DNA of 64,000 nucleotides. It comes from a virus (taxonomy: Duplodnaviria; Caudoviricetes). A model generated the notes under the pieces. The model did no database searches and was not told where the DNA came from. It saw only the letters and a program-made list of their open reading frames with translations. Position numbers and translations under genes: made by a program. Location: the IMG/VR virus record IMGVR_UViG_3300047160_036266, positions 256,001-320,000 of that record; one strand, written 5' to 3'. Of this stretch, positions 1 through 64,000 are shown piece by piece. Positions within the stretch are counted from its first letter, which is position 1; each line of letters opens with the position of its first letter.

Positions 1-295
1 ATTTTATGTCGGCGTACAGTACAAAACCGTCCGGTAGTAATCTCGTGCCAGCCTCGTCCACATCGCCCAGGCATACCTGGGAGTCCAGCGAGTCCAGACT
101 GATAAATACCTGCGACGGCGTATAGTTCGTTGCAATTTTAATCTCGTGATGCCCGTTGCCCAGGATCAATTCCCCTTGTTCGCTCGTATGTGCAGCACAG
201 CAGGTTTCAAGGAGCATCTTCAAGGCATCCAACGAGGCGGCTACTGATAATGCAGCAGCCTGACAGTCACAGCCCACGGGTGGCTTGTTGCTCAT
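1..295 (-). CDS. Hypothetical protein, 3'-truncated by the window edge (MSNKPPVGCDCQAAALSVAASLDALKMLLETCCAAH...)
   Basis: Not in the ORF track. Manual translation gives an ATG at 295 preceded by SD AAGGAGG and an open frame to position 1. Co-oriented downstream of the portal. Confidence 0.75.
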   Translation of the reverse strand, partial: MSNKPPVGCDCQAAALSVAASLDALKMLLETCCAAHTSEQGELILGNGHHEIKIATNYTPSQVFISLDSLDSQVCLGDVDEAGTRLLPDGFVLYADIK

Positions 296-362
296 AGAGC
301 CTCCTTGTATCGAAAGACCTGGAGTATGTAGGCGGATGGAACGGTTTTTTATCTAAATTCGT

Positions 363-2945
363 TCAATCTTCACCTATGCTGTAGTCGATGTCCTCTTCGT
401 CCTGCTCAGCCTCATAATCTTGAATCTCCAGATCAAATTTCCTAATGTCTTCGTCGTCCGGTTCCGCCAGCGGTGCCCCTTCGGCGGGATTCGGCCCTGG
501 TGCGCCACTCGGACCCGTTTCAGGCGGCGATTCCATCGCCACCCCACCGCCAGGCGGTGGAGCGCCGCCTCCTGGCGGCGGTGTAAGACCCATCGTGCCG
601 GGTCCACCCGGCCCAGGTGACGGTCCCAGCATCGGACTTGGGCCTCCCGGTTCCGTGCCCATTTCCTGGCCGGGCTGGGGAGTCTGCCCCGGTACGCCCA
701 CACCCAGCAGTTGTGGGTTCTGAGCCAAGACCTGCAACTTCAGGTCTTCGAGTTTCTGTATCTTCAGCCGGGCAAGCATTTCTTCGGCCTCTTCCGTGCT
801 ATATTTCATCCACTTCGTCTGGATGTCCCAATCCGCCATTAGCTGAGAGGATTTCAGGCTGCTCGCGTTGTTTATACGGTTCGTCGTGACTTCCGCCCGG
901 CTGAGTTCCCGCCAATCGCTCGGCGGGGTCATCTTTATGCGTAGGTCGTCGTATGACTCTTCGGGGAACCCCCGTAGTTGCAGGTGACGGTCGGCCATCT
1001 CCCACAAACCATCTTCCATGTGCGACTGCAACCGCTCGATCATGCGGGCGAACTTGATGTCCTGCGCACTGAGCGTGATGCGAGTTGCGTTGGGGTCTTC
1101 GTTATTGAAGTAATTCTTGGGAAAATTCAGGGCGGCGAACAACTTATTTCTGAAATAAACGGCGTCATCAATCTCACCAAGGTTCTGCGCCCCCGGCAAC
1201 GTGTCGATCTTGGTGTTAGAGTTGGGCCTGATCGGCAACCAATAGTCCTCATCCGCCGCCGGCGCGTGCCAGCGTTCTTCGACTATGGAGGAGGCACCGA
1301 ACTGGCTGCCCCGGCTGCTGGCTATCTTCTTCTTGCGGAACTGGTCCTTCATCCGCTCGATAAATGCCTCTGCCTTGAAGGGCGGCAACTGGCCGACATC
1401 AATATAGAACACCCGACGCTCCGGCGCACGGGTCAACCGATACACCACCATCGCGTCTTCCATCAACCGCAACTGGTGAGCCGGTCCACGGGCCGCTTCA
1501 ACCAGAGACACCCCGTAGGGGTAGAAGGTCTTGCGATCATCCCCGATGCGGATGTGGACAATCTGCTCTGGGGCAAACCGTATGGCGGTTGCCTGCATGA
1601 TTTCGGAGTCGGTCGCCTGGACCACCGGGGCGCGAATGAGGCTTTGGTAGTCGGGGCCTTCCTTGCTTTGCTGGAACTCCACCACCTTGCCCTTGGTCGT
1701 CTCGATGCGGTATATTGACTCTGGCGGCAGGCGGACTATTTTCATCACACCGTCCTTGGGCTGGTCCGGGTTGATGACTATTTCGTAGAACAAGTCGCCA
1801 AAGATGCACAGGTTCTTGAAGTCGCTCCAGGTACGGCGGTCCATGTTCAGCATCAGGCGGTGGAAAAATAGGAACTCAAGCTCCTCCTTGACATCCCGGT
1901 TCTTGCATTCGATTTTGAAGACGTGGTTATTCTCGTCCTTCTGGCAGTTGTGGAATATCACGGATTTTGAGCAAAAGTTCTGGTGGCCCTCTACGGACAA
2001 GTCGTATACGTCCATTGTCTGGTATTCTTGAATACCAATGACCCGGCGGCGGTCCTCCTTCTTCGCCAAATGCCGTATTTCTTTAAGGGAGAAACCTTCC
2101 TTTTGCAGACATAACTTGATGGTATTCCAGTCGTGGGGGACCGTCCGCTTGATGTCATTCATCGCCATGCCGGCGCTGGCAGCCCGGATGATCTTGTTCA
2201 ACCTTTCGTATCGTGCCTCCGGGTGGCCGCACCGCCATTGCTCCACGAACTGCCGCTCGTGCATCCAGCCCTGTGTGTGCGTGAAGATGCGTGGGAACTG
2301 GCTGGTCTTGAGCTTCGTGAAGTTTTGGTTGGCCTTGACCCGGTAGAAGGGCATCAACTCGTCACCAAACTTGAGGCCCCCGGCCATCGTCCATTCGCCC
2401 GAACGCAACAATACTCGATGGTCCGGGGTGGCGATGAAATGATCGCCATTATCCAGCACCACCTTCACAGTTGGGGCGGTTTTGGTCTTGCGAGGAGCGA
2501 AACCCCAGCCCAGGGTGTAGTCGCCCTTGGCAAAGTCCCAGCAATACAGTAGAAACTTCTCGTCGGGCTTGTTCTTGGCCAGCCACTCGATGGTCGGGAA
2601 TCCGAAGGGGGTAGCGATCTCTGTGTCGCCCGCCACGCACGCCTCGTCGGCAAAGACCGTCATCGCCATCTCAATCTCGGCCACGTTGCGGAGACGTTCG
2701 TACTCCTTGTACCGGGACATGCGGTTGCTGACGGTAGAAAGGTCGATGAAGTCCTGTGTCTCCCGGTAACGCACGAGCCGCTGCTCATTGCCGCCCCAGA
2801 AGGAACCGTCCGGCCCCATGCTGGGAATGGCGTCGGGCTGCGAGATGCCAGCGCCGGTCAAGTCCCTTACGTCGATCTTCCTCGCCAGAGGGTCTTTCGC
2901 AAAGGCGTAGGTGAATAGCTTGAAATAGTCAGCCCATATAGGCAT
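363..2945 (-). CDS. Portal protein (T4 gp20-like) interrupted by an intein, with a Pro/Gly-rich and acidic C-terminal tail
   Basis: gp20-like motifs GDLFYEIVIN, YGVSLVEAAR, QLRLMEDAMVVYRLTRAPERRVFYIDVGQLP, EDYWLP and IDTLPGAQNLGEIDDAVYFRNKLFAAL; SD GGAGG upstream. Confidence 0.93.
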   Translation of the reverse strand: MPIWADYFKLFTYAFAKDPLARKIDVRDLTGAGISQPDAIPSMGPDGSFWGGNEQRLVRYRETQDFIDLSTVSNRMSRYKEYERLRNVAEIEMAMTVFADEACVAGDTEIATPFGFPTIEWLAKNKPDEKFLLYCWDFAKGDYTLGWGFAPRKTKTAPTVKVVLDNGDHFIATPDHRVLLRSGEWTMAGGLKFGDELMPFYRVKANQNFTKLKTSQFPRIFTHTQGWMHERQFVEQWRCGHPEARYERLNKIIRAASAGMAMNDIKRTVPHDWNTIKLCLQKEGFSLKEIRHLAKKEDRRRVIGIQEYQTMDVYDLSVEGHQNFCSKSVIFHNCQKDENNHVFKIECKNRDVKEELEFLFFHRLMLNMDRRTWSDFKNLCIFGDLFYEIVINPDQPKDGVMKIVRLPPESIYRIETTKGKVVEFQQSKEGPDYQSLIRAPVVQATDSEIMQATAIRFAPEQIVHIRIGDDRKTFYPYGVSLVEAARGPAHQLRLMEDAMVVYRLTRAPERRVFYIDVGQLPPFKAEAFIERMKDQFRKKKIASSRGSQFGASSIVEERWHAPAADEDYWLPIRPNSNTKIDTLPGAQNLGEIDDAVYFRNKLFAALNFPKNYFNNEDPNATRITLSAQDIKFARMIERLQSHMEDGLWEMADRHLQLRGFPEESYDDLRIKMTPPSDWRELSRAEVTTNRINNASSLKSSQLMADWDIQTKWMKYSTEEAEEMLARLKIQKLEDLKLQVLAQNPQLLGVGVPGQTPQPGQEMGTEPGGPSPMLGPSPGPGGPGTMGLTPPPGGGAPPPGGGVAMESPPETGPSGAPGPNPAEGAPLAEPDDEDIRKFDLEIQDYEAEQDEEDIDYSIGED
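1947..2639 (-). mobile_element. Intein (231 aa) in the portal protein
   Basis: Block A CVAGDTEIAT after ADEA; block B FIATPDHRVL; block F VYDLSVEGHQNF; block G HN followed by a +1 Cys (VIFHN|CQKD). Confidence 0.92.
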
Positions 2946-3021
2946 AAAACCTCCCCTTCTAATTAAGTACAGCTAGTTATTAAGCTTGCTGTTGTTTTTT
3001 GCGGGAGGAATATATAAAGCC

Positions 3022-4368
3022 ATGCACGGATTCAGGAATTGGATGGAAGCAGAGACGAGCGCCCTCGAAGACGAGATCATGTCCGCCGTCAATGATGAGG
3101 ATGTATCCCAGCCCTACTTCAACGCCCTGCTCCACCAGTGGGTGAAGCAAAGCAACCCCACACTGTCCGGGGTCAAGCTTCAGCGGGGCTACGCGCCGCC
3201 CTATAACACCACCTTCCTGAGCGGTCAGTACAGCCCCTCGCTGGCCGATATTTCCGGGCACCGCATCGAGGAATATGGATTCTCCGGCGTCGGCCTGATC
3301 GTCCAGCCTTTTACCGCCGATTATTTGCGCAGTGACACCCTCCAGAACTTCGACGGTATCGCCATTGACAATGGCATGTTCACCGAAGCAGGCCAGCGGA
3401 ATTTCACCTGGGATAAGTACGAGAAGATGGTGAAGGTCGCTCTGGCGCAAGAGAAGAGGGAGATACTACGCAAGTTCCATTTCTTCACCGTCCCGGACCA
3501 GCCGTTTGATTGGGCCAGGACTATGCAGAAGTTCCAGGCCAGTCGGCCTTATGTGGAACGCCTACGCAAGTACGGCGCACCCGTCGCCATCTGCATACAG
3601 AACGGAGCAACGGAGAAGACCGTGCCGTGGGACGACGTGGATGTAATCTTTATTGGCGGCGATGATAAGTGGAAGGTAGGGTCAGAGGCTCAGGCAATCG
3701 TGCAGGAGGCGCAAAAGAGAAAGAAGACCGTTCACATGGGCCGGGTCAATAACCTTAAACGTATGAACGTCGCCTCCGGTTGGGGTGTGGAGACAGCGGA
3801 CGGTACTTATATCATGCACGAGTTGGCCAAGTCCCTCCATGACATTGAAAGGAAGAACCCCATGAGGCCAGGCGAGTCGCCGCAGGATTATGCCAAGCGT
3901 CTCAAACGTATTCTTCATGGAGAGCATCAGCCCACCGACATGGACTCCAAGGAACGTCACCAGACGGAACCGGAGATCGTCGGCAACTTCGTGAACTATG
4001 TGCTGGACAACCAACAACGCAGTCATCTGGAACGCCGCTATGCCGAGATTGCCTCTCTGGTCAAGCAGATGGGCAAACGGCCTCTGAACAAGCGGACGTT
4101 GTGGGAATACGACCGCTTTATGCCCCAGGTGCCGGGGATGGAACATGATGAAGACGTGGTGGAGTTCGACCCGGAGGGGAACGTGCGCGTGGACGCCGCA
4201 GGTCGTCCGATAAGGAATGCCGAACTGTTCAGTGGACTAATGCTGCGCGTACCCTATCGGGAGATGCCGGAAGGTATCCCTTCCGACCCGAAGAACTACA
4301 AAGTCTACACCAATTACATCAATCGTTATATTGCGCGAATGCGCGACCTGGGCGTGATGCCTAAGTAA
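3022..4368 (+). CDS. TGT-fold (DpdA-like) base-exchange transglycosylase with N- and C-terminal extensions
   Basis: TGT-barrel motif order DNGMF, VPD, IQNG, FIGG, VHMGRVN, TADGT. Start reassigned to the ATG at 3022 (MHGFRNWMEAE); the track ORF starts at 2986. Confidence 0.7.
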   Translation: MHGFRNWMEAETSALEDEIMSAVNDEDVSQPYFNALLHQWVKQSNPTLSGVKLQRGYAPPYNTTFLSGQYSPSLADISGHRIEEYGFSGVGLIVQPFTADYLRSDTLQNFDGIAIDNGMFTEAGQRNFTWDKYEKMVKVALAQEKREILRKFHFFTVPDQPFDWARTMQKFQASRPYVERLRKYGAPVAICIQNGATEKTVPWDDVDVIFIGGDDKWKVGSEAQAIVQEAQKRKKTVHMGRVNNLKRMNVASGWGVETADGTYIMHELAKSLHDIERKNPMRPGESPQDYAKRLKRILHGEHQPTDMDSKERHQTEPEIVGNFVNYVLDNQQRSHLERRYAEIASLVKQMGKRPLNKRTLWEYDRFMPQVPGMEHDEDVVEFDPEGNVRVDAAGRPIRNAELFSGLMLRVPYREMPEGIPSDPKNYKVYTNYINRYIARMRDLGVMPK

Positions 4369-5551
4369 CGTCTTGCAATCCCAAGAGCTTGAGATATTTT
4401 CGGTACTTATTCAGGGCCTTGCCTCGTAGACCCCGGTAAAGACCCTGCTGCTGGTAGTGCCTGAAGGTGTCAATCCAGCGTTGGCGATATGCCTGGGCCT
4501 CCGGCGTGTCCTGGCCCCGGAACTGCTGGTCGAAGGGTAAGTCTCGGTAGCGATAAGTACCGCCCCGTTTCACCAGCGGATCGCCCTCTGGGGCGTAAGG
4601 CGCACTCACATTCAGATCGGAGGGCGTGAATAGCTCCCGGCGTTGCCCGGTGTAGGGATTGATATTGCCGTGAGGATCGAGGCTCATAAACACATCCTTC
4701 TTGACGGCGGGCCGTTTCTCCGATGCCTTGCGGTCGATGCTTAGGTTTATGATGTCACGGCCCTCTGGATCGGTATAGACAGGCATCTTGAGTTTTCCCC
4801 GCTCCAAGGGCTTGTATCGCCACATGGGATCGACACCTACCATAGCCTGGTGTCTCCAAACGTCTAGGTCTTTGAGCTTGCGTTTCTTCATGATTGCTTG
4901 CCACAATTCGGCCCAGAAGTCATAGTCCTTACGGCTGGGAGTCTCATTAGGCACCACCCGCTGAAGCTCCGCTAACGACAGGCCCTTGGTGAACCGGGCG
5001 GGCAATGTCTCGCCCTTCATGTCCATGTCTTGGAGGATTCGCTTCATGGCCCGGAGGATGTGACGGTCAAGAACCGCAGGCTGTCCTTTGTCCTGGTTCA
5101 AGTATATTTTGATGAAGTTGACGATTTTGCTGCTGACGTTAGGAATGCTATGCAGGTATTCTTCGATCTTATCCGGGGGCCAGGATTTCATGTCATCCAG
5201 ATCGACCTTGGAAACGTCAACGAAACTGCGGGCCAAACGATTGAACGTACCCAGGCCGGCACGGGCTATATTCCTGACGAGGGTGCCTTTGTCAATCATG
5301 GTCCGAATGCGATGGAATGGGGTGCCGCCTGCACCACCCATGCTCGGCTCCTCAAAGGAAAGAAAGTGCATGAGGCCACGAGCCTGTTGGTGGGAGGGCT
5401 TACCGGCGGACAGAATGGTGAAGAGGATGTAGAACTCGCCTTTGGCCTGGTCTTTGTAGTCGAGGCCAATCTGTGGGTCGTCCAGGTAATACGGATCGAC
5501 TACCTCCGGCCCAATGATTTCGTCCAGGCGCAGCCACTCTTTGAAGTTCAC
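4361..5551 (-). CDS. HhH-GPD-family DNA glycosylase-like protein (OGG/N-glycosylase type) with C-terminal extension
   Basis: HhH-like LHSIPNVSSKIVNFI with Lys, then AVLDRHILR (Asp motif typical of archaeal-type 8-oxoG glycosylases). GTG start. Confidence 0.65.
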   Translation of the reverse strand: MNFKEWLRLDEIIGPEVVDPYYLDDPQIGLDYKDQAKGEFYILFTILSAGKPSHQQARGLMHFLSFEEPSMGGAGGTPFHRIRTMIDKGTLVRNIARAGLGTFNRLARSFVDVSKVDLDDMKSWPPDKIEEYLHSIPNVSSKIVNFIKIYLNQDKGQPAVLDRHILRAMKRILQDMDMKGETLPARFTKGLSLAELQRVVPNETPSRKDYDFWAELWQAIMKKRKLKDLDVWRHQAMVGVDPMWRYKPLERGKLKMPVYTDPEGRDIINLSIDRKASEKRPAVKKDVFMSLDPHGNINPYTGQRRELFTPSDLNVSAPYAPEGDPLVKRGGTYRYRDLPFDQQFRGQDTPEAQAYRQRWIDTFRHYQQQGLYRGLRGKALNKYRKYLKLLGLQDVT

Positions 5552-5579
5552 GACCTATTTAGGGTTACTCTGATATATT

Positions 5580-6149
5580 GTGAAGAAAGTTTGCTTCCTG
5601 CTCACCCACCAATGCTCCGGTTCTGAGCCGCTGCTGGAAACCCTTGGGGCGAACCCACGCATCCAGGTTTACCGCACGGGCCGGACCTACCTTCATCCCT
5701 TGTCTCTCGAAGACCTGACGGGGATGCCCCACAAAACCCGCAACGCCGCCGCCGTCTGGTTGGACGAGATTCGCTACAACTATCAGTTCGGGAACAAATC
5801 GCTGTACCCTCTCGCCAGGTTCCTTTATATGGTTCGCCCGGCGGCACCCACGCTGACTTGTCTCGTGACGGGCGGCTACGAGCCTGACTTTGCAGCCCGC
5901 TATTATTGTTATCGGCTCAGGCGGCTGGCGGAAATGGCGAAACGTACCCCCGGCGCAATCCTTATCACGCCCGATAAGCCTGCCCTAGACTTGGTTGCAG
6001 AGTACCTGTCCTTGAAGCAACCCTTGCTATCGTTCCAGGCCCAGCCGGCGGTCGTGGCGTCCCTCGATTGGGAGTTGGTCCGGCACTGCGAGGAGCGTTA
6101 CGAATGGCATTTGTTTTTCATGAAGCAGTTCCTACGCTTCGAGAGGTAG
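5580..6149 (+). CDS. Sulfotransferase-fold protein, possibly degenerate
   Basis: N-terminal FLLTHQCSGSEPLLETLGANPRI resembles the 5'-PSB loop region; YMVRPAAPTL resembles the 3'-PB strand. Confidence 0.45.
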   Translation: MKKVCFLLTHQCSGSEPLLETLGANPRIQVYRTGRTYLHPLSLEDLTGMPHKTRNAAAVWLDEIRYNYQFGNKSLYPLARFLYMVRPAAPTLTCLVTGGYEPDFAARYYCYRLRRLAEMAKRTPGAILITPDKPALDLVAEYLSLKQPLLSFQAQPAVVASLDWELVRHCEERYEWHLFFMKQFLRFER

Positions 6150-6686
6150 GGTCGTCTTTTTCCCACTGCGGGATGAAAATACAATCCCGGCAACCTCGAA
6201 TTTCTTTCCCTCAAAATCCCTATTCCCCGCTAGATCGTCGGCTTTGCCACGCTTGACGTAGGCGATGGTGACGTGTGGCTTATAAACCGGATAGGAGTTG
6301 GTTACTTCAAGGTGGTCATTGAGCCGCTGGTGGAGGCGATGTAGTTCGGAGCTTCGCACGTCGATTTTGACCACATCGAATTTGGGGTTTGTCTTAAATA
6401 AGGTCACTCGCCCCAGCTTGCAGGTGAAGGGCTTCTGGGACCGCAGAAGCTCCTGCACCGGCTTGGGGTCATCCGTGTGGATGCCGTAGAGGACGGTGGT
6501 GTGAATTTCGTTCTCCCGACCAAAGCTGGGATCATCCGGGTCGGTGTACACAACCCCGTGGGTGATGCGCTGATGACCCCATTCAATAATCTGGTCCGAT
6601 AGGTCGTCCGGCAAATATATTTGCGTGGAGGAATAACTGTATACAACGTCGTGCATCTCGTTAGCCAAGAATTGCCGAAACGTCAT
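6132..6686 (-). CDS. 2H phosphoesterase (2'-5' RNA ligase superfamily), Acb1/T4 57B-like
   Basis: Two HxT motifs (EIHTTVLYG, YKPHVTIAY). Start reassigned to the ATG at 6686 (MTFRQFLANE) behind SD AAGGAG. Confidence 0.8.
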   Translation of the reverse strand: MTFRQFLANEMHDVVYSYSSTQIYLPDDLSDQIIEWGHQRITHGVVYTDPDDPSFGRENEIHTTVLYGIHTDDPKPVQELLRSQKPFTCKLGRVTLFKTNPKFDVVKIDVRSSELHRLHQRLNDHLEVTNSYPVYKPHVTIAYVKRGKADDLAGNRDFEGKKFEVAGIVFSSRSGKKTTLPLEA

Positions 6687-6999
6687 CGTCTCCTTCGGTT
6701 TGTTGTTTCTTGCGGCGTTCAGCAATCTCGTCTATCTTTCTTTTTTCTTCGGCAATCATGCTGTCGATGTAGTGTAAGGTTTCCTTCACGCCCATGCCAG
6801 GTACGGCCCCAACGCCCCAATGCTGTTGGTACTGTTCCTGCTCAGCCTGTTGCCTCTTTTCCCGCTTCTTCTCCACCTGCTCCACCTTGGTCAAGGCGGC
6901 GTTTAGGTGATACCGGGCTTCCGACAGGGTAAAATCCTGTGGGCACTCCCGGATAGCTTGTTGTAGCAAAGTCCTTAGTCGTTGGGTATTATTCTTCAT
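6661..6999 (-). CDS. Hypothetical helical protein
   Basis: 112-aa ORF overlapping both neighbours in an operon-like arrangement. Confidence 0.7.
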   Translation of the reverse strand: MKNNTQRLRTLLQQAIRECPQDFTLSEARYHLNAALTKVEQVEKKREKRQQAEQEQYQQHWGVGAVPGMGVKETLHYIDSMIAEEKRKIDEIAERRKKQQTEGDDDVSAILG

Positions 7000-7949
7000 C
7001 CCGCACCCTCTCCAATTAACTCAATGTATTTAATGGGTATCTCGTTGTTTCCTGCCGGCTCATATTCGCCCGGTTGCACCTGCACCAGATGCCTGGTGTC
7101 CACACGCACCTTCCAGGTATCATGAATGGATGGGAGCGGGGCACGTTCCGTCATCAGGCGGGGATAAATCTCGGCATTCCCCAGGACCGATAGTTGGCGG
7201 CGAGCGTCAGCGTATACGTCTCGCTCCTCGCAGGTAGCGTTGAAATATAGCGTCATCACCTTCCTGGCCGACACGGATCGGGGTTGTTGAATCTCCTTAA
7301 TCAACCCGAAAAAGTCCCTTTGCAGGCCATCGTCAACATAAAACGCCTCGCTGTTTTCATCGAGGGTCCATACTTCCAAACCGCCGGGGGCCAGCCCGCA
7401 GCCAAATTTGCCGCTGGCCGGCGGTCGGCTTACTTCCACGACCGCTTTCTCCACCGGATAGACCCATTCCCTTCCCTGGGGTTCTTTTGGCACGATCCCA
7501 ATAAGGGACTTAAAGCCCGGCAAGAATAGGCTGGCGGTTTCCAGAAGCTTTCCCAGCTTGTGCATATTCTTGCTGGTCTTGTGCATCAACAACCGGAGGG
7601 TTTCCTGCTCGTTGAGTTGGGGCTTTGCGCCGTAGAGACAGTATGCCTTGAACTGGAAGAGGGCTTCTGGCATCGGCCCTTGGTTCCATTCTTGGTAGGC
7701 GCTATATGCTGCCTGGATTTTGCGGGGGTTCATGCTGGACAGTGCCACCATGAACGGATTGGTCTGCGGATAGTGCTGATTCAACAAACACTGCTCAATG
7801 GCCACCTTCTCGGCCTCACTGCTTTCGATATAGTCCTCACGCCAGACCACATTTTTCAGGCGCTCGGTCAATGCTGCCTCATAGGCTTCAAGGCTAATGG
7901 CAATTTTGTTGGAACACTTGAAGTCAACATACTGCTGGAATTGGCTCAT
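6996..7949 (-). CDS. Hypothetical protein (317 aa)
   Basis: Start reassigned to the ATG at 7949 (MSQFQQYVDF), 1 nt after the terminase stop. The 5' part of the track ORF lies in another frame of the terminase. Confidence 0.75.
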   Translation of the reverse strand: MSQFQQYVDFKCSNKIAISLEAYEAALTERLKNVVWREDYIESSEAEKVAIEQCLLNQHYPQTNPFMVALSSMNPRKIQAAYSAYQEWNQGPMPEALFQFKAYCLYGAKPQLNEQETLRLLMHKTSKNMHKLGKLLETASLFLPGFKSLIGIVPKEPQGREWVYPVEKAVVEVSRPPASGKFGCGLAPGGLEVWTLDENSEAFYVDDGLQRDFFGLIKEIQQPRSVSARKVMTLYFNATCEERDVYADARRQLSVLGNAEIYPRLMTERAPLPSIHDTWKVRVDTRHLVQVQPGEYEPAGNNEIPIKYIELIGEGAG

Positions 7950-7950
7950 G

Positions 7951-9759
7951 TTACCACCCAAATTCTTTGAGTAATTTGTCGTACTTCCTTGAGTAGTTGA
8001 ACATGACGCCCGGCAAGATGTCATCCTTGTCCGGGGCCAGGAAATCGGTCGGTTCCTCGATAAAGTCCTGCGGTGCCCCTTCCTGCAACTCGCGCTTGAT
8101 CTCCTCGTATATTTCCGTCTTGAAGGTCGCCGTGATCTCCTTGGGAACCTCGGCACCCATCGGGATGTCACGCAGCAGGCCGTCGCGTACATAAAGCGCC
8201 ATGCACATGGCCATGATGGCGTCGTCGTGATGACCCTTCAGGGCCTCGGCCCGCTTGGTCTGGGGGTTGAAAATGAATGTTTGCAGTTCCCGGACGAAAC
8301 GGTTACTATTGATGCGCACCGTACTGTTGATGAGCCTGTGCTGCAATCGCTCCAGAAAGATTGGGCGGTTGGTCCGGTTGACCGTGATGCCCGGTTTCTC
8401 CTGTTTGCCCTTGGCCTCATAATGGATATTTTCGTAGAATAGGTCGTGCTGTAACTGACTGATGACAGCACCGCCAGGGGCCATATTCTCCACGATGATG
8501 GTCGCCGTGTTGTAGTACAACCCGACTTCGTTGAGGATTTGGGTGAAGATGTGCGGCGGCACGCTGTTGCTATAAAACTCGGCCACCTGTTCCAAGGTCG
8601 CCGTGTCAAGAACCTGGAAGCAAGAATTATCGCCCTTCTCGCCCATGCCTTCAGCCACGTCCACGCCGATCAGGTATTCGTGGCCGTCAATGGGTTCCTT
8701 CCATACCCACATGGCCCCTTTGTCAAATTCCAGGTCGTCGTTGACCAGTTCAAGATATTTGTCTATATTGGCCCACTTGGGGAACAGCTTGCGGATCGGA
8801 TAGTTGTCCCTGGTAGCTTTATCGAGAGCGTCGATGATCTTGGTGGGGAAGTAGTTGTCACCGGAGCCAAGGAACTCGCGCATGACCTCCTGCAACCAAC
8901 CGGCCTCGCCAAGCTGGGCCTTGTTCTTCTTGACCCACTCCGGGTCGTCGTATTGCGGGTTGTCCCAATAGTCCAACTCGATGACATGCCAGATTTTGTT
9001 CCGGTTCTCTTTGGTGTCGGTGAAAGTCTGGTGATACCAGTTGCCGTAACCGTTGACGGTGGAAACCACGGCGCACTGACCGCCGGTGCTAAGTACCGGC
9101 CACATAGCCTTCCAGTGGGTTTCCATGTCCGGGATGAATGCCGCCTCGTCAATGATGAGGAAGGTAACGGATTTACCACGAGCGGCTTCTGGGGAATAGA
9201 ACTTCATCGAGCCGCCGGTATCGGTGAACATCTTCAGATGGTCGTTCCACTTGCCATCGGTCTTGGGCTTCATCCAGATGGGTAAGTGTTCGATGGCCCG
9301 GTCCACGATCATGCCGATGTCTGTGGCTTCACGGTCGGTCTTGGACAGCAACATGACCTGGGTATCTAGCTTGAACATGCACCGCCACATGCCCCATAAC
9401 AGGGTGAGAGTGGTCAAACCACCCTGGCGGAACTTGCTGATGATATTGAAGTCGTGGCTTTCGTAGTCCTTGATAACCGTCCGCTGGTACTTGTACAAAA
9501 TGAAGGGGATCAAGCCCTGGACGGGGTGGAGAATCTTGAGGTACTTGTTGCAGAAATACGGGAAGCTCATCGAACACTTGATGATTTCCTTCTGCTGGCG
9601 GTGGGCGTCATACGCCTCGATCTGCTCCTCGGTTTCGTCGGGGTCGATGTCCAGTTCGTAGCGGTCGAAGTCATAATACTTCGAGTTATATTCTCCCTCG
9701 TAGTATTCCCTGGGGGTCTTATATTTCTTCCGCCACTTTGAAAAATTCTTGAGGTCCAT
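7951..9759 (-). CDS. terL: Terminase large subunit (T4 gp17-like)
   Basis: ILHPVQGLIPFILYKYQ; Walker A KFRQGGLTT; Walker B FLIIDEAAFI; nuclease YLIGVDVAEG and HDDAIMA. Start at the ATG at 9759 behind SD AAAGGA. Confidence 0.95.
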   Translation of the reverse strand: MDLKNFSKWRKKYKTPREYYEGEYNSKYYDFDRYELDIDPDETEEQIEAYDAHRQQKEIIKCSMSFPYFCNKYLKILHPVQGLIPFILYKYQRTVIKDYESHDFNIISKFRQGGLTTLTLLWGMWRCMFKLDTQVMLLSKTDREATDIGMIVDRAIEHLPIWMKPKTDGKWNDHLKMFTDTGGSMKFYSPEAARGKSVTFLIIDEAAFIPDMETHWKAMWPVLSTGGQCAVVSTVNGYGNWYHQTFTDTKENRNKIWHVIELDYWDNPQYDDPEWVKKNKAQLGEAGWLQEVMREFLGSGDNYFPTKIIDALDKATRDNYPIRKLFPKWANIDKYLELVNDDLEFDKGAMWVWKEPIDGHEYLIGVDVAEGMGEKGDNSCFQVLDTATLEQVAEFYSNSVPPHIFTQILNEVGLYYNTATIIVENMAPGGAVISQLQHDLFYENIHYEAKGKQEKPGITVNRTNRPIFLERLQHRLINSTVRINSNRFVRELQTFIFNPQTKRAEALKGHHDDAIMAMCMALYVRDGLLRDIPMGAEVPKEITATFKTEIYEEIKRELQEGAPQDFIEEPTDFLAPDKDDILPGVMFNYSRKYDKLLKEFGW

Positions 9760-9936
9760 AGTGTCCTTTCTAATTAAGTGAGATATTCTCAGGTAATATG
9801 TAGGGTGGGAAATATGAAATCTAGGTGGTGAAGGTTCCATGAAAAACGAACCTTTCCCACTCGCTTGTTGGCTACATAGGATGTAAAAGGAGGGCTTGCG
9901 ACGAAGTGACCGGATTACCACCAAGGGGAGTGAGTC

Positions 9937-10473
9937 ATGCCGACCGAGAACGAGCGAAAATATGTGTTGAGGCCCGACACTACCAAGTCTTCAATGACCA
10001 ACATCTGCACCAACCGGGTCTACAACATATGTCAGGGCTACCTGATTGCTACCAGGGGTATAACCGTCCGGGTCCGCAGTTTGTCTGACGCCCGGTGCCC
10101 CGACCAGTTCTATTTCACCCTGAAAGTCAGTACCAACGGACGTGTCGTTGAAATCGAGAACCCCATCGACCGGCGGGACTTCAATGACCTGTGGGACATC
10201 TGCCTGAACAAGCTCGAAAAGACGCGATATAAGCTGAACGGGAAATATAAGGGCTGGGAAATTGACTTTTTCCGGGACCATGACAACCAGACTTATTTCG
10301 TCATGGCCGAATGCGAAATGCCGGAAGGCCAGGTTCGGCCCGTGGAGGTTCCCCAACAAATAAAGGACGCGCTGCTTTACGAAGTGCCCTTGAACGACGT
10401 GCGCTTCTCCAGTAAGCTATTATCAGACGTTCGCTACGCGAAGCGGCTCTTGAACGAAATCAATGGAGGCTAA
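9937..10473 (+). CDS. CYTH-domain (triphosphate tunnel metalloenzyme / class IV adenylate cyclase-like) protein
   Basis: N-terminal ExExK motif ENERKY; QGY, VRVR, LEKTRY, WEIDFF and MAECE motifs. Confidence 0.85.
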   Translation: MPTENERKYVLRPDTTKSSMTNICTNRVYNICQGYLIATRGITVRVRSLSDARCPDQFYFTLKVSTNGRVVEIENPIDRRDFNDLWDICLNKLEKTRYKLNGKYKGWEIDFFRDHDNQTYFVMAECEMPEGQVRPVEVPQQIKDALLYEVPLNDVRFSSKLLSDVRYAKRLLNEINGG

Positions 10474-10783
10474 GATGAAGAAGTATCCTCTGATCCGTCA
10501 CCGCCCGGTCGCCCGCTTCTACTACCAGGGCAATCACACCCATCCTGTCCGTCGCACCGTCCTGTTGATCGAGAGCCGACCCAAATATATTCGTGGTTAC
10601 GAACTGCGCGAAGGCTCGGTGGTCCGCACCTACGGAGAGGCCCCGATCAAAACCTATACCCGGAGCAAGATCGCCCCGGCGACACCGTACCAGCGCCGCA
10701 AAAAGGCAGCGGCTCGCAAGCTCAATGGCCCGCTGACCCTCCAGCGTACCGCCGTGGTGGACTTGGTTCTGGAAGGTGCGTAG
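10463..10783 (+). CDS. Hypothetical basic protein
   Basis: 106-aa ORF overlapping the CYTH gene by 11 nt; SD GGAGG upstream of the second Met. Confidence 0.7.
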   Translation: MEAKMKKYPLIRHRPVARFYYQGNHTHPVRRTVLLIESRPKYIRGYELREGSVVRTYGEAPIKTYTRSKIAPATPYQRRKKAAARKLNGPLTLQRTAVVDLVLEGA

Positions 10784-10839
10784 AAAATGCGCTCGTCTCC
10801 CTAAATAAAGAAGGTAGACTTCTTAACTTAGGGGAACGA

Positions 10840-11766
10840 ATGCCATTTTTCCAGAATCCATTTGACGTTGATTGGTCCGGTACATGGATACTGGCCGACC
10901 ACCGCTTCATGCCGCAGTTCAAGATCGGCCCGAATCGGAACACAGCGGACTGGATGCGTGCGTGGGTCGCTGAGCCGTATGATTGTTCGACCAACAACAC
11001 ACTTACCATCAACTACGCCTTTGACTTGGATCGCAAGAACTACGCCAGCATCGCCGTCAACGTAGCCGGTGCCACGCCTTCGGCCACGGGCGCAATTGAA
11101 GTGTGCAACGCCCTTAATGCCAATGCGTCATTTGCCGAACTGTGGTTGGCGCAGCCAATATCCACGGCCAGCACCAAGGGCGGGGCGTTGGGATCGCCCA
11201 GCCAGCCCCTCGGTGTCAACAATATCAACAGTCCCAACCCTGGGACGGCGGTAGACCAGCCATCGCCCGGAAATACAGGCCCCTACACGGTTGGTATCAC
11301 TTCGGTAAAGCGCCCCAAGCAGGCGATGCGGGTTTATATTTCCAACACGGGTGCTGAACTGGCGCTGGGCTTTAACCGGAAAGCTCCGGTTGCGCAATTG
11401 CCAACATATTTCTCCCGCCACACCATCCCCAATCGTTTCACTTTCAGTGATTGCACGGCAACTCTCGTTCAGTTGGACACGACCAATCCAGTCGATCAAC
11501 AGGTCATTAGCAATGCCGGCCAGGACTACACCCAGGTCACGCCGGATTGGGCCATGCTCCAGGGCAAGTCGGAAGTCTACAAGTGCTTCGTGAATACCTA
11601 CAGCGGCAGCAATTTGACGAGCCAGATCGAATACAACACGGGTGCCAAGGCCGGGGATTTGGTCAAGAAGACGTACTACACCTACAGCAGCACGAACGTG
11701 GTGACGCAGGCCGAAATTCCTTACGTCTTGCAGGCCAGTGACTTGCTCACGCCGCCGCCGACGTAA
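10840..11766 (+). CDS. Hypothetical, probable virion structural protein
   Basis: 308 aa, rich in Thr/Asn/Ala/Gly and beta-type composition; TAAATA motif at 10802-10807 and SD-like AGGGG upstream. Confidence 0.65.
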   Translation: MPFFQNPFDVDWSGTWILADHRFMPQFKIGPNRNTADWMRAWVAEPYDCSTNNTLTINYAFDLDRKNYASIAVNVAGATPSATGAIEVCNALNANASFAELWLAQPISTASTKGGALGSPSQPLGVNNINSPNPGTAVDQPSPGNTGPYTVGITSVKRPKQAMRVYISNTGAELALGFNRKAPVAQLPTYFSRHTIPNRFTFSDCTATLVQLDTTNPVDQQVISNAGQDYTQVTPDWAMLQGKSEVYKCFVNTYSGSNLTSQIEYNTGAKAGDLVKKTYYTYSSTNVVTQAEIPYVLQASDLLTPPPT

Positions 11767-12144
11767 TCAGATATATGGGTTGGTGCGGACCTCGATGATT
11801 TTTGCTTTTTCCATGCCCGGCTGGGTGCGGCAATGTTCCTCGGCAAGCGTCTGGGCGAGGGCCTGGGCCTCCTTGTGCGTGCGGGCATCAATATAGTCCA
11901 GCGCTCGCATCTCTGCCCCCAGCCCCCGATTGAATCGCAGCATGACACACCATTTGAGCGTTTGAGCAGGCGGCTCCTTGAGGCGGGTGGCCTCTTGCAA
12001 AGCTGCCTCATAACTCAAGAACGGCGTCTCCTCGATAATGCGGGCATCCTCCGGCATGGGAATCTTCCGCATCCTCCAGTGGTGGTCCGCCTGCTTGTAA
12101 ATCAAAAACCCCTTCCGTGCCAGTTCAATGTGAATGTCGTTCAT
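11767..12144 (-). CDS. Hypothetical protein
   Basis: 125-aa ORF with SD GGAG, 3 nt downstream of the 12148 ORF stop. Confidence 0.7.
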   Translation of the reverse strand: MNDIHIELARKGFLIYKQADHHWRMRKIPMPEDARIIEETPFLSYEAALQEATRLKEPPAQTLKWCVMLRFNRGLGAEMRALDYIDARTHKEAQALAQTLAEEHCRTQPGMEKAKIIEVRTNPYI

Positions 12145-12147
12145 ATT

Positions 12148-12681
12148 TCACTCCAAGCCCCATTTTGCGCGTAGGTCTTCGAGGTATTGTGCCTGCCGCC
12201 TGCCGGCGACCTCCCGGACCACGCCTTCCATTTCTTTTCGCTTTGTTCTTTCGACTTTTTTGGCTACTCCAAAAAGGTAATCTATTTTCTCTTCCCAATC
12301 AACACGGGGTACATATTTCTCCAGGTCGCCGCCGACTTCCTTGTACACTTCGTACCCTTGATAAAAGACGTTCAGTTCCTTGCGGTCCTCAAGGTATTTT
12401 ATCTCCAGGTGCATCCCCCGGCTCAGGCCGTCGAACACAAAGCCAATGGGGTAGCTGATTTCCTCCTCGTCCATCGTTTTGATTTCGTCCTCGTCCTCGT
12501 CATCCTCCAGCGCCCACGGATCGTCCAGGTAGCTTTCGTCATACATTCCGCTGCCTTCGCGCATGACCACGCTGCCCAAGTGCCGGACGATGATGCCCAG
12601 CTTGCCGGTGATGCCCATGAGGTTGTTCATGGTGGCCAGGCGGGTCCGTTCTTCTTTCAGCAGTTCTTCTTTCTTTTTCAT
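12148..12681 (-). CDS. Hypothetical protein with an acidic patch
   Basis: ORF with plausible composition. Start is at 12681 or 12687; TATATA at 12687-12692 favours 12681. Confidence 0.7.
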   Translation of the reverse strand: MKKKEELLKEERTRLATMNNLMGITGKLGIIVRHLGSVVMREGSGMYDESYLDDPWALEDDEDEDEIKTMDEEEISYPIGFVFDGLSRGMHLEIKYLEDRKELNVFYQGYEVYKEVGGDLEKYVPRVDWEEKIDYLFGVAKKVERTKRKEMEGVVREVAGRRQAQYLEDLRAKWGLE

Positions 12682-12710
12682 CTGCATATATAGGGAATAC
12701 AGGAGGTAAT

Positions 12711-14303
12711 ATGACCGAAACTTTTGCGCACCCCCAAACGATTGACTACAGCAAACCCCAGCAGATTTGGTATGACGAACCCACCTTTCCCGAATTGGTG
12801 GGGTCGATGCCTGTCCCGCAATATGCGCCTCTTCCCCTGGCCGTACAGGGTTTCGCAGGGGGCGGCTTTAACCTGGGCACAGTCCAGGGCCAGGCCGCAG
12901 GTCTGCAAGTTGGTATTTCCAATGCGCTGAATTATATTATGACCAAGACGAAGCCCGTAAATGGTTGGGCCGCTACCCAGCAGTTGACGGTTATTCCCAG
13001 GGCCGGCGTGCAATTGAACGCTTATTATGACCGCAAGAGCCTCAAGTTCTTCTACCAGAATGACCCCTATACCCAGCAGACGGTTTACACCTGCGACTCC
13101 TCGATGATCTACGTCCACGAGCTTGGTCATGCCTTCTTGGACATCGTGCGCCCCGATTTCTGGGGCAGTGCGTCTTTGGAAATTCAGGCGTTCCACGAAT
13201 CTTACGGTGACTGCCTGGCAATGTTGAACCTGCTCACCTACGACCCGGTGATCCACCAAGCGATTGCGGAGACTAAGGGTAACTTGCGTCAGAGCAACGT
13301 GTTAAGTCAACTGGCCTGGGAGATGGGTACGGCAATTTACAAGCAAAAGCGTCCGCTGCGCGATGCCTACAACCATTTTGTCTACGCCGATCCACAGACC
13401 TTGCCAGCCAACGGCCCGGATGATAAGCTCTGCCGAGAGTCCCACAACTTCAGTCGGGTCTGGACAGGGACGTTCTACGACATGGTTGTTTCGATCACCT
13501 ACAAACTGGTGGAGCAGGGGTGGGACATGATCTCGGCCCTGAAGAACAGTCGGGACATCTGCGCCCGCTACCTGATGTCAGGGATAGGCATTGCGCCCTC
13601 CACGCCCCGCTTTTTCGACGCCATCGCCAGCGCCATTCTCGCAGTGGACGCCAGTGAAGGTGGTTCGTACCAGGGCACCCTCCACGAAATCTTCAGCACC
13701 CGTAACGTGTTGCTTGTTACTCCTTTGGGCTTTGCGGCTGGGGCAACACCGGAGGATTTGCACCTGGACTCCCATGACGAAGTGTTGCACAAATTGGCGG
13801 TTATCGTTTACCTTTTGAAAAAGCGCTTAACAATGCGGCTGGCCGATAGTAAAATGGCTCTGCCATCGGACGGCAATCCGCTTTATAATGTGGAGGTCGA
13901 ATTACCGGCGGACGATTACTACCGCTTTGACGCCGCCGGCAAGCTGGTGGAACGAATCGAGCCGCACCTGCCTGATATTTTGAGGGCCGTGCTACTCATG
14001 CTCCAGTTCCTCCATGAGAACGATCTGGTTGGTCCCGATAAGCCGTGGGGTATCGCAGACGGGAAACTCGTGCGGCAGCACTCTTGTAACGAAGGCAGCT
14101 ATGTAAATAATTCGATGGTGAAAGGGGCACCGGAGTACGGTAAGCCCTGGAAGCCGCAGAATAACGCAGGCTGCTGTAGTTGTTGCAAGCCGAAAAAGCA
14201 CGAAGTACCGCCGCCGATCAAGATGGGATGCGTGGTGCGTGCGCAAGGTGCGCCAACTCCCAAGACGGTTACGGGGCAACTAACCCGCACGAAAGCCTGC
14301 TAA
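12711..14303 (+). CDS. Zinc metallopeptidase, gluzincin (M4/M36 thermolysin/fungalysin-like)
   Basis: HExxH (VHELGHA), third ligand AFHESYGD and ESHNFSRVWTG; strong SD AGGAGG. Confidence 0.8.
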   Translation: MTETFAHPQTIDYSKPQQIWYDEPTFPELVGSMPVPQYAPLPLAVQGFAGGGFNLGTVQGQAAGLQVGISNALNYIMTKTKPVNGWAATQQLTVIPRAGVQLNAYYDRKSLKFFYQNDPYTQQTVYTCDSSMIYVHELGHAFLDIVRPDFWGSASLEIQAFHESYGDCLAMLNLLTYDPVIHQAIAETKGNLRQSNVLSQLAWEMGTAIYKQKRPLRDAYNHFVYADPQTLPANGPDDKLCRESHNFSRVWTGTFYDMVVSITYKLVEQGWDMISALKNSRDICARYLMSGIGIAPSTPRFFDAIASAILAVDASEGGSYQGTLHEIFSTRNVLLVTPLGFAAGATPEDLHLDSHDEVLHKLAVIVYLLKKRLTMRLADSKMALPSDGNPLYNVEVELPADDYYRFDAAGKLVERIEPHLPDILRAVLLMLQFLHENDLVGPDKPWGIADGKLVRQHSCNEGSYVNNSMVKGAPEYGKPWKPQNNAGCCSCCKPKKHEVPPPIKMGCVVRAQGAPTPKTVTGQLTRTKAC

Positions 14304-14307
14304 GGGC

Positions 14308-14336
14308 TTGACTCAGCAACCTGGACTGCTTATATT
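14308..14336 (+). promoter_or_regulatory. Sigma70-type promoter TTGACT-N17-TATATT
   Basis: -35 at 14308-14313, exact 17-nt spacer, -10 at 14331-14336; intergenic, upstream of the acidic peptide gene. Confidence 0.7.
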
Positions 14337-14368
14337 CCTTGGGTGGCCTACACAAAAAGGAGACAGCC

Positions 14369-14635
14369 ATGTATTACGGTGACGACCTGCTGGAACGCCA
14401 GCGCAAAGGGTGGATGGGCGAGACGTTGTTTGCGTCCGCCGTCGATCCCGAAGAGGAAGACGAGGAGGACGACGAGGACGAGGACGACGAGGACGACGAC
14501 CTCGATGAAGACGACTTCGAGGACGACGAGGACGACCTCGATGAAGACGATTTCGAGGACGACGACGAGGATGATGACGAGGACGACGAGGACAGCGAGG
14601 ACGAGGAGGATGAGGACGAGGAAGAAGACGACTAA
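14369..14635 (+). CDS. Hyper-acidic 88-aa protein with a ~60-residue Asp/Glu tail
   Basis: SD AAGGAG before the ATG at 14369. The tail is almost only D/E and includes a near-perfect 36-nt tandem duplication (DLDEDDFEDD). Confidence 0.8.
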   Translation: MYYGDDLLERQRKGWMGETLFASAVDPEEEDEEDDEDEDDEDDDLDEDDFEDDEDDLDEDDFEDDDEDDDEDDEDSEDEEDEDEEEDD

Positions 14636-14646
14636 AGCGGGAGTCC

Positions 14647-15288
14647 ATGTATCTGGCAACTGAATACCTCATCAGATCGGGCATCGCCAAGCGGATGCTT
14701 CGGATTCCCTGCTCCTTGTTCCTTACCGATCTCGTCGGGGGCGAGAAAAAGGTCATCACCATAAGCCACGGATACCGGCTCAGCGACCGGCTGGTGGTCA
14801 AACACTGGCTGGTCGGGCTGTGCCGGGACGAGCAGGTGATACCTTCCCTTCAAGAATACCTCGTCCGTCACGAAAGCATTTTTGACGACCCGCATGTGAT
14901 ATTGGAGAGGCACCGACTCCTCAAGTACAAGGAGGAGCCGGTGCCTTCCCATCTCAACAGTTTCAACCATCCGATGCTGGCTGAAACTTACAACCACTTT
15001 GCCGACCAGTTTTTTGACTCCGCTGGCCACCGCTTACGGCGCGAGAACTGGCTCTGGGATGAGTTTGTCCGCATCTACTTTCCCCAACTCATAAAACTGT
15101 GCTACAGCATCTTCCAGTACCGGCACAAAGACGACGCCGCTGCCGATCAACGCAACATCGTCCGCCAGCACTACCAGGAGCGGTGGCTCTATTGGTTAAA
15201 GTGGCGGAAATATCTGCTGGATTTTGAGGGACCGCCTGCTGAACTGGTGTTTTGCAGGGAATACAAGAGCTATCATGAGGCCGACTGA
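14647..15288 (+). CDS. Hypothetical protein
   Basis: 213-aa ORF with SD GGGAG, 11 nt after the acidic peptide stop. Confidence 0.75.
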   Translation: MYLATEYLIRSGIAKRMLRIPCSLFLTDLVGGEKKVITISHGYRLSDRLVVKHWLVGLCRDEQVIPSLQEYLVRHESIFDDPHVILERHRLLKYKEEPVPSHLNSFNHPMLAETYNHFADQFFDSAGHRLRRENWLWDEFVRIYFPQLIKLCYSIFQYRHKDDAAADQRNIVRQHYQERWLYWLKWRKYLLDFEGPPAELVFCREYKSYHEAD

Positions 15289-15479
15289 CGCTGGCGCATT
15301 TTCTTTCTCATGAAAGGATGGGCGGGCGTCGGAGGAAGCTCCTTGGGGTCGTTGGTATAGACCGGCATGGCCCCGCCGCCCTTTTTCACGTCCCGTTCGA
15401 TCCGAGAACTGGTAGGCTCCAGGCTCGGTTCGATGCCGTAATTGCCAGCTATTTCCAGCCATTGAAGAAAGGTCTTCAT
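15273..15479 (-). CDS. Small protein with a CTS-like N-terminus (MKTFLQWLE)
   Basis: Start reassigned to the ATG at 15479; 68 aa. Confidence 0.65.
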   Translation of the reverse strand: MKTFLQWLEIAGNYGIEPSLEPTSSRIERDVKKGGGAMPVYTNDPKELPPTPAHPFMRKKMRQRQSAS

Positions 15480-15487
15480 TGCGCTAA

Positions 15488-15493
15488 TATATA
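15488..15493. promoter_or_regulatory. Palindromic TATATA box in a 19-bp divergent intergenic gap
   Basis: 5 nt from ATG 15499 (+) and 8 nt from ATG 15479 (-); no SD on either side. Confidence 0.5.
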
Positions 15494-15498
15494 GAAGC

Positions 15499-16017
15499 AT
15501 GAGCTACAAATGGCACGGCCTTATGCGCATTCTGGAAATCACCTGGCTGCGTGACGGCAAGATCATCTTTTACGACACCGACCTGCCCAACACGCTGCAC
15601 TTCTTGGGTGAAGCCTTCTGTTTGTCCGCCCTGTTCACCGGCGGCAACAACCCCAACACCTTCATCCCCGACAGCTACTACATGGGCCTCGACGCCCGGC
15701 CCACAATCAACGTCAATGACACCATGCAAAGCCTGGTCAATGAGCCGGTAGGGAACGGCTATGCCCGCCAACTGCTGAGTTCAAGCACCGGGTTTACTAT
15801 CGACGTGAGTGGGGGCTACCACCGGGCGGTTGGCAATATCATTACCTTCAACGCCAGTGGCGTTGGCTGGGGGCCAGTCACCAATATCTTCTTGACGGAC
15901 CAGGGTGATAACTCCGGCACACTTATTGCTTCCGCACCGTTGTCCACCCCGATCCAGGCGAATGCCGGCGATCAGATAAACATGCGCATGGGGATGTCCC
16001 TGCGCGACTGCCCTTAA
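15499..16017 (+). CDS. Probable tail/baseplate-associated structural protein
   Basis: GYARQ...ITF.ASG..WGPVTNIFL...SGTLIASAPL pattern resembles small phage tail-fibre attachment proteins. Confidence 0.55.
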   Translation: MSYKWHGLMRILEITWLRDGKIIFYDTDLPNTLHFLGEAFCLSALFTGGNNPNTFIPDSYYMGLDARPTINVNDTMQSLVNEPVGNGYARQLLSSSTGFTIDVSGGYHRAVGNIITFNASGVGWGPVTNIFLTDQGDNSGTLIASAPLSTPIQANAGDQINMRMGMSLRDCP

Positions 16018-16475
16018 CCATAGGCCAGGGTATCGAGGAGGACTTCCAGTTCCTTGATTTCCACAAAATGCAGGAGATTAAATATGCTCCGTCCCTTGCG
16101 GACCTTGGTGTACTGTTTGAATTGCATGTACCCGGACCCGCCATCCTTGATGTCGCGCAGCATTTTTGGGTTGGGAGCGGCACTTGGGATTTCCTCGCCC
16201 GTGGGCTTGATAGCAACCGCCACTTCGCCTTCCTGGGGCAAGTTCATCACATAACCGTCTTCGTAGTTGGTAATGGGCGTGGATACAGGTGCATTGCAAA
16301 TCCGGTATTTGCAGAATACTTCATTCGCCGGCTCTGTGGTCTTGCCCCGGTGGAACCAGACGGGCACGCTGACTCCCACCACTTCGACATCCCCGCCTTC
16401 GGCCAGCTTGTACCGCTCTTCCCTGGTGAGGAAAATATTGTGCAACACCGTGATGGTTATGTTGGGGTTTTTCAT
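16014..16475 (-). CDS. Hypothetical protein (153 aa)
   Basis: Start reassigned to the ATG at 16475 (MKNPNITI), an ATGA overlap with the nuclease stop. Confidence 0.7.
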   Translation of the reverse strand: MKNPNITITVLHNIFLTREERYKLAEGGDVEVVGVSVPVWFHRGKTTEPANEVFCKYRICNAPVSTPITNYEDGYVMNLPQEGEVAVAIKPTGEEIPSAAPNPKMLRDIKDGGSGYMQFKQYTKVRKGRSIFNLLHFVEIKELEVLLDTLAYG

Positions 16476-17236
16476 AGGGACGCCTCGTAGAACGGGCAAA
16501 TCTGGTTGTAGTCGCAGCGCTGACAATGGAAGCCGACGTTGCCCCACACCGTTTCGGGCTTGGTGTCCTCGATGTCGTGATAAACCTGTTTCATCTCCTG
16601 CGCCGCTGCGTCCAGGGACTCCTGCGTGAACTTGGTGGAGATGAGTTCGCACCCTTCGAGATAAAACAGGGCGGCGCGAATGTCCTCGGCCTTGGCACCG
16701 AACTCCTTCTGCACGACCATCGCATAGACCCGGAGTTGAAGGTCGTCCACGATGCTGGTGGCGGTTTTGCGCCACGGGCCTTTCTTGGTCGTCTTGTAGT
16801 CGATAATGAAAAACTTGCCCCGGCGCTCGATCAGACGGTCGATGAAGCCCGTGATGTAGTGCTTGGTAGGTGGCTCCAGGTCGTAGTTGAAGGGCCACTC
16901 CAGCCTGCCGTCAAAGCCGATCTTTTCGGTGAGCTTCTTGATGCAGCGTAAGTGCTTGGGGAACTTGGAGTTGTACTCGCCCTGCATTTTGGGGGCGTGG
17001 ACGCCTTCTTTGAGAAGAATCCGCCCTTTCATCACGTCGGCGGCGACATCGGTAATTTGCCGTTTGCCGCCGGCACGCACATATTCTTCGGCTACCTTAT
17101 GGACGATATTGCCATAGGTAAGGTAGAATGGCGTTACCCCCTCTGGGATCACCTTCAGGTGGTAGCGGTATTTGTACTGCTGCTGACAAGTCTGCCAGAC
17201 GTTGGCCCTGGAGACGGAAATATGCTCTATGTTCAT
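16472..17236 (-). CDS. PD-(D/E)XK RecB-family exonuclease with an Fe-S-staple-type Cys arrangement
   Basis: GNIVHKVAE, GFIDRL and IIDYKT motifs, Q/L.VYA; one N-terminal Cys plus C-terminal CxxC-x5-C (CQRCDYNQIC). Confidence 0.88.
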   Translation of the reverse strand: MNIEHISVSRANVWQTCQQQYKYRYHLKVIPEGVTPFYLTYGNIVHKVAEEYVRAGGKRQITDVAADVMKGRILLKEGVHAPKMQGEYNSKFPKHLRCIKKLTEKIGFDGRLEWPFNYDLEPPTKHYITGFIDRLIERRGKFFIIDYKTTKKGPWRKTATSIVDDLQLRVYAMVVQKEFGAKAEDIRAALFYLEGCELISTKFTQESLDAAAQEMKQVYHDIEDTKPETVWGNVGFHCQRCDYNQICPFYEASL

Positions 17237-17249
17237 CAGAACAACCTTG

Positions 17250-17332
17250 TGGTATAATAGGCACGAGCGAGAAGATATTAGCCTGCGAGTGTCCGCAGGA
17301 GCTAGTTCGCTCGCTCGTGCTTAGATATTATA
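17250..17332. promoter_or_regulatory. Face-to-face -10 boxes flanking a ~64-nt hairpin
   Basis: TG-n-TATAAT on + (17250-17258); TATAAT on - (17327-17332); outer stem GCACGAGCGAG/CTCGCTCGTGC (17261-17271/17310-17320); inner stem CCTGCG/CGCAGG. Confidence 0.65.
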
Positions 17333-17365
17333 AACCTCTTGGGAACCCAGAAAAAGGCGTGATTC

Positions 17366-18406
17366 ATGGCCGTCGATTTTCAGCGCTTTGTGGATTGGGC
17401 CGAAAGCCGCTTTGATGATGTGATCGTCAAGGGCGGGGAAGTGCGGCTTAACTCCATCTTCAGCGACGAGCCAGACTCCCACTTCCACCTATGGTGCAGC
17501 CCCTCCGGGGGCAAGAAGCACCGTGATAACGGCGTGTTCCACTGCTTCAAGACCGACCGCAAGGGCAGCCTTATCACCCTCGTCATGGAAGTGGACAAGT
17601 GCGACTATGACGAGGCCCTGGCGACCCTGCGGGGCGAAACGTCCTTGCGGGTGTTGGAAGAAAAACTGGAGGAGTATTTAACCCAGCAGGAGGCTGCACC
17701 CAAGGCTGAAACCAAACTGTTCCTGCCGCCGCACGCAGCGATTATCAGCGCGAACCCGAATGGCTGGTGGGAACGCAAGGCCAGGGAATATTTGAAAAAG
17801 CGAGCCATCCCGGCGGACGAGTATTATATTTGCACGGACGGGCAATATAAAGGCCGCATCATCATTCCCTACTACGACCGCACCGGGAAACTCATTTACT
17901 GGAATGCCCGTGCCACCCACCCCAAGGCCAGACTTCGCTACGTCGGGCCTCCCAAGGACGTGGGCGTGGGCAAGGAGGACGTGGTTTACATGGACCATTG
18001 GCCCCCGGAAGGGGCCACCGTCCATCTTTGTGAGGGTGAGTTCAATGCCAAGAGCCTAAGCCTGGCAGGATTGCATGGGGCTGCCTGCGGCGGCAAAAGC
18101 ATGAGCGCTAAGCAGGCGGTAATCCTCAAGGATTATGCAATCGTGATCTGCCTCGACCGGGATAAGCCAGGCTGGAAAGGTGCTGCCAGCATGAGTGAAA
18201 AGCTCAGTGCCATCTCGGTGCGGCTGGGATTGCAAGATCGCCTGCTGCTGGTCCGGCCTCCGATGGGTTATAAGGACTGGAATGAGATGCTGGTCAAGTT
18301 TGGACCGGAAATATTGGCGGCGTATGTCGCCCGCAGCGCTAAACCGCTGGAACAACATACGCCGTTAGGGAAGTCGAATCTGTTCTTCAACCTGCGCGAC
18401 GTGTGA
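17366..18406 (+). CDS. dnaG: DNA primase (DnaG-like, zinc-binding domain plus TOPRIM)
   Basis: FHCFKTDRKG zinc-binding region; RIIIPYYD...YWNAR; TOPRIM LCEGEFNA and CLDRD; KDWNE. Confidence 0.88.
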   Translation: MAVDFQRFVDWAESRFDDVIVKGGEVRLNSIFSDEPDSHFHLWCSPSGGKKHRDNGVFHCFKTDRKGSLITLVMEVDKCDYDEALATLRGETSLRVLEEKLEEYLTQQEAAPKAETKLFLPPHAAIISANPNGWWERKAREYLKKRAIPADEYYICTDGQYKGRIIIPYYDRTGKLIYWNARATHPKARLRYVGPPKDVGVGKEDVVYMDHWPPEGATVHLCEGEFNAKSLSLAGLHGAACGGKSMSAKQAVILKDYAIVICLDRDKPGWKGAASMSEKLSAISVRLGLQDRLLLVRPPMGYKDWNEMLVKFGPEILAAYVARSAKPLEQHTPLGKSNLFFNLRDV

Positions 18407-18877
18407 CTACACCATTCGGTAGCCCAGAGAGGCCAGAAAAGTTGTGGCCTGCTGGGCATTTAGCTGGCTGCCAACAGGATATTGTCTGGTAAAGTTTTGC
18501 AATGCCTGTTGTTGCTGCTGTGGCGTTACCTGTTGGTGCTGGCCAGGAGTAGTGCCGGCAGCCGGTGCAGCGGCAGGAGCAGGAGCAGGTGCGGCAGCCA
18601 CAGGTGCCCCGTTCGTTTCACCGAATAGGTTACGATCCACAAGCCATTCCTTGAACTTCTTCGGCTTGTCCTCGTGCTTATATTTTTCCTTCTTCTCCGG
18701 CTTCTTCTTGCTCTTGGAAGTGTCGCCAGGCTCCGGCTTATAATGAGGCTTGGCCTTCTTTTTGTTTTTCATGTACCAGGCCAGGGCGAACGGGTTGTCG
18801 ATGTCCTTGTGGCGCTTCATAGCCTTGGTGGTTCCAGACCAACCAGGCGGCGATACTTCGTCAAGTCTCTTGTCCAT
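18407..18877 (-). CDS. Hypothetical, possible prohead core/internal protein
   Basis: Lys-rich N-half (PPGWSGTTKAMK..DNPFALAW), internal FKEWL motif, Ala/Pro/Gln-rich C-half; SD AGGGGAG. Confidence 0.65.
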   Translation of the reverse strand: MDKRLDEVSPPGWSGTTKAMKRHKDIDNPFALAWYMKNKKKAKPHYKPEPGDTSKSKKKPEKKEKYKHEDKPKKFKEWLVDRNLFGETNGAPVAAAPAPAPAAAPAAGTTPGQHQQVTPQQQQQALQNFTRQYPVGSQLNAQQATTFLASLGYRMV

Positions 18878-18893
18878 TTTACTCCCCTAATGT

Positions 18894-19259
18894 ATGAACC
18901 TTACATACTTTGTCGGCAAAGCTTGTTCCGTATTTACGCACCCGGTCAACAGGAATTTTAACGAGAAACAGCTTCAGGACTATTTTGTTGGTCTGGTGGA
19001 ATCCGTTGATGCCAGGGGCGTTTGGACAACCCACCCCATCACGGGCTGCAAGAACTACTATCCGATGGAGAATATTATCGCCATCTGCGAGGAACAAGTT
19101 GTCCATGACCAGAAAATACTTGAGAAGTACAAGGAAGCCAAAAAGGAAGTCGAGGCACCGATAGCTACGCCAGGGGATACAACTTTCATCGACCATGAGA
19201 TGATGGTCCGGCTATCACAGCAGGCCAAGCAACTCAGTCGGAAGCCAGGCGCTTCTTGA
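18894..19259 (+). CDS. Hypothetical protein, possible Sm-like fold
   Basis: 121-aa ORF; YFVGKACSVFT...FVGLVESVDARGVWT pattern. Confidence 0.6.
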   Translation: MNLTYFVGKACSVFTHPVNRNFNEKQLQDYFVGLVESVDARGVWTTHPITGCKNYYPMENIIAICEEQVVHDQKILEKYKEAKKEVEAPIATPGDTTFIDHEMMVRLSQQAKQLSRKPGAS

Positions 19260-21408
19260 AATATTCGTGACGCTGGGATAAGGGCAGATGGGCGTACTCA
19301 GATCGCAATATTGGTTTGCCGCCTTCGCGCAGGAGCTTCCGATAGCGAGCTATCAACTCGATTGATTCGGGGAACTTATCTAATTCTGGCATGAGGCCAC
19401 CAAGGTCGGCGTCGGGGTCCGAGTCCTTGTCACGGGTGCGGCCCGCAAAGAGCAACCTCTTTACTTTCTCGATCTCGCCCGCCTTCAAATCTCGCTTTAA
19501 CTCTTCCATTTCCGCTGCGTTAATGCGTCCTTCCCCAGCAAGGGTGTCGATTTGGCTTACTAACTCCTTTGGGTCATCTTCCGGCTTTTTCTTCTTGCCT
19601 CTCGACGGCCTCCGCTGGAAATGTCCTTCGATCTTCCTTTGCACCGATTCCTCGGTGTCACCCTCGTGTTCGATGCGGCTCAAGTGCGGGGCATGTTCGG
19701 ACATATATTCATCGTAGATGTCCGGGTAGTAGCGCTTGATGATCTCTATGCGAGGATCGCCCTTGCGTAGTACCTTGGGCAGCACAACCCGTAATTTGCC
19801 AGCGTTATGGCCCCGGCCCTCCTTACCTGCGTTCCCCTTGCGATTGAGATGGTCTTTTTCATCCTGCGGTAGTGACATCCAGGGGTGCCAAACGGCATCC
19901 AGTATTTCCCTTTGCTCATCGGTTAGGGTGTGGAGATGCCGCTTGCGCAAGTCCGTCAATGTTTTTATAACATGCGGTCGGTTAGCATCACTGAGAAGTT
20001 CCTTATAACGCTCGCTTCGGCCAGGAGCCGCCGTATGCTCTGGTCCTTCCGGGACCGGACCTGGCACACCTTCGTCCTCATGCTCCTCCTCGGCCTCCGG
20101 TTCCTCTGGCTCAATCGGCGGTGCGGCAGTTGGCTTTTCTGGCGTACCCTCCAGAGAATAGGGTTCCCCCTCCTGCGTTGGGGCGTGAGGTATCCGATTG
20201 TAGAGGGCGGCGGGACTTAACATGCTGCCGGCAGGATCGCTGGCCTTTACCCCGAACTTAACCTTGCCGCCCTTGGTTTCTCCGATGGCATCCCAATGGG
20301 CAAAGGCAGCCTTGACCCAGGCCCATACCCGGCGCTTGTGATCGAGGTCCGATTCGTCTTTCCCTTGTGAGGGTATGTCACCTGGCCACGGTGGGACCGG
20401 CCCTTGGGCCTTGTCCTTCTTCTTTTTTCCCGGTTTCTTGACTGGTGGTTCCTCTTCTTCCGCTTCCGCTTCCGCTTCCGCTTCCGGTGAAAAGGACGCA
20501 GGTGGGGCGTGTAGTCCGGCGGCGGGCACTGGCGGCAGGTTTTGCGGCATACTGGCCCGTCCTGAAGGTTTTAGGGTTCCTTCTTCATCCTCTGCCCCGC
20601 CATGACGGCCCATTTCCTCATGGGAGGCTGGCGATAAACCATCGCTGCGCCGTGCAGGCACGTCCGGTTCTTCGTCTGGCTCTTCTACTGGCGGTTCGCC
20701 TTCGGGCGCTGGAGCCGATGGCCTTTCTGGGGGCGGTTCTTCTTCTGGCGGTCCTTCGTCTGGCGGTGGCTCCTCCTCTGGTAGCTGTTCGGCATCGGGC
20801 CGCTGCTGCGTTGCTGGCGTGGGGTCCATGTAGTTGGCACCAATATTGACTGCATTCTGCATGGACCGCTGGAATTCCCTCTTTATGTCCTGAATATAGC
20901 GCATGATAGCTCTGGTGGCGTCATCACGCCAGTTGTCCAAGGCCCGATCAATTTGCAGTACGCCCTGCCCGGCCACCGCTGCTTCGAGGAGGGTGCTGAG
21001 TTCAGTAACAGTGCGGTATTCGGCAATTGAAAGCACCCGTTCCCCGGTCCACTCCGGCACGGTTTCTCCCCAGGCACCCAGCCGGTTGCGATAGTAATAA
21101 GGGTTGCTCGTTGCATCAGCCCCGTGCCACAGGTTTTTCCACCAGTTGGCAATGCGCGTGCCGATGCCACGTTGCGCCGTAACCCCGCCTGGTCCTTTTA
21201 GCTGGTTACTCAGGTCTTTGACTAATTTTTGTATCTCTCTAGGTAGTTCTTGCTCAATGCGGGCAAATTCGGCGTCCATATTTTGAACGAGATTATGGAG
21301 CGTTTGCTGAATAAGCGGACCAGCACCCCTGGCCGGTGGTGGTTCAGCCTGGGGCGCTGCTTGGCGGGCCTCGTTGGTCTTCTTCAGATAGGTGGCAAAA
21401 TCACGCAT
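19234..21408 (-). CDS. Large Pro/Glu-rich hypothetical protein with a CTS-like N-terminus
   Basis: 724 aa starting MRDFATYLKKTNE; long disordered P/E segments; SD AGGAG and TATATA at 21429-21434. Confidence 0.8.
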   Translation of the reverse strand: MRDFATYLKKTNEARQAAPQAEPPPARGAGPLIQQTLHNLVQNMDAEFARIEQELPREIQKLVKDLSNQLKGPGGVTAQRGIGTRIANWWKNLWHGADATSNPYYYRNRLGAWGETVPEWTGERVLSIAEYRTVTELSTLLEAAVAGQGVLQIDRALDNWRDDATRAIMRYIQDIKREFQRSMQNAVNIGANYMDPTPATQQRPDAEQLPEEEPPPDEGPPEEEPPPERPSAPAPEGEPPVEEPDEEPDVPARRSDGLSPASHEEMGRHGGAEDEEGTLKPSGRASMPQNLPPVPAAGLHAPPASFSPEAEAEAEAEEEEPPVKKPGKKKKDKAQGPVPPWPGDIPSQGKDESDLDHKRRVWAWVKAAFAHWDAIGETKGGKVKFGVKASDPAGSMLSPAALYNRIPHAPTQEGEPYSLEGTPEKPTAAPPIEPEEPEAEEEHEDEGVPGPVPEGPEHTAAPGRSERYKELLSDANRPHVIKTLTDLRKRHLHTLTDEQREILDAVWHPWMSLPQDEKDHLNRKGNAGKEGRGHNAGKLRVVLPKVLRKGDPRIEIIKRYYPDIYDEYMSEHAPHLSRIEHEGDTEESVQRKIEGHFQRRPSRGKKKKPEDDPKELVSQIDTLAGEGRINAAEMEELKRDLKAGEIEKVKRLLFAGRTRDKDSDPDADLGGLMPELDKFPESIELIARYRKLLREGGKPILRSEYAHLPLSQRHEYFKKRLASD

Positions 21409-21445
21409 TTGACTCCTAAAGCTAAAGCTATATATTTGCTTCAGG

Positions 21446-21913
21446 CTATTTTGTTCGGGACGTGTCGGTGATAAACTCTCCGATTTTCTTCAGCGACATG
21501 AGGCAGGAGTCGAACTTGTGGAAGTCGCTGGAGAGGTATTCCAGTGTCAATTCGTCAAATTGTTTGGACTCGTCCTCGCTGGTGGCTTCAAAATATACGG
21601 CCTTGCCCTTGCGACCCACTACGCGAAATTTGTGCATGAGAAGGAAGGCGGCAGCGCCCAGGTCGGTAACGAACTTCTGGGCACGAGGTTCGCACACCGA
21701 TTCATCTATTTTTTTGAGTGACATCAGGCAGGAGTCAAAGCGGTGGAACTCACTGGACAGGTATTCCAGTTTCAAGTTATCGAACTCCGGTCCTTGCTGG
21801 TCATCGACCTCGAAGAATATTGACTTCCCCTGCCTGCCGATGACCTTGTGTTCGTGCATCAGGATATATGCTGCGGCCCCAAGGTCGGAGACACCTTTCT
21901 GCAACTTTTTCAT
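21446..21913 (-). CDS. Protein made of two tandem copies of a ~75-aa domain (DUF5659-like, tentative)
   Basis: Both halves share DLGAAA(Y/F)xLMH ... EYLSS(E/D)FH(R/K)FDSCLMSLKKI. Confidence 0.8.
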   Translation of the reverse strand: MKKLQKGVSDLGAAAYILMHEHKVIGRQGKSIFFEVDDQQGPEFDNLKLEYLSSEFHRFDSCLMSLKKIDESVCEPRAQKFVTDLGAAAFLLMHKFRVVGRKGKAVYFEATSEDESKQFDELTLEYLSSDFHKFDSCLMSLKKIGEFITDTSRTK

Positions 21914-21928
21914 CTACACCTTTCTTTC

Positions 21929-21965
21929 AATGCCCGGCAGTATGAGAGTGATACTGCCGGGCATT
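21929..21965. repeat. Perfect 15-bp inverted repeat with a 7-nt loop
   Basis: AATGCCCGGCAGTAT-GAGAGTG-ATACTGCCGGGCATT, intergenic. Confidence 0.9.
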
Positions 21966-21976
21966 TGTGCTTCATA

Positions 21977-22573
21977 TCAGAATAACTTTTTGATCTTCTT
22001 GGCGAGGATGCTTGCGATCACCTGATCGGCGGTCTTATCGCTGACCAGTTTCTTCAAGGCACAGAAGACCTCCTTAACGTCCTTGTGCGATATATTCGTA
22101 GTCGCACCGTTGACCTGTAGGTTGCCGCCTGCCTCCCACTTGATGTCACACTTGGGGCATTTCGCCGCCAGGAGGTTAGTCAAACGGTCGGGGTTCGCCG
22201 TCTGGAATTCGGGGAAGACTTCCCCGATCTGGCACCACAACTGGTCGATGTTGTTCAGGAGCGGACAGCCGTTATCGACCATTCGATCCTTCTTGGCCCT
22301 GGCAGCGTAAATTGAATCGGCGCTGCCCATGCCCGCCTCGTCCATGTCCCTCTTGACGATCTCTTGTATTTCCTCCCTGGTGTAATTGTGGCCTTCGTGC
22401 CACTGCTGGAAGGGCTTGAGCTTTGTTTTCTCGCCCAGGATATGCTCCCCAGGTTCCTTCCGTCCCATCATTTCTTCTTGCTCGGCAAAGAGGTTCCTGG
22501 CGAAGCAATTGATCGCGTCGTCAATGAACGATGATTTGGTTTGTTCTTTGTCGTTGTTTATAGACTCATCCAT
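21977..22573 (-). CDS. Hypothetical protein
   Basis: 198-aa ORF with SD AAAGGA, directly downstream of the actin-like gene. Confidence 0.75.
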   Translation of the reverse strand: MDESINNDKEQTKSSFIDDAINCFARNLFAEQEEMMGRKEPGEHILGEKTKLKPFQQWHEGHNYTREEIQEIVKRDMDEAGMGSADSIYAARAKKDRMVDNGCPLLNNIDQLWCQIGEVFPEFQTANPDRLTNLLAAKCPKCDIKWEAGGNLQVNGATTNISHKDVKEVFCALKKLVSDKTADQVIASILAKKIKKLF

Positions 22574-22583
22574 TTTGTTCCTT

Positions 22584-23594
22584 TCACTTAACTGATGCTT
22601 CGGCAGCTATCAAGCAGCCACGGGACACGCTGAAAAGGGGATCGGCTGGCCGGATGATCTCCCCAATAGGAATGGGGAGCTTGGCCTGGGTTACGACATC
22701 CTTGAACAGTTGCCCGAACCCGTGAGGGCAAGACACGCCGCCGGCAATAACGATGTCTACCGGGGCGTCCGCCCGCACCTGTTTCGATTCCTTCGTCAGT
22801 CCTTCCTTTATGCCCCTGACCGTGTTCTCAATCATGATCCGGTACTGCGTCTGAATCGCCCGCTCAACAAGGCTGTTGGGGGCTTTGGCCAGGTCTACCT
22901 TCATTTTTTCTTTGTTGATGAAGGTTGGACTGTCGCCGGTGGCTTTGGCAGCCATCTTGTCAATCCAGTCGCCACTATGTACCAACGCGAATTTGAACAC
23001 GGGGTTGCCGAACATGGAGAAACACAGATTCACCATGCCGGCACCAAATGAAATCCCGATGCCTGTATAAGCCTTCTTGCCTAGTTCGGCGTATACCAAT
23101 GCCAGGCCCTCGTTGATCGGATGCGGGTCTACCGAAAAGCCGTTCTCGGCCTTGAAAGCCTTGAATATCGACTCCAGTATTTTCTGGTGGTAAATCGCGT
23201 CGGTTTCTTCGTTGATGGCGTTGGCGGGCACGCTGAAAAAGAGAACTTCCTTTTCTCGTTTTACACCTTCCAGCAGGCTATGGACCATGATGCTGAGAAT
23301 CTGGAAGGCGTCCCGTTCCTTGGGGTTGACACAACCCTGGTGCATGGGCCGTTTGAGGTCGAGGCTCGTCAACGTGTAAGCCATGTTGACTGCCGCTTCG
23401 CCCAGGGCGTAGCCCACGTCGGCGCGCTCTATGAGAGGCACGCCTGCGGTCTTCATCATGGTAAAGACGAAACGATCCTCCAGGGGTATTTCCAAGAAGG
23501 CGTTGACCTCACGCTTATGCACGAAGTTGCCCTTCTCATCCCTGTGGCAACAGACTAGGTTGTACGTTCCGGCATCGAATCCTACTGGCATCAT
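22584..23594 (-). CDS. Actin-fold ATPase (MreB/FtsA/ParM superfamily)
   Basis: Phosphate-1 VGFDAGTYN, connect-1 INEGLA, phosphate-2 GISFGAGMVN, adenosine IVIAGGVS. Confidence 0.85.
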   Translation of the reverse strand: MMPVGFDAGTYNLVCCHRDEKGNFVHKREVNAFLEIPLEDRFVFTMMKTAGVPLIERADVGYALGEAAVNMAYTLTSLDLKRPMHQGCVNPKERDAFQILSIMVHSLLEGVKREKEVLFFSVPANAINEETDAIYHQKILESIFKAFKAENGFSVDPHPINEGLALVYAELGKKAYTGIGISFGAGMVNLCFSMFGNPVFKFALVHSGDWIDKMAAKATGDSPTFINKEKMKVDLAKAPNSLVERAIQTQYRIMIENTVRGIKEGLTKESKQVRADAPVDIVIAGGVSCPHGFGQLFKDVVTQAKLPIPIGEIIRPADPLFSVSRGCLIAAEASVK

Positions 23595-23809
23595 TCCTCC
23601 TGGTACTTACCGAACTTGATCTTGGACGAGGTAAAATCGGGTATCGCCCATTCTACCTTATCCTCTGGAGTTTCGGGGGAAACGGTCCTTGCCGCTACCT
23701 TCACTCCATCGGCGTTGAGGTTGATGTTCAGTTCCAAGACTATGGAAACGGTACACTCACCTTGCTGCGTCACAACCCGGACTTCATGGGGCTTGATAAG
23801 CTGTGGCAT
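23591..23809 (-). CDS. Small hypothetical protein translationally coupled to the actin-like gene
   Basis: 72 aa; ATGA overlap at 23591-23594; TAGATA on the minus strand 6 nt upstream of its start. Confidence 0.75.
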   Translation of the reverse strand: MPQLIKPHEVRVVTQQGECTVSIVLELNINLNADGVKVAARTVSPETPEDKVEWAIPDFTSSKIKFGKYQEE

Positions 23810-23839
23810 ATCAGCTATCTAGCCCGTAATTTCCCCGTT

Positions 23840-24802
23840 TTAACTGAGTGTGATAGGCCATTTTTGGAACATTCTTTCAAGACCGTTGGCCAGGATGTCC
23901 GGCGTCAGTTCGGTTAGACACGGCTTGAGTACGTCCTTGCACTTGGGGCATTGCGGCCACGCAAAGCAGGGACCACAATCCCAATTGCCATCGTCCCGGT
24001 GCTTCTGGACCAGCACGAAATCGTAATATTTGCCGTAAACCTTGCCGTCAATAAAGGTGAAAATACCCGTCAGCGGCTTCTTCAAACCGCCGGCGCAATG
24101 GAAGGTGGACGTATCCACGCTTACCACATAGTCGGCACAGTCAATAACGGCCATCCACTGCTTGTGACCTATATTCCAGATGGTCGAGAAGGGCTTGAGA
24201 TCGTAGAGCGGACTGTTGTGGAGGCCAACAACGAAGCAGCCTTTTTGGTGGAGGTATTTGGCAACCATCATCATTTGCTGCTTGCTCAAGTTCTTCCCAG
24301 CTTGGGCGGAAACGGGTGAGAAGACCACGGTTGGCCCCTTATGCTTGCCTTTAAGCTGCCTGATTTTGTCAATCGCCCAGCGCTTTGCTTCCTGGTCGAT
24401 GTGCAGGTGCATGTTGTGTTTGGTAAGAATGACCCCGCAATGGCTGGCCCAGATGTCGCTCCGGTGTTTGTCGGCAAAGGGGGCAACCTGAGCCTCGTAG
24501 CGGCCACAGGCCGTAGTGGTGTTGTAACTAATCAGGTAGTCGTGCAGTCTCACCGTTCGGCAGTTTACTACCTCGTCCACAAAGGGGTGGTTCTCGGAGG
24601 CGTGAATATAATCCGGGGGCACCGCCCAGACGATCTTGCAACCTGGAAAAACCCGTTTGAAGTCCTCAAACATCATGCGGTGCATCAGGATGTCTCCCAG
24701 CCCGCCGCACTCTCGAACAATCAACACGGTGTTCCGTTTGTTATAGAAATCGCGTAGGCCCACGGGCGAGGGCGGTTTGGGGTGACGAATCAGCTTGACC
24801 AT
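23840..24802 (-). CDS. Glycosyltransferase family 9 (heptosyltransferase-like, GT-B)
   Basis: GGLGDILM...FPGCKIVWAV; HPFVDEV; ADYVVSVDTSTFHCAGGLKKPLTGIF. Confidence 0.88.
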   Translation of the reverse strand: MVKLIRHPKPPSPVGLRDFYNKRNTVLIVRECGGLGDILMHRMMFEDFKRVFPGCKIVWAVPPDYIHASENHPFVDEVVNCRTVRLHDYLISYNTTTACGRYEAQVAPFADKHRSDIWASHCGVILTKHNMHLHIDQEAKRWAIDKIRQLKGKHKGPTVVFSPVSAQAGKNLSKQQMMMVAKYLHQKGCFVVGLHNSPLYDLKPFSTIWNIGHKQWMAVIDCADYVVSVDTSTFHCAGGLKKPLTGIFTFIDGKVYGKYYDFVLVQKHRDDGNWDCGPCFAWPQCPKCKDVLKPCLTELTPDILANGLERMFQKWPITLS

Positions 24803-24807
24803 GCTAT

Positions 24808-24840
24808 AAAAGAGAAGCAGCCCGGAAATATCCGGGCTGC
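24808..24840 (-). terminator. Rho-independent terminator
   Basis: 10-bp stem GCAGCCCGGA/TCCGGGCTGC with a 4-nt loop, followed on the minus strand by TTCTCTTTT. Confidence 0.7.
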
Positions 24841-24868
24841 CGGTAGCAAGTTCTGCATGAAGAACTCG

Positions 24869-25486
24869 TTAGCTGTTGCACATGGAGGTCACGGAGGCGA
24901 GTACCGACACCGATACGGTGGTGGCACCGGAAGTGCTGTTGTCGAACTCCAGCTTGCTGACCGTCAAATCGCCAGCGTTGAAGACCTGAGTTACCAGGCC
25001 ACCTAACGTGAATACCGCATTGGTATTGCCGTTGAGGCGAACCTTGACGCCGTTCGCGCTGTTGTTGGTCAACTGGACGAACGAGGCCGGGTTGCCATAC
25101 GTTCCAACGAAGTCGATGACGTTGGCCGGGGTGCTGTAGCTCGTGCCGCCGACAACATTCAGGTTTTGGGCAACCGGGAAGTTGTTTTCCGGGGCGAAGT
25201 CAGAGTAAACGCTACCGTCATCCGTTACCACATTGATGAAAGCCTGGTCCAGAGGAACCTGCGGATAGGCAAACCGCTTCCAATAGTTGCAGTCCGTGAA
25301 GGTCTGGCCGTCACGGAGCTTGCGCCAGGTCCGGTTGGGTCCGGTGACATAAATCGTGCGCTGAATCGACGGGTTCATCTGCACGCCCAACTGATCGACG
25401 CTCGATGGCACTATTGCCTGCGTGGTCGGGTTAATGTCCATATAACCCTGGTAGGGGTTGTTCAAAGCCACTTGAAATACGCTCAT
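24869..25486 (-). CDS. Probable virion structural protein
   Basis: 205 aa, Asn/Val/Thr-rich beta composition; SD AAGGAG. Confidence 0.65.
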   Translation of the reverse strand: MSVFQVALNNPYQGYMDINPTTQAIVPSSVDQLGVQMNPSIQRTIYVTGPNRTWRKLRDGQTFTDCNYWKRFAYPQVPLDQAFINVVTDDGSVYSDFAPENNFPVAQNLNVVGGTSYSTPANVIDFVGTYGNPASFVQLTNNSANGVKVRLNGNTNAVFTLGGLVTQVFNAGDLTVSKLEFDNSTSGATTVSVSVLASVTSMCNS

Positions 25487-25530
25487 TGTTCTCCTTGAGT
25501 GTGATTCCCTGTCCTGGTCTTCGGGTGTAT

Positions 25531-26145
25531 CTATGCAGGAAGTTCCAAAACTTCCGCCCTTTCAAACATATTTTGGTACAATTTGGTCCCTAGTCCGGTT
25601 GGCACCAGGGCTGTTTGGATACCCCTCGCCGCCGCAGCGAACAGAAACTCGTTCTCCACGCCGATGACCCAAGCCGCTCCCTGAAAATTATTGCCAACCT
25701 CGACTTCCAGGCCCTCGTCCCTGGCCAGATGGCGGCAGCGGTCGATCTGTTGTGCAGTCAATGATTTGGTTGGGATGACCCCTTCGGGGCTAATGAGGCA
25801 ATAGTCGCCTGGGGGCGGCTCCGGGACACTAATGGAGAGTGGGATTTGCGACTCTTCCATAAGGACTTCGACGGGATGGGATTGCAGGTCGCAGGTGAGG
25901 TTGCGGATGTAGGCGAAGTTCAACTCGTTTTCGCGCAGTTGGCTGTAGGTTAGAACATTGGGATGGCCGTCGAGCAGGTGAAAGACTTCATCCATGCACG
26001 CTATATAAACCTGAATGCCCGGCAACTCTTTCTCGATGTTGGGACGGAGCAGCAATAGTTGAACGAGATATTCGTTTGACCTGCCGAAATAACCAATGCA
26101 GTAACGGTCTTTGATCTTCGCATAATGCGGTAGGACTACAGCCAT
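25531..26145 (-). CDS. Divergent GT9/GT-B-like protein
   Basis: CLISPEG..PTKSL and AAWVIGVENEFLFAAAARGIQTALV parallel the GT9 C-terminal motifs. Start reassigned to the ATG at 26145 with SD GGAG. Confidence 0.5.
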   Translation of the reverse strand: MAVVLPHYAKIKDRYCIGYFGRSNEYLVQLLLLRPNIEKELPGIQVYIACMDEVFHLLDGHPNVLTYSQLRENELNFAYIRNLTCDLQSHPVEVLMEESQIPLSISVPEPPPGDYCLISPEGVIPTKSLTAQQIDRCRHLARDEGLEVEVGNNFQGAAWVIGVENEFLFAAAARGIQTALVPTGLGTKLYQNMFERAEVLELPA

Positions 26146-26267
26146 GAACACTCCAGACCACGAGAAAGCCAAATTGGGGGCCGACGCCCTCCATGAATTC
26201 TTCAATCAGTTCGGGCCACCCGACGTTTATAACAGAGTCCTTCTGGAAGAGGTTTTCAGGACGCTTT

Positions 26268-26618
26268 ATGGCAAAGATATATCTGTACCTGGCCCGCAGG
26301 GACAAAAAGGGCCTGAAGTTGGTCAGTGTGCTAGAAGGCCCGCTGACAGCCCCGGTTCGGTTAATGGATGTGAAGCTGCTCAACCTGCCCGGCAACATGG
26401 AGCAGGAGATTTCCCGCATCGTCCATGAAAACCGCATGTATTGGGAGCCGTGGTTGGAAAGTGCCGAGTCTTTTGAAGCTTTGAAAAAGGCAGTACGCAG
26501 TCGTGGCTATAGACAGGTGCCGGCCCACGGCAATCCGTTGTATATGGGTGATAGGTTCAGGAAGCAGGCAACAGTCCCGCCATCTAAACCCGTGCCGTCG
26601 ATGCTGAGAAGGATTTGA
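26268..26618 (+). CDS. Hypothetical protein
   Basis: Likely start at the ATG at 26268 (MAKIYLYL); the track ORF begins at 26193. Confidence 0.55.
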   Translation: MAKIYLYLARRDKKGLKLVSVLEGPLTAPVRLMDVKLLNLPGNMEQEISRIVHENRMYWEPWLESAESFEALKKAVRSRGYRQVPAHGNPLYMGDRFRKQATVPPSKPVPSMLRRI

Positions 26619-26915
26619 TTACAGACCGCCCTTACGCACGAAGAGCCTGGAAATGATAAACCGACCTGCATTAACCTCGATGAGCAACGCCTGCCCGTCC
26701 ATTTCAACTAGAGTTCCGCCGTCGCGCTTGAACTCCTTAGCTATCTCGTAAAGCTCGCCTTCCTGGGGTTCGATCTTTTCCAAGAGTTTTTTCAAGCTGA
26801 TCTTGGATTCGACTTGTGTTCCCACTTGGTTCCTGCGGGCCTCATGCTCGCTTTGGCTTTCCATCCACTTCTTGAACTCGTTGAGTGAAAAGGATGGTTC
26901 TCGGTGTTTAGCCAT
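26619..26915 (-). CDS. Hypothetical protein
   Basis: Overlaps the upstream ORF end; contains EFKKWME. Confidence 0.65.
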   Translation of the reverse strand: MAKHREPSFSLNEFKKWMESQSEHEARRNQVGTQVESKISLKKLLEKIEPQEGELYEIAKEFKRDGGTLVEMDGQALLIEVNAGRFIISRLFVRKGGL

Positions 26916-27747
26916 TTTTGTCCTCAAAGAAAGTCACAATTTCTTCTGGCCTTATATATGGCGCGTTCTCATATTCTAAACCCGCTGAAGAACTTCTTAT
27001 CTTGATTTCTTGATCCGAAGTCTTCAGCCAGTACATACACCCGTCGATGAATCCCTGGCCGATTCGCTGCTGAGGATATTGCCACAAGCCGTTGGGTAGT
27101 TGCTCGGCACCGGGCCGCTCCTCGCTAAATGAATCATCACAGCAGGCCAGAAGGAGTTTCCGAAGGTTGAAACGATAGGCAATACAAATGGCGGCACAGA
27201 TGGGGTTGCGATAATCGTCAATCTGGTATTCTACTTCGTTCCCCTTTGTCCCAGAGTACCGCTCGTCACCCACGGGAAGGTAGCGGTACTTTATGCCACG
27301 GTAGCGTTGTAGAAACTCGTGATTTGTGCGCACCGACGCTATGCAGCGAGGAAATATGCGGGGCATGAAGTGCAAGCACTCCGGGTAGGGATTGTTGACA
27401 ACATAATATGCTGGAACCCTGGCTTCCTGCCATTTCTTGAGGGCGGCATTTACGGCTATGATCGTTACCGATTTGTCCAAGCGTCCAAGTACCTTTTGCA
27501 CGGCGTTGAAGTGATGGCCGTCCGACACGATGACGACTTTATCATGACGGAATGTTTCTCTGTCCACCCAAGGGTTCCGGCTCCGGTTGTTAATTGTTTC
27601 ATTTTGCAATAGGACCGGGTAATCTTGTTGCCTGGTCAGATTGTTGATGTCAACGTAAGGCACCAGATGCTTGGTGAAGTTCCTGACCCACATACCTGTA
27701 GGCGTCAGCAGGTACTCGTTCTTGTTGCTGTGTTTCTTGATTATCAT
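26908..27747 (-). CDS. DUF115/MAF (MptE-like) glycosyltransferase-related protein
   Basis: VVIVSDG...TIIAVNAAL...PAYYVVNNP...NPICAAICIAY..NLRKLLLACCD follows the MAF/DUF115 motif order. Start at the ATG at 27747, 1 nt after the fibre stop. Confidence 0.55.
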   Translation of the reverse strand: MIIKKHSNKNEYLLTPTGMWVRNFTKHLVPYVDINNLTRQQDYPVLLQNETINNRSRNPWVDRETFRHDKVVIVSDGHHFNAVQKVLGRLDKSVTIIAVNAALKKWQEARVPAYYVVNNPYPECLHFMPRIFPRCIASVRTNHEFLQRYRGIKYRYLPVGDERYSGTKGNEVEYQIDDYRNPICAAICIAYRFNLRKLLLACCDDSFSEERPGAEQLPNGLWQYPQQRIGQGFIDGCMYWLKTSDQEIKIRSSSAGLEYENAPYIRPEEIVTFFEDKNG

Positions 27748-27748
27748 G

Positions 27749-30700
27749 TTACTTCTTTGGGCATGGCACGATGGCAACGCAGGCGGGGCCATCCTCGCTG
27801 TCTTCCCCTGTCAGCTTCGATACGTCCAGTTGAATCTTCACGTCTATCGGTGCGCCCTTGTAGACCAATTCGACCTCCGGCTTCTCAGGCATCACCAATT
27901 GGATGATCGAGGGCACGCTGCCGATCAACTCGATAACACTTGGCACGCCGGCCACCTGGATAACGTCGGGAATGCCAGAGGCATCCAGGGTGATAACTGT
28001 CGGCAGTTCCCTCGGCATCTCGATGGTTATTACAGTAGGCAGGTTGCCAGAGTCCACCACAATCCGGCTGGGGATGTCCGTCGCCACCACTTCGATGGAC
28101 TGCGGCAGGTCGTGCTTCAGTTTGATCTCAGTCGGGATTGGTTCCTTCATCTCGACCTGGATATTTGGAATCTTGGGGGTATCCACCTGGATCATTACCG
28201 GAATGTCATGGATCACCCGTATGTCTGGTATATGCGGCATGACGATATGGATTTCAGATGGAATACCCAGGCTCTCGGCCACTGCTGTCATAGGAATGCC
28301 GCCGAAGCTGTCTTGGAAGTCCTCGCCAAGCTGGGTGGCCCCGACCATTGAGGCGGCGCTAGGACATTGCACCGTGACAATGCAGGAGATCGTCGGCATT
28401 GGTGTTGGGAACGTCACCGATATTGTTGGGGCGTCAGCAAAGCTGATAATTGTCGGTACGGTGGCCGGAGCGAAGGTAATGCTCGTGGGGATGGATACGG
28501 GCGTAATCGTGATCTCAGTCGGCACCGTCACCGGAGCAAAACTGATATACGTCGGCAGTGTCACCGGCGTAAAGGCGATGGTCGTTGCAAAGGTTACGGG
28601 CGTTATCTTGATCTCAGTCGGCACCGTCACTGGAGCAAAGCTGATGTAGGTCGGCACCGTCACCGGAGCAAAGCTGATGTAGCTTGGCAGTGTCACCGGG
28701 GCGAAGCTTATGTAGGTCGGTAGCGTCACCGGCGTAAAGGCGATGGTTGTTGCAAAAGTTACGGGCGTTATCTTGATCTCAGTCGGCACCGTCACCGGAG
28801 CAAAACTGATATACGTCGGCACCGTCACTGGAGTAAAGCTGATGTAGCTTGGCAGTTCCACCGGGGTAAAGGCGATGGTTGTTGCAAAAGTTACGGGCGT
28901 TATCTTGATCTCGGTCGGGAATGAGACGGGCGTAATCTTGATCTCGGTCGGCACCGTCACCGGGGCGAAGCTGATATAGGTCGGCACTGTCACCGGCGTA
29001 AAGCTGATGTAGCTCGGCAGTTCCACCGGCGCGAAGCTTATGGCGGTCGGGAACGATACTGGTGTTATCTTGATCTCGGTCGGGAAGGAGACGGGCGTTA
29101 TCTTGATCTCACTCGGCACTGTCACCGGGGCGAAGCTGATGATGCTGGCTACTGTCACCGGGGCAAAGCTGATATATGTTGGAACGTCTACCGGGGCGAA
29201 ACTAATGGCAGTCGGGAACGATACCGGGGAAATCTTGATCTCGGTCGGGAACGACACCGGCGATACCTTGATCTCGGTCGGGAACGACACGGGGGTTATC
29301 TTGATTTCGGTCGGCACCGTTACCGGCGCGAAGCTGATGGTACTCGGCACCGTCACCGGCGCGAAACTGATGGTACTTGGAAACTCTACCGGGGCAAAGC
29401 TAATGGCGGTCGGGAACGATACCGGCGAAATCTTGATTTCAGTCGGGAACGACACGGGCGTAATCTTGATCTCAGTCGGCACCGTCACCGGCGCAAAGCT
29501 GATGTAGCTGGGAACCTCCACCGGGGCGAAGCTAATGGTACTCGGCACCGTTATTGGCGCGAAGCTGATGGTACTTGGGAATTCCACCGGGGCGAAGCTG
29601 ATGGCGGTCGGGAATGATACCGGGGAAATCTTGATTTCAGTCGGGAACGAGACGGGTGTAATCTTTATCTCGGTCGGCACCGTCACCGGCGCGAAGCTGA
29701 TGTAAGTAGGAACCTCCACCGGGGCAAAGCTGATGATACTCGGCACCGTAACTGGCGCAAAGCTGATGTAACTCGGCAATTCTATCGGTGCAAAACTGAT
29801 GGCGGTCGGGAACGATACCGGGGATACCTTGATTTCGGTCGGGAACGAAACAGGTGTAATCTTGATCTCGGTCGGCACTGTCACCGGCGCAAAGCTGATG
29901 TACGTCGGCACTGTCACCGGAGCGAAACTGATATACGTCGGCACATCCACCGGCGCGAAGCTAATGGCGGTCGGGAACGAGACGGGCGTAATTCTGATCT
30001 CGGTCGGGAACGAGACGGGCGTAATCTTGATCTCGGTCGGGAACGAGACGGGCGCAATCGTAATCTGAGTTGGGACCGTCACCGGGGCGAAGCTAATGTA
30101 TGTCGGCACCGTTATCGGTGTGAAACTAATAACGGACGGCACACACATGGGGGTGAAACTGATGATAGTCGGTATTGCGGGAGGCGCAATTTCGATTATC
30201 GGAGGAATGTCCACCGGCGTGATGAATATAAACGTCGGAATGTATACCGGCGTAATGCTAATGAACGTCGGGAAGGTTATCGGCGTAAACTCAATCAACG
30301 ACGGAAAATCAATTGGCCCGAAAACGATGATGGTCGGTATGTCAATTGGCCCAAAGTTGATGATGGTCGGTATCGTTACGGGGCCGAAGTCGATGATCGA
30401 CGGTATATCAATCGGCCCGAAATCAATCACCGATGGGATCGAAATGTCAATGGGTCCGATGTCGATGGCGGACGGCACTACGATGTCAATGATTGACGGA
30501 ATGCTGACAGGCCCGAACTCAATCAAGCTGGGAATCTCAATCGGCGGCTCGACCACGATGACCGATGGTATGACAATTGGCCCGATGGGGCTGATGTCCA
30601 GGCACGGCAACACTATGGGCGGCGGGATGATTGGGACCGAAGGTACGGCCACGCTTGGGAATACCAGCGGCGGGATGGTCGGGCATTCGGGAATCGGGAT

Positions 30701-31462
30701 TTCAAAGGGCTGTTCTACCGGGGGAGTCGGCGGTTCGGAAACATTGCTCCGCTGGTTGGGTGTCTGCGCGATCTGGCATTTGCCATTCGACACGCTGATA
30801 ATGGGGTCGATATTGGCGCTGGGTGCATAGTTGTAGGTGCCCACCAGTTGGGAAGTCGTGAACGCCCCGTCACCGAAATCGAGACGGAAATCCGTGTAGG
30901 TGCCGGTAATAAGGACGTTATACTGGACGTGCGTGCCGGTCGCCGGGTCCGATGAAAGCACGTCGAACTGAAAGGTAATATCCGGGCACGCGAAGTCGTC
31001 AAAGATTACCGGGGTGCCTTGCAAGTGCCGGATGCGCCAGTCCAGGGTCGGCAGGAGGGTCGTGAAGTTCTCCCCGACGAAGTTCTCGATGTTGAGGACG
31101 GCGTTGATTAACTGGTTGTGTTGTTCGGCTATGACAAAACCACGCACGTCCGTGCCACCGGGGTTAAATTGCGTGGGCTGCCCGCCCAGGTTGCGGCAAC
31201 AGCGTTTCAGGGTGACGACTTTGCCGCTGGCGTTCTTATCCACGGCGTCGTAATAGAACATTTCGCCGTTGATGACGGCAAAGCCGTTGTCCGCCCATAA
31301 ATCTTGGCAATCACCGGCTACCGGCCTGATGGGGATTTCAAGGGACCAGGGCTGTGTATCGGCGGTCGTAACGGTTTCGGCGGTGTTATACACCAAGAAT
31401 AGGGTATAATCACTGTCAATTCCGAAAGGATAAACCGATTGTGGTGGAAATCCGCTTGGCAA
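27749..31462 (-). CDS. Large repeat-containing virion fibre/spike-like protein
   Basis: 1237 aa with TTG start. N-terminal module is shared with the two upstream genes, followed by a PKD-like DFGDG segment and ~60-65 tandem 11-aa repeats. Confidence 0.8.
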   Translation of the reverse strand: MPSGFPPQSVYPFGIDSDYTLFLVYNTAETVTTADTQPWSLEIPIRPVAGDCQDLWADNGFAVINGEMFYYDAVDKNASGKVVTLKRCCRNLGGQPTQFNPGGTDVRGFVIAEQHNQLINAVLNIENFVGENFTTLLPTLDWRIRHLQGTPVIFDDFACPDITFQFDVLSSDPATGTHVQYNVLITGTYTDFRLDFGDGAFTTSQLVGTYNYAPSANIDPIISVSNGKCQIAQTPNQRSNVSEPPTPPVEQPFEIPIPECPTIPPLVFPSVAVPSVPIIPPPIVLPCLDISPIGPIVIPSVIVVEPPIEIPSLIEFGPVSIPSIIDIVVPSAIDIGPIDISIPSVIDFGPIDIPSIIDFGPVTIPTIINFGPIDIPTIIVFGPIDFPSLIEFTPITFPTFISITPVYIPTFIFITPVDIPPIIEIAPPAIPTIISFTPMCVPSVISFTPITVPTYISFAPVTVPTQITIAPVSFPTEIKITPVSFPTEIRITPVSFPTAISFAPVDVPTYISFAPVTVPTYISFAPVTVPTEIKITPVSFPTEIKVSPVSFPTAISFAPIELPSYISFAPVTVPSIISFAPVEVPTYISFAPVTVPTEIKITPVSFPTEIKISPVSFPTAISFAPVEFPSTISFAPITVPSTISFAPVEVPSYISFAPVTVPTEIKITPVSFPTEIKISPVSFPTAISFAPVEFPSTISFAPVTVPSTISFAPVTVPTEIKITPVSFPTEIKVSPVSFPTEIKISPVSFPTAISFAPVDVPTYISFAPVTVASIISFAPVTVPSEIKITPVSFPTEIKITPVSFPTAISFAPVELPSYISFTPVTVPTYISFAPVTVPTEIKITPVSFPTEIKITPVTFATTIAFTPVELPSYISFTPVTVPTYISFAPVTVPTEIKITPVTFATTIAFTPVTLPTYISFAPVTLPSYISFAPVTVPTYISFAPVTVPTEIKITPVTFATTIAFTPVTLPTYISFAPVTVPTEITITPVSIPTSITFAPATVPTIISFADAPTISVTFPTPMPTISCIVTVQCPSAASMVGATQLGEDFQDSFGGIPMTAVAESLGIPSEIHIVMPHIPDIRVIHDIPVMIQVDTPKIPNIQVEMKEPIPTEIKLKHDLPQSIEVVATDIPSRIVVDSGNLPTVITIEMPRELPTVITLDASGIPDVIQVAGVPSVIELIGSVPSIIQLVMPEKPEVELVYKGAPIDVKIQLDVSKLTGEDSEDGPACVAIVPCPKK
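28430..30585 (-). repeat. Coding tandem repeat, 33-nt/11-aa unit (PTYISFAPVTV / PTEIKITPVSF / PTAISFAPVEx)
   Basis: Visible directly in DNA and protein; the units form higher-order blocks. Confidence 0.95.
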
Positions 31463-31504
31463 AGTAACCCCTCTTTTCCTTATATACCTCTCGCAGCAAC
31501 AGCT

Positions 31505-33793
31505 TTAGAAAATCCCCATCTGCCATTGCGTTCCATCGGGCCTGGACCCCAGCGCCGAAAAGGTCGTGTCCACGTCACTGAACTTGATAAAGGCGTTGGT
31601 GCTGTAGTCAAAGCTGAGGTAGGCTTTGTGGTCGCCATCGGACGTTGCAACCAGGGTGTTGGCTTGGTTGTCGTAGCCGATTACACTGGCATCTTGCAGC
31701 ACTCGGAAGGATGAAGAGTTAAGGCTCGTATTGTTCGTCTCCCAAACCCCGCTGGCGTCGTTGTAGGCTGACACCGCACCCGAATTGTTGAAGAAGTACA
31801 GTCCTGAATTCAGTGGCACCAGTCGCCCCTCGATTTTCACCAAACCCGCCATGTCCGGCAACTTCCGAATATTGACCGCCTCCACCGTGCCTACAGGTTC
31901 GCTGCGGTAGAAGCTGCGCAACTTGAAGAAATCACCCACATTGTCGTTGCGCACGAAATATCCGCTCGCTCCCTTCCAAGCGGAACGATAAACACTCATG
32001 TTCCCATCAAGAGGATTACCGCTGCCGTCATATTGAGCGGGATTTTGCATCAGGTCCGTCGCTCCGTTCAGATAGTTGCTTGTATAGATGGGGGTGTTTG
32101 TGTTGGCCTCTGTGATGAGGTTCGTAGTGTCCATCGTTTGGTTGGTGGGCGAACTGTTGGGGGCAATGGAGCCGGTTACGCCGCCCAGCAAAAAGTGGAC
32201 GTTGTTGGGTGAGGCCAAGGCCACCCAATTCCAGGGTCGGTTGATGGTCAAGCGGCGTGTGTAGATGTCGCTGAAACCCTCGTATTCCAAGAACTCGATC
32301 CGTTCACTGGACGGTGGGGCCGTTACGGAACGCCCGCTGGCCCAATAAACAAGGCAAGAACCGCCGTCACCAGATAAGGTGGAGCCACGAGGCGTAAAGC
32401 CGTTGTTATGAGTGAACTCGTACAGTTGTTGTACGGCGTTTCTGTCGCCGGTGGGCAAGAAGCTGGAATCGTAACTGATCTGGAAAGCAGCCCCCTGTTT
32501 CGCCTTGAAAGTTTCACTGATGAGGCCGTACTCACGGGATTGAATATTCTGGGTGGCGTCGATGGTCCAATGCCACATATTTAGTTGCTCGATGATGTCG
32601 AAGGCGCTGGGCCACTTGGTAATCCGGTAGGCCCCAAACTTCGTGTCCACCCGCAAAATTAGGTCGTATATTCCGCCAATGCCGTAAGAGGCCGTGGTCG
32701 TCGGAGAGTTCGTGTGTAGCAGGTCGTCGCCTGCCGCCCAGGTGTAGTGGGTCACTGGATCAATGGGGTTGTTGTACCCGTCGAGCAGTTCGCCAGCGAA
32801 AGATCGGCCCGTGTTCGGGTTTACTCCTGGCGGAACCTCGGCCTGAATGATGCTCCCGGTGACGGCGCGAATGACAGGGGGTGTGACATAAGGACCGCCA
32901 ATGGGCACGCCAGGGGTGACGATCTGCCCGGTGTAGGGTGCGAACTCGAATACCGCCTCGTCAGGGGCGGCAATGCGAGAATTTATCATCCCCGGCATTA
33001 CCACTGTGTCGGAGCCGAACTTGTTGGTAACTGTCAGTGTCACGTCGAAGATGCCCGGCTCGTTATAAGTCTTGGTAATGGGACCGCCGCCAATATCAAA
33101 TACCAGCACGTTGCTCATGTTTGGCGGCACCGCTGAAATAACCGAGATGATGGAGATAATGCTGCCGGTGTTGTCACCGAAATCCCATTCGATGGTTACG
33201 GGATCGTTTACGCTGTCGGTGGCCAGGCGAAAGCTCTGATTGGTGAAGATAACCGTCATAGGCACCAGGCCAACGGTTTTGTCGGTGGTAAACCAAGCCC
33301 TCGGCACCAGCACTAACTTGCGCAGGAAGTTGATTCTGCCCTCCAGGGTGGGGCCGAAGGGCCGGTCGTCAATGGTGCCCTGGATGCCAATGAAATCCTC
33401 GATGGCAATAACGGCATTCTTGAGGTTGTTGTGGTGATCGGCCATGACGTTCATGGTTACGTCGGTAATGTATTTCGGCTTGGGGCAATCGGTAAAACAT
33501 GGCAGCAATTCCACGTCATTAAAGCTCATGGTCACGTTGTCGCTGGCGAGCGTGCGACTGTTGTAGAAAAATGACAAGGCACGCAGGGCCGGGTCGCTAC
33601 ACTGCTCGGTCAGCGTAATCTGTCCGGTGGCCGGGAACGTGAAGAACATATTCTGGTCCCCAGAGACGTAGATCACCTTGTCTCCGGCGCTGTAATCTTC
33701 CGCCAACTTCATGCGCAGGGAGTCATGCACCAAATAGAGGTTGGTGATGGTGTCAAAAGCTTCCGGGTAGTTGCTGGCTGTTGGAATTGTCAT
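31505..33793 (-). CDS. PKD-domain-containing virion structural protein
   Basis: PKD motifs WDFGD and TYNEPGIFDVTLTVTNKFG; N-terminal YPEAFD and HHNNLKNAVIAIE module. Confidence 0.75.
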   Translation of the reverse strand: MTIPTASNYPEAFDTITNLYLVHDSLRMKLAEDYSAGDKVIYVSGDQNMFFTFPATGQITLTEQCSDPALRALSFFYNSRTLASDNVTMSFNDVELLPCFTDCPKPKYITDVTMNVMADHHNNLKNAVIAIEDFIGIQGTIDDRPFGPTLEGRINFLRKLVLVPRAWFTTDKTVGLVPMTVIFTNQSFRLATDSVNDPVTIEWDFGDNTGSIISIISVISAVPPNMSNVLVFDIGGGPITKTYNEPGIFDVTLTVTNKFGSDTVVMPGMINSRIAAPDEAVFEFAPYTGQIVTPGVPIGGPYVTPPVIRAVTGSIIQAEVPPGVNPNTGRSFAGELLDGYNNPIDPVTHYTWAAGDDLLHTNSPTTTASYGIGGIYDLILRVDTKFGAYRITKWPSAFDIIEQLNMWHWTIDATQNIQSREYGLISETFKAKQGAAFQISYDSSFLPTGDRNAVQQLYEFTHNNGFTPRGSTLSGDGGSCLVYWASGRSVTAPPSSERIEFLEYEGFSDIYTRRLTINRPWNWVALASPNNVHFLLGGVTGSIAPNSSPTNQTMDTTNLITEANTNTPIYTSNYLNGATDLMQNPAQYDGSGNPLDGNMSVYRSAWKGASGYFVRNDNVGDFFKLRSFYRSEPVGTVEAVNIRKLPDMAGLVKIEGRLVPLNSGLYFFNNSGAVSAYNDASGVWETNNTSLNSSSFRVLQDASVIGYDNQANTLVATSDGDHKAYLSFDYSTNAFIKFSDVDTTFSALGSRPDGTQWQMGIF

Positions 33794-34803
33794 TAAAACA
33801 CCGTAATCTTTTCTGTTAGGAACGCCCGCTTGAGTGCCTGGTTGGCAAATACAATCAGAAGCGAGGGCGAGTAATTGCCTGCCTTCTGGTAAACGTGAGT
33901 GGCCGTGTGGTTGTTCGGGTCTTCTACGGTCATGCTATCCCCGTCATCGAATATCCAGTAACGCTGGGAGATGTTGCCGTCCGTCTGGTCCACGAAGTTA
34001 AAGGTCGTCGGCTGCCCGCCCAGCGAATTGGCCCGCTGCGCCGAGTCTCCCTGGATGGGCGAGACGTAGAAGAACGGGGCCTTGGCGTCATTGCTAACCG
34101 TGATATAATTGCTTTTGGTGGCAATCCCTAATGCCGCTGTCTGCGTAATCAAGTTCATGCTGACGGTGAACGCCCCCTCGGTTAAGTAGGTGTGGATCGG
34201 GTTCGTTTCTATCGAGGTCGTACCGTCGCCAAAGTCCCACAGGTAACGAACCTCGCCCCGGTTGCTGAAGTTCTGAAAACGAACCCGCAACGGCGGTGGC
34301 CCAGACAGCGGGTAAGCGCGAAACAGGGGTTTCGGGGCCAAAAAGGTCGTTTCCAGTTGCTTGAGGATGCCATTCAGGGAAGCCGCATTGGGGAAATCCT
34401 GAACCCCCAGGTTTACCTCGATCTGTTGCACGGCGTCCTTGACGGCGTTGTGGGCTTCGGCCATGACCCCACTCGTGACCGCTGTGCCGCTAGGCCAGGT
34501 AGTTTGCCTGGAGCCGGCAAAACCACGAATGAGTGTCTGGAATTGCGTTGGGGTCGTATTGCCGTAGTAAATCAACTCCGCATCGCCCGTGGCGCTCGGT
34601 CCCACTCGCAACAGCCCTGTATCGGGGAAGGAAGTGGTATCCTCCACAATGAGATACTTGCCGTTATAAGCAAGGCTCTGCCTGAGAACGGTTTCAGAAA
34701 GGTTCTTGGCGACGTACAACTGTGAGGGGTTGTCCCTTGCCAATGGATATAAGGATAACAACCCCGTCCGGTATCCTGGGTCCAGGGAGGATATTCTACT
34801 CAT
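33793..34803 (-). CDS. PKD-domain-containing virion structural protein
   Basis: Two PKD repeats (YLWDFGDG..HTY..G.FTVS; YWIFDDGD..HVYQKAGNY); N-terminal HNAVKDAVQQIE module. Confidence 0.8.
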   Translation of the reverse strand: MSRISSLDPGYRTGLLSLYPLARDNPSQLYVAKNLSETVLRQSLAYNGKYLIVEDTTSFPDTGLLRVGPSATGDAELIYYGNTTPTQFQTLIRGFAGSRQTTWPSGTAVTSGVMAEAHNAVKDAVQQIEVNLGVQDFPNAASLNGILKQLETTFLAPKPLFRAYPLSGPPPLRVRFQNFSNRGEVRYLWDFGDGTTSIETNPIHTYLTEGAFTVSMNLITQTAALGIATKSNYITVSNDAKAPFFYVSPIQGDSAQRANSLGGQPTTFNFVDQTDGNISQRYWIFDDGDSMTVEDPNNHTATHVYQKAGNYSPSLLIVFANQALKRAFLTEKITVF

Positions 34804-35473
34804 CTAACTCCTTGTGCTTCAGCATTTCCAGCTTCGCCTTTTGGCCGTCCAATATATGTATCGCCTCCTGCTTAATTGGTGCGTCATTATTAAGGGCCAG
34901 GACCGTTTTCATAAGTTCAGTGTCAATAGGATGTTGCATCAACATCCGCATGTGGATGTCCTGCGTGAGCCGGGCGTTCCAATATTCCTTCTGCGCCCCC
35001 AGATCGTCGTAGGGGCGAGGCGGTTCTATTTCCGCCAGGGCCTCGAAGGCTTGCACGAAGAACCGGGCCTCCTCCTCGGTGTTTTTCAGCCGCTCCCGCA
35101 ATTGTGCCATTGCCTCTAATACGCCAGTCCGCTGGCGTTTGACCCGCCGGACCTTAATTTCGGTTTCTTTAACGTCGAGTTCTTGCGATTGCCGCTCGGC
35201 AATGGCGGTGGAGAGGGGTTCTTGCAACTTGAGGTTGAGGCGGGCTTCCTCTATATCTAGCAGGGCGAGCTTGTCATTTGTGTCCTCAAGCTCCAAAAAT
35301 ATGGCTTTTATCGACTCCCGGCGCATTTTCAATTCCCGGAGACACTGCCAGAGCTTGCTTTGGTGGGTTGGCTCCTTGCCGATGATAAAGTATTTCATCT
35401 GGAAGTAACTGTGGCGGCTGGCCACGTCGTTTTTCAAAAGAGCGTCCATTTTCGTCAGTAAATCGCTTGACAT
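34796..35473 (-). CDS. Coiled-coil hypothetical protein
   Basis: 225 aa, heptad-rich; SD AAGGAG. Confidence 0.75.
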   Translation of the reverse strand: MSSDLLTKMDALLKNDVASRHSYFQMKYFIIGKEPTHQSKLWQCLRELKMRRESIKAIFLELEDTNDKLALLDIEEARLNLKLQEPLSTAIAERQSQELDVKETEIKVRRVKRQRTGVLEAMAQLRERLKNTEEEARFFVQAFEALAEIEPPRPYDDLGAQKEYWNARLTQDIHMRMLMQHPIDTELMKTVLALNNDAPIKQEAIHILDGQKAKLEMLKHKELDE

Positions 35474-35495
35474 TGGGTTCTCCTTCCGGGAAAAT
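35467..35495 (+). promoter_or_regulatory. Candidate sigma70 promoter TTGACA-N17-GAAAAT
   Basis: Perfect -35 at 35467-35472, 17-nt spacer, 4/6 -10 at 35490-35495, upstream of the NDT-like gene. Confidence 0.5.
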
Positions 35496-35531
35496 AAGCT
35501 GGTATTTTATTAGAGTCGCACGGAGGCATTT

Positions 35532-36047
35532 ATGGGCGTCCTACGAGGCAAGCGGTGTTATTTGTCAGGGCCGATCCAGTACGACGATACCGGGCACAAC
35601 TGGCGGGAAGGCCCACGCAAGGTGCTGGTCGAGGAATTTGGCATCGACCTGTTCGATCCCTTTGAAGACCCCAAACAGCAGTGGGTGCCTATGCTCATGG
35701 ATGCGCAAGTGCGCAAGGACTACGACACGATGCAGCGGATTTCCCGCCAGTTCGTGCGCAAGGACTTGTGCATGGTGGACCGGAGCGACTTCATCATCTC
35801 CTACCTGCCGTTTAAGATGCCCACTACCGGCACCCACCACGAGATCATCAACTCGGTGAATGCGAAAAAGCCCACCCTCCTGGTCTGCCCGCAGGGGAAG
35901 GAATTTGTGCCGTTGTGGTACTACGGCTTCATCCCCCACGAGGTCATGTTCGGAAGCTGGGACGAGGTTTATCGTTATTTGCGGGATGTCGAGGCCATGA
36001 AGCACACCGAGAATAATCGGTGGGCTTATGTTTATGGATTGGTGTAA
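35532..36047 (+). CDS. Nucleoside 2-deoxyribosyltransferase-like protein
   Basis: YLSGPI, LFDP, KDLCMVDRSDFIISYL and GTHHEI (GTxxE catalytic Glu); SD GGAGG. Confidence 0.8.
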   Translation: MGVLRGKRCYLSGPIQYDDTGHNWREGPRKVLVEEFGIDLFDPFEDPKQQWVPMLMDAQVRKDYDTMQRISRQFVRKDLCMVDRSDFIISYLPFKMPTTGTHHEIINSVNAKKPTLLVCPQGKEFVPLWYYGFIPHEVMFGSWDEVYRYLRDVEAMKHTENNRWAYVYGLV

Positions 36048-36048
36048 A

Positions 36049-36303
36049 ATGAAACGCGACGAATGGATACGAGAACGGGCTTATCATCTGTGGCAGCAGC
36101 AGGGTTGTCCAGACAAGCGTGACCTGGACTTCTGGCTGGCTGCCGAACGCGAATATACCGCCGATCACATCTGTATTATGTCGCTGGGCCACTGCGATCA
36201 CCAGATTTCCCACCCGACTGTGGCGGGCGGTCATGTGGCCATTTGTGACGAAACAACGGACTGTTGCAACCTGGCTCGCCACTATCTGCCTGGCGTTCAC
36301 TAA
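36049..36303 (+). CDS. DUF2934-domain protein with a Cys/His-rich C-terminus
   Basis: IRERAYHLWQQQGCPDKRDLDFWLAAERE matches the DUF2934 pattern. Confidence 0.75.
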   Translation: MKRDEWIRERAYHLWQQQGCPDKRDLDFWLAAEREYTADHICIMSLGHCDHQISHPTVAGGHVAICDETTDCCNLARHYLPGVH

Positions 36304-36884
36304 CAGATTTTCGCGCCGGCGATGGCCTTGAACCGACAACCCTTTTCAATAGCCGCCATCGACCAGAAGAGCTTGCACAGTTCGAGGGGGTTCTTGTCGG
36401 CCATGTCTCCGACCAGCTTGAAGGTATTGCGGTGCATGAGGATGCCGTTGAGCGTCCCCTCGTAGAAGATATATTTGCCCTCGGCAATAGGGAAGAGGAT
36501 GTCGGTGTCTTTTTCCACGAAGAGGGAGTATTTCTTGTCAAGGTTGGGGCGGACGTAGCTGCCCGCTATTACCAGCATATTCCAGTCAGCCTTGGCGTGC
36601 TTCATGCCGACGTTGATGAGGGAAGTGATCGTGTCTTTCCCTTCGTAGGTTTCACACTGCTTTTTTAACGCTTTCACGTCATCGGCGTGCATGGAGTCGC
36701 TTACCGTCACGATCATAGGGGCGGCGGGATAGTTCCTTTGCAGGTTGGCTATCGTGGAGCGAACGTGGCCCAGATTGTTGTCCGCACAGAGGACGACAAA
36801 ACCGATTTGCAGCGGTTTATAGTGATAAAGCTTTGACTGCCCGTTAGCTGAGGGCGATGTCAAAGTCGATTCGGATGGTGTCAT
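36300..36884 (-). CDS. GT-A/GT2-like glycosyltransferase, divergent
   Basis: IGFVVLCAD..HVRSTIANL..MIVTVSD..NVGMKHAKADWNMLV resembles a GT2 N-terminal domain. Start is uncertain. Confidence 0.5.
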   Translation of the reverse strand: MTPSESTLTSPSANGQSKLYHYKPLQIGFVVLCADNNLGHVRSTIANLQRNYPAAPMIVTVSDSMHADDVKALKKQCETYEGKDTITSLINVGMKHAKADWNMLVIAGSYVRPNLDKKYSLFVEKDTDILFPIAEGKYIFYEGTLNGILMHRNTFKLVGDMADKNPLELCKLFWSMAAIEKGCRFKAIAGAKIC

Positions 36885-37617
36885 TTAACGTAATCGCATT
36901 CTGTAGGATAAAGCCCAGGTGATCCACAGTCGGCGTAAACTGGTTCAAGGTCCAGGGGGCCGATATGTTGGCACTTGGGACGTAAACCGGCCCAGAGCTA
37001 CTTAACCTGACTCCATTGATAAACACTCGCAAGCTGCCATCCATATACTGCGTCGGCAAACCCGTCGTGTAGTTCTGATAATTAGTGCTGACGGGCGAAA
37101 CGTCATAATAGTGCCGATGGATTGCGTCCACGGGGAACGCCAGTTGTGCCGAAACCTTATTCGGTGGCGTCACGACCCAGGTGATGGCCCACGACGGTTC
37201 AAGGACAATCGGCCCTTGATTGAACATGACGATGTTTGAGATCGTCTGCACGTCTATGGTCATGTTGGTCGCTTCATCATTGACCAACGCGAGTTTGTCC
37301 CGCTCGGCCTGCTGCATTCGGACATAAGCAACGCTGTCCGGCCCAATGCCGTCCGTATGATAGCCGATATTGTGCAGGCAGTTATCAACTGCCGCTGGCT
37401 TGAGTGACCCGTCGCCGTTCAGCGACATGCCCAAGCGCTGCGCCAGCGTTGATTGCGTGCCTACCGAGTTTTGGATGTCGTTTTGAACGATGTCCACGGC
37501 GTCGTTGACAACCCCAATGCGGGTGATTAAAGCGTGCAACGGCAGGTTGTCGAAATCAACGTGGTACGGTTGAAGGGCATTATAAAGCGGTACAGGTATC
37601 AGGTCAAGTTCAGGCAC
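36844..37617 (-). CDS. Probable virion structural protein
   Basis: 257 aa, GTG start with SD AAGGAGG; C-terminal SLRVFINGVRL...F...D.IRIDF beta-sandwich pattern. Confidence 0.65.
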   Translation of the reverse strand: MPELDLIPVPLYNALQPYHVDFDNLPLHALITRIGVVNDAVDIVQNDIQNSVGTQSTLAQRLGMSLNGDGSLKPAAVDNCLHNIGYHTDGIGPDSVAYVRMQQAERDKLALVNDEATNMTIDVQTISNIVMFNQGPIVLEPSWAITWVVTPPNKVSAQLAFPVDAIHRHYYDVSPVSTNYQNYTTGLPTQYMDGSLRVFINGVRLSSSGPVYVPSANISAPWTLNQFTPTVDHLGFILQNAITLNDTIRIDFDIALS

Positions 37618-37625
37618 GGTCCTCC

Positions 37626-38141
37626 TTACAGGCGATCTCGCAATATTCCTAAGTTATATAGGTCCAGTTCGAGAAAGCTTTGCCAGACATCCTTGGCCTC
37701 GGCAAATATCTGTGAATTGTCCTGAAACCAGCGTACTTCCTTGCCAACCGCCTCGCCGTAGTTGCCCAGCAGTTCCTCGCCCGGTTCGATGTCCCGCAGG
37801 GCCATGTACACGATCTCTCCGGCGTGCTGACTGCGTTTGGGCAAGTTCTTCACCCAACGTAGTTCCACGTTTTGCAGGCTAGGATCGTCGGTGTGGTTCA
37901 CCATGCCGCCATAGCCCATCGGTACGATATAGGCGGTGAATTTCTCCCTGGGCGCGAACTTGTAGCGGTTCGCATAATGGGTGCAATGGTCCGCTGCGGA
38001 ACTGCAACGAACCAGCACCCCGATGACCTCCAGGTAGTCGCCCTTGGGAATTTGCTCCAGAGCGAAACAGCCCAGGCCGGCGTTGGCCAGGGTGCTGGTC
38101 TTGATGCAAAAGCGGGTATCGGTTTCGTCAACGATGTACAT
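37626..38141 (-). CDS. SET-domain protein (putative lysine methyltransferase)
   Basis: GLGCFALEQIPKGD (motif I), GYGGMVNH (NHS motif) and ALRDIEPGEELLGNYG (ELxxxY). Confidence 0.88.
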   Translation of the reverse strand: MYIVDETDTRFCIKTSTLANAGLGCFALEQIPKGDYLEVIGVLVRCSSAADHCTHYANRYKFAPREKFTAYIVPMGYGGMVNHTDDPSLQNVELRWVKNLPKRSQHAGEIVYMALRDIEPGEELLGNYGEAVGKEVRWFQDNSQIFAEAKDVWQSFLELDLYNLGILRDRL

Positions 38142-38446
38142 TACTCCTCGCTCTCTGCCAGGCGTGGTCCGCCGTGGTCGATCATACCGGCCTGGATGCC
38201 GTCGTATATTTCTTCCAGAGTGTATTCGGCACCGACGAACTCGTTGAAGCTATTTACAAAATGCGCCATGATGTCGCCGTGGACTGCCTTCCTCAAATGG
38301 GGGTTCTGGTTACAGTAAATAACGGCGCTCCGCAAGGAATCTTCTTCTATCAGGTAGTCAAATAGCTGATCGTCAACAAATAGCGCGTTGATTTCCTTGC
38401 CGCACTCCTCGTTGTGAACCCGCCGGATTTCTATTTTCTTAGACAA
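38141..38446 (-). CDS. Hypothetical protein
   Basis: 101 aa, TTG start, overlapping both neighbours. Confidence 0.65.
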   Translation of the reverse strand: MSKKIEIRRVHNEECGKEINALFVDDQLFDYLIEEDSLRSAVIYCNQNPHLRKAVHGDIMAHFVNSFNEFVGAEYTLEEIYDGIQAGMIDHGGPRLAESEE

Positions 38447-38918
38447 AGGACAACCTCCAGTTCCATGTAATTTGCATCTGTGCCGTTTTGCTCAGGTCAG
38501 GGAAGGTCGCCATGCTATACAGATCGCCTGAATTCATTTGCAACGCCATCTCATTCAATGTAAATCCGTTGGCCTCTTGAAAAGTGATTACCGAAGTAAA
38601 GAGGGCCTGGGTTGGCGCTGTCTGGTCGATGCTTGCCATGACTGGCTTGTTGGCACGGGTAACACCGAACAGGCCGTTCCTCTCGGTGCTGACAAACTTT
38701 ATCGTGCCGCCGCTCGTCCCACCATCGCCAAAGATCATGCGGGAAATGAAGAAATCATAAGCAGGGCCAATCTGGTTGGTTAGGCTTTGGGCCAACGCCT
38801 GCCGCCCCAAGCGCAGGATGGTATTGGGAAACCGGATGACCTCTTTTGGCCGGTCGTCCTGGTACTCTATGACCGCCTCGACACATCCTTTAATTGTCAA
38901 TGCGTCCTCTTTGTTCAT
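38439..38918 (-). CDS. Tail-collar/fibre-attachment-like protein
   Basis: ISRMIFGDGG...EANGFTLNEMAL...GDLYS pattern typical of phage tail fibre N-terminal (collar) domains. Confidence 0.6.
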   Translation of the reverse strand: MNKEDALTIKGCVEAVIEYQDDRPKEVIRFPNTILRLGRQALAQSLTNQIGPAYDFFISRMIFGDGGTSGGTIKFVSTERNGLFGVTRANKPVMASIDQTAPTQALFTSVITFQEANGFTLNEMALQMNSGDLYSMATFPDLSKTAQMQITWNWRLSFV

Positions 38919-41900
38919 ATCTCTCCTTTTTCCTTAGTCCCGTCTGCATACTCGATGGTAAATTGGACGGACTCGCCTTGTGCGATTGAATCCACGACCT
39001 GGCCAGCGGGCTTGTTAAGCTGACTGAACAAGAATTGGGGCGGGGCAGCGCCCAGCACGGCGTTCAAGTCCTGGTCGTTCGTGATAATCTCCTTCCCTCG
39101 CCGGTCGATCTGGTCAAATCTCATCCCCTGAATCGTGTACGGCTGCTTGATATACTGGTAGATATTGAACGTCACCGTAGTTCCTCCGGCTGCCAGCGTT
39201 TTCCACGGATATTGAGTACCCGTGAGCGTCAAATGGGCACCGTTTATTGCTGCAATAGAGTAGTAATCCGTGCCGATAACCACCAGGAAGTCTTCCTTGA
39301 AGTAACTGTTGTCCAGCGGCGTGGCCGGCGGATTCGAGCCGTTGCTGATTCCCAACGAAGACTCCAGGTTGGTGCCGGCGTTAAGCTCCTGACCCACATA
39401 ACCCAAATACCCTATCTGATTATCCGCCAAGCGGTTATAGATGTGGATGGTGCGGCTGCCGACGTTGCCCAAGGTCCAACCCAAAATATGGAACTTCTGG
39501 ATGAGAGCGCCGTTGGGAACGAAATCGCTGATCTGATACTGCCCGCCCGCCGAATCCAGCATGTACTGGCCTATCTTGGTAACGGTCGTCAAATCGGACA
39601 TCATACTATCGTTGCTGATGTCCACCAAGGCACGGGGAGTGATAATCAGACTGCCCGTGGTACTGCTGGCCACCTGCACGCTGGTGTCCGTGAGGACGTT
39701 ATAAGTGATCCCCGTAACATTGCTCGGTGGCAGAGTGCTGGTGTAATCCAGAACCAGTCCGCCGTTTGGCAATACTTGATTCACGGTGTAGGGTGTGGCG
39801 GAATAGGCGGGGATTTGTATTTTCCACGGGCCTCCACTCTGTCCGTGAGCAATGTCCCACTCAGAAACAACACCAAGCTCGGAGAACGATAGGTTGGTGT
39901 CCTGCAATTCCACCAAGTTGTCTTGGGTGATGCTTGCTGCCGTATTTGCGTACACATTATTGGAAAGCCGGAAGGTGAAGGGGGCGGTGCTAACCGGCTC
40001 TGTCAAGGTGGTGGGGGCAATAGGGGCGATGTTCGCGTAATTCGTATTTGGTAAGGTTAGCAAATATTGCCCGGCAAGGGGCGAGGGGGCCAAAATCTCA
40101 AGGACATTATGACCCCCCAAGTTCATGCCGATGCGACTGAAGTTTACCAGCGGGCAGGCGATAACAATGTTGTCGTTGTAGGCGGTGCCGCTGGAGTTGT
40201 TGACGACCAGAGTGCTGTTAGCCAGCACGTTACGTTTTACCTGGGCCACGTCAAATCCCCCAAACATAGCCCGGCTGAACACATATTGTGCGCCGCCAGC
40301 TACGACTTCTTCTTGTCCTGTGTACTGCACAAGAGTTTCGATGGTTTCTACGGGTGACTGGATAAACTCATCCACACCGCCGCTGAAGTTGATGGCGTGG
40401 AGGACGGCGTGGAATGGCACAAAATCCCTGATGATTTCCTGGGCTTCGAGGAGCCGGTCGTTGGACAGGTTTTGAATCTCCAGGTCCAGGCTAAATTTGC
40501 TGCCCTGGCACTGGCTACAAGGGTCGAGGAAATCCTTATCAATGTCGCAGGGCAGGTAGGAGTCACGGAGGCTGCCGTTGTACTCGTCCATCATGTAGGC
40601 ATTTTCGGAATATGGAAACTCAGTGCGTATCTTGCCGAAGATGACATCCTCTTGGAATGGATGCCTGTTCGGGATGATGACGCCGAACATCGGATCGTCT
40701 TCGTCCATGATCCGTACATTCCAGTTCTTGAGCGGTGCAATTTGTGCCCGCTCATCCCGTTGGTCAGCCAGCGGTAGCATCCTGATGTAATTCTCCACAA
40801 GTTGGCGATTGGGATTAGGCACCGGGCTGACCAGATAGAGGATGAGGATGCTGTCGCCCGGCTGTAGCGGTGGCCCAACCCATGTCATGGTCGTAATACC
40901 TTGAGTGGTGTTGAAATTAACGTAGGCCAGGTTGGTCAGGGTGTAGCTGGCGTCAGCGGCGTGGCGGATAGACAACTGGAAGTTGGCGGGGTCCACGGGC
41001 TGCGCCATATTGGTCAGGACGAAGGTATTGGCCCCCTCGAAATCGAACTGATCCTGCCAGGTGTACGGGGAGATCACCTGCCACATGCGGGTGAATTTGG
41101 TCATATTCATGCCCGCCTGCTGGAAAGCCTCCTGTAATGCCGTTATACTGCCCTTGCCTTTCAACAGGGGGATCGCACGCTTGATCTGCCGCCGCCACCG
41201 GGTCGGATCACTCGATCTGAGTTTCAGGTTAAACAGTCGGGCGAGCAGAGGTAAAAGGGCCTCGGCGGTAGCGTTGGCATCCAGAAGGTCCACAATCTGA
41301 TTCGCCAGGTTCTCCAAATCGGTAAAACCCTTGGCCACAGCGTTGTTAAGGCTCGTCAAGGTCGGCTGCGTCAGGTCATTTACCGCCAGGGGCGTTGTGT
41401 AGACCAACGGCAGATATTGAGTCAGTAGTGTTTCGTACTTCCCAGGCTTGGTCTGGTGCGTTGGAATGCTGGTTGTTGCTTGCGTGTCGCCCAAAAGCGT
41501 GAATTTGTCATGGGCCGACTGACTGGTGCCGGCTGGTAGCATGGCCCAGGTCCAGCAAATGAAGTAATCTCCCTCGCGCACCCCGACCGGGTTCCAGGCG
41601 AACTGAAAGTGACCAAACTGCGGATTGCCCTGGTCGTCCGTGGGAATGTTTTGTAGCGGCGAGTTGTCAGGATCGGTGCTGAGCCACGCTGGAAAATCCG
41701 CATTGCCAATAACGGCAATGGGCGTGGCTTCATTAAAGTAAACGGGTGCCACCGTCGCTTGGGATGCCGCCGCCTGCTGGGCAACCTTGGCCGCTTCGAT
41801 ATTCTCCGGCGTCGGGTTATCACATGCCAGTTGTACGGCCTCTTGGACACTGGTTAATGCCGCCTGAGCGTATATGAGTTGGTCATATTCCGCCGGATTG

Positions 41901-42052
41901 CCCAGGGCAAAGTCTCGCTCGACGTAAAAGATCGTGACACTGTTGACAATATACGGATTGGCGCTGAAGCAGTCGTCCGCATCTGGCGTCAGAATGTCGA
42001 ACAGCACCGTATCATTGATGGTCGGGTTTTGATCTATCGTCTTAACTGCCAT
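38915..42052 (-). CDS. Large baseplate wedge subunit (gp7/P2 gpI-like domain)
   Basis: LLDANAT.EALLPLLARLF...R.QIKRAIPLLKGKGS motif; directly downstream of the gp6-like gene. Confidence 0.7.
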   Translation of the reverse strand: MAVKTIDQNPTINDTVLFDILTPDADDCFSANPYIVNSVTIFYVERDFALGNPAEYDQLIYAQAALTSVQEAVQLACDNPTPENIEAAKVAQQAAASQATVAPVYFNEATPIAVIGNADFPAWLSTDPDNSPLQNIPTDDQGNPQFGHFQFAWNPVGVREGDYFICWTWAMLPAGTSQSAHDKFTLLGDTQATTSIPTHQTKPGKYETLLTQYLPLVYTTPLAVNDLTQPTLTSLNNAVAKGFTDLENLANQIVDLLDANATAEALLPLLARLFNLKLRSSDPTRWRRQIKRAIPLLKGKGSITALQEAFQQAGMNMTKFTRMWQVISPYTWQDQFDFEGANTFVLTNMAQPVDPANFQLSIRHAADASYTLTNLAYVNFNTTQGITTMTWVGPPLQPGDSILILYLVSPVPNPNRQLVENYIRMLPLADQRDERAQIAPLKNWNVRIMDEDDPMFGVIIPNRHPFQEDVIFGKIRTEFPYSENAYMMDEYNGSLRDSYLPCDIDKDFLDPCSQCQGSKFSLDLEIQNLSNDRLLEAQEIIRDFVPFHAVLHAINFSGGVDEFIQSPVETIETLVQYTGQEEVVAGGAQYVFSRAMFGGFDVAQVKRNVLANSTLVVNNSSGTAYNDNIVIACPLVNFSRIGMNLGGHNVLEILAPSPLAGQYLLTLPNTNYANIAPIAPTTLTEPVSTAPFTFRLSNNVYANTAASITQDNLVELQDTNLSFSELGVVSEWDIAHGQSGGPWKIQIPAYSATPYTVNQVLPNGGLVLDYTSTLPPSNVTGITYNVLTDTSVQVASSTTGSLIITPRALVDISNDSMMSDLTTVTKIGQYMLDSAGGQYQISDFVPNGALIQKFHILGWTLGNVGSRTIHIYNRLADNQIGYLGYVGQELNAGTNLESSLGISNGSNPPATPLDNSYFKEDFLVVIGTDYYSIAAINGAHLTLTGTQYPWKTLAAGGTTVTFNIYQYIKQPYTIQGMRFDQIDRRGKEIITNDQDLNAVLGAAPPQFLFSQLNKPAGQVVDSIAQGESVQFTIEYADGTKEKGEI

Positions 42053-42059
42053 GTCTTCC

Positions 42060-43619
42060 TTATTCGTACATGAATGTTACCGTAATCATATCGGGTCGAA
42101 TTATCTCATAGAACTCGGTGGTAACTATCGTCCCGGAGTTCGCCGGATCATTAGTGACGAAGTTGATTTCATAGCGGGAAACCTGGCCGATAGTGGATAG
42201 TGCCTTCACGATGTCCGAGTCGCGCAACGTCTGGCCGTATTCCCAATTGGTCAGGGCGAAGAACGACTTAACCAAATTGGTGATCCTGATGTTATATTGG
42301 TCTTGGAACTTCTTGTAGGACTTGTCCATTATCACTTCGATCCCGACATCCACCAGGACCACAACGCCGTCTTTGATACACACAAAATCCGTCACCATTT
42401 GCAGCCCTGCTAGATATTCTTGCAGGGCCACTTTAAGCTCGTTAGGGGCGGTTATCAGGCCAGCCGGCGGGCCGTTGGTGCCGTCGTAGGCCAGCACATA
42501 AATGTCCACCACGTTGGCGGCACAACCGTAATTTCTCAGTACCGCCGTACTCTTGCCGACCTTGCCGTTGTACGGTGTGGCAAATTGGTCGCACAAGGTC
42601 TTGTAGTCCTGGGCCGTCACGGCTCGGTTTTGCGTCTGCAAATAAGCGGGTAATTTTTGGCGTATGTCATCAATGGTATCGCCATCGTAACCGAATTCAC
42701 CCTTGGTATAATTGGACAGATTGACCGGCACCGGGAATTGGATGCCGCTGACATTCGCAATGGTTTCGGTGTTTACGAAGTTGGTTACAATGTTGCCTTT
42801 GACCCCGCCTCCGACCCGATAGACTGCCTGAATAACGGACCCGGTGGATGGAATCAAACCGGCCAAATTGTTACCAAAAATAATGAAGGCGCTGTACGTT
42901 GAATCGTACTCAACTCGGTACTCACGCCTGGGGTTCGAGTCGGTAAAGTAGTCCACCCGTTCCCAATAAACCCCGTCTACGCTCACCTGAATAGAGCCAT
43001 AGATCACCGGGAAAAACGCTAGAGTGTAGTTCTGGTTGGGCTGGCCGTTGCCCACGAACTGATCGGTATAGGTAATGCCCTCCAGGCCAACGACATTGTT
43101 GTTGACGGCGCTGCCGGCCACGATCATGATGTCCTGGCCGAAAATGGGATTGTTATTGGAATCTGCCGGGTACAGTTCTATGGTCATGTTCTGGTCGCCA
43201 AAGTTCACCTGTACATCGAGGGGAGCGGGCATGGTCAGGTCTTGCAACAGCGGGTTGTTTATTTTGGCACTCCACATGGAGCGGGCCGCAATAGGAGGAG
43301 TCGGCTGGAAACCCACAAGCCTTGCCAGGCGGAACGCATTGTCTATCTCAGTTACCGTGTCAATGAATACCTCGTTGGCGATCTGGTCGGTCTTGAAAGA
43401 CAGGGTATCCGCCAGGAATGCCCAATTCTCGATCAGCATGATGGCCAGGTCCGATTCTACAAAGTCGTTGAACTGGTCGCCAAACTGCTGCTGAATGTAA
43501 TCCACCAATCGGGCCTTCATCGACCAGAAATCCTGGTTCGTGTAGTTGAGGTTGAATATATTTGGTGGGACGCTCGCTTGTGATTGCGCAAACGGTGTCA
43601 CTGGACAATCATTAGGCAT
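42060..43619 (-). CDS. Baseplate wedge subunit (T4 gp6 / baseplate J-like)
   Basis: DFWSMKARLVDYI..FNDF.ESD..MLIE; FGNNLAG.IP; GGGVKGN; QNRAVTAQDY. Confidence 0.88.
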   Translation of the reverse strand: MPNDCPVTPFAQSQASVPPNIFNLNYTNQDFWSMKARLVDYIQQQFGDQFNDFVESDLAIMLIENWAFLADTLSFKTDQIANEVFIDTVTEIDNAFRLARLVGFQPTPPIAARSMWSAKINNPLLQDLTMPAPLDVQVNFGDQNMTIELYPADSNNNPIFGQDIMIVAGSAVNNNVVGLEGITYTDQFVGNGQPNQNYTLAFFPVIYGSIQVSVDGVYWERVDYFTDSNPRREYRVEYDSTYSAFIIFGNNLAGLIPSTGSVIQAVYRVGGGVKGNIVTNFVNTETIANVSGIQFPVPVNLSNYTKGEFGYDGDTIDDIRQKLPAYLQTQNRAVTAQDYKTLCDQFATPYNGKVGKSTAVLRNYGCAANVVDIYVLAYDGTNGPPAGLITAPNELKVALQEYLAGLQMVTDFVCIKDGVVVLVDVGIEVIMDKSYKKFQDQYNIRITNLVKSFFALTNWEYGQTLRDSDIVKALSTIGQVSRYEINFVTNDPANSGTIVTTEFYEIIRPDMITVTFMYE

Positions 43620-44076
43620 TGGTTACTCCTGGGTTTAAGTTGACGTTTACTGGCGTCGTTGCGCTGGCAAGCGGCACTTCCAATCTTAACTCCTGTACTT
43701 CTTTCATATTCTCCGGGTCAAAGAATAATATCTTGATGCTCAATATGTGGTCTATGTCCGTCTTGGTATCAAGTGGATTTAGTTCGTCTTCAGAAACACC
43801 GTTCGATACGTCGATCTGCGACACCGTAATGCGTGGCTCCCACATCTGAATGCTGTTGATAATCATTTGTTTGGCACTGTCCGCCAACAAGTCATCGTTC
43901 TGCTCGAATATAAGAGTGTTCAGCGGAGTACCATAATCAGGCAGCATCACCCGCTCGCCTGGGTTCGTCAATAATAGCTGCAACAGGTCCGATTTTACTT
44001 GTTCAATTCCATGCTGAACGTGCAGCAGACCTCTGGGATGAACCGTGATTGGATACGGCGCTCCTAGAAACTTCAT
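43612..44076 (-). CDS. Baseplate gp25-like sheath initiator
   Basis: LLLTNPGERVMLPDYGT.L...IFE...I..WEPRI motif. Confidence 0.9.
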   Translation of the reverse strand: MKFLGAPYPITVHPRGLLHVQHGIEQVKSDLLQLLLTNPGERVMLPDYGTPLNTLIFEQNDDLLADSAKQMIINSIQMWEPRITVSQIDVSNGVSEDELNPLDTKTDIDHILSIKILFFDPENMKEVQELRLEVPLASATTPVNVNLNPGVTNA

Positions 44077-46346
44077 TATGCACCCCCTCCACCGCCTCCA
44101 CCGCCACCGTTACCTCCACCGCCGCCGTTGCTACTGCTCATGTCGCAGAGCGGGTCGAGCATAAAGATAGATGCGGCGGGTGCGTCTTTGGAAGCCGTAC
44201 CGTATATCCGGTCGCTGAGTCGTAAGCAGCCATCCATATAGACGACCACCGGGCCGACGCAGGGGCCTTTCGAGCCATCGGGTTCCGGGCAGTCCTTACC
44301 GGCTAGGAGAAGAATAACTTCATCGGCCAGAAAAAGATGCAGCTTGGCAATATTCAGATAGTTTTGCTTTACGTCCACGATCTTGTCCCGGCTGACTATT
44401 TCCATCTTGTCAGAGGGGTTCTTGTCAGGATCGCCTACCATCTCGATCACGTTGTCGTAAGTGGAAAGAATGTAATCCCCGCCGGCTCGCAGGAAGATTT
44501 GGCCGGGACCGGACGGCTTCTCTTGGAACCGCATGATGTGCGGCCCCCGATCTTTGTTGTCCTTCTGAGGGCAGAATATCTGAATGTACTGCTCCTGGGT
44601 TTTCTCCTGGTCGTGATCGTCGGACCACTTCATCTCCAGGCCATAACCGGAGCGAATCCGAATAAACGCCTGATCGGCCTTGTTGTCCGGCGGAACCCCG
44701 CACTGTCGGCAGGGGGCGCATTGTTTGTTGCCCTCGTCATGCAGTTCGATCATGTGCCGACTGGTAGACTCAAGCAGAATGCCCCGGCCCTTCCCGGCAA
44801 AATTGGGCGGGCATTGTCCGCCCGAACCGCTGTCGCTGTCGCACGGGTCGGCGCATACCGTGTCGTCACCCAACTCGAATAGGTTGCCGCAGGCCGTGCG
44901 GAACCTAATGCCGTTGGTGGGGCCTCGTATGCCTGCACATATTTCCGAATCGTCAAATATGATCTGGTGGCCGGTGGAGGAGCGCATGTACATGCGACCC
45001 ACATATTTGCCATTGCAACCAGGATCAAAGGGCTGCAAGGATCGCTCCCAGGTAGGTTCGCCGCTTGGTTCTTCCACCGAATCGTCCATCACTATGGTGT
45101 GACCGCTGATGCTCATTAGCTGAATGCCGCTCTGGGGCAGGTCGCATTTATTCGGCCCGATACCCATTGCCTGGTACGGGCGGCATTCCTGCTGGTGCTT
45201 GAAAAAGGGATTGGCCCCGGTCTGGGAGTGGGCGTACTTGGTGTCTTTCTCCAAGCAATCGCCCCCAGGCGTTCGAGGGTGTCCCCCGACAATCGTGCTG
45301 TTACTTTCCTTGCCTTCGCATTCGTCCTTTTCCTTGGCCGGTACGTCCTGTGGCTGCCCGCCCTGGCTCTGCGCAGAAATGGCTGCCAGCATGTCCTCCT
45401 GGCTGGATGAACCGGACCCGGAATCCTGGTCCGGCACCCCGGTATCCATCAGCCCTTTTTGCTTGGTCACGTCCTCGCTGGGGCTGGGATCGGATACGCC
45501 CTCCCAGCAGCTTACATCGCCGGGTGGTCCGCCACCGCAGGTTGGGTGTGCCCACTGGCCGGCAAAATGCAGGTGGTCGTCTTTCATCATGATCCAATTG
45601 CCGCAACCGGACATAAGCTCGATGCGCTTCCAGCGACGGTTGCAACGTGGGTCGCCATCGACCATCTTCAGCATGTGCTTTTCCGGCGTCTTGAACCCAA
45701 ATATATGCGGGTAAGTGATGCGCTTCTGGGCCTCCGGGTTGTTGTCAAAGTCCGCAACCGAGTTGATGTCAAAACCGTTGTAGTTTTCGGTATTCCACGG
45801 CGGAAAGACCTGGGATTCATCGTCCGGGCCGCACAGGTAGCCGTGGCGGTGGCCTTCCCAGATGCGCGAATATTCATCGACGTTGATACCCCAGACATGG
45901 TTGCCGGGTGTTCCTCTGTCTCGGCCCCAGGTCGTTCCGATATAATAGGGCGAATTTCTCTGTCCGCCCTCAAACACAATACATACCGTGGACCCAGCCG
46001 GCGGCACCCACGTCACGCCACTATCATCGAAACCTCCGAAGGGCGAAACAGGGAAGGCCCAGGGCAGGGATTTAATGGGCCGCTGCGGGTCGTGAAAGAG
46101 TGGGCAGAAGAACCGGACTCGGTTCTGCTTCCATATGTCGATGGTGTCCACCACCAAGGCCGTGGCGATGCCCATTTGCTGCTCGGACTGCGGCACCATC
46201 ATGAAATGGCTCTTCTGGACGTAGTGTTCCTCCAGGTTGGCCTGCGTTTGCTCAAGTTCGTCTTTCAGCCTTTGCAGGTCTTCATATACCCTGCGGATTT
46301 TCTCCGGTATGCTGATATTTTCAGGCAGCGGTTCTAAGTTTGGCAT
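44076..46346 (-). CDS. Baseplate central spike (gp5/VgrG-like OB fold plus beta-helix repeats)
   Basis: OB-fold NRVRF..LPWA..P.GSTVCIVFEGG..PYYIG; repeated GHxIxxDD units with Cys-rich inserts; no lysozyme domain seen. Confidence 0.8.
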   Translation of the reverse strand: MPNLEPLPENISIPEKIRRVYEDLQRLKDELEQTQANLEEHYVQKSHFMMVPQSEQQMGIATALVVDTIDIWKQNRVRFFCPLFHDPQRPIKSLPWAFPVSPFGGFDDSGVTWVPPAGSTVCIVFEGGQRNSPYYIGTTWGRDRGTPGNHVWGINVDEYSRIWEGHRHGYLCGPDDESQVFPPWNTENYNGFDINSVADFDNNPEAQKRITYPHIFGFKTPEKHMLKMVDGDPRCNRRWKRIELMSGCGNWIMMKDDHLHFAGQWAHPTCGGGPPGDVSCWEGVSDPSPSEDVTKQKGLMDTGVPDQDSGSGSSSQEDMLAAISAQSQGGQPQDVPAKEKDECEGKESNSTIVGGHPRTPGGDCLEKDTKYAHSQTGANPFFKHQQECRPYQAMGIGPNKCDLPQSGIQLMSISGHTIVMDDSVEEPSGEPTWERSLQPFDPGCNGKYVGRMYMRSSTGHQIIFDDSEICAGIRGPTNGIRFRTACGNLFELGDDTVCADPCDSDSGSGGQCPPNFAGKGRGILLESTSRHMIELHDEGNKQCAPCRQCGVPPDNKADQAFIRIRSGYGLEMKWSDDHDQEKTQEQYIQIFCPQKDNKDRGPHIMRFQEKPSGPGQIFLRAGGDYILSTYDNVIEMVGDPDKNPSDKMEIVSRDKIVDVKQNYLNIAKLHLFLADEVILLLAGKDCPEPDGSKGPCVGPVVVYMDGCLRLSDRIYGTASKDAPAASIFMLDPLCDMSSSNGGGGGNGGGGGGGGGA

Positions 46347-47882
46347 TTATCCTAATCCTCCTGGTCCTCCTGTTTGCCCGGCTGGGGCAGGAAGAGCCAC
46401 TTCAAGTGTTGTGGTATATGAACCGTCAGCGATCTGGTGGTCTGCCCCCGATACTCTCCACTTATCGGAAGAGAAAATGTTATTGCATGGCGGGACGGCC
46501 AGCCAGTCGCACGACTCAGTTCCTTCTGATACAACCCGGAAGGGATTGACTACCACAATCCCGATTCGCCAATTTGCACCAACGTACACGTTGTTGGTGA
46601 ACCTGGGATCACCCTGTATCTTTAGTTTGGCTGTGGTGGGCTGATAGGTGCCACTCGTATTACGTTGAGCCGCCAGATGCGAGTTGATGGCTGACTGTAA
46701 CCGCTCCGCAACCAAGGCCGGCGGACGCCAGTTTACATCGCTTTGGGGCGGTGCCACGAAGGTCTGCACGCCCGAAGGTGGGGCCGGAGTTGAGCGGCTA
46801 TAGAGGGTTCGACAAAGCGCCTGCCGTCGCTCCTGGGGTTGATCCGTTCGGCTGGTGAGACTTCGCTGCGCAAAGCCGCCGGGACCACCAGTAATATCTC
46901 CTGCCCCCAGGTTGAAGGCCATGTCGTACTTGGTCTTTGGCTCGAATGATAAAACGGGGCTGCAATCACCGCCGTTGACGATAAAGGTTCCCCAAAACTC
47001 CCTGCCCGATGGGTTCTGGTTGCAGGCCAGCGTTGGGTCTTCCATGAACAGGATCGTGGGCGGATTCTGCATACAAGGGAGAATCGTGTAGACGCCCTTA
47101 TCCCGATCCGTGGTAAGGCTATTGAGCCATGTTCTCGATGCCGCCAGTGGTTGCTGTTGATTTGCCGCCCAGGTACTATACGGCCCGTTCCGACCGCCCT
47201 CGCTATTTCTAAAGGAATATTCTTGCAGAGTGCCATCCGCCATGCGCTGAAACTGCGTTCGCTGAACCGGAGGGTTGGTGCGGCTGTGAAGCTGCCGTAT
47301 CGCCGGGACTAATCGCATCCGCTGGTCATCGCTGCCGAACGGCAGATTGACACGGGTACTTGCGCTACAGAGGGTTGCATGGATGGCCTTGATCGTGAAC
47401 TTAACACGCCCGGCACTATACTCGACCTCCAGTTCTTTGATGACTCCATAAATGTACCCGCCGAATGGGGCCGGTAGTCCAGACAGGTAGTATGGTTGAA
47501 CGTATCCGGTGCTACAACTTTTCCTGATCCATCCAAAATCGGCGGTCAGAGAAAAATTGCCGCTGGTAATGTCCGAATATACGTTGTTAGCAAAGTCCGA
47601 GAACTCTCCTCCTTGCTCATCCATGATTTCGGCTACAACCTCATAGGCTTTTCCGCAACTTACCTGAAGGGATTTGAGTACGGCGGTGTTGTTGACAGCC
47701 GGTGCGGACTCATTACCAACGGTTACATAGCTACTGCTATTGGTTTCGCCCTCGCCTCGTGTCAATGACACGATGGCGTAGGGGGCCGCTACGGCTTCTG
47801 GCTCTGGTCCGCCACTCTGCCTGCTTCCAATGGAGGGTGGGTCTAGGTTATAAAATCTGAGGCAACTAAAATCACAAGCCAT
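46347..47882 (-). CDS. Probable baseplate hub protein (gp27-like)
   Basis: Position between gp53-like and gp5-like genes; C-terminal AKLKIQGDP and V..ADHQIADGSYTTTLE. Confidence 0.6.
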   Translation of the reverse strand: MACDFSCLRFYNLDPPSIGSRQSGGPEPEAVAAPYAIVSLTRGEGETNSSSYVTVGNESAPAVNNTAVLKSLQVSCGKAYEVVAEIMDEQGGEFSDFANNVYSDITSGNFSLTADFGWIRKSCSTGYVQPYYLSGLPAPFGGYIYGVIKELEVEYSAGRVKFTIKAIHATLCSASTRVNLPFGSDDQRMRLVPAIRQLHSRTNPPVQRTQFQRMADGTLQEYSFRNSEGGRNGPYSTWAANQQQPLAASRTWLNSLTTDRDKGVYTILPCMQNPPTILFMEDPTLACNQNPSGREFWGTFIVNGGDCSPVLSFEPKTKYDMAFNLGAGDITGGPGGFAQRSLTSRTDQPQERRQALCRTLYSRSTPAPPSGVQTFVAPPQSDVNWRPPALVAERLQSAINSHLAAQRNTSGTYQPTTAKLKIQGDPRFTNNVYVGANWRIGIVVVNPFRVVSEGTESCDWLAVPPCNNIFSSDKWRVSGADHQIADGSYTTTLEVALPAPAGQTGGPGGLG

Positions 47883-47889
47883 ATTCCTC

Positions 47890-48222
47890 CTATGCCATTA
47901 AGGTTGTTGTATTGGGTATCCTAATATTCGTTCCGGCCTTGAAGTCGTAAATATCGAATATGTTGTTGGCTTCCATAATCTTCCACCAATAATCGGAAAA
48001 GCCGTAGGCACGCTGCGCCACCAAGTCGGGCCGGAACTCCAATCCCTTCGTCACCATCATGAATTTATCCTTGTCGGATGGCACGAACGCCTGCCGTTTG
48101 TAAGTGACAAAGGTGATCCGCTTCAGGTCGGTGTAATAGATAACGTCCGATTTGCTGTAACGACTGGTAGGCGGTACATATTGTCCTGCATTGATGGTTG
48201 TCGTTTCGATGCTGTTGGCCAT
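47890..48222 (-). CDS. Baseplate gp53/LysM-like wedge protein
   Basis: RPDLVAQRAYG...WWKIMEANNI.D...G..IRIP motif. Confidence 0.85.
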   Translation of the reverse strand: MANSIETTTINAGQYVPPTSRYSKSDVIYYTDLKRITFVTYKRQAFVPSDKDKFMMVTKGLEFRPDLVAQRAYGFSDYWWKIMEANNIFDIYDFKAGTNIRIPNTTTLMA

Positions 48223-48756
48223 TTAACCTCCGCTCTGAATGATCCGTTCCTGGCCCGGCAAGTTGTTGCTGTCGTATACTACTTCCCACGTCAAATCCAC
48301 GTCTAATTTGTACGGCAAGAAGGTTTGGGCGTCCCAAGCCACTTCCGTGGGGAATTTAACAGAGTAGCTTTTCAGCACCACACACAAGGGACCATCGGCC
48401 AGCAATCGCCCGCACTGTATCTTGGCGATGGGCGGTGGCACATAAGGCGTCGAACTGGTTCCCTGTCCCGGATAAACCAGACTTTCCAGTGCCCGCAGGT
48501 AGCCAAGGTTCTTGTTGATGTCCTGGGTCGTGCAAACAATCAGGTGAACCGTCATGGATATACTGCGGTTCTCACCGTGGGCAAAGGTCTTCAGCGGGAA
48601 CGCCCGCCCGATCACATTCTCGTCCGAATACTGTGCCTGCTTGCCGTCCGAAATATCCGGCAGCACATTCAAGTTGATCGTCGGCCCTCGTGGTATCTGG
48701 ATGTTGCATCTTTCCAGATTATTAAGAGCGCCAGTTTGACTCGTAGCCTGTGGCAT
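48223..48756 (-). CDS. Tail tube initiator-like protein
   Basis: YS...IGRA.P...F.HG.NRSIS...L.SLVYP...PPI..I..G motif; position after the tape measure. Confidence 0.65.
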   Translation of the reverse strand: MPQATSQTGALNNLERCNIQIPRGPTINLNVLPDISDGKQAQYSDENVIGRAFPLKTFAHGENRSISMTVHLIVCTTQDINKNLGYLRALESLVYPGQGTSSTPYVPPPIAKIQCGRLLADGPLCVVLKSYSVKFPTEVAWDAQTFLPYKLDVDLTWEVVYDSNNLPGQERIIQSGG

Positions 48757-48824
48757 AGTATCCTTGTGTTTGGGGAAGAGATGGGGGTGCTGGCTCAGGT
48801 ATATATGAGTGTCAGCGGCAAATG

Positions 48825-51800
48825 TTAGGAGTTGGCGAAGTTATTGGGCAGTACGCCTAAGTTGGCGCTCTGGACCGCCTGACCCATCGGAACGTCAGGG
48901 AAGCGTGGTGGACGACCTGGAATGGTGCGATTCTGCGTGCGCCGTGGCTCGCCACCCATGCCGGTTACTGGCGCTGGCTTCGGCTTGAAGTATTCAACCA
49001 GCTTGGCCAGCAACTCCTTCTGCTCCTGCTCCACCGCAAGTGTCTGCGCTGTAAGTTTCGTCAATTCGGCCATTTCGGCAAGCGGACCCGTTGCTGCCGC
49101 CGGGGCCTGATCGGTAGCATAGCGCTGCTGCATTGCCGTGTGCAGGTCGGTCATGGACTGAGCCACGGCGACTTGCGTTGCCGGCTGCTCGGTGGCTGCC
49201 TCAAGTCGCACGCCGGTTGCTCCACCCAACGTCTGAATAAGACGGTTGACGGCCCCCATCGTTTCCACGTCATGAACGTAGATGCTACCCCGCTGCAAAC
49301 CCTGGTTGGCCAGGTCCGTCATGCCCTGGTTCGCCTGTGCCTGGGCTTGTTGATTCTGCTGCTGTGCTTGCTGTTGCTGCTGCTGTTGTTGAGTCTGCCT
49401 ATCCCGCCACTGATTAAAGCTAGTTGTCAGGGGGCCGGTAGCAGCCCGAACACTGTCGCCCACAGTCTGGGAAATACCAGTGATACGTCCAGTCAGATTT
49501 GTGGTGGAATCCGCCACTGCCTTGGAGGTTATCTTTGCCGATCCCGTAACGGCCCTATCGACTCCCGTAACATTGGCTTGGGTACTCTGTTGGGAGGAGG
49601 TAGTTATGGTCTGTTCCGAGAAGCGGTTCTGGGTCTTTTGGGTGTAGACCATAGTGCTTATCAACTCGCGCAGGGCCTCTTCAACCCCAACATCCTGGGT
49701 TTGCTGAATCTCATCGGGACCGCCTGGGGCAGCCCCCGGTGCCCGTGGACCGGCATTGGCCCGGACTAATGCCGCCCCCATCGCTTTATCCATTCCGGCC
49801 ATGCCTCCGGCGGCTTTAGGCGGTGCTGCGGCGGGTGTAACGCCGCCGCCGGGGGCTGCACCCGCTCCTCCCGGCCCTAATGCGGCGGGATTGACGAAGC
49901 TGGCCGTTGCATTACCCCCTGCCATATAATTGGCCAATTGACCGGCATCCAGGGGTGGCATTTTACTCAATGTCGTTGCCACATCGCTGATCTGCCCGAA
50001 ATTGATCTTTGTAAGGCCCGAAACGTCCACGTCCACGTCTGCCAGACCCGCCAAAGTGCCGCTGAGGGTGGCAATAACCGTGTCCATCTCCCCCAAAACA
50101 TCGTTGAGAACTTCAAGGGAGTCGATCACCCCCTCAAGTTCTTCTGTGTCGGCAAAGTTCTCCTTGATGGGGTCGATTATGCCTGTCCGTATTGCCTCTG
50201 CCGCCCCCTTGAAGAAGTTGGCGAACTTGTTGGTCGAGTCCGCAAGGTCAATATCCCAATCCGGGCCGGTGTTTAGCTTGTTCATTTGGGTGGTAACAGC
50301 ATCAACAACCTCGTTCACCTTGGGGAGAATACGGGATACGGCGTCGATTTCCTTAACGACCTCTTCAAGCTTCCTCGAATGCGGGAAATACCTCCAGATG
50401 GGGTCGATTATACCAATGCTGATACTGAGGGCGAGGCTTCTGAAGAATATAGCGAATCTAAAGGCATCCATCTGCTTCTTGGACTGGTCTTCCCAGGTCG
50501 GGAACTCTCTGCCGAACTTGTTGACCTCTTCCATCATCTTGTCGATGGTTTTCCGTACTTCCGGTATCAATTTCTGGACTATTTCTAGTCTCTTTAGCAG
50601 GTCAGCGAGTTCCGATGACGGCGGGAACCACACCTGGACCGGCTGGATCATGCCCTCGCTGATGCCCCTGGCAATATCCGTGAAGTAGGCGGCGAAGTCC
50701 CGGAACTTCCAGTTCATCTTGACGCTCCTCCACCATATGCCGAAGAAGCTCTGGCCATAGTCCTTGATTTCATTCGTTATGTCTTCGCAAACCTTCCTGA
50801 CCGCCGGGAGGAACTTCGGCACCATTTCGAGGCGAGCGATCAACTCTTGGAATACCTTGGCCGGCGGGAACCACTGGCGCACCGGATCAATCATGCCCGC
50901 CTTCAGGTTCCAGGCTATATTTCGGAAGAAGGTGCCGAATGCAAACAAATCCCAGGCCGTATTCAACATCTGAGCGGCAACGCCGATTGTGCCGCCAAGC
51001 CTCTTCATTTCATTGCTCAAGGCGTCGATCATCGCTCCGACCTTCGGCAGCATGTTCCTTACCCCGTCCAAACGCCCGTTGACTTCCACGAAGAAGGCGC
51101 TCTCTGGGAAATATTTGCGAATGGGTTCCAGAATGCCTTTGCCCAAAGCAACGGCTATGGTCCTGAAGAACTCGGAGAAGATCGTAACCTGGGCGGCAAT
51201 GACGCCCTGCATTCTCCACCACGGTGCCTTGGAGAACGTGTCCATCTCCTTGGCCAAGTCCTCGATAAACTTGGGCAGTTTCTTGACCAAATCAACCATG
51301 CCCTGAAGCTGGGCCTGCGCCTCCTGAACTTCCTGTGGCTTCGGGAAGGTAGTCTTGATCGGTATAAAGATGCCGTCACCCAGAGCGCGTGATATGCCGC
51401 CAAACCATTCGCCAAATTTCTTTACGGCATCGCCCATCGTTTTTACATTTGGCTCCCTGGGCGGGTCGTTGAACCACTTAATGCTGTTGGCCAAATCTAC
51501 GATGAACTTCGGCAACAGGTTGATAAGCCGCACCGCACCCGCCAGGCTCATGGCCGCAATCGACAAGTCGCGTGGGTCGCCAATGTCATAGATGATCGGA
51601 TCAACAATGCCGTGGCCGATAAAGTTGAACACCCCCTTGAAGAAGTCCTGGTAATTATCCGTGCTGTTCTCCAACTGTGTGAGGACGTTGCCGGCCAGGT
51701 CATCGCCCGCCTGCATCAGCGGGACCAGTCCATATTGAATGCCGTAGATTACCGGCGGGATGCTCTTGATAAGAGGCACCAATGCCTGCATGGACTCAGA

Positions 51801-54800
51801 AGCTATCTTCACGTCCCGTGGATCACCTATAACATAGAAGATGGGGTCGATGATGCCTTTGCCAAGGAACCTGGCCAACGCCCAGAAGAACGTACTGAAC
51901 GCTTTGGTCGTCTTGGCATCGAGGTTAGCAGCGACCTTGCCCGCATAGGTTCCGGCGTCCACCATTGGCAGAAGACCATAAACGGTCATCCAGACCACCG
52001 GCGGGATGGAGGCAATTAACGGCACCATCGCCTTCATGGACTCGGCGGCGATCTTCACATCCCGTGGGTCGCCAATGACCTTGAAGATCGGGTCGATAAT
52101 ACCTTTGCCCAGGAAGTTGGCCAGGACACTGAAGAACGTGTTGAATTTCTTGGTTGTCTCCTCGTCAATCTTCTTGGCCATCTGTCCCGCATACTTGCCG
52201 GCGTCAACCATCGGCAACAGTCCGTACACGGTCATCCAGACTACCGGCGGGATCGACGCAATCAGCGGCACCAACGCTTTCATGACCTCCGCAGCAATCT
52301 TTACGTCTCGTGGATCGCCAATGACCTTGAAGATCGGGTCGATAATGCCTTGGCCAAGGAATTTGGATAAGGTCATGAAGAACTTGTTGAACTCCTTGGT
52401 GGTGGACGTGTTTATTTTGGAAGCAATCTCATTGGCCTTTGTACCCTCTTCGATCATCGGGATGAGGTTCCTTGCCACCATACGCACGACGGGCGGAATA
52501 TAGGCGATCAACGGCACCAACGATTTCATGACATCGGCGGCGATCTTCACGTCGCGTGGATCACCGATGACGTAGAAGATCGGGTCAATGATGCCCCGGC
52601 CAAGGAAGGTGGCCAGTGAGGAAAAGAACTTGTCGAACTCGTCGGCCTTCGCAAGCAGGTCTTTCGCAGATACACCGTGCGTGCCCTTCTCCACGATGGG
52701 GATGAGACGGGTGACTACCTGATGAATGATCTTGGGAATGGCCTTGAGGACCGGGATGATTGCCTTCATCGTCTCGGCAGCGTCCTGCGCTTCCTTGGCG
52801 GGGCCAATGCTCTTGGCAGCGGCGAGGACCGCCCGCAGCAAGTATACGACGGGCGAGGACATAATCTCAAAGGCTTTGACGGCATCCCACATCCAGTCGG
52901 CTATAATCTTTGCCACCGTAGAGGAAGGCTGCCTGCTCAGGAGCCGCTGGGCCTTCTCGATTGCCTTGAAGACGGCAGTACCGGACTTCAGAGTGCTGCC
53001 AATAGCTTCGCCAAGTTTCTTGGCCTCTTCGGGACTCATGCCGCCTGTTATTCCCCGCCCCATGCCTACCAGCGAGGCAATAAATGGAACAACCGGGGCT
53101 GCAATAATCTGGAAAGCCTCGGCACCCTTTTCCATCATGTTGGCGGTGTCTGTAGCCGCCTCCTTGGCACTCTTAGTTACCCAGAAGAAGAAGCCGCCCT
53201 TGAATTGAGTCTTGCCCAATTCCTCCAAGGTCTGGCGAGTTTTGGCCACGGCATCGAATACCGCCCCGCCCGCCTTGAGGGTGGTTTCCAGCGCCTCTCC
53301 CAACTTCTTGGCCTGCTCTTCTGGCATACTGCCGGTGATCTGCGCTCCCAGCCCCATTAAGGAAGAGATAAAAGGCACCACGGGTGCTGCAATGATGTCG
53401 AATACCTCGGCACCCTTCGTCATCATGTCGGCGGTTTCCTGGGCCTCTTTGATGGCACCCTTCCCGGTGATCCATGACCAGAAGCTCCCGCCGCCTAACT
53501 TGACCAGGGTTTCCTTGGCCTTATTGACTGAATCAAGTACAGCCCCGCCGGCCTTCATAACGGTCTGGAGATTATCGCCTAGTTTCTTGGCCTCGTCCTC
53601 CCCTATGGTTGAAGTCACCATTGTGCCGAAGTCCACGAGCTTGCTAATGAAATCCGGGATTGGTCTGGAAATCTCCTCAAATACGCTGATGCCGGTGCGC
53701 ATAAGGTCAGCCGTTTGTTGGGCTTCTTTTACCGCACCCTTCCCCGTTATCCACGCCCAGAAACTCCCGCCGCCCATCTTCATGAGGATGGTCTTCGAGT
53801 CTTGCACCGCTTGCAAGGTAATACCCATTGTCTTCATGAGCGCCTGGACGTTATCGGAAAGCTCCTTCGCATCATCGGCGTCAAGACTGGTCGTGATCTC
53901 CTGACCGAATTCGACTACCTTCTTGGCAAAGTCCTTGACTGGCTTGGAGAACGTGGTAAATACGGTGATGCCGGTGCGCATGGTTTCCGCCGTTTCCTCG
54001 GCCTGCTTTTCAGCGCTCTTGCCTGTGATCCATGACCACACGCTTCGGCCAGCCATCTTGATAAGCGTCTCTTTGGACTCCTGAACAGCCTTCAGCACCA
54101 CGCCCATCGTCTTCATGAGGGCCGTGACGTTATCGGCAATCTCCTTGGCGTCTTCGGCGTCTATGTTGGCGGTGATCGCCTCACCAAAGTCAATGACCTG
54201 CTTCACAAAGTCCTTCACCGGCTCCTTGACGATCCCAAAGACAATAATGCCCTTACGCATCATGCCGGCGGTTTCGTATGCCTCAGTAACGGCGCTCTTG
54301 CCAGTTATCCAGCCCCAGAAGCTCGGCCCGCCCATCTTGATGAGGATGCCTTTTATTTCCTCTACACCCTTGAGGACGACGCCACCCGCTTCGATTAGCG
54401 TTTTGAAGCTATCGGCTATTTGCTTGGCCTCTTCGGCGGAAGTACCCTGGATGATCGCCCGGCCCAAATCCAGCAGCGCCCTGATGAAGAACTGGACGGG
54501 CTGTGCCATGATGCCAAAGGCGACGATGCCGGCCCACATCATGGCAGCAATAAAGACCGCCCACCAACCAAGCAGACCAAAACCAGCCAGCAAAGCGCCG
54601 TATTTGATTATGTTCCAGGCCACCGTACCCATAGCGTCAAATACTGCCTCTACCATCTTGGCCATGTCCTGGGCCTTAGCGGCAGTACCCCACAGTCCTT
54701 CGAGTACCTTGATAAAACCAAGTATGGCCGCTCCAAGCACTATGATGGGCGGCGACATGAGTGCCAGAGCGATAATGCCGATCCACGCCAACTTAACTAT

Positions 54801-57800
54801 CCAAAGCGCAGTCCAGCCCAGGGCACCGAAGCCGGCGAGCAATGCACCCGCCACGATAATGCCCAGAGCAACTTTGCCCATTGCTTCAAAGCTGTAATTG
54901 ACCAGATCGACCGCTTCCTTAGCCTGGGCCACAGTCCATAAGCCACGAAGGAACTCAATGAAGAATATGATGGCGGCGGCTAAGGCTGCGATAGGCGGCG
55001 TCATAAGAGCCAGGGCAAAGATGCCCAACCAGGCGTAACCGACAATCCAGAATACCCCCAAACCCAGGGAGCCAAAGGCCACCAACAACCCGCCGCCTAT
55101 CAATATGCCGAGTGCCGTTATTCCCATTGCCTCGAAGGTGTAATAGGTTAGATCAGCGGCCTCCTTGGCTTGGGCAACGGTCCACAGTCCTTCTAATACC
55201 TTGATGAATGCGATAAGGGCGGCGGCGAGAGCGAGGACGGGTATGCCAATGGCGATAAGTGCGCCAATGCCAAGCCAGGCATAGCCAATGATAATGGGTG
55301 CAGCCCAGACCAGCGCACCAAGGCCAATCATTATTCCGGCACCTACGGCTATTCCCGCCGCAACCAACCCAAACGCCGTGAAACTTGCCTGAACCAGTTT
55401 CACGGCCTCCTCGGCTTGCTGGACGGTCCACAAACCCTCCAGAGCCTTAATGAAGAGGATGATAGCAGCGGCGAGAGCCAGGACAGGAATGCCAATGGCG
55501 ATAAATGCCCCAATGCCCATGTAGGCATAGCCAATGATAATGGGCGCTGTATAGGCGAGCGCACCGAGTCCGATCAACGCCGCACCGGCCACCACAATAC
55601 CTATTGCAACCAAGCCCATTGCCGAAAAACTAGCTTCCACCAGTTTGGCAGCTTGCTCGGCCTCTTTGACCGTCCACAAAGCCTCCAGGGCCTTAATGAA
55701 CAGAACCATTGCGGCAAAGAGGGCGAGAACGGGGATCGTCAGGAGGGCCAGGGCAATGATGCCGAGATAGGCGGCGGCAATAAGTTTCCAGGCGAATTTG
55801 GCCAGCACCCCAAGTCCCATCATCGCCGCCGCAGCAGCAGTAAAGCCCAGGGCCACTATGCCAATGGCTGTGAAGGTAGCAGCCACCAGCTTGGCAGCAT
55901 ATTTGGCCTCTTCGAGCGTCCACATGCCTTCAATCATCTTGATGAACAAGATCATGGCGGCGAGAAGGATGGTCGTAGGTATCATGACGAGGCCGATGGC
56001 AATGGCGCTCTTTGTCATTTGCCAGGCCAGCTTCGCTGCCTTGCCAATAGTTGGCATGTACTTCATGTACTTGTCTGCGCCGTATATTGCCGCACCAATT
56101 GAACCCGCCGCAATTAACGTAACTGTGATAGTGAAGGCTGCTTTCAATGCTTCGGACGGGGTGATTGGGGCTTTGGCAATCGCCTTTACCAGCAGGTACA
56201 TCGCTGCCATGACTGCCAGTATCGGCAAAGCCATCATTGCCAAGCCCTGGGCTGCCTGGAACAATTCCTGCTGGAGTTCCTTAACCTTCGCCTTATCCTT
56301 CAGGATTTTGAACTCTGGTTGCTTCATGCCCTTATCGGCAAGCCACAGCGCACCACCGACAACACCCGCAGCAAATACGGTCGTGGCGATAGTAGTTGCC
56401 ACCTTGAGGGCATCGCCGCCGGTGATCGGAGATTTGAGGATCACCTTTACCAGCCCATACATAGCCGCCATTACTGCCAATATGGGGAGCGAGAGTATAC
56501 CCAGGCTGGCAGCCACCCTCCACATATTGCCGGCGAACCTCTTAGCCAGCCGGACGTTCTTCAGCATCTTGAACTCTGGCTGCTTCATGCCCAGGTCGGC
56601 AACCCAAAGCGCACCACCGACAATTCCGGCTGCCAGGAAGGTCACGGCAATCGTGGTTGCCGCCTTCATTGCTTCAATCGGACTGATGGGTGCCTTGGCG
56701 ACGAGTTTTACGAGGAGGTACATGGCTGCCATGATGGCCAATATGGGCAACGACAAGATGCCCAGGCTGGCGGTTACTCTCCACATATTGCCAGCAAACC
56801 GCTGGGCCAGCCGGACGTTCTTGAGAAGCTTGAACTCCTTTTGCTTCATTGCCCAATCGGCACCCCATAGTGCAGCACCGATTACGCCGGCAGCCAGGAA
56901 GGTTGTGGCAATGGTGAAGGCCGCTTTCAATGCTTCCGTGGGACTGATGGGGGCTAGGGCGATTAACTTAACCAAGGCGTACATGGCTGTCATGACGGCC
57001 AATATGGGCAGCGAGAGCAGACCCAGGCTTGCAGTGACCCGCCACATATTCATGGCGAACCGCTGGGCCAGCTTGATGTTCTTGAGAATCTTGAACTCTT
57101 TTTGCTTCATTGCCCAATCAGCGCCCCACAGTGCAGCGCCAATTACACCCGCAGCCCCTATGGTTGTGGCGATGGTGAACGCCGCCTTCATTGCCTCGCT
57201 GGGGTTAATGGGCGCTCTGGCAATTGCCTTAACCAAGATGTACATGGCGAGCATGATGGCGAGGATGGGGGTAGACAGCAGCGCCAGTGACCCAGCCACC
57301 CTGAACATTTGCCCGACCATCTGGACGGTGCCCTTGATGTCCAGAAGCGTGCTGAATTCAGGCTGGGCCATGCCCTTTCTGGCACCAAAGATAGCGAGGC
57401 CGATAATACCGGCGGCGGCTATTGTGGTGGCAATGGTGAAGGCTGCCTTCATGGCCTCGGCGGGACTAATCGGTGCCCTGGCAGCAGCTTTAACGAGCAG
57501 GACCATTGCCGCCATCAGGGCGATAATAGGAGCGGCCATCAGGGCGAATGCCCCAGCGGCCTTGAAAAGCTTGCCGGCGACTTGCGCCGCCTCCTTCATG
57601 TCAGGCAGTTCGTTGAGGACTTTCTTGATGCCTTCGAGTTTGCCAGTGAGGGTTTTATCAACCCCACCTGCACTGGTGGCTTTGAGCGCACCTGCACCCG
57701 GCCCGGCGACTTCGGCTTGCTTGAGGAGGCCGGCTTCCTTCCTCTGGAGGATGGATTCTCGCTTGAGTTGACCGGCCACCCCCTTCGGACCCATATTCGT

Positions 57801-60800
57801 GACCATCTTCTCTTCTCTCTTGAGCAGTCCCTCCTGCCTCTTGAGAAGTTCCTGATGGACCCTTGGATCGCCGGTCTGGGCTGCGGCCTGAATCCGTTCC
57901 CCCCGCAATCTGGCGGCTATTTCCTTGCCCTTCTCTTTTTGCTGTGCTGGAGTTAAGCCCTTTAGCTCCTCTTTCATCTTCTCTTTTTGGGCTTTAGCAC
58001 CAGCGGTATACTCAGCCTGTTGGGTCTTGCTCATGCCCAGGTCGCGTGGCCCTACCGCCTTGTCGCTCATCCGGCAGACGCAGTGGCGTATCTCGGCCAG
58101 AATGCGAATAAGCTGCTGGAGACTCTTCTGGAGAATACTGTGAGTCGTATCATCGCTTGTGGGTGTAAGCGCAGGCGCTTCTGGACCCTTCAGCCCCAAT
58201 AAACCTCCTGCCGTGGTAGTGGTTGGAGCGCCTGGCAGCTTAGGGCCGGTAGGAGCGGGTCCGCCCGGAGTTTGGGAAGGAACTTTGGCAGCAACCTTTT
58301 TTTCTAGTTCATCCTCAAAATCACCGAATATTCTTGGCCCAAGGTAGGGAATCTTCTTGAGAACGGGGAAGATCGTGCCCAAGCCCTGTTTGTTAAGGGT
58401 TATGAGGTTCAGGATACCCTTGCCGATAGTCGTGGCAACCAAAGTGGCAATAAGGCCGGTTGTGCCAACCAAAGCCAGTAGGTGATGGATGGCCTTCTGG
58501 CTGAAGTTCCTGATGCTGTCGTTGACTTCCATCATCGTCTGGTTCAACTTGCTCATGGGGTCAAGTTGAGCCTTCTGCGCCGTCGCCAATTCCTGCTCGC
58601 CCTTGGAAAGCTGGGCACCCAACTCACGGAACTTGGTGGGGTCTTTAAGAGCTTCCTCGATGTCCTTGGTGCTGATCTTCAGTTCTTGTTTTCCGGCCTT
58701 CAACAACCCGGCGTTTATAGTCTTGAGGCTTTCCTCAATAGCCGTCTTGGCAGCCCCCGCACTGGTGGTCCACGAGTGGCCCATCGCCTGGAGGTCGCCC
58801 TCGAAGTCCTTGCGCCGCTCGCTGAACTTGGCGAGGGCTTGATCCATGTTTTGAGCGCCCTTGGTGGCTTCATCCAGTGCCGTGAGCATGGACAGGGACG
58901 CCGACATGCGCAGGGCACGCTCCTTCTCCATGAGCGTGGCCTTTTCTTCCAGCGTCAGGTTCTTCTCGCGCTCCTTGTTGATGTCGGCCAAGCGATCCGC
59001 CAATCCTTTGCCCGATTCCTTCATGGCGATTATTGACTGGCGGAATTCCCCTAGCTCCATGCCGTAGGCAGCCTTCAGGGTGACATTGACCTTGAACTTG
59101 GCGGCATCACTCATCTGGTCGATGGCTTCCAGACTTTCGACCCCGAATCCCTTGAGGATTTCTTCCATGCCCCTGGCCATGTCCTTCACACCCTCCTTGG
59201 TGCGAGTGACGGTGCCTTCCAGAAGGTCTTGAACTCGTCCGACCTTGCTGGCGGCAACGAAGAGGACATTCCTCGTTTCGCTTGAAGCCTTTAACAGCAA
59301 CTCGGCGCTGCTGCTCATGGCCCGTATCAGCGGGTCCATTTGCTGCTGGACGCCCAACTTCTGGGCGTTGGCAGCAATTTCGAGGACGTTCTTGGCGCTT
59401 GCCGCTGTAAGTTGAGCGGCATTGCGGAGCATGGTGATATATTGCTGGCCGGTGCCAAGGGCGGTCTTCAAGGCGTCCCCGGTTAGCCCTGTATTGCGGG
59501 CCACTTCCCGCATCCCTCGACCCATCTCGGCAATCTGCATCTCGCTCATGCGGCCTTCAAGGGTCCATTTGTGGAAGGCATCCCCCAAATCGCCGGCTGC
59601 CATACCGAGTTGTCTTTCGGTGTTTAGCTGGGCCACGGTTACGGCATGAGCCACCTTTAAGTCTCTAATGCCGCCCTTAACCGTTTTGAGATAAGCTTGC
59701 TGGAACTTGGTGCGATCTACGCCAGTCTGCTTCACCGTGGTCCCAATATTTTCCCACTGTCTTTGCAGCAGCTTGCTTTCGCCTGTGACCCCAGCAACCT
59801 CGTAGGCGGCAGCCCGAACGTCCTTGATGAATAAAACCTCATCCTTTATCACGCCGCCGAAAAGGGTGTCCAATGCACTCTGGCCCTTTTCGGTGAAGCC
59901 CATTATTGTGTTCTCTATCGAAAACAGCATTCGCTTCATGTCGTTATAAAGCGACATGCGCGCCCACAGGAGCTTGTTATAGGATCGCTGGGTGCGCAGT
60001 GACTCCCGCCCGATTTCCTCTTCCTCTTCCAGCACATGCAAAATCTTCTCTTGGCCCTCCAACTGCTTATTGGTGGCATCTGCGGTGGCCTTGGCACCAC
60101 CGCCGGTGGCCGCACCACCGCCGACAACAGCAAGACCGCCTCCGGCGGGGGCAACTGCGAGTTTGGCCACGGCTCCGCTTATCTTGTCACAACAACTGTC
60201 AATGGCGGCTTTAATGGCGTTGAGGACTTTGATGGCCGCTTCGTCTATAACGGGCAGAGGCCCACCACCCCCGCCACCACCGGCAGGCACGACATGACCG
60301 CCCCCGCCCGCACCACCGCCGCCTCCTACACGAATCGTGTCAGGCATTCCGGCATGTCCCGCTGGCAGGTGTTGAGCGGCCTCGGCAGGCTTGCCGGCTG
60401 CCGCCGCAGCACCCCCGATTGGCACTTTGTTTACTAGATCATCGAGAGTCTGCCGCAGTTCTTGGGTTTCGGTTTTCAGTTGCGATATAATAGCTGTTTG
60501 CTCCTGGTCCCGTTTATCGAACGCCGCCAGGGCCTTATGAAGTTGATCGTCTTTGGTATGTACTGTACCCTTATGCAAAGCAGCTTGGGTGAGGGAACCC
60601 AGATCATCTTGCATACCCTCGATCCCCTTGGTGGCATCGTCCAGGGTTGCCGGCTGTTGCTTGCCCCCGCCCAGGTTGGCAATGTCCTTACTAATCGTTG
60701 ATAGCAAGGTTGTGGATTCGGCATCCTTGACTATAAGGCCCTTGCCGTTTATGGCAACCTTGTGTATCTCCTTGATTTGCAGGGCCATTGGCTTGATGTG

Positions 60801-61289
60801 ACTGGTTGCCAACTTCTCGATGCTTACCAGCTTGCTGGCCATGTTGACCACATTATCGAGGATGGACTGGACCTTGGACTCAAGACCCTGACTCACTTTC
60901 TCGACCGGCGACATCGCCGCACGCTCGGCTTTGGCGGCGGGCGGTGCATTGGCGACCGCAGCACTGGCGTTGGCGTACTGCTTGCTCTCGGCAGCTTCCT
61001 TAGCAAAGCGAGGATTGATTTGCTCGATAAGCCGGGCGATATTTTGCAAGACGGGTGTATTCTTTTCGGTAGCTGCCTTGTTAGCAGCGATATTCTCGTT
61101 GATCTTATTGAGGGTCTGTTGCATGGCGGCAAACGAACGCGAGAGGTCTTCCTTCCTCTCCTCGCCCCGGACGGTAGGTGCGCCGACCTTGCCCGTCATA
61201 AGGGTCTTTAGCAATTCTTTCATCTCGCTGGTGTTCGTAACGAGTGGCTGAATTACTCGACCAAAGGCATCTTCAAAAGCTGCTGCCAT
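48825..61289 (-). CDS. Giant tape measure protein (4154 aa)
   Basis: Ala/Lys-rich helical protein with long internal repeats and hydrophobic stretches, immediately upstream of the tube initiator, gp53, hub and spike genes. Confidence 0.85.
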   Translation of the reverse strand: MAAAFEDAFGRVIQPLVTNTSEMKELLKTLMTGKVGAPTVRGEERKEDLSRSFAAMQQTLNKINENIAANKAATEKNTPVLQNIARLIEQINPRFAKEAAESKQYANASAAVANAPPAAKAERAAMSPVEKVSQGLESKVQSILDNVVNMASKLVSIEKLATSHIKPMALQIKEIHKVAINGKGLIVKDAESTTLLSTISKDIANLGGGKQQPATLDDATKGIEGMQDDLGSLTQAALHKGTVHTKDDQLHKALAAFDKRDQEQTAIISQLKTETQELRQTLDDLVNKVPIGGAAAAAGKPAEAAQHLPAGHAGMPDTIRVGGGGGAGGGGHVVPAGGGGGGGPLPVIDEAAIKVLNAIKAAIDSCCDKISGAVAKLAVAPAGGGLAVVGGGAATGGGAKATADATNKQLEGQEKILHVLEEEEEIGRESLRTQRSYNKLLWARMSLYNDMKRMLFSIENTIMGFTEKGQSALDTLFGGVIKDEVLFIKDVRAAAYEVAGVTGESKLLQRQWENIGTTVKQTGVDRTKFQQAYLKTVKGGIRDLKVAHAVTVAQLNTERQLGMAAGDLGDAFHKWTLEGRMSEMQIAEMGRGMREVARNTGLTGDALKTALGTGQQYITMLRNAAQLTAASAKNVLEIAANAQKLGVQQQMDPLIRAMSSSAELLLKASSETRNVLFVAASKVGRVQDLLEGTVTRTKEGVKDMARGMEEILKGFGVESLEAIDQMSDAAKFKVNVTLKAAYGMELGEFRQSIIAMKESGKGLADRLADINKEREKNLTLEEKATLMEKERALRMSASLSMLTALDEATKGAQNMDQALAKFSERRKDFEGDLQAMGHSWTTSAGAAKTAIEESLKTINAGLLKAGKQELKISTKDIEEALKDPTKFRELGAQLSKGEQELATAQKAQLDPMSKLNQTMMEVNDSIRNFSQKAIHHLLALVGTTGLIATLVATTIGKGILNLITLNKQGLGTIFPVLKKIPYLGPRIFGDFEDELEKKVAAKVPSQTPGGPAPTGPKLPGAPTTTTAGGLLGLKGPEAPALTPTSDDTTHSILQKSLQQLIRILAEIRHCVCRMSDKAVGPRDLGMSKTQQAEYTAGAKAQKEKMKEELKGLTPAQQKEKGKEIAARLRGERIQAAAQTGDPRVHQELLKRQEGLLKREEKMVTNMGPKGVAGQLKRESILQRKEAGLLKQAEVAGPGAGALKATSAGGVDKTLTGKLEGIKKVLNELPDMKEAAQVAGKLFKAAGAFALMAAPIIALMAAMVLLVKAAARAPISPAEAMKAAFTIATTIAAAGIIGLAIFGARKGMAQPEFSTLLDIKGTVQMVGQMFRVAGSLALLSTPILAIMLAMYILVKAIARAPINPSEAMKAAFTIATTIGAAGVIGAALWGADWAMKQKEFKILKNIKLAQRFAMNMWRVTASLGLLSLPILAVMTAMYALVKLIALAPISPTEALKAAFTIATTFLAAGVIGAALWGADWAMKQKEFKLLKNVRLAQRFAGNMWRVTASLGILSLPILAIMAAMYLLVKLVAKAPISPIEAMKAATTIAVTFLAAGIVGGALWVADLGMKQPEFKMLKNVRLAKRFAGNMWRVAASLGILSLPILAVMAAMYGLVKVILKSPITGGDALKVATTIATTVFAAGVVGGALWLADKGMKQPEFKILKDKAKVKELQQELFQAAQGLAMMALPILAVMAAMYLLVKAIAKAPITPSEALKAAFTITVTLIAAGSIGAAIYGADKYMKYMPTIGKAAKLAWQMTKSAIAIGLVMIPTTILLAAMILFIKMIEGMWTLEEAKYAAKLVAATFTAIGIVALGFTAAAAAMMGLGVLAKFAWKLIAAAYLGIIALALLTIPVLALFAAMVLFIKALEALWTVKEAEQAAKLVEASFSAMGLVAIGIVVAGAALIGLGALAYTAPIIIGYAYMGIGAFIAIGIPVLALAAAIILFIKALEGLWTVQQAEEAVKLVQASFTAFGLVAAGIAVGAGIMIGLGALVWAAPIIIGYAWLGIGALIAIGIPVLALAAALIAFIKVLEGLWTVAQAKEAADLTYYTFEAMGITALGILIGGGLLVAFGSLGLGVFWIVGYAWLGIFALALMTPPIAALAAAIIFFIEFLRGLWTVAQAKEAVDLVNYSFEAMGKVALGIIVAGALLAGFGALGWTALWIVKLAWIGIIALALMSPPIIVLGAAILGFIKVLEGLWGTAAKAQDMAKMVEAVFDAMGTVAWNIIKYGALLAGFGLLGWWAVFIAAMMWAGIVAFGIMAQPVQFFIRALLDLGRAIIQGTSAEEAKQIADSFKTLIEAGGVVLKGVEEIKGILIKMGGPSFWGWITGKSAVTEAYETAGMMRKGIIVFGIVKEPVKDFVKQVIDFGEAITANIDAEDAKEIADNVTALMKTMGVVLKAVQESKETLIKMAGRSVWSWITGKSAEKQAEETAETMRTGITVFTTFSKPVKDFAKKVVEFGQEITTSLDADDAKELSDNVQALMKTMGITLQAVQDSKTILMKMGGGSFWAWITGKGAVKEAQQTADLMRTGISVFEEISRPIPDFISKLVDFGTMVTSTIGEDEAKKLGDNLQTVMKAGGAVLDSVNKAKETLVKLGGGSFWSWITGKGAIKEAQETADMMTKGAEVFDIIAAPVVPFISSLMGLGAQITGSMPEEQAKKLGEALETTLKAGGAVFDAVAKTRQTLEELGKTQFKGGFFFWVTKSAKEAATDTANMMEKGAEAFQIIAAPVVPFIASLVGMGRGITGGMSPEEAKKLGEAIGSTLKSGTAVFKAIEKAQRLLSRQPSSTVAKIIADWMWDAVKAFEIMSSPVVYLLRAVLAAAKSIGPAKEAQDAAETMKAIIPVLKAIPKIIHQVVTRLIPIVEKGTHGVSAKDLLAKADEFDKFFSSLATFLGRGIIDPIFYVIGDPRDVKIAADVMKSLVPLIAYIPPVVRMVARNLIPMIEEGTKANEIASKINTSTTKEFNKFFMTLSKFLGQGIIDPIFKVIGDPRDVKIAAEVMKALVPLIASIPPVVWMTVYGLLPMVDAGKYAGQMAKKIDEETTKKFNTFFSVLANFLGKGIIDPIFKVIGDPRDVKIAAESMKAMVPLIASIPPVVWMTVYGLLPMVDAGTYAGKVAANLDAKTTKAFSTFFWALARFLGKGIIDPIFYVIGDPRDVKIASESMQALVPLIKSIPPVIYGIQYGLVPLMQAGDDLAGNVLTQLENSTDNYQDFFKGVFNFIGHGIVDPIIYDIGDPRDLSIAAMSLAGAVRLINLLPKFIVDLANSIKWFNDPPREPNVKTMGDAVKKFGEWFGGISRALGDGIFIPIKTTFPKPQEVQEAQAQLQGMVDLVKKLPKFIEDLAKEMDTFSKAPWWRMQGVIAAQVTIFSEFFRTIAVALGKGILEPIRKYFPESAFFVEVNGRLDGVRNMLPKVGAMIDALSNEMKRLGGTIGVAAQMLNTAWDLFAFGTFFRNIAWNLKAGMIDPVRQWFPPAKVFQELIARLEMVPKFLPAVRKVCEDITNEIKDYGQSFFGIWWRSVKMNWKFRDFAAYFTDIARGISEGMIQPVQVWFPPSSELADLLKRLEIVQKLIPEVRKTIDKMMEEVNKFGREFPTWEDQSKKQMDAFRFAIFFRSLALSISIGIIDPIWRYFPHSRKLEEVVKEIDAVSRILPKVNEVVDAVTTQMNKLNTGPDWDIDLADSTNKFANFFKGAAEAIRTGIIDPIKENFADTEELEGVIDSLEVLNDVLGEMDTVIATLSGTLAGLADVDVDVSGLTKINFGQISDVATTLSKMPPLDAGQLANYMAGGNATASFVNPAALGPGGAGAAPGGGVTPAAAPPKAAGGMAGMDKAMGAALVRANAGPRAPGAAPGGPDEIQQTQDVGVEEALRELISTMVYTQKTQNRFSEQTITTSSQQSTQANVTGVDRAVTGSAKITSKAVADSTTNLTGRITGISQTVGDSVRAATGPLTTSFNQWRDRQTQQQQQQQQAQQQNQQAQAQANQGMTDLANQGLQRGSIYVHDVETMGAVNRLIQTLGGATGVRLEAATEQPATQVAVAQSMTDLHTAMQQRYATDQAPAAATGPLAEMAELTKLTAQTLAVEQEQKELLAKLVEYFKPKPAPVTGMGGEPRRTQNRTIPGRPPRFPDVPMGQAVQSANLGVLPNNFANS

Positions 61290-61297
61290 TACATCCT

Positions 61298-61864
61298 TTA
61301 TGTAGTACCCGGCGTACCAGTTGTGCCAAGCGGTTGCTCCTCAGTTGACTGAGCCGGCGGATTAACCGTCCGGTTAATCTGGTCACGCACGGCCCGGCGT
61401 ATCGTGTCTACTTGAGTGGGGTCGAGGGTTCGTACTGTTTGCAGTACCTTGAGGAGAAATGCACAATCCAACTTCTTTATCTGGCGTATGCCCAGACGTT
61501 TATATTGTCGGAACGCTCCTACTATATATGCGTCTCCCTTGATGTTATAATACGAAAACCTTGGATTATCACAATTCGGCTGCAACAGGCGCAGAATATA
61601 AGGGAATGTCAAATAGTGCAAATTCACCCCACGAATATAATCCCGCCACACGTCGGTTATAATCACCAGCGGCGTTGGGTCGTGGCCGGGCTTGAAGTAG
61701 AGGTAGCTGAAGGTGACGAGGCTGCCCTTGTTGATGGTCTGGAAGCTCGGCCCGAACTGGTTGGCCGGCAGCCTGGCGTAAGGAGGCACCTGGCCCGTCT
61801 GTTGGACTTGCCCTAAAGCGGTGAACAGATTTCCAGCAAGCTGGTTACTCGGTAGTGGTGGCAC
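61298..61864 (-). CDS. DNA end-protector protein (T4 gp2-like)
   Basis: F.Y...D..PLV......GVNLHYL motif; GTG start with TATATA 4 nt upstream. Confidence 0.6.
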   Translation of the reverse strand: MPPLPSNQLAGNLFTALGQVQQTGQVPPYARLPANQFGPSFQTINKGSLVTFSYLYFKPGHDPTPLVIITDVWRDYIRGVNLHYLTFPYILRLLQPNCDNPRFSYYNIKGDAYIVGAFRQYKRLGIRQIKKLDCAFLLKVLQTVRTLDPTQVDTIRRAVRDQINRTVNPPAQSTEEQPLGTTGTPGTT

Positions 61865-61892
61865 GAACTATATAGGCGGGGTCATTTCTTAC

Positions 61893-61921
61893 TTTACAAC
61901 CGATTCCTCCTGGCGGATACT
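61893..61921 (+). promoter_or_regulatory. Candidate sigma70 promoter TTTACA-N17-GATACT
   Basis: 5/6 -35 and 4/6 -10 with a 17-nt spacer, upstream of the 61983 ORF. Confidence 0.4.
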
Positions 61922-61982
61922 GAAGAAAGTTCTGACGGGCCACGGTCTTGGTGTACCTAGCTGGGCAGAGGAGGACTCAAAA

Positions 61983-62261
61983 ATGGCTGAACAACAGTAT
62001 TGGATTTACCAGTTTGACGACGTTCCTATGACGGGCTGCCGCACCATCTGCCGGCACGTCAATCGGGGGTTGACCAGCCGGGGCACGTTGTTTTGCTCGG
62101 ACTGTCAATGCGAGTGGGAGTGGGGTGTCCCCCAAGCCGCTCCGCACTTTGAACCGGGCTGGTGCTACACCCAGCGCACCCTTCGGATGCTGGCCCGAAT
62201 TCTGCCCGAATTCAAGAAGCGAAGCTTCTTGGATTGGCTGTGCAACCCCGATGGCTTCTAA
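61983..62261 (+). CDS. Small Cys/Trp-rich protein, possible metal-binding
   Basis: SD GAGGAGG before the ATG at 61983; CRTIC, CSDCQC, WC and WLC. Confidence 0.7.
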   Translation: MAEQQYWIYQFDDVPMTGCRTICRHVNRGLTSRGTLFCSDCQCEWEWGVPQAAPHFEPGWCYTQRTLRMLARILPEFKKRSFLDWLCNPDGF

Positions 62262-63370
62262 AAGGCGGGATCGCCCACCCGCCCCAGCCGGGTATGTTCG
62301 GGCAGGACGCTCCGTACCTTGGCAGAAAGTTTCTTCATGTGCCACTCGCGCTGGGGCAAGTGGCCATGTTTCTTTATGCGCTCCTTGATGAGCCGCACGA
62401 ATTCATGCACTTCGGCCCCTTCGGGCCAGCCAGCAACCCGTGCCACTTCCTTCCAGTTGCCCTTCCCATACGCCTCCACGAAGTCCACAAAAGCTGGATG
62501 AGCCTGCGGCCTGGGTGAGTCCAGCTTATATTCCATCCACTCCCCGAATTTCTTCGGCTGCTGCTGCCGCTGGTTAATCATTTTGAGGAAATACTCCATC
62601 AGGGCGTTAAAGCGTTGTCCCGCCGCCTGCAACTGCCCCTGGTAGGGAGAAACATCCATGCCCCATACCTTTGACTGGCCCTGCTCCTCGAAACCCTTGA
62701 AGTAGCGTTCAATCTTGTCGCTTAACGGAGCCAGGGCCATCATCTTGTTCACGTCGTAAGGCTGGCCGGGATAGTAGCGAGCGTACAGGGCGGCATATTG
62801 CTTGGCGTGCGCCCGCAACTCCCCAGGATCGGTGAAATAGTCGATCTTGCCTTTGTCGTACTCCGGGCTGCCCCTGGGATGGCTTCCACTTAAATATGGA
62901 TTGGCGTGTTGCTGGTTGCCTGGCGATACCTTCCCCGATGAAAGGTGCGTCATTTCGTGATGCAGTTGGAAATACAGGCGGGAGATCATGGCCTGAAGGG
63001 GCAGGTCGTTATATTCCTTGGCCTGGGCAATGGTGTTGACGTTCAGGTAGATGTTTAGGATGCTTGTGCCGAAATCGGCACCCGTGTCCTTTTGGGTGGG
63101 CTTAATCCTAATCACCAATTGATCGCCAATGGGCGACTGGTGGCCCTTGACGGTCGCCGGCACACGGATTTCTACGCCCCGCTCCGGCACGGCCTCGCTG
63201 CCGAAGTTCCGCATGACGGCGAGGCCCTTGGCGTTATCAACGATATACTCGGAAATCCGCTTCTGCTTGTTGTTCTGGAAATACTGGTGCAGGGACTTAT
63301 TGATGATCCCGAAGGCCGCTTCTGCGACAGCATCCTCGTATTGTTCGTGGGGGTGGCTAAGGTCATCCAT
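62258..63370 (-). CDS. Zincin-like metallopeptidase-domain protein
   Basis: HExxH (LHHEMTH) plus a downstream YFTDPGELRAHA Glu ligand motif. Confidence 0.6.
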   Translation of the reverse strand: MDDLSHPHEQYEDAVAEAAFGIINKSLHQYFQNNKQKRISEYIVDNAKGLAVMRNFGSEAVPERGVEIRVPATVKGHQSPIGDQLVIRIKPTQKDTGADFGTSILNIYLNVNTIAQAKEYNDLPLQAMISRLYFQLHHEMTHLSSGKVSPGNQQHANPYLSGSHPRGSPEYDKGKIDYFTDPGELRAHAKQYAALYARYYPGQPYDVNKMMALAPLSDKIERYFKGFEEQGQSKVWGMDVSPYQGQLQAAGQRFNALMEYFLKMINQRQQQPKKFGEWMEYKLDSPRPQAHPAFVDFVEAYGKGNWKEVARVAGWPEGAEVHEFVRLIKERIKKHGHLPQREWHMKKLSAKVRSVLPEHTRLGRVGDPAF

Positions 63371-63371
63371 A

Positions 63372-63578
63372 TTAGTCAGCGTAACGCATGTCGTCGTAAT
63401 ACTGGCGTGCTGTGCGGGCGTCTACTTCGCCGGCACCCTTGCACAACTGGCATTCCTCGCCGTCCACTTCACCCTCACCCCGGCAGGCGGGACAGTTGGT
63501 GTCGTCATCATAAGGTGAAGCCAGCTTCCAGGCGTCATAGCCCGGCAGGTTCTCGATGTACTGCTGAAACGTCTTCAT
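63372..63578 (-). CDS. Small protein with a CTS-like N-terminus and a DnaJ-type zinc finger
   Basis: MKTFQQYIE start; CPACRGEG and CQLCKGAG (CxxCxGxG x2); SD AGGGAG. Confidence 0.8.
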   Translation of the reverse strand: MKTFQQYIENLPGYDAWKLASPYDDDTNCPACRGEGEVDGEECQLCKGAGEVDARTARQYYDDMRYAD

Positions 63579-63587
63579 TGTTCTCCC

Positions 63588-64000
63588 TTACATCTTCGAG
63601 TGGACCAAGTTGCTGTAGTCGGTGCCAGTGGTGCGGACAATGATCCTGCCTTGCCCGTCCGAATTCTGATCCAGTTCCGCACTGCGGATGTCGTTTTCCG
63701 CCTCGGCGCTCTTGGTGAAGAACTTCTTGATTTCTTCGGTCACGGCCTGGATAATCTGATGAGCGGCTTCCTCGGCTTTGTAGTCATCGCCCATATAATC
63801 GTTGTACATTTCCTCCAGGTCCAGGGGATATGCCTTGCCGTAGGGGTGGGTCATTTCCTGCTTCTGCACCCGGTAGGCCAGCACGTCACCGATCTTGTAA
63901 ATACGGATGCCGTCGAAGGACAAGCTCTTCGTGGGACTTTTGACGAAGAGAAAAGGGTCATCCTCGTTAAGATGGTCGGTGACGCCAATCCCCTGGCGTT
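63588..64000 (-). CDS. Hypothetical protein, 5'-truncated by the window edge
   Basis: The frame stays open upstream of the track start (RQGIGVTDHLNEDDPFLFVKSPTKS...) to the window end. Confidence 0.7.
   Translation of the reverse strand, partial: RQGIGVTDHLNEDDPFLFVKSPTKSLSFDGIRIYKIGDVLAYRVQKQEMTHPYGKAYPLDLEEMYNDYMGDDYKAEEAAHQIIQAVTEEIKKFFTKSAEAENDIRSAELDQNSDGQGRIIVRTTGTDYSNLVHSKM

Follow-up and report, generated by a model that had tools for sequence, protein, structure and literature searches.

In bacteriophage T4, the internal proteins IPI, IPII and IPIII carry a capsid-targeting sequence (CTS), described by Mullaney and Black in 1996 (reviewed in PMC9026906, PMC3012670). IPII and IPIII begin with MKTYQEFIAE and IPI with MKTFKEF. 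Mutational work on the T4 tag has linked residues 4 and 7 (Tyr4 and Phe7) to targeting and residues 8 and 10 to processing (PMC9026906). Here we describe a similar tag in a 64,000-nucleotide stretch of viral DNA (the window), which is part of a 343-kb record, itself a fragment of an uncultured soil megaphage of ~500 kb. The complete genome of a relative, LR756511 (595 kb), was used for comparison.

Like the T4 CTS, the tag is a peptide of 9–13 residues at the extreme N-terminus, with MKT as its prefix; residues 4 and 7 are aromatic, residue 8 is aliphatic, and Glu follows. As in T4, the carriers are unrelated, fast-evolving accessory proteins in which the tag alone is conserved (PMC3012670), and gp20-, gp21-, gp22- and gp23-type head genes occur in the same phage. 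However, the record holds ~36 carriers per 343 kb, whereas T4 has three, and large enzymes are among them. Trp is favoured at position 7, and Glu is usually residue 9, or else an extra L-x-E unit (WLRLDE) precedes it. Unlike in T4, a promoter-like box abuts the ATG in half of the tagged genes, and cleavage and packaging are predicted.

The second half of the tags and the capsid protein start of the megaphage (M..N..FLNE-A) also share a hydrophobic-Leu-x-Glu register with the ten-residue propeptide of the T4 vertex protein gp24 (MAKINELLRE/S) and the gp21 site of gp23 (SFLTE/A). Those T4 peptides, however, are shell-protein propeptides and not portable tags, and the cleavage site of the megaphage capsid protein is a predicted one. 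In the phiKZ-like giants SPN3US and 201phi2-1, dozens of different proteins are packed into the head and cut after Glu by an S77-related protease; the long propeptides of their ejection and inner-body proteins are believed to direct these to the prohead (PMC5694885). The present phage is likewise a giant, for which Glu-cleaved head cargo is proposed. Whereas the phiKZ-like propeptides measure 79–161 residues (only that of gp45 has ~20), have no short motif in common and show A/S/G-x-E as their cleavage site, the megaphage tags follow a short T4-style consensus.

A shared peptide at the start of unrelated genes

The original prediction had noted a similar motif opening several unrelated ORFs of the window. 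All seven N-termini that it quoted are encoded there, one on the plus strand (3022) and six on the minus strand (5551, 6686, 7949, 15479, 21408 and 63578). The phenomenon is larger than first noted. A strict pattern, M-x(1-2)-F-x-x-[WFY]-[LIMV] at the gene start, matches 24 of the 444 called genes of the whole 343-kb record, against ~1.2 expected from a background core frequency of 0.0013 per residue; a looser form of the tag is present in ~36. The core starts at residue 3–4 in 24 genes and at residue 5–7 in ~12 more. A six-frame scan of the record placed 23 of 39 motif matches exactly on called starts. Strict-pattern matches in a PrkA kinase, in two membrane helices and at one internal Met were judged false, and the primase-like protein (17366) and the ORF at 7949 are weak cases.

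A matrix trained only on LR756511 gave 22 N-terminal matches of at least 10 bits in the record, where 0.27 are expected. LR756511 itself has 27 strict matches against 3.0 expected, and 40 IMG/VR records contain MKTFx[EQ]WLE, the pattern used for that search. The tail and baseplate module served as a negative control: none of its 21 genes is tagged, whereas 10 of the window's 38 other genes are, a count that includes one internal-Met false positive. Chance, composition or gene calling could have produced such a motif, and the false matches named above speak for this. With a 20- to 80-fold N-terminal enrichment under the cross-trained matrix, repeated in LR756511 and in the 40 IMG/VR records, this explanation was tested and rejected, and we regard it as practically eliminated.

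At internal positions, 12 matches reached 10 bits against a shuffled expectation of 7.0 ± 2.4, a mild excess. Four internal copies had been proposed at the outset. Those in the ORFs at 18407, 26619 and 62258 score well (18.1, 15.4 and 12.6 bits) and are among the best internal matches of the genome, whereas FQQWHE (21977) has no score with the tag matrix. A strictly N-terminal signal leaves these strong internal copies unaccounted for, which counts against a CTS reading.

The logo set comprised 55 tags, in which the Phe, [WFY] and [LIMV] positions are fixed by the pattern. Phe at position 4 is thus invariant by construction; position 7 is W29/F14/Y12 where only W/F/Y were permitted, and the equivalent of T4 residue 8 is L32/V12/I7/M4 where only these four were permitted. 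MKT is the commonest prefix (11/55). Glu follows the aliphatic residue directly in 20 of the 55 tags and one residue later in 10, often in a register one residue shorter than in the T4 tag. Within five residues, Glu is found in 75–81% of tags but in only 31–33% of other N-termini (p = 5e-6 and 6e-7). The positions conserved here (aromatic residues at 4 and 7, an aliphatic one at 8 and Glu at 9–10) are the determinants of the T4 tag.

Stripped of their tags, the carriers give no BLASTP matches with each other and are thus unrelated proteins. The Phe, Leu and Glu codons of the tags vary freely, the tag is kept across genomes of 56% and 42% GC, and GC among carriers spans 30 to 56%. Since synonymous codons vary, the carriers are otherwise dissimilar and close homologues occur with and without the tag, the sequence comparisons indicate that it acts at the protein level.

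Carriers of the tag

The features of the window are collected in Table 1. The original prediction had named three carriers a DpdA-like enzyme, a glycosylase and a 2H phosphoesterase; only the last label has a profile match behind it.

Table 1. Tagged genes, promoter-like boxes and neighbouring genes. Positions are those of the window, except for the S77 protease.
Feature	Position	Strand	Details
Portal (gp20), T4-type, with intein	363..2945	-	PF07230 8.6e-76, PF14890 3.9e-13; left border of tagged cluster
Promoter-like box ATATATA	3010..3016	+	5 nt before ATG 3022; CTAtATA-N4-5-ATG class
Predicted TIM-barrel protein, 448 aa	3022..4368	+	Tag MHGFRNWMEAE at 3022-3054
396-aa protein (the 'glycosylase')	4361..5551	-	GTG start; tag (M/V)NFKEWLRLDE at 5519-5551
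Promoter-like box CTAAATA	5556..5562	-	4 nt before start at 5551
Putative Acb1-like 2H phosphoesterase, 184 aa	6132..6686	-	Tag MTFRQFLANE (6657-6686) fused directly before ancestral Met
317-aa protein	6996..7949	-	Weaker tag MSQFQQYVD, Asp instead of Glu; 9.4 bits
Large terminase, T4-type	7951..9759	-	PF03237 4.4e-12, PF17289; right border of tagged cluster 3022-7949
68-aa protein	15273..15479	-	Tag MKTFLQWLE; CTATATA box 15488-15494
Primase-like protein, 346 aa, CHC2 zinc finger and Toprim	17366..18406	+	Start MAVDFQRFVDWAE
724-aa protein	19234..21408	-	Tag MRDFATYLKKTNE; Shine-Dalgarno site upstream
Volactin, actin-like	22584-23591		
Tail and baseplate module, 21 genes	27749..61864	-	Baseplate wedge phrog_219 1.6e-31
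68-aa protein	63372..63578	-	Tag MKTFQQYIE; Shine-Dalgarno site upstream
S77 protease	Record 251141-251824		

For the 448-aa protein, named DpdA-like, the AF2 model (pLDDT 87, with only residues 1–10, the tag, below 50) confidently predicts a TIM barrel, the family of which is uncertain. The protein matched no Pfam family at E <= 0.01, including DpdA (PF23859) and TGT, and no PDB sequence; the sole sequence-derived lead to DpdA/TGT is an Atlas match at rank 92 with a score of 0.88. Superimposing the model with TGT chains yields Z values of 13.0–13.6 over ~255 residues with an rmsd of 5–6, and class II aldolases match equally well (Z 13.9, rmsd 3.5). The gene callers' start is ATG 3043 and not ATG 3022. 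The latter is supported because 10 of 14 homologues (45–69% identity) carry the same tag (MHGFANWLES, MNGFQNWFES and similar) and because, as with other tagged genes, a TATATA box precedes it, here at a distance of 5 nt.

The 396-aa protein has no Pfam or PDB match, and its sole PHROG match, phrog_11575, is without annotated function. An Atlas (language-model) match of 0.93 to Ogg-HhH/HhH-GPD viral clusters offers a weak lead towards an HhH-GPD glycosylase; the AF2 model is poor (pLDDT 49). Its homologues begin with VKFKEWLRLDE and MEIRFKDWLE.

The assignment of the 184-aa protein as an Acb1-like 2H phosphoesterase is supported by matches to PF13563 (1.3e-11, 45.2 bits) and PF23474 (Acb1; 3e-9, 37.2 bits, cut-off 27) and by both predicted H-x-T/S motifs, H62-T-T-V and H138-V-T-I. 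The protein shares these motifs, and passes the Acb1 cut-off, with T4 Acb1 (gene 57B), an anti-CBASS 2H phosphodiesterase. However, it is only 29% identical to the 57B product over 52 residues, and its tag is an addition absent from most homologues. To our knowledge, T4 Acb1 is not a head protein. Tag-free homologues were looked for and found, and this family provides the example: the nearest homologues (66–72% identity) begin with MHDVVYSYSS and have no tag, 38 homologues begin at the domain, and the LR756511 ortholog is also tag-free. About 21 members have a tag of 10–14 residues, the Glu of which often abuts the ancestral Met (...E/M...). Carriers that are not paralogous, Acb1-like homologues with and without the tag, and its disorder in the AF2 model together indicate that the tag is portable and dispensable for the fold.

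Neither the 317-aa nor the 724-aa protein has a Pfam or PHROG match. The primase-like protein's ortholog in LR756511 begins with MVDFDSFVDWCE; the start MAVDFQRFVDWAE is doubtful as a tag and may be the native N-terminus of the protein. Outside the window, the tag opens the ~300-residue N-terminal extension of a 472-aa protein (record position 238140), and in LR756511 it is joined directly to a 170-aa homologue of that protein's C-terminal domain. Among further carriers, a UvrD-like helicase, a radical SAM protein and a CCA-adding/poly(A)-polymerase-like enzyme stand beside numerous small proteins without annotated function. None of these is an obvious candidate for the proposed anti-defence or DNA-editing cargo.

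A promoter-like box upstream of tagged genes

The CTAtATA-N4-5-ATG box is found in 30 of the 444 genes of the record. Its link to the tag is a new observation of the present analysis: 22 of 42 tagged genes have the box, compared with 27 of 402 untagged genes (p = 8e-13). In half of the tagged genes, the ATG lies 4–5 nt behind a CTAtATA box, with no Shine-Dalgarno site; another 20 are preceded by a Shine-Dalgarno leader instead of the box. In sequence, the box resembles the T4 late promoter, and CTAtATA-type boxes also stand upstream of terminase, portal and baseplate genes at usual leader distances. BLASTP found no homologues of T4 gp55, gp45 or gp44 in the record or in complete LR756511, so that a late-promoter reading draws on resemblance and neighbourhood only.

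This arrangement raises the idea that the motif is an expression element, its first codons being shaped by leaderless-mRNA translation or as initially transcribed sequence. Half of the tagged genes, placed 4–5 nt behind a box and lacking a Shine-Dalgarno site, would suit it, but synonymous codons vary, 27 genes with a box lack the motif and the leaders of 20 tagged genes are of the ordinary kind. Moreover, conservation concerns the character of the side chains, aromatic (W/F/Y) or aliphatic (L/I/V/M), and not the bases, and we consider this explanation very improbable.

Somewhat less remote, yet still improbable, is a shared start that serves mainly as a recombination handle. Box, ATG and tag would then mark the 5' border of a cassette for gene swapping, and the peptide would be nearly functionless; such swapping was reportedly proposed earlier for the T-even internal-protein locus. 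The tight association of tag and box agrees with this, as does the finding that tagged genes are mostly accessory and quick to turn over (11/42 have a homologue in LR756511 versus 178/402 untagged genes, p = 0.03). However, with free codons and such variable carrier GC, the DNA of the tag is not conserved and offers no long identical stretch for recombination, and the 20 tagged genes with Shine-Dalgarno leaders have no box. The amino-acid conservation instead argues for selection on the peptide.

Head genes and a proposed cargo system

A T4-type S77 prohead protease (PF03420, 90 bits; phrog_207, 2e-47) is encoded a short way to the left of the window, and the record also encodes a gp23-type major capsid protein (phrog_138, 2e-82) and a T4-type scaffold, portal and terminase. 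The capsid proteins of the clade all start with M..N..FLNEA, in which FLNE-A is conserved and shares its register with the T4 propeptides MAKINELLRE/S and ...SFLTE/A. Four tagged genes lie between portal and terminase, and one 7.3-kb IMG/VR fragment has four beside its capsid gene. Of the 40 IMG/VR records with the tag, most of them small fragments, 18 encode S77 despite a summed completeness of only ~11.8, which indicates that tags cluster near head genes. In a 194-kb T4-type phage that also has S77, just ~two such tags occur; the expansion is thus clade-specific, a point against the CTS reading.

The likeness to the T4 CTS that had been proposed is supported by these head genes, by residues conserved at the targeting and putative processing positions, and by the homologues that lack the tag. 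Because the conserved positions match the T4 determinants and T4-type head genes are present, our best reading of the motif, with moderate confidence, is that of a T4-type capsid-targeting peptide, a portable address at the N-terminus. By analogy with T4, we infer docking, cleavage, packaging, injection and timing. The first 9–13 residues would form a short peptide, aromatic at 4 and 7 and aliphatic at 8, that docks the carrier onto the scaffolding core during prohead building. The S77 protease would then cut after the following Glu and free the mature carrier inside the head, from which it would leave together with the DNA when the next cell is infected. Single units behind a CTAtATA box make up half of the tagged genes, and an ATG 4–5 nt behind it would give near-leaderless, probably late, transcripts.

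Some observations weigh against the CTS reading. Glu is mostly at position 9 and not 10, which puts Trp, not Leu/Ile, three residues before the cut, and we know of no such site shown for gp21-type proteases. Head cargo amounting to ~8% of all genes is very many, and for carriers such as an 887-aa helicase, the 724-aa protein and replication-type enzymes a use for packaging is not obvious.

Alternatively, the peptide may be a portable docking or sorting tag with a target other than the prohead, be it a phage hub protein, a chaperone, a replication/repair factory or a cytoskeletal element such as Volactin, which is encoded in the window, or it may be a timed degradation signal. Modularity and N-terminal restriction would suit any address tag, strong internal copies exist, and DNA- or RNA-acting proteins (UvrD-like helicase, primase-like, CCA-adding-like and TIM-barrel proteins) are among the carriers. 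However, such a tag leaves unexplained the position-by-position match to T4 and the MKT prefix, as well as the trailing Glu, the E/M junctions, the clustering with head genes and the FLNE-A start of the capsid protein, and we judge it unlikely.

Under the CTS reading, the phage head probably carries a large and changeable complement of enzymes for injection. More tentatively, and at somewhat less than even odds in our view, this clade of soil megaphages (~500–600 kb) may have made the T4 tag into a general cargo system, in which a cassette of late-promoter-like box, leaderless ATG and ten-residue, Glu-ending tag can be placed before any gene. At least 30 ready-made enzymes would then be packed and injected, and would act before phage gene expression. 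If this is true, an anti-CBASS Acb1-like nuclease would be among the injected cargo, along with a tRNA CCA-adding-like enzyme and enzymes for nucleic-acid modification and repair.

An N-terminal tag on unrelated proteins

The N-terminal peptides quoted in the original prediction were all found in the sequence. They follow the pattern M-x(1-2)-F-x-x-[WFY]-[LIMV], usually continued by a Glu, which in its strict form opens 24 of the 444 genes that a simple caller (coding score plus ribosome site) places on the whole record, against about 1.2 expected from an overall core frequency of 0.0013 per residue. The relative LR756511 (LR756511.1), a 595-kb uncultured phage with 42% GC, has 27 strict matches against 3.0 expected. 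The predicted excess of the motif at N-termini over internal positions is borne out by these counts and by a cross-trained matrix: trained on the relative's tags alone, the matrix picks out 22 N-termini of the record at 10 bits or more, where internal positions predict 0.27, and the opposite test yields 24 where 0.94 are predicted. Of the 39 matches in all six frames, 23 fall exactly on called starts, and several further ones are better starts than those called. Taken together, these results confirm that the tag holds genome-wide and clade-wide.

Allowing one to five residues ahead of the Phe yields 42 candidates. About 36 of them remain once two membrane helices, a PrkA kinase with an N-terminus that is part of the PrkA domain, and three doubtful cases are set aside. 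The doubtful ones are a conserved gene with the match downstream of its called start, a case that begins at an internal TTG, and one that no Glu follows. Reading the tags that are offset by 4–6 residues as TTG or GTG starts nearer the Phe was rejected, the codons there being CTT, CTC, CTG and TTA. Internal copies of the tag core show a modest excess (12 versus 7.0 ± 2.4), and the strong ones, at 12.6–18.1 bits, read KKFKEWLV, NEFKKWME, KKFGEWME and KKFKEWLVE (see table).

As had been claimed, the tagged proteins are unrelated: once the first 15 residues are removed, no mutual BLASTP match is left, and a paralogous family was rejected on this ground. The tag codons vary (Phe TTC/TTT 14/10, five Leu codons, both Glu codons), which rules out a nucleotide-level signal; the signal works at the level of the protein rather than the DNA. 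Among homologues in the Acb1-like family, 38 begin right at the conserved domain and about 21 have a tag of 10–14 residues ahead of it. The join often lies between Glu and Met, as in MTFRQFLANE/MHDVV here and MMTFRQYLTE/MKNGK elsewhere. The closest homologues of the Acb1-like protein (66–72% identity) and its ortholog in the relative are without the tag. A second N-terminal extension, ...(H/Y)RPF(T/M)DK(K/R)G..., occurs in homologues P0064, P0069, P0072, P0074, P0075, P0081 and P0093, the LR756511 ortholog included, and may be another add-on peptide.

A 472-aa protein at record position 238140 opens its N-terminal extension of about 300 residues with the tag, and in the relative a 170-aa protein homologous to the C-terminal domain has the tag attached directly. 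The confident AlphaFold2 model of the 448-aa protein (pLDDT 87) falls below a pLDDT of 50 at residues 1–10 only. We consider it near certain that the tag is a real, portable N-terminal element acting at the protein level.

Tagged genes, head genes and promoter-like boxes

The window covers bases 256001-320000 of an IMG/VR virus record that comprises 343,421 bp with 56% GC; a CheckV completeness of 69% puts the full genome at about 500 kb. Its DNA was found in soil metagenomes that about 20 studies produced; a 20-kb megablast query matched nothing in the phage collection. The major capsid protein shares 82% identity with its LR756511.1 counterpart, with T4-like cyanophages as more distant kin, and the genes for head and packaging belong to the T4 type (see table). 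In record coordinates the capsid gene lies at 248780-250216, the scaffold at 250242-251141 and the S77 protease at 251141-251824.

Features of the window and record
Feature	Location	Strand	Evidence or remark
S77 (gp21) prohead protease			PF03420 90 bits; phrog_207 2e-47
Scaffold-sized gene	between protease and capsid genes
gp23-type capsid protein			phrog_138 2e-82
gp20 portal with intein	window 363-2945	-	PF07230 8.6e-76; intein splicing domain PF14890 3.9e-13, residues ~154-333
'DpdA-like' protein, 448 aa	window 3022-4368		tagged
'Glycosylase', 396 aa	window 4361-5551		tagged
Acb1-like protein	window 6132-6686		tagged
gp17-type terminase	window 7951-9759
Tail and baseplate module	window 27.7-61.9 kb
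4154-aa ORF	window 48825-61289	-	heads tail module; no Pfam/PHROG match
'Volactin', actin-like	window 22584-23591	-	full-length match, PF25216 6.7e-66
PD-(D/E)XK/Cas4-like nuclease	window 16472-17236	-	PF12705 4e-30; among accessory genes
M36 metallopeptidase (weak)	window 12711-14303	+	1.6e-5; among accessory genes
Strong internal copy	window 18407-18877		residue 75
Strong internal copy	window 26619-26915		residue 14
Strong internal copy	window 62258-63370		residue 275
Strong internal copy	record 243091-243474		residue 43
Example box	window 3010-3016
Example box	window 5556-5562
Example box	window 15488-15494
Example box	window 61869-61875

The stretch from portal to terminase (window 3022-7949) is occupied by four tagged genes. 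A further one belongs to the head module, where a 645-aa gene separates it from the protease; the 21 genes of the tail module carry no tag. This 645-aa gene, located upstream of the protease, was considered as the portal and rejected in favour of the gp20-type gene in the window.

Scanning IMG/VR for DNA encoding MKTFx[EQ]WLE returned 42 stretches in 40 records, and all 45 matches open an ORF (23 to 339 codons). The S77 protease is present in 18 of these 40 records, despite most being fragments 2–69% complete with a summed completeness of about 11.8, which suggests that tags tend toward head genes. One 7.3-kb fragment (L040) encodes the portal end, protease, scaffold and capsid protein, followed by four tagged genes (100-2074). 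An HNH-like gene stands between the capsid gene and these four, one of which has a ParB-like 'DGNHR' motif, while the 168-aa one looks ADP-ribosyltransferase- or Tpt1-like by eye. High-completeness records without S77, from small phages of 32–65 kb, have a different small family, MKTF[DG]EWFEEN, whose matches we rejected as tags since they look like a single small homologous family. Only about two tags occur in a complete T4-type phage of 194 kb that encodes S77, a count that points to an expansion specific to the megaphage clade. Tagged genes are accessory, with a homologue in the relative in 26% of cases versus 44% of other genes (p = 0.03).

A box TA-N-A-[TA]-A (consensus CTAtATA) ends 4–5 nt before the start codon of 30 of 444 genes here and 54 of 1064 in LR756511, and genes with a box at this distance are without a Shine-Dalgarno site. 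It accompanies 22 of 42 tagged genes versus 27 of 402 others (p = 8e-13), as well as 23 of the 45 IMG/VR matches. In sequence this box is similar to the T4 late promoter TATAAATA. Since T4 late promoters start transcription about 6 nt past the box, mRNAs of the boxed genes would be leaderless or nearly so, and transcripts of those genes probably start without a leader, from a T4-late-like promoter. The box also occurs upstream of the terminase, portal and baseplate genes, there at ordinary distances. CTACATA lies 9 nt upstream of the 4154-aa ORF, and the 188-aa gene preceding it has its own CTATATA box 4 nt before the start.

BLASTP of late-transcription and clamp proteins against the record and the complete relative matched T4 gp46 and gp47 only; gp55, gp45, gp44, gp62 and regA gave no match in a search too insensitive to mean absence. 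Since no gp55 homologue turned up in this way, late expression of the boxed genes is presumed only. The RNA runs sought for 5' ends were soil DNA runs and two small-share "metatranscriptomic" runs (probably DNA), none usable as RNA. Ordinary leaders on 20 tagged genes, together with 27 boxed genes that lack a tag, show that the tag is no by-product of leaderless expression. Its coupling to a box abutting the start codon suggests that near-leaderless late genes form a class of their own in T4-related phages.

Comparison with the T4 capsid targeting sequence

[quoted passage not shown] T4 IPII and IPIII start MKTYQEFIAE and IPI starts MKTFKEF; in IPIII amber-suppressor work, targeting depends mainly on residues 4 and 7 and processing on residues 8 and 10 (PMC9026906, review). 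In the logo of 55 tags, position 4 is Phe (dictated by the collecting pattern), position 7 is W/F/Y and position 8 is L/V/I/M, with Glu next; MKT is the commonest prefix here. A Glu follows within five residues of the core in 75–81% of tags versus 31–33% of other N-termini. Unlike in T4, however, this Glu is mostly at position 9 (W-L-E) or after a second L-x-E unit (WLRLDE). The gp21 protease of T4 cleaves gp23 after SFLTE65 and gp24 after MAKINELLRE (propeptide lengths, PMC5694885), and the clade's capsid proteins all start M..N..FLNEA, with Phe7-Leu8-x-Glu10 in the same register. T4 Acb1 (gene 57B; L034 9953-10411), which adjoins ipI, starts MMEFKDFS, a loose likeness to the tag core that may be coincidence.

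Judged from sequence, the chances are somewhat better than even that the tag serves in capsid targeting and cleavage as in T4, on a scale that is unusually large. The chief alternative is that it docks proteins at some other destination. In the literature examined, the short tag is described from T4 and phages close to it, and long propeptides from phiKZ-like phages; we found no description of the motif in huge phages.

Candidate cargo proteins and implications

The 2H phosphoesterase assigned to window 6132-6686 is indeed an Acb1-like member of that group. The 'DpdA-like' protein of 448 aa is a TIM barrel of uncertain family: its TGT matches tie with aldolases, and there is no Pfam match. Its homologues are all metagenomic, and most are tagged. 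For the 396-aa 'glycosylase' there is an HhH-GPD lead only, its AlphaFold2 model, built from 3 sequences, being too poor for use. PDB sequence searches with both proteins were empty. Other tagged proteins elsewhere in the record include a PolyA_pol/CCA-adding-like enzyme, a UvrD-like helicase, a radical SAM protein and a DUF3293 protein, and many have no assigned function.

Should the tag function as its T4 counterpart does, sequence alone would suffice to read which proteins uncultured giant phages inject. Each gene opening with the tag would then be a candidate first-strike effector and a direct pointer to new anti-defence proteins, here mostly without assigned function, and part of the megaphages' use of extra coding capacity would be explained. 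The tag with its Glu-Met junction would constitute a naturally occurring module for protein delivery, apparently one of great tolerance, which could carry the T4 packaging toolbox over to much larger capsids.

Follow-up and report, generated by a model that had tools for sequence, protein, structure and literature searches.

A diverged Ogg2-like glycosylase bearing a T4-style capsid-targeting leader, a candidate injected cargo protein of a huge T4-like phage

The window analysed here (64,000 nt; positions 256,001 to 320,000 of virus record IMGVR_UViG_3300047160_036266) is part of a 343-kb record, about 69% complete, of an uncultured huge T4-like soil phage. Two convergent genes lie in its head-gene region, flanked by genes for a T4-type portal (Portal_T4, 8.6e-76) and a T4-type TerL. 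The gene for P0001, a tagged HhH-GPD (Ogg2-like) protein of 396 aa, is situated between portal and large terminase on the minus strand (4361..5551), starts with GTG and ends with a TAG stop at 4361-4363. The reading frame of its partner P0002, on the plus strand, starts at 2986 or 3022 and ends at 4368; counted from the ATG at 3022, it encodes 448 aa (3022..4368; TAA stop at 4366-4368). The tail-to-tail arrangement with an overlap of 8 nt (4361..4368), as described in the initial annotation, is confirmed by the ORF coordinates and the stop codons. The GTG of P0001 is preceded, at a distance of 4 nt, by a TAAATA motif (5556..5561, minus strand) and by no Shine-Dalgarno sequence; the motif looks like a late promoter of T4 placed right against the start codon. 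A TATAAA motif (3013..3018, plus strand) is found 3 nt upstream of ATG 3022 of P0002, with GGAGG further upstream. Beyond P0001 lies another tagged gene on the minus strand (6132..6686), the product of which is Acb1/2H-phosphoesterase-like and starts with MTFRQFLANE.

When P0001 was searched alone, no Pfam-A family (hmmscan, E ≤ 10), no PADLOC match and no PDB match by phmmer was obtained, NCBIfam yielded only a nonsignificant match to nth (E 0.2), and the PHROGs match was to a family without assigned function (phrog_11575). A phmmer search of 1.8 billion representatives related residues ~20-235 to 80 stand-alone proteins of ~190-220 aa, and the profile of this phage family matched the Ogg2 structures 9o00 (E 1.8e-18), 3fhf, 3knt, 3n0u and 3fhg, with E values between 1.8e-18 and 2e-9. 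The AF2 model of P0001 (pLDDT 81) adopts an all-helical HhH-GPD fold of two domains, between which the active site is located; all top Foldseek matches were HhH-GPD enzymes, to which the model could be superimposed over residues 3-240 with VIA Z scores of 10.4-11.6 (for MjOgg, 3knt: Z 11.1, 175 aa aligned, rmsd 3.0). The fold assigned earlier is, thus, borne out by family profile, phmmer family and model, and the glycosylase domain can be placed at residues ~20-240 (4832..5494, minus strand). On the evidence of family profile and predicted structure, P0001 belongs, as a diverged member, to an Ogg2-like HhH-GPD family of phages. Like the Ogg2 enzymes (MjOgg 3fhf/3knt, Tm1821 3n0u, SsoOgg 3fhg and 9o00), it is two-lobed, lacks the A-domain of OGG1 and contains the conserved AGK, PF and DLxxW motifs; identity to the solved Ogg2 proteins is only ~17-19% in structural alignment.

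The stand-alone members of phrog_11575, which occur, for example, as hypothetical proteins in Caulobacter phiCbK-like phages and in Tunturiibacter phage Tunturi_5, and as an untagged paralogue in the same genome (G000:C1:70814-71455), comprise the same domain (24-37% identity) and the same conserved residues. Unlike P0001, they are only ~190-220 aa long, start with MIDP, have no leader and no C-terminal domain, retain the GIGxK hairpin, and are encoded among replication/repair or methylase genes. The paralogue matched Pfam Ogg-HhH (3e-7; 30.6 bits versus a cut-off of 27 bits) and NCBIfam NF002305 (3.3e-12), the latter with 46 bits, far under the equivalog cut-off of 183 bits. No match was found in cultured phages at the DNA level, and no relative was found in viral contigs scanned with the alignment of the P0001 clade; the sole find of the corresponding metagenome scan was a near relative, L084.

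That P0001 retains the lysine of the HhH motif and an aspartate motif, as had also been claimed, holds at the level of the family: Lys142 (codon 5126-5128) and Asp162 (codon 5066-5068) fall into columns occupied by K and by D in 69 of 70 members each (IPNVSSK...PAVLDRHILR in P0001). K142, which opens the second HhH helix, aligns with the lysine replaced by serine in entry 9o02, and D162, preceded by a Gly/Pro-rich loop (KGQPAVLD162RH), with the aspartate replaced by asparagine in entry 9o01. The spacing, with the aspartate 20 residues after the catalytic lysine, is that of Ogg2 (LDRHILR in P0001, IDRHILR in 9o00). H164 is retained as well, as are 17 of the 18 family columns conserved in ≥90% of members. 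Across homologues of 52-87% identity, K142, D162, H164 and 14 other family-conserved residues are kept, a pattern that points to an active site under selection. Because the Lys/Asp dyad of bifunctional glycosylase/AP-lyases is preserved, P0001 most likely acts on DNA by flipping out and removing a base, by cutting at abasic sites, or by both.

Other features set P0001 apart from Ogg2. The hairpin reads IPNVSSK in place of the GIGxK of the family (general type L-P-G-[IV]-G-x-K) and is preceded by a 4-residue insertion; in the model it corresponds to helix 126-135, a loop and helix 141-151. The family glycines G138 and G140 are replaced by N and S in the whole P0001 clade (NVS for GIG), a change that may have modified or abolished DNA binding or catalysis. 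In Ogg2 enzymes, the carboxylate of a strictly conserved C-terminal lysine senses N7-H of 8-oxoG (PMC3397491). P0001 has no terminal lysine at this position and the chain runs for 165 residues past W232 (WRHQAMVGVDP...). The clade-specific C-terminal extension (residues 241-396; 4364..4831, minus strand) is predicted to be beta-rich, followed by two basic helices; no relatives of this stretch of ~160 aa were found outside P0004, the 52% homologue P0005 and P0057, and an ESM Atlas match (score 0.76) was dismissed as noise. As the recognition device of Ogg2 is lost and a private domain of 160 aa is gained, the substrate is probably something other than classical 8-oxoG.

The N-terminus of P0001 carries an additional element (V/M-NFKEWLRLDE, codons 1-11; 5519..5551, minus strand). 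The capsid-targeting sequence (CTS) of T4 is MKTYQEFIAE (PMC8442874), in which residues 4 and 7 serve for targeting and residues 8 and 10 for processing (PMC9026906). A near copy, MKTFRQWLQE, is encoded in the present genome, and the leader pattern follows the start codon directly in at least 10 of its genes, where ~0.3 would be expected by chance (interior residues, 106,750 in total, contain it 12 times), corresponding to an ~30-fold enrichment at N-termini. The leader of P0002, MHGFRNWMEAE, is in T4 register (F4, W7, M8, E9, E11), whereas that of P0001, VNFKEWLRLDE (F3, W6, L7 and a terminal L-D-E11), is one residue out of it. Both fit the genome-wide pattern, in keeping with the CTS-like N-termini noted for the two genes in the initial annotation. 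In P0001 the leader is an exact add-on, residue 12 aligning with Met1 of the untagged paralogue; within the HhH family it is confined to the P0001 clade, and within the barrel family of P0002 it is present only on full-length orthologues (~430-480 aa). The tagged proteins of the genome have no common C-terminal motif. In most tagged genes, those of P0001 and P0002 among them, a late promoter-like TAAATA or TATAAA motif stands right in front of the start codon, and a gp21-type prohead protease (Peptidase_S77, PF03420) is encoded at G000:C1:251315-251725 (E 1.9e-26).

P0002 consists of the leader, a helical N-domain, a predicted TIM barrel (~51-342; pLDDT 94) and a C-terminal extension. TGT enzymes are TIM barrels with three invariant active-site aspartates (PMC10164549), and members of this family were among the best structural matches of P0002 (Z 10.9-12.8, tied with aldolases at 13.3). 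The P0002 family and phage DpdAs (9g, CAjan, Sonali gp87) have six collinear motifs in common, inside which the invariant D116, D159 and D260 are located; short homologues in actinophage records are annotated "DpdA-like". The profile similarity between the two families is weak (hhalign: local E 6.6e-4, probability 27%; global E 9e-6, probability 63%), there is no Pfam TGT match, and a search of the PDB with the profile of the barrel family returned chance matches only. Also unlike phage DpdA, P0002 has a CTS-like leader and large extensions at both termini. As a candidate for the TGT nucleophile, the acidic residue that comes first in GCDSADGT was rejected, its column being variable; only the aspartate of ADGT is invariant. 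The structural zinc site CxCx2Cx22H is absent from P0002, which has a single cysteine; as the eight phage DpdAs compared contain only two to four cysteines each, this site may not define phage DpdAs. The earlier description of the partner as DpdA-like is only partly verified; P0002 is best described, from sequence and model, as a TIM barrel distantly like TGT/DpdA.

The explanation we favor, with somewhat better than even confidence, is that P0001 is a capsid-packaged and injected cargo protein of this huge T4-like phage, that is, a diverged glycosylase targeted by its leader and cleaved by the gp21-type protease. The 11-residue leader would direct P0001 into the prohead core, the protease would cut it off after Glu11, and the mature protein would be injected together with the DNA, on which it would act in the first moments of infection by base excision and/or cleavage at abasic sites. 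The T4-style leader makes injection along with the DNA probable; we infer packaging, cleavage and injection from a motif of 10 residues, and the activity of the enzyme is inferred as well. As with IPI-III and Alt of T4, from which gp21 removes MKTYQEFIAE, the short leader here spaces its aromatic residues by three positions ahead of a hydrophobic residue and a Glu, and it is attached to many unrelated proteins; the genome also encodes a gp21-type protease and a T4-type portal. In contrast to the small basic proteins or ADP-ribosyltransferase that make up T4 cargo, the predicted cargo here comprises a glycosylase fold, a TGT-like barrel, a 2H phosphoesterase, a radical SAM protein and an HTH protein.

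P0001 could instead be an ordinary cytoplasmic repair glycosylase for oxidized purines in phage DNA, its N-terminal motif not being a functional targeting signal. The match of the family profile to Ogg2 8-oxoG glycosylases and the location of untagged members in cultured phages among replication/repair genes (helicase, ligase, rII) would be in line with this; however, the genome already encodes a canonical untagged paralogue, the lysine sensor strictly conserved in Ogg2 is missing from P0001, the tag shows strong enrichment at N-termini and, within the family, occurs in one clade only, and P0001 is encoded between portal and terminase, which together make this reading unlikely. Equally improbable in our view is that P0001 is catalytically inert, an internal head protein whose HhH scaffold coats, organizes or escorts the packaged or ejected genome in the manner of the basic internal proteins of T4. 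Its basic net charge (64 K+R versus 51 D+E), the loss of the hairpin glycines and the predicted basic helical tail would suit such a role, whereas the retention of Lys142, Asp162, His164 and the other family-conserved residues among the homologues speaks against it. P0001 as an aGPT-pyrophosphorylase-type thymidine hypermodification enzyme, also raised initially, is very improbable. According to the initial annotation, the HhH-fold proteins include the aGPT-pyrophosphorylase hypermodification enzymes, but P0001 has no Pfam-A family at E ≤ 10 and, hence, no sequence support for this assignment; both the family profile and the fold indicate Ogg2/OGG1 in particular, and no ThyA-like hydroxymethylase was found in the record.

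The convergent pair had been proposed to form a two-part module, in which the glycosylase takes out a base for which the DpdA-like transglycosylase puts in a replacement, or in which both act jointly on a guanine-type substrate. Both folds act on purine N-glycosidic bonds in nucleic acids, and the genes overlap, have the same type of leader and are kept together in L084. Yet the proposal failed its own co-occurrence test: no HhH-family gene was present near partner-family genes in any of 80 viral loci (flanks up to 10 kb), and two huge-phage records with P0002 orthologues of 57% and 42% identity (L004, 188 kb, and L005, 55 kb) contained no glycosylase. The pair is kept only in L084, which, as a syntenic relative with 83% nucleotide identity, is not independent evidence for pairing. 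Moreover, TGT and DpdA exchange bases alone via a covalent Asp intermediate, for which no glycosylase is needed (PMC10164549). QueC, QueD, QueE and FolE, for preQ0 synthesis, were not found in the 343-kb record (any such gene was found in only 3 of the 80 loci with partner relatives), nor was a ThyA-type hydroxymethylase or a C5-methylase, so that the further suggestion of an attack on unmodified host DNA, with modified phage DNA spared, found no support. A module shared by the C-terminal extensions of P0001 and P0002, prompted by a BLASTP match (E 0.14) with collinear DP[EH]GN...ELF and Y..Y...LG stretches, was rejected by hhalign (E 0.07, probability 0.8%); the extensions are unrelated. We therefore consider the two-part module quite unlikely, and the glycosylase/DpdA-like pairing should not be passed on as a functional module. 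The adjacency seems to reflect cargo genes being clustered in the head-gene region rather than an obligatory glycosylase-transglycosylase pair, and P0001 and P0002 would be two independent enzymes of this cluster, each packaged and injected. More speculative, and to be given little weight, is a capsid-shipped base-editing kit consisting of an injected glycosylase/AP-lyase of new specificity and a DpdA-like transglycosylase, active within seconds of DNA entry. Its target might be the host chromosome, which it would cripple or mark, or the incoming genome, whose bases it would rewrite from preQ0-type pools of the host and so evade modification-dependent or Dpd-type restriction.

Small inhibitors and an ADP-ribosyltransferase are the proteins known to be injected by T4-type phages. 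If P0001 is indeed cargo, delivery of a glycosylase with the genome would extend the weapons or self-repair tools available to a phage in the first minute to direct base excision; the base-editing kit, if true, would be the first case of capsid-delivered enzymes for DNA base excision or base exchange. One genome holds two copies of the same family, one untagged and canonical, the other with a leader added, its DNA-binding hairpin remodelled and a new domain at the C-terminus, a case which illustrates how huge phages may recruit ordinary enzymes as cargo.

As a single sequence, the HhH-GPD protein P0001 (396 aa; window 4361-5551, minus strand) matched nothing in Pfam, PADLOC, or the PDB sequences, and in NCBIfam only nth, nonsignificantly (E 0.2); phrog_11575, which covers residues 35-170, is annotated in PHROGs as function unknown. 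Searching 1.84 billion representatives exhaustively with phmmer yielded 84 proteins. Three of them are fragments or close relatives (P0005, 54% by phmmer; P0056; P0057), and ∼80 are stand-alone proteins of ∼190-220 aa, aligned to P0001 residues ∼20-235. When 70 sequences from these matches (alignment A3) served as a profile against PDB sequences, Ogg2-type 8-oxoguanine glycosylase/AP-lyases were retrieved (9o00 best, E 1.8e-18; MjOgg 3fhf, 2.8e-12; 3knt, 5.8e-11; Tm1821 3n0u, 8.9e-10; 3fhg, 2.2e-9), with endonuclease III and OGG1 ranking far lower. The AlphaFold model built on A3 (pLDDT 81, pTM 0.84) had HhH-GPD glycosylases as top Foldseek matches, albeit with weak E values (about 1e-2); VIA-align gave Z 10.4-11.6 for residues 3-240, and for MjOgg-DNA Z 11.1 with an rmsd of 3.0 over 175/205 residues. 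The same genome (whole record, G000:C1) encodes an untagged 213-aa paralogue (G000:C1:70814-71455), which scores above the Pfam threshold for Ogg-HhH (3e-7), is matched by NF002305, N-glycosylase/DNA lyase (3.3e-12), and aligns to P0001 residues 12-233 (E 4e-11). The family profile, the model, and the paralogue thus make the HhH-GPD assignment of P0001 sound, the Ogg2 enzymes being its nearest characterised kin. Two genes from the paralogue, and co-oriented with it, lies an N6/N4 DNA methyltransferase gene (PF01555, 1.1e-45); the stretch with both is G000:C1:69374-71455.

P0001 retains 17 of the 18 columns conserved in ≥90% of the A3 family. The HhH lysine and Asp motif described in the initial annotation were borne out: Lys142 and Asp162 each occupy columns in which 69 of 70 sequences carry that residue, and His164 is retained too. 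Asp162 aligns with the Asp→Asn site of 9o01 and Lys142 with the Lys→Ser site of 9o02, both variants of the 9o00 protein. In contrast to the GIGxKT hairpin of the family, the P0001 clade has (N/S)(V/I)S(S/D)KI preceded by a four-residue insertion, and whereas the family chain ends a few residues past DLxxW, that of the clade runs on for 165 residues. Ogg2 enzymes have a strictly conserved lysine at the C-terminus whose carboxylate tells 8-oxoG from G; truncating this lysine abolishes 8-oxoG excision while AP-lyase activity is kept (PMC3397491). Because of the 165-residue continuation, such a sensor is impossible in P0001. With the sensor gone, the hairpin changed, and the chain extended, the protein was not filed as an Ogg2 8-oxoG glycosylase; it most likely acts as a bifunctional HhH-GPD glycosylase/lyase with a base specificity differing from that of Ogg2. 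The C-terminal 160 residues are modelled as beta-rich, followed by two basic helices (pLDDT 50-85); this domain was found elsewhere only in P0004, P0005, and P0057, all clade relatives, and a search of the ESM Atlas gave no lead.

The window covers positions 256001-320000 of the 343-kb IMG/VR virus record (estimated completeness 69%). In it, the P0001 gene and that of its partner P0002 are flanked by a T4-type portal gene (363-2945, minus strand; Portal_T4 8.6e-76), which contains an intein splicing domain (PF14890, 3.9e-13), and by the gene for a T4-type large terminase (7951-9924). The plus-strand P0002 gene is listed as an ORF at 2986-4368, its start most likely being ATG 3022, with GGAGG upstream (448 aa). 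The start of P0001 is restricted to GTG 5551 by an in-frame TAG two codons upstream and by conserved residues from position 14. The stop codons (TAA at 4366-4368 and, on the complement, TAG at 4361-4363; sequence 4330-4400) confirm that the genes converge with an 8-nt overlap. A 2H/Acb1-like phosphoesterase gene (6132-6725) lies close to the pair; two further ORFs of the interval, 5580-6149 (plus, 189 aa) and 6996-8192 (minus, 398 aa), had no Pfam or PHROGs match.

P0001 (V/M-NFKEWLRLDE), P0002 (MHGFRNWMEAE), and the Acb1-like protein (MTFRQFLANE) share a similar N-terminus. Among 414 ORFs selected greedily across the record, the pattern [FY][KRQENST].[WF][LMIF].{1,3}[EQ] directly followed the start codon in 10 genes, compared with about 0.3 expected from 12 occurrences in 106,750 interior residues. 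The leader resembles the T4 capsid targeting sequence (CTS), MKTYQEFIAE (PMC8442874), in which targeting is governed by residues 4 and 7, and processing by gp21 is governed by residues 8 and 10 (Glu) (PMC9026906). One gene of the genome begins with a near copy, MKTFRQWLQE; P0002 has F4, W7, and M8 in register, whereas the P0001 leader has one residue fewer ahead of its first aromatic and L-D-E at its end. A gp21-type prohead protease gene (Peptidase_S77, E 1.9e-26) lies about 4 kb ahead of the window. Met1 of the untagged paralogue aligns to P0001 residue 12, and among the 80-odd HhH family members the leader is confined to the P0001 clade (P0004, VKFKEWL; P0005, MEIRFKDWLE; P0056, MELNFAEWLVIEE), the rest beginning MIDP...; on P0001 it is a clean add-on. 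Full-length P0002 orthologues (∼430-480 aa) are likewise tagged (MNGFQNWFESQ, LNFRRWFEDADE, or MPTSFRTWFETEE), and homologues of ∼200-290 aa are untagged. Other tagged proteins of the genome comprise an HTH protein, several unknowns, and a 549-aa radical SAM protein (G000:C1:122708-124357, minus; PF04055 2.8e-13; MRFRRFLESIE), a member of an oxygen-sensitive enzyme class unexpected as capsid cargo. An 83-aa ORF (G000:C1:136128-136379, minus) begins MEFKEWLRLNE, almost identical to VNFKEWLRLDE of P0001, which suggests that the leader may have been copied from gene to gene.

Most tagged genes carry TAAATA/TATAAA 3-8 nt 5′ of the start, usually without a Shine-Dalgarno sequence; the motifs lie at 3013-3018 (P0002) and 5556-5561 (P0001) in the window, and upstream of G000:C1 57932, 94743, 124357, 136379, 144553, and 206699. 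About 11 of the ∼32 such motifs genome-wide precede tag-like N-termini. They look like T4-late-type promoters that would give leaderless or near-leaderless mRNAs, and their placement would fit late expression, at the time of head assembly.

The AF2 model of P0002 (pLDDT 94) is a TIM barrel (∼51-342) with helical additions at both termini. Its top Foldseek match was bacterial TGT, weakly (E ∼1e-4, TM 0.3); the top ten of an exhaustive VIA search included archaeosine TGT (Z 12.8), bacterial TGT (12.7), Cap10 (12.4), QTRT2 (11.9), and DpdA 7ui4 (10.9), tied with class II aldolases (13.3). No TGT match was found in Pfam. Eight phage DpdAs, those of 9g and CAjan among them, were built into a profile, which hhalign aligned with the barrel family at E 6.6e-4 (probability 27%) locally and 9e-6 (63%) globally, with six collinear motifs (IDNGxF/LDSGAF, PDxPFD/LDxIGD, QNGA/FHxGE, IFIGG/ITIGG, VHMGRVN/VHGFGIT, and DSADGT/CDSSSW); D116, D159, and D260 are invariant across the barrel family. 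The Zn site of bacterial DpdA (PMC10164549) is missing from P0002, and the eight phage DpdAs themselves have only 2-4 Cys. QueC, QueD, QueE, and FolE were sought in the 343-kb, 69% complete record and not found, and any preQ0 gene was nearby in only 3 of 80 barrel-related viral loci (best 80 of 268). Short actinophage homologues are annotated "DpdA-like tRNA-guanine transglycosylase"; for P0002, the label DpdA-like is reasonable but unproven, and we consider it rather probable. In Arthrobacter phage Sonali (locus 51053-57466 of MK411746.1), one such homologue, gp81, is followed ∼2.4 kb downstream by a canonical DpdA, gp87, with QueC, QueD, QueE, and FolE, so that neither barrel type simply duplicates the function of the other.

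Had the two genes formed a base removal/replacement module, as initially proposed, they should recur together. The barrel family is common (268 relatives among viral contigs), but in the best 80 of these loci, with flanks of up to 10 kb each side, no HhH-family gene was detected either by tblastn (query P0001) or by hmmsearch (A3 profile) (0/80). Of the records with full-length tagged barrel orthologues, L004 (57% identity, 188 kb) and L005 (42%, 55 kb) lack a glycosylase altogether; the L003 contig (61%) stops just past the barrel gene, and its sole HhH gene is stand-alone, 175 kb distant. In none of the three does the barrel gene adjoin portal or terminase. Apart from this record, the convergent pair was seen in L084 alone, a metagenome contig that is syntenic and 83% identical in DNA. 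The module reading is not supported. A C-terminal module shared by P0001 and P0002 was also considered and rejected, the extensions being unrelated. In L004, a tagged ParB-like gene (9321-10004, plus; PHROGs ParB-like, 1e-6; internal start MNFMLWIEGVE) is the immediate upstream neighbour of the P0002 orthologue, which it abuts at 10001, recalling DpdA-DpdB/ParB pairs and the ParB-like genes found next to phage DpdAs; no homologue was found in G000:C1. The second proposal, that P0001 attacks unmodified host DNA, would need a protected phage genome. The search turned up the N6/N4 DNA methyltransferase beside the untagged paralogue; a ThyA-type enzyme, a C5-methylase, and preQ0 genes were not found in the 343-kb record, and the idea is unsupported. 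The evidence favours P0001 and P0002 being independently recruited cargo genes, adjacent by chance in a variable cargo cluster comparable to the polymorphic internal-protein loci of T-even phages (PMC3012670).

As such cargo, P0001 would be loaded into the capsid via its leader, which would be cleaved, and the protein would be injected during infection; packaging and cleavage are read from the leader sequence. P0001 is most likely a diverged HhH-GPD glycosylase/AP-lyase that is loaded into the capsid and injected. It would then be a variant uniting two kinds already known, the Ogg2-like fold and T4 CTS cargo.

Follow-up and report, generated by a model that had tools for sequence, protein, structure and literature searches.

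A 336-aa protein encoded in the window, the 64,000-nucleotide stretch of viral DNA analysed here, was identified as a phage-borne actin-like ATPase of the volactin family, and on balance we favour the reading that it polymerises, with two co-inherited small partners, for spatial organisation. Given this strongly conserved volactin-type actin and its two small partner genes, the tubulin-less phages of the clade probably build their own actin filaments.

The window carries genes for a T4-type portal (with an intein), a large terminase and baseplate components and lies within a 343-kb virus record, which bears out the phage origin assumed in the earlier note on this DNA; the source is a giant uncultured soil phage. 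Soil-metagenome DNA runs contain the same stretch, and no RNA run was listed among those that do. All elements described previously were recovered on the minus strand, where the order is 72-aa ORF, 336-aa actin, 198-aa ORF, hairpin, 155-aa tandem-domain gene and 724-aa gene (Table 1). A gene for a GT9 heptosyltransferase-like protein precedes the 72-aa ORF by only 30 nt, with no hairpin between them, and is found upstream in 38 of 63 related loci; it is syntenic, yet probably a member of a neighbouring fibre-glycosylation block. The terminator-like hairpin upstream of this gene likely forms the 5' boundary of the transcription unit. A scan for sigma-70 promoters gave no match on the minus strand ahead of the unit, and none of its six proteins, the GT9-like one included, had a match in PHROGs.

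Table 1. Features of the actin-bearing unit and its upstream flank, in positions of the window.
Feature	Position	Strand	Basis or remark
724-aa protein (P0005)	19234..21408	-	translation
155-aa protein, two ~75-aa repeats (P0004), DUF5659-like fold	21446..21913	-	model and homologues
Palindrome, perfect 15-bp arms, 7-nt loop	21929..21965	-	within the 63 nt between accessory and tandem-domain genes
198-aa accessory protein (P0003)	21977..22573	-	variable slot between actin and tandem-domain gene
Actin-like ATPase, 336 aa (P0001), volactin family	22584..23594	-	PF25216 and actin fold
72-aa partner protein (P0002)	23591..23809	-	4-nt ATGA overlap with actin start; homologues in relatives
TAGATA hexamer	23816..23821	-	6 nt upstream of the 72-aa ATG
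GT9 heptosyltransferase-like gene, 320 aa	23840..24802	-	Pfam Glyco_transf_9, E 6e-7; directly upstream of the 72-aa ORF
Terminator-like hairpin, 11 pairs (8 G-C), then T-rich tail	24816..24841	-	upstream of the GT9-like gene

Assignment of the actin to the volactin family was based on a PF25216 match of 223.4 bits, against a curated gathering threshold of 35 bits, that spans profile positions 1-321 of 321. No other Pfam family matched at E up to 1, so that neither MreB_Mbl (PF06723) nor ParM/StbA was listed for the protein, and a PDB sequence search likewise gave no match at E up to 1. The same PF25216 result was obtained in a six-frame profile search of the record, among whose control genomes only Haloferax volcanii scored above the cut-off. 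The family name volactin was absent from the earlier note. Weak PF06723 matches were seen in 11 of 47 members of the actin family, and hhalign against E. coli MreB indicated homology at superfamily level only (95%). The predicted structure showed an actin fold with high confidence, and the best 50 PDB neighbours of the model were nearly all filament-forming actins (MamK, MreB/Mbl, BeeR, eukaryotic actin and ARPs). The actin fold claimed previously stands: the protein truly belongs to the actin superfamily and is of the type that forms filaments. MamK, MreB and BeeR are structural neighbours at only 14-18% identity, and the window protein differs from them in having neither an MreB_Mbl match nor magnetosome or elongasome neighbours; the genes around it are those of a phage.

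The earlier claim that all nucleotide motifs are present holds in part. Five motifs were found, namely phosphate-1 (D7-x-G9-T10), connect-1 (N-E162-G), phosphate-2 (S182-F-G-A-G), adenosine (A-G285-G286) and connect-2 (D-P-L...R-G-C), but phosphate-2 is non-canonical and, in the alignment with E. coli MreB, has Ser at the position of Asp in MreB and actin. All 47 aligned family members share this Ser, which suggests that the substitution may be tolerated. LAGLIDADG inteins interrupt the phosphate-2 (ATP-binding) loop in 12 of 150 representatives, and inteins usually occupy indispensable conserved positions.

Related loci were found 61 times in IMG/VR, on contigs of up to 430 kb, as well as on a further contig of 673 kb, and the GenBank huge phage LR756511.1 encodes an actin of 66% identity together with both partner genes. 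Identity of the actin to four relatives was 65-66, 68-69, 66-67 and 55%, as opposed to 63, 58, 53 and 45% for TerL; the actin is conserved more strongly than the large terminase. The gene belongs to the core set of a widespread clade of huge phages whose portal and terminase are of T4 type. The phylogeny proposed in the earlier note as a check placed the window actin in a separate clade within the volactin family, in which all module-bearing actins group with an SH-like support of 100% and short branches; the tree comprised representatives of the family, with E. coli MreB as its sole outgroup. Of the 63 loci, 59 have a homologue of the 72-aa protein and 59 have one of the tandem-domain protein (tblastn). 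Both partners are missing beside more distant volactin-family genes, as in phage LR745208.1 (33%), contigs L073 and L074 (about 40%) and bacterial MAG copies, and are therefore not obligatory for the fold. The bacterial members of the branch include a Desulfobacterales MAG copy situated beside dnaK. When the genome collection was scanned with a degenerate phosphate-2 DNA pattern, four MAG contigs were matched, while a scan with P0130 found nothing.

The 72-aa gene lies directly 5' of the actin in nearly all loci that have it. Its overlap with the actin (ATGA, 4 nt), in which the first actin ATG overlaps the 72-aa stop and is followed by a second ATG (TGATG), with AGGAGG immediately upstream, has the sequence signature of classical translational coupling, as had been noted. 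Members of the family are 70-85 aa long and begin with a short beta region, continue with a charged, disordered linker and end in a conserved peptide, W-A-I-P-D-F-x(2-7)-K-[IVL]-x-F-G-K. M1, F59, F66 and G67 are invariant among 32 sequences (alignment A3) and I-P-D-F is almost invariant. The protein had no match in Pfam or PHROG, and a Rosetta-stone test, which is weak evidence, found no fused forms among proteins of 152-2000 aa. Prediction of the complex between the actin and this flanking protein, which the earlier note had also suggested and which was run on alignments made in this analysis, gave a median ipSAE of 0.45 against 0.02 for the best control, but one of the three runs scored 0.00 (the others 0.45 and 0.53) and no interface was returned. 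At least 18% of contacts agreed between runs and partner pLDDT fell as low as 31. In calibration, 58 of 80 solved complexes passed the ipSAE mark, as did 2 of 110 mismatched pairs; a passing score of 0.60 or below was seen for only 7 of the 80 solved complexes but for both of these mismatches. The predicted binding was graded as weak support and is not counted as evidence. As for the TAGATA box reported at the operon start, the hexamer is there, but its significance is not upheld: shuffling predicts 11.0 copies in the window, which holds 10, and the remaining copies lie away from gene starts, so that it carries no weight. A promoter or operator box was ruled out on the same grounds.

The tandem-domain gene lies downstream of the actin and is its direct neighbour in 39 of the 59 loci that have both genes. 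An internal DNA repeat with a spacing of 225 nt and 79% identity underlies its two domains, and relatives encode single-domain (~72 aa) or tandem (~150 aa) members of the family, for which mean column identity was 59% (alignment A4). The AF2 model (pLDDT 90.8) consists of two beta-alpha-beta-beta-alpha-alpha units. It had no significant PDB match and aligned to a DUF5659 cluster of the ESM Atlas with a TM of 0.70 over 67 aa (rmsd 2.2). Pfam DUF5659 (PF18903) was matched by 3 of 17 homologues, with a best E of 3.2e-5, the window's own protein being without a match. The 724-aa protein encoded next, for which Pfam gave no match, combines a conserved N-terminal domain of ~170 aa (residues ~50-220) with Pro/Glu-rich low-complexity linkers and a basic C-terminus. 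With an iterated HMM its N-terminal domain was recovered in 22 of 44 distinct loci, each time in the gene that follows the tandem-domain gene.

The 198-aa ORF, which starts 10 nt past the actin stop, had no significant Pfam match, and its homologues were confined to 3 of 63 loci, the closest relatives L002-L004 (tblastn). By its distribution it is an accessory gene and not a core partner. In 20 of 59 loci actin and tandem-domain gene are 200 nt or more apart; 17 of these hold an accessory ORF and one holds no ORF, while two are accounted for by inteins within the actin gene. A K-K-L-x-x-L-F(I) tail ends the accessory ORF in about 12 of the 17. The palindrome behind the gene is the longest perfect inverted repeat of the window and folds as RNA with a dG of -29.3 kcal/mol (z -4.6), which none of 200 shuffles equalled; no U-tract follows 3' of the hairpin. 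In most of the checked relatives with an accessory gene, a hairpin of equal strength but unrelated sequence occupies this position, and those without the gene have none. Since structure is kept and sequence is not, the element points to RNA rather than to a DNA binding site, and it behaves like an RNA hairpin that may serve as partial terminator or stabiliser. A centromere or operator was thereby ruled out, and the palindrome of the earlier note is retained without a centromere role.

In Haloferax volcanii, volactin (VolA, HVO_2015) assembles in vivo into dynamic filaments that are unstable in the manner of ParM (Schiller et al. 2024, PMC10869688). The phage protein shares with it PF25216 (223 bits, full length) and a single-domain actin fold of about 330 aa that is MreB-like but distinct. 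It differs in residing in a huge bacteriophage rather than on an archaeal chromosome, in belonging to a separate, tightly conserved clade and in having two small partners, which were not seen beside the bacterial MAG or distant phage copies examined. In the proposed mechanism the actin would bind ATP and polymerise into dynamic filaments in the infected cell, like volactin, MamK, MreB and BeeR. The 72-aa protein would dock on the actin via the C-terminal peptide behind its disordered linker, acting as adaptor, nucleator or regulator, and the DUF5659-like protein, often with the large disordered protein next to it, would tether filaments to a site or cargo, for instance replicating phage DNA, procapsids or the membrane. 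In this way an infection factory of very large size would be organised in space. AlpA-AlpC of prophage CGP3 (PMC4446434) is a precedent for a phage actin that is co-transcribed with a small adaptor. Against this reading it must be set that neither partner has a known actin-binding fold, that no cargo-recognition element such as a centromere was found nearby and that phosphate-2 has Ser instead of the canonical Asp.

The last of these points would also fit an actin-fold ATPase that does not polymerise, with a chaperone-, kinase- or assembly-factor-like function, and that falls in the volactin family by chance. The nearest models in the BFVD library of viral structures are Hsp70-like or actin-like, e.g. 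Gp506 of Bacillus phage G, but these are distant (TM about 0.6, identity at most 17%), and BFVD held no close relative from a cultured virus. As Pfam gave no match to the Hsp70 or sugar-kinase branch of ASKHA, the protein is a single 336-aa core without extra substrate-binding domains and the structural neighbours are those listed above, the sugar-kinase or Hsp70-type identity named in the earlier note as a refutation was not encountered, and we regard this explanation as very improbable. A role in host remodelling, whereby the phage actin and its partners alter host shape, size, wall growth or division and thereby gain room and time for very large virions, appears unlikely, if less remote. 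Volactin is a cell-shape determinant with a role in the rod-to-disk transition (PMC10869688), although that role has no obvious phage counterpart. Homology of the actin to MreB is in keeping with such a function, whereas mreC, mreD and rodZ-like neighbours are absent and the actin has no N-terminal amphipathic helix. The C-terminal tail of the 198-aa protein is basic and amphipathic (muH 0.59 across the final 11 aa) and was considered as a membrane-targeting helix, but this moment is not exceptional within the protein and the homologues are weaker (0.27-0.36). The FtsZ C-terminus of E. coli reads D-I-P-A-F-L-R behind a disordered linker, and the almost invariant I-P-D-F of the 72-aa family resembles it and might mimic it as I-P-x-F and so engage division proteins of the host; the likeness extends to three residues and is therefore a lead only.

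Type II partition or DNA transport of the ParMRC or AlpAC kind, in which actin filaments would push or position episomal phage genomes in pseudolysogeny or a carrier state through a small DNA-binding adaptor, seems quite unlikely. The order small protein, actin, small protein does recall parM-parR and alpA-alpC, the dynamics of volactin were likened to ParM by its discoverers, the related haloarchaeal salactin aids DNA partitioning (PMC10869688) and the record is labelled 'provirus' in IMG/VR. However, no iterons or parC-like or centromere-like repeats were found within 18500-25600, where the only repeats are the coding duplication in the tandem-domain gene and low-complexity coding repeats; across the 343-kb record there was no match to ParB_N or a tyrosine integrase and only a sub-threshold match to CbiA/ParA. 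A ParMRC-type system, raised in the earlier note, is therefore not supported. The palindrome is kept in structure only, and neither the tandem-domain model nor the Pfam matches of the partners gave a known DNA-binding fold, e.g. ribbon-helix-helix. ParMRC of plasmid R1 resembles this unit in that the gene for an actin-like ATPase is followed directly by a small gene, and dynamic instability is proposed for the family; differences are the missing ParM/StbA match, the extra upstream partner and a downstream protein whose model is alpha/beta and DUF5659-like. In prophage CGP3 of C. glutamicum, AlpC is co-transcribed with the small adaptor AlpA, which recognises a consensus DNA site within its own promoter, and the system is needed for efficient replication and positioning of viral DNA (Donovan et al. 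2015, PMC4446434). The resemblance noted is one of layout: no such DNA repeats were seen here, the actin is of the volactin type, and CGP3 is a small integrated prophage as opposed to a genome of >340 kb in which no integrase was found.

A polymerising volactin-type actin remains the reading we prefer; the spindle or capsid-trafficking role replacing PhuZ that the earlier note inferred is an analogy and no more than a candidate role. Like the putative filament protein described here, PhuZ of the nucleus-forming Chimalliviridae is phage-encoded and occurs in very large phages, but it belongs to the tubulin superfamily. Tubulin (PF00091) was not found in the six records searched, i.e. this one and five relatives, of which three are 97% or more complete, using a single Pfam model on partly incomplete records. 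More tentatively, a widespread clade of huge phages from soil, freshwater and marine environments may run its own actin cytoskeleton as a counterpart of the PhuZ spindle, in which a volactin-type filament and two new actin-binding families position DNA, capsids or the assembly factory.

Known phage cytoskeletons are mainly tubulins, namely PhuZ in nucleus-forming jumbo phages and TubZ-like proteins, and to our knowledge phage actin-like proteins are isolated cases, e.g. AlpC in a small prophage. The module was not mentioned in the literature searched, including the founding huge-phage survey and jumbo-phage reviews, and this putative phage cytoskeleton module is real and probably new. Here a volactin-family actin, with its own conserved partners, is one of the core genes of a large phage clade that is common in the environment and whose members measure about 300-670 kb. 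If it polymerises, bacterial viruses would have evolved actin-based intracellular organisation besides the tubulin-based one, two new candidate families of actin-binding proteins would be at hand, and the unit would offer a compact three-gene system in which to study the volactin branch, which also has bacterial members.

The segment singled out in the earlier note resolves into three co-directional minus-strand ORFs of 72, 336 and 198 aa, and the 198-aa ORF, the tandem-domain gene and the palindrome that it had placed after the actin ORF are all present. Translational coupling of the 72-aa ORF to the actin ORF was borne out by an ATGA overlap of stop and start, at a junction that also holds a second in-frame ATG and AGGAGG. 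The TAGATA box assigned to the operon start exists as a hexamer, but at chance frequency (10 copies in the window vs 11 expected).

Features of the actin gene unit and of further genes in the window
Feature	Position	Strand	Remarks
72-aa ORF	23591-23809	-	ORF call
336-aa actin-like ORF (P0001)	22584-23594	-	ORF call
198-aa ORF	21977-22573	-	ORF call
Hairpin	21929-21965		perfect 15-bp stem, 7-nt loop; in 63-nt spacer downstream of the three ORFs
155-aa gene	21446-21913		two ~75-aa repeats; downstream of hairpin spacer
724-aa Pro/Glu-rich gene (P0005)	19234-21408		downstream of 155-aa gene
Heptosyltransferase-like gene	23840-24802		upstream of 72-aa ORF
Terminator-like hairpin	24816-24841		T-rich tail; precedes heptosyltransferase-like gene
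DnaG-like primase gene	17366-18406	+	Toprim_2 + CHC2 zinc finger; low-coordinate side of unit
PD-(D/E)XK/Cas4-like nuclease gene	16472-17236	-	low-coordinate side of unit
Portal gene	363-2945	-	Intein_splicing match at residues 154-333, ahead of Portal_T4 domain
4154-aa single ORF	48825-61289	-	just beyond baseplate block

The window covers bases 256001-320000 of an IMG/VR virus record that spans 343 kb (estimated 69% complete). Genes of the window include a large terminase, baseplate genes, the 4154-aa ORF and an intein-bearing T4-type portal, and soil-metagenome DNA runs contain the stretch; the source was therefore taken to be a huge uncultured phage. A Toprim_2 gene also lies near the module on a 673-kb contig (L002), indicating that the neighbourhood on the primase side of the unit is conserved as well.

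The 336-aa protein matched a single Pfam family, Volactin (PF25216, the family of the Haloferax volcanii actin), whose profile it covered from end to end with a score of 223 bits. Its AlphaFold model, built on 47 homologues, reached a pLDDT of 93.5, and the best 50 Foldseek matches in the PDB were nearly all polymerising actins. Profile comparison with E. coli MreB gave 95% probability and aligned the RPM-x-G, connect-1 Glu, phosphate-2, adenosine and connect-2 motifs. The claim of an actin fold with all nucleotide motifs thus stands with one departure, Ser182 in place of the phosphate-2 Asp of MreB and actin. Its invariance in 47/47 aligned volactin-family members marks this Ser as a trait of the family rather than a sign of decay. 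The refuting case named in the earlier note, an ATPase of the Hsp70 or sugar-kinase type, received no support.

A word-indexed search with the actin returned 1345 homologues, the best 120 of which were all at least 69% identical and lay on contigs up to 673 kb, and IMG/VR contributed 61 actin loci, the largest of their viral contigs being 430 kb long. The GenBank huge phage LR756511.1 (595 kb) has a copy at 66% identity. Exhaustive search of 50% representatives gave 901 clusters, every sampled one being PF25216. In a FastTree phylogeny (177 sequences, with E. coli MreB as the root), the partner-bearing phage actins formed one clade (100% SH-like support) with much shorter branches than elsewhere in the family. 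Identity to four large relatives was 65-66, 68-69, 66-67 and 55% for the actin and 63, 58, 53 and 45% for the large terminase. Inteins with canonical C...HN/C ends were found in or beside the phosphate-2 loop in 12 of 150 representatives (P0127, P0133, P0138, P0140, P0142, P0152, P0155, P0164, P0171, P0235, P0251 and P0255), and viral loci L063:1942-4062 and L064:6001-8130 likewise bear inteins at or near it. Two or more sites of insertion are in use: one follows S-F183, and another, a few residues further on, follows G-A-G-M; all three inteins scanned against Pfam carried LAGLIDADG endonuclease domains. Taken together, distribution, short branches, identity relative to the terminase and inteins point to a functional and strongly constrained actin gene.

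The surrounding synteny was examined by tblastn over 63 loci, which detected the 72-aa and tandem-domain families in 59 each, the heptosyltransferase-like gene in 38 and the 198-aa gene, which to judge from sequence is accessory, in only 3. The 72-aa family, without a match in Pfam or PHROG, starts with a beta-like segment that is conserved and continues with an acidic, lysine-rich linker that varies. Conservation returns at the C-terminus in the peptide W-A-I-P-D-F-x(2-7)-K-[IVL]-x-F-G-K, in which F59, F66 and G67 are invariant. Members of the tandem-domain family consist of a single domain of ~72 aa or of a pair totalling ~150 aa; the 155-aa protein was modelled (pLDDT 90.8) as two beta-alpha-beta-beta-alpha-alpha units. 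The model had no clear relative in the PDB and superposed on an ESM-Atlas DUF5659 cluster (TM 0.70, 67 aa); Pfam DUF5659, which is not mentioned in the searchable literature, weakly matched 3/17 homologues. Sub-threshold LidA_Long_CC matches occurred in 13/17 aligned tandem-domain proteins (best E 1.2e-6), the model being alpha/beta and not coiled coil. The tandem-domain gene directly follows the actin in 39 of the 59 loci with both genes; elsewhere the two are 200 nt or more apart, and the space is usually taken up by an accessory gene, often with a K-K-L-x-x-L-F(I) end. A strong hairpin of unrelated sequence usually follows this accessory gene in relatives. On this pattern the window hairpin (dG -29.3 kcal/mol, z -4.6), the longest perfect inverted repeat of the window, most likely acts at the RNA level, as a terminator or stabiliser between two expression units; a protein-binding DNA site is disfavoured, structure being kept without sequence. 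An N-terminal domain of ~170 aa is common to the 724-aa protein and the gene after the tandem-domain gene in 22/44 distinct loci.

Partner genes were not found beside the more distant volactin copies checked, including bacterial MAG copies and a second huge phage, LR745208.1 (actin 33% identical). Locus L075, whose actin (36% identical) branches off at the clade's base, already has the downstream partner and lacks the upstream one. On L073, the ORF at 4728-4982 (+), upstream of a 41%-identical phage-context volactin gene, encodes an 84-aa protein that has a transmembrane helix in its N-terminal part; this protein ends K-P-A-K-F-G-I-D-D, reminiscent of the K-x-x-F-G-K end of the 72-aa family, and is not matched by the HMM of that family. 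On a Desulfobacterales MAG contig (JAGMBW010000071.1), dnaK and a B12-binding radical-SAM gene flank a member of the volactin family (L068:1273-2355, -; 320 bits), an apparently cellular setting, and the 'archaeal' family therefore also has bacterial chromosomal members. Outside the phage clade, P0248 (1160 aa) fuses volactin to Wzz, GNVR and ParA/MinD-like (BY-kinase type) domains, and P0131, P0147, P0157, P0163 and P0179 have large extra regions, with N-terminal extensions of 200-580 aa that match nothing in Pfam.

Family, fold, conservation, synteny and translational coupling are demonstrated here. The phage actin would probably polymerise in an ATP-driven manner, and its two small partner proteins may act as adaptor or regulator. 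The observations of the earlier note were confirmed, and its interpretation, an actin system replacing the tubulin PhuZ, was partly supported: tubulin was not found in the 343-kb record or in five relatives, which is compatible with, and no proof of, such a replacement. A less likely reading is that the actin and its partners remodel the host. In its favour, volactin itself is a cell-shape factor (PMC10869688), and the I-P-D-F peptide of the 72-aa family, behind its disordered linker, faintly recalls the FtsZ C-terminus (D-I-P-A-F-L-R). Episome partition of the ParMRC or AlpAC kind appears quite improbable. The layout of small gene and actin is as in ParM-ParR and in AlpA-AlpC, where a co-transcribed small adaptor links phage DNA to actin (PMC4446434), but the likeness is one of gene layout only. 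Centromere-like repeats were not found in or around the unit, nor ParB_N or a tyrosine integrase in the 343-kb record, where a single sub-threshold P-loop match was obtained, and these absences weigh against partition.

Known phage actins are AlpC and the plasmid-prophage Alps, viractins belonging to giant eukaryotic viruses; a volactin-type actin in phages is undescribed in the volactin paper (PMC10869688), the huge-phage survey, jumbo-phage overviews and literature phrase searches. The actin module is a real and strongly conserved feature, and a candidate variant of phage-encoded cytoskeleton.
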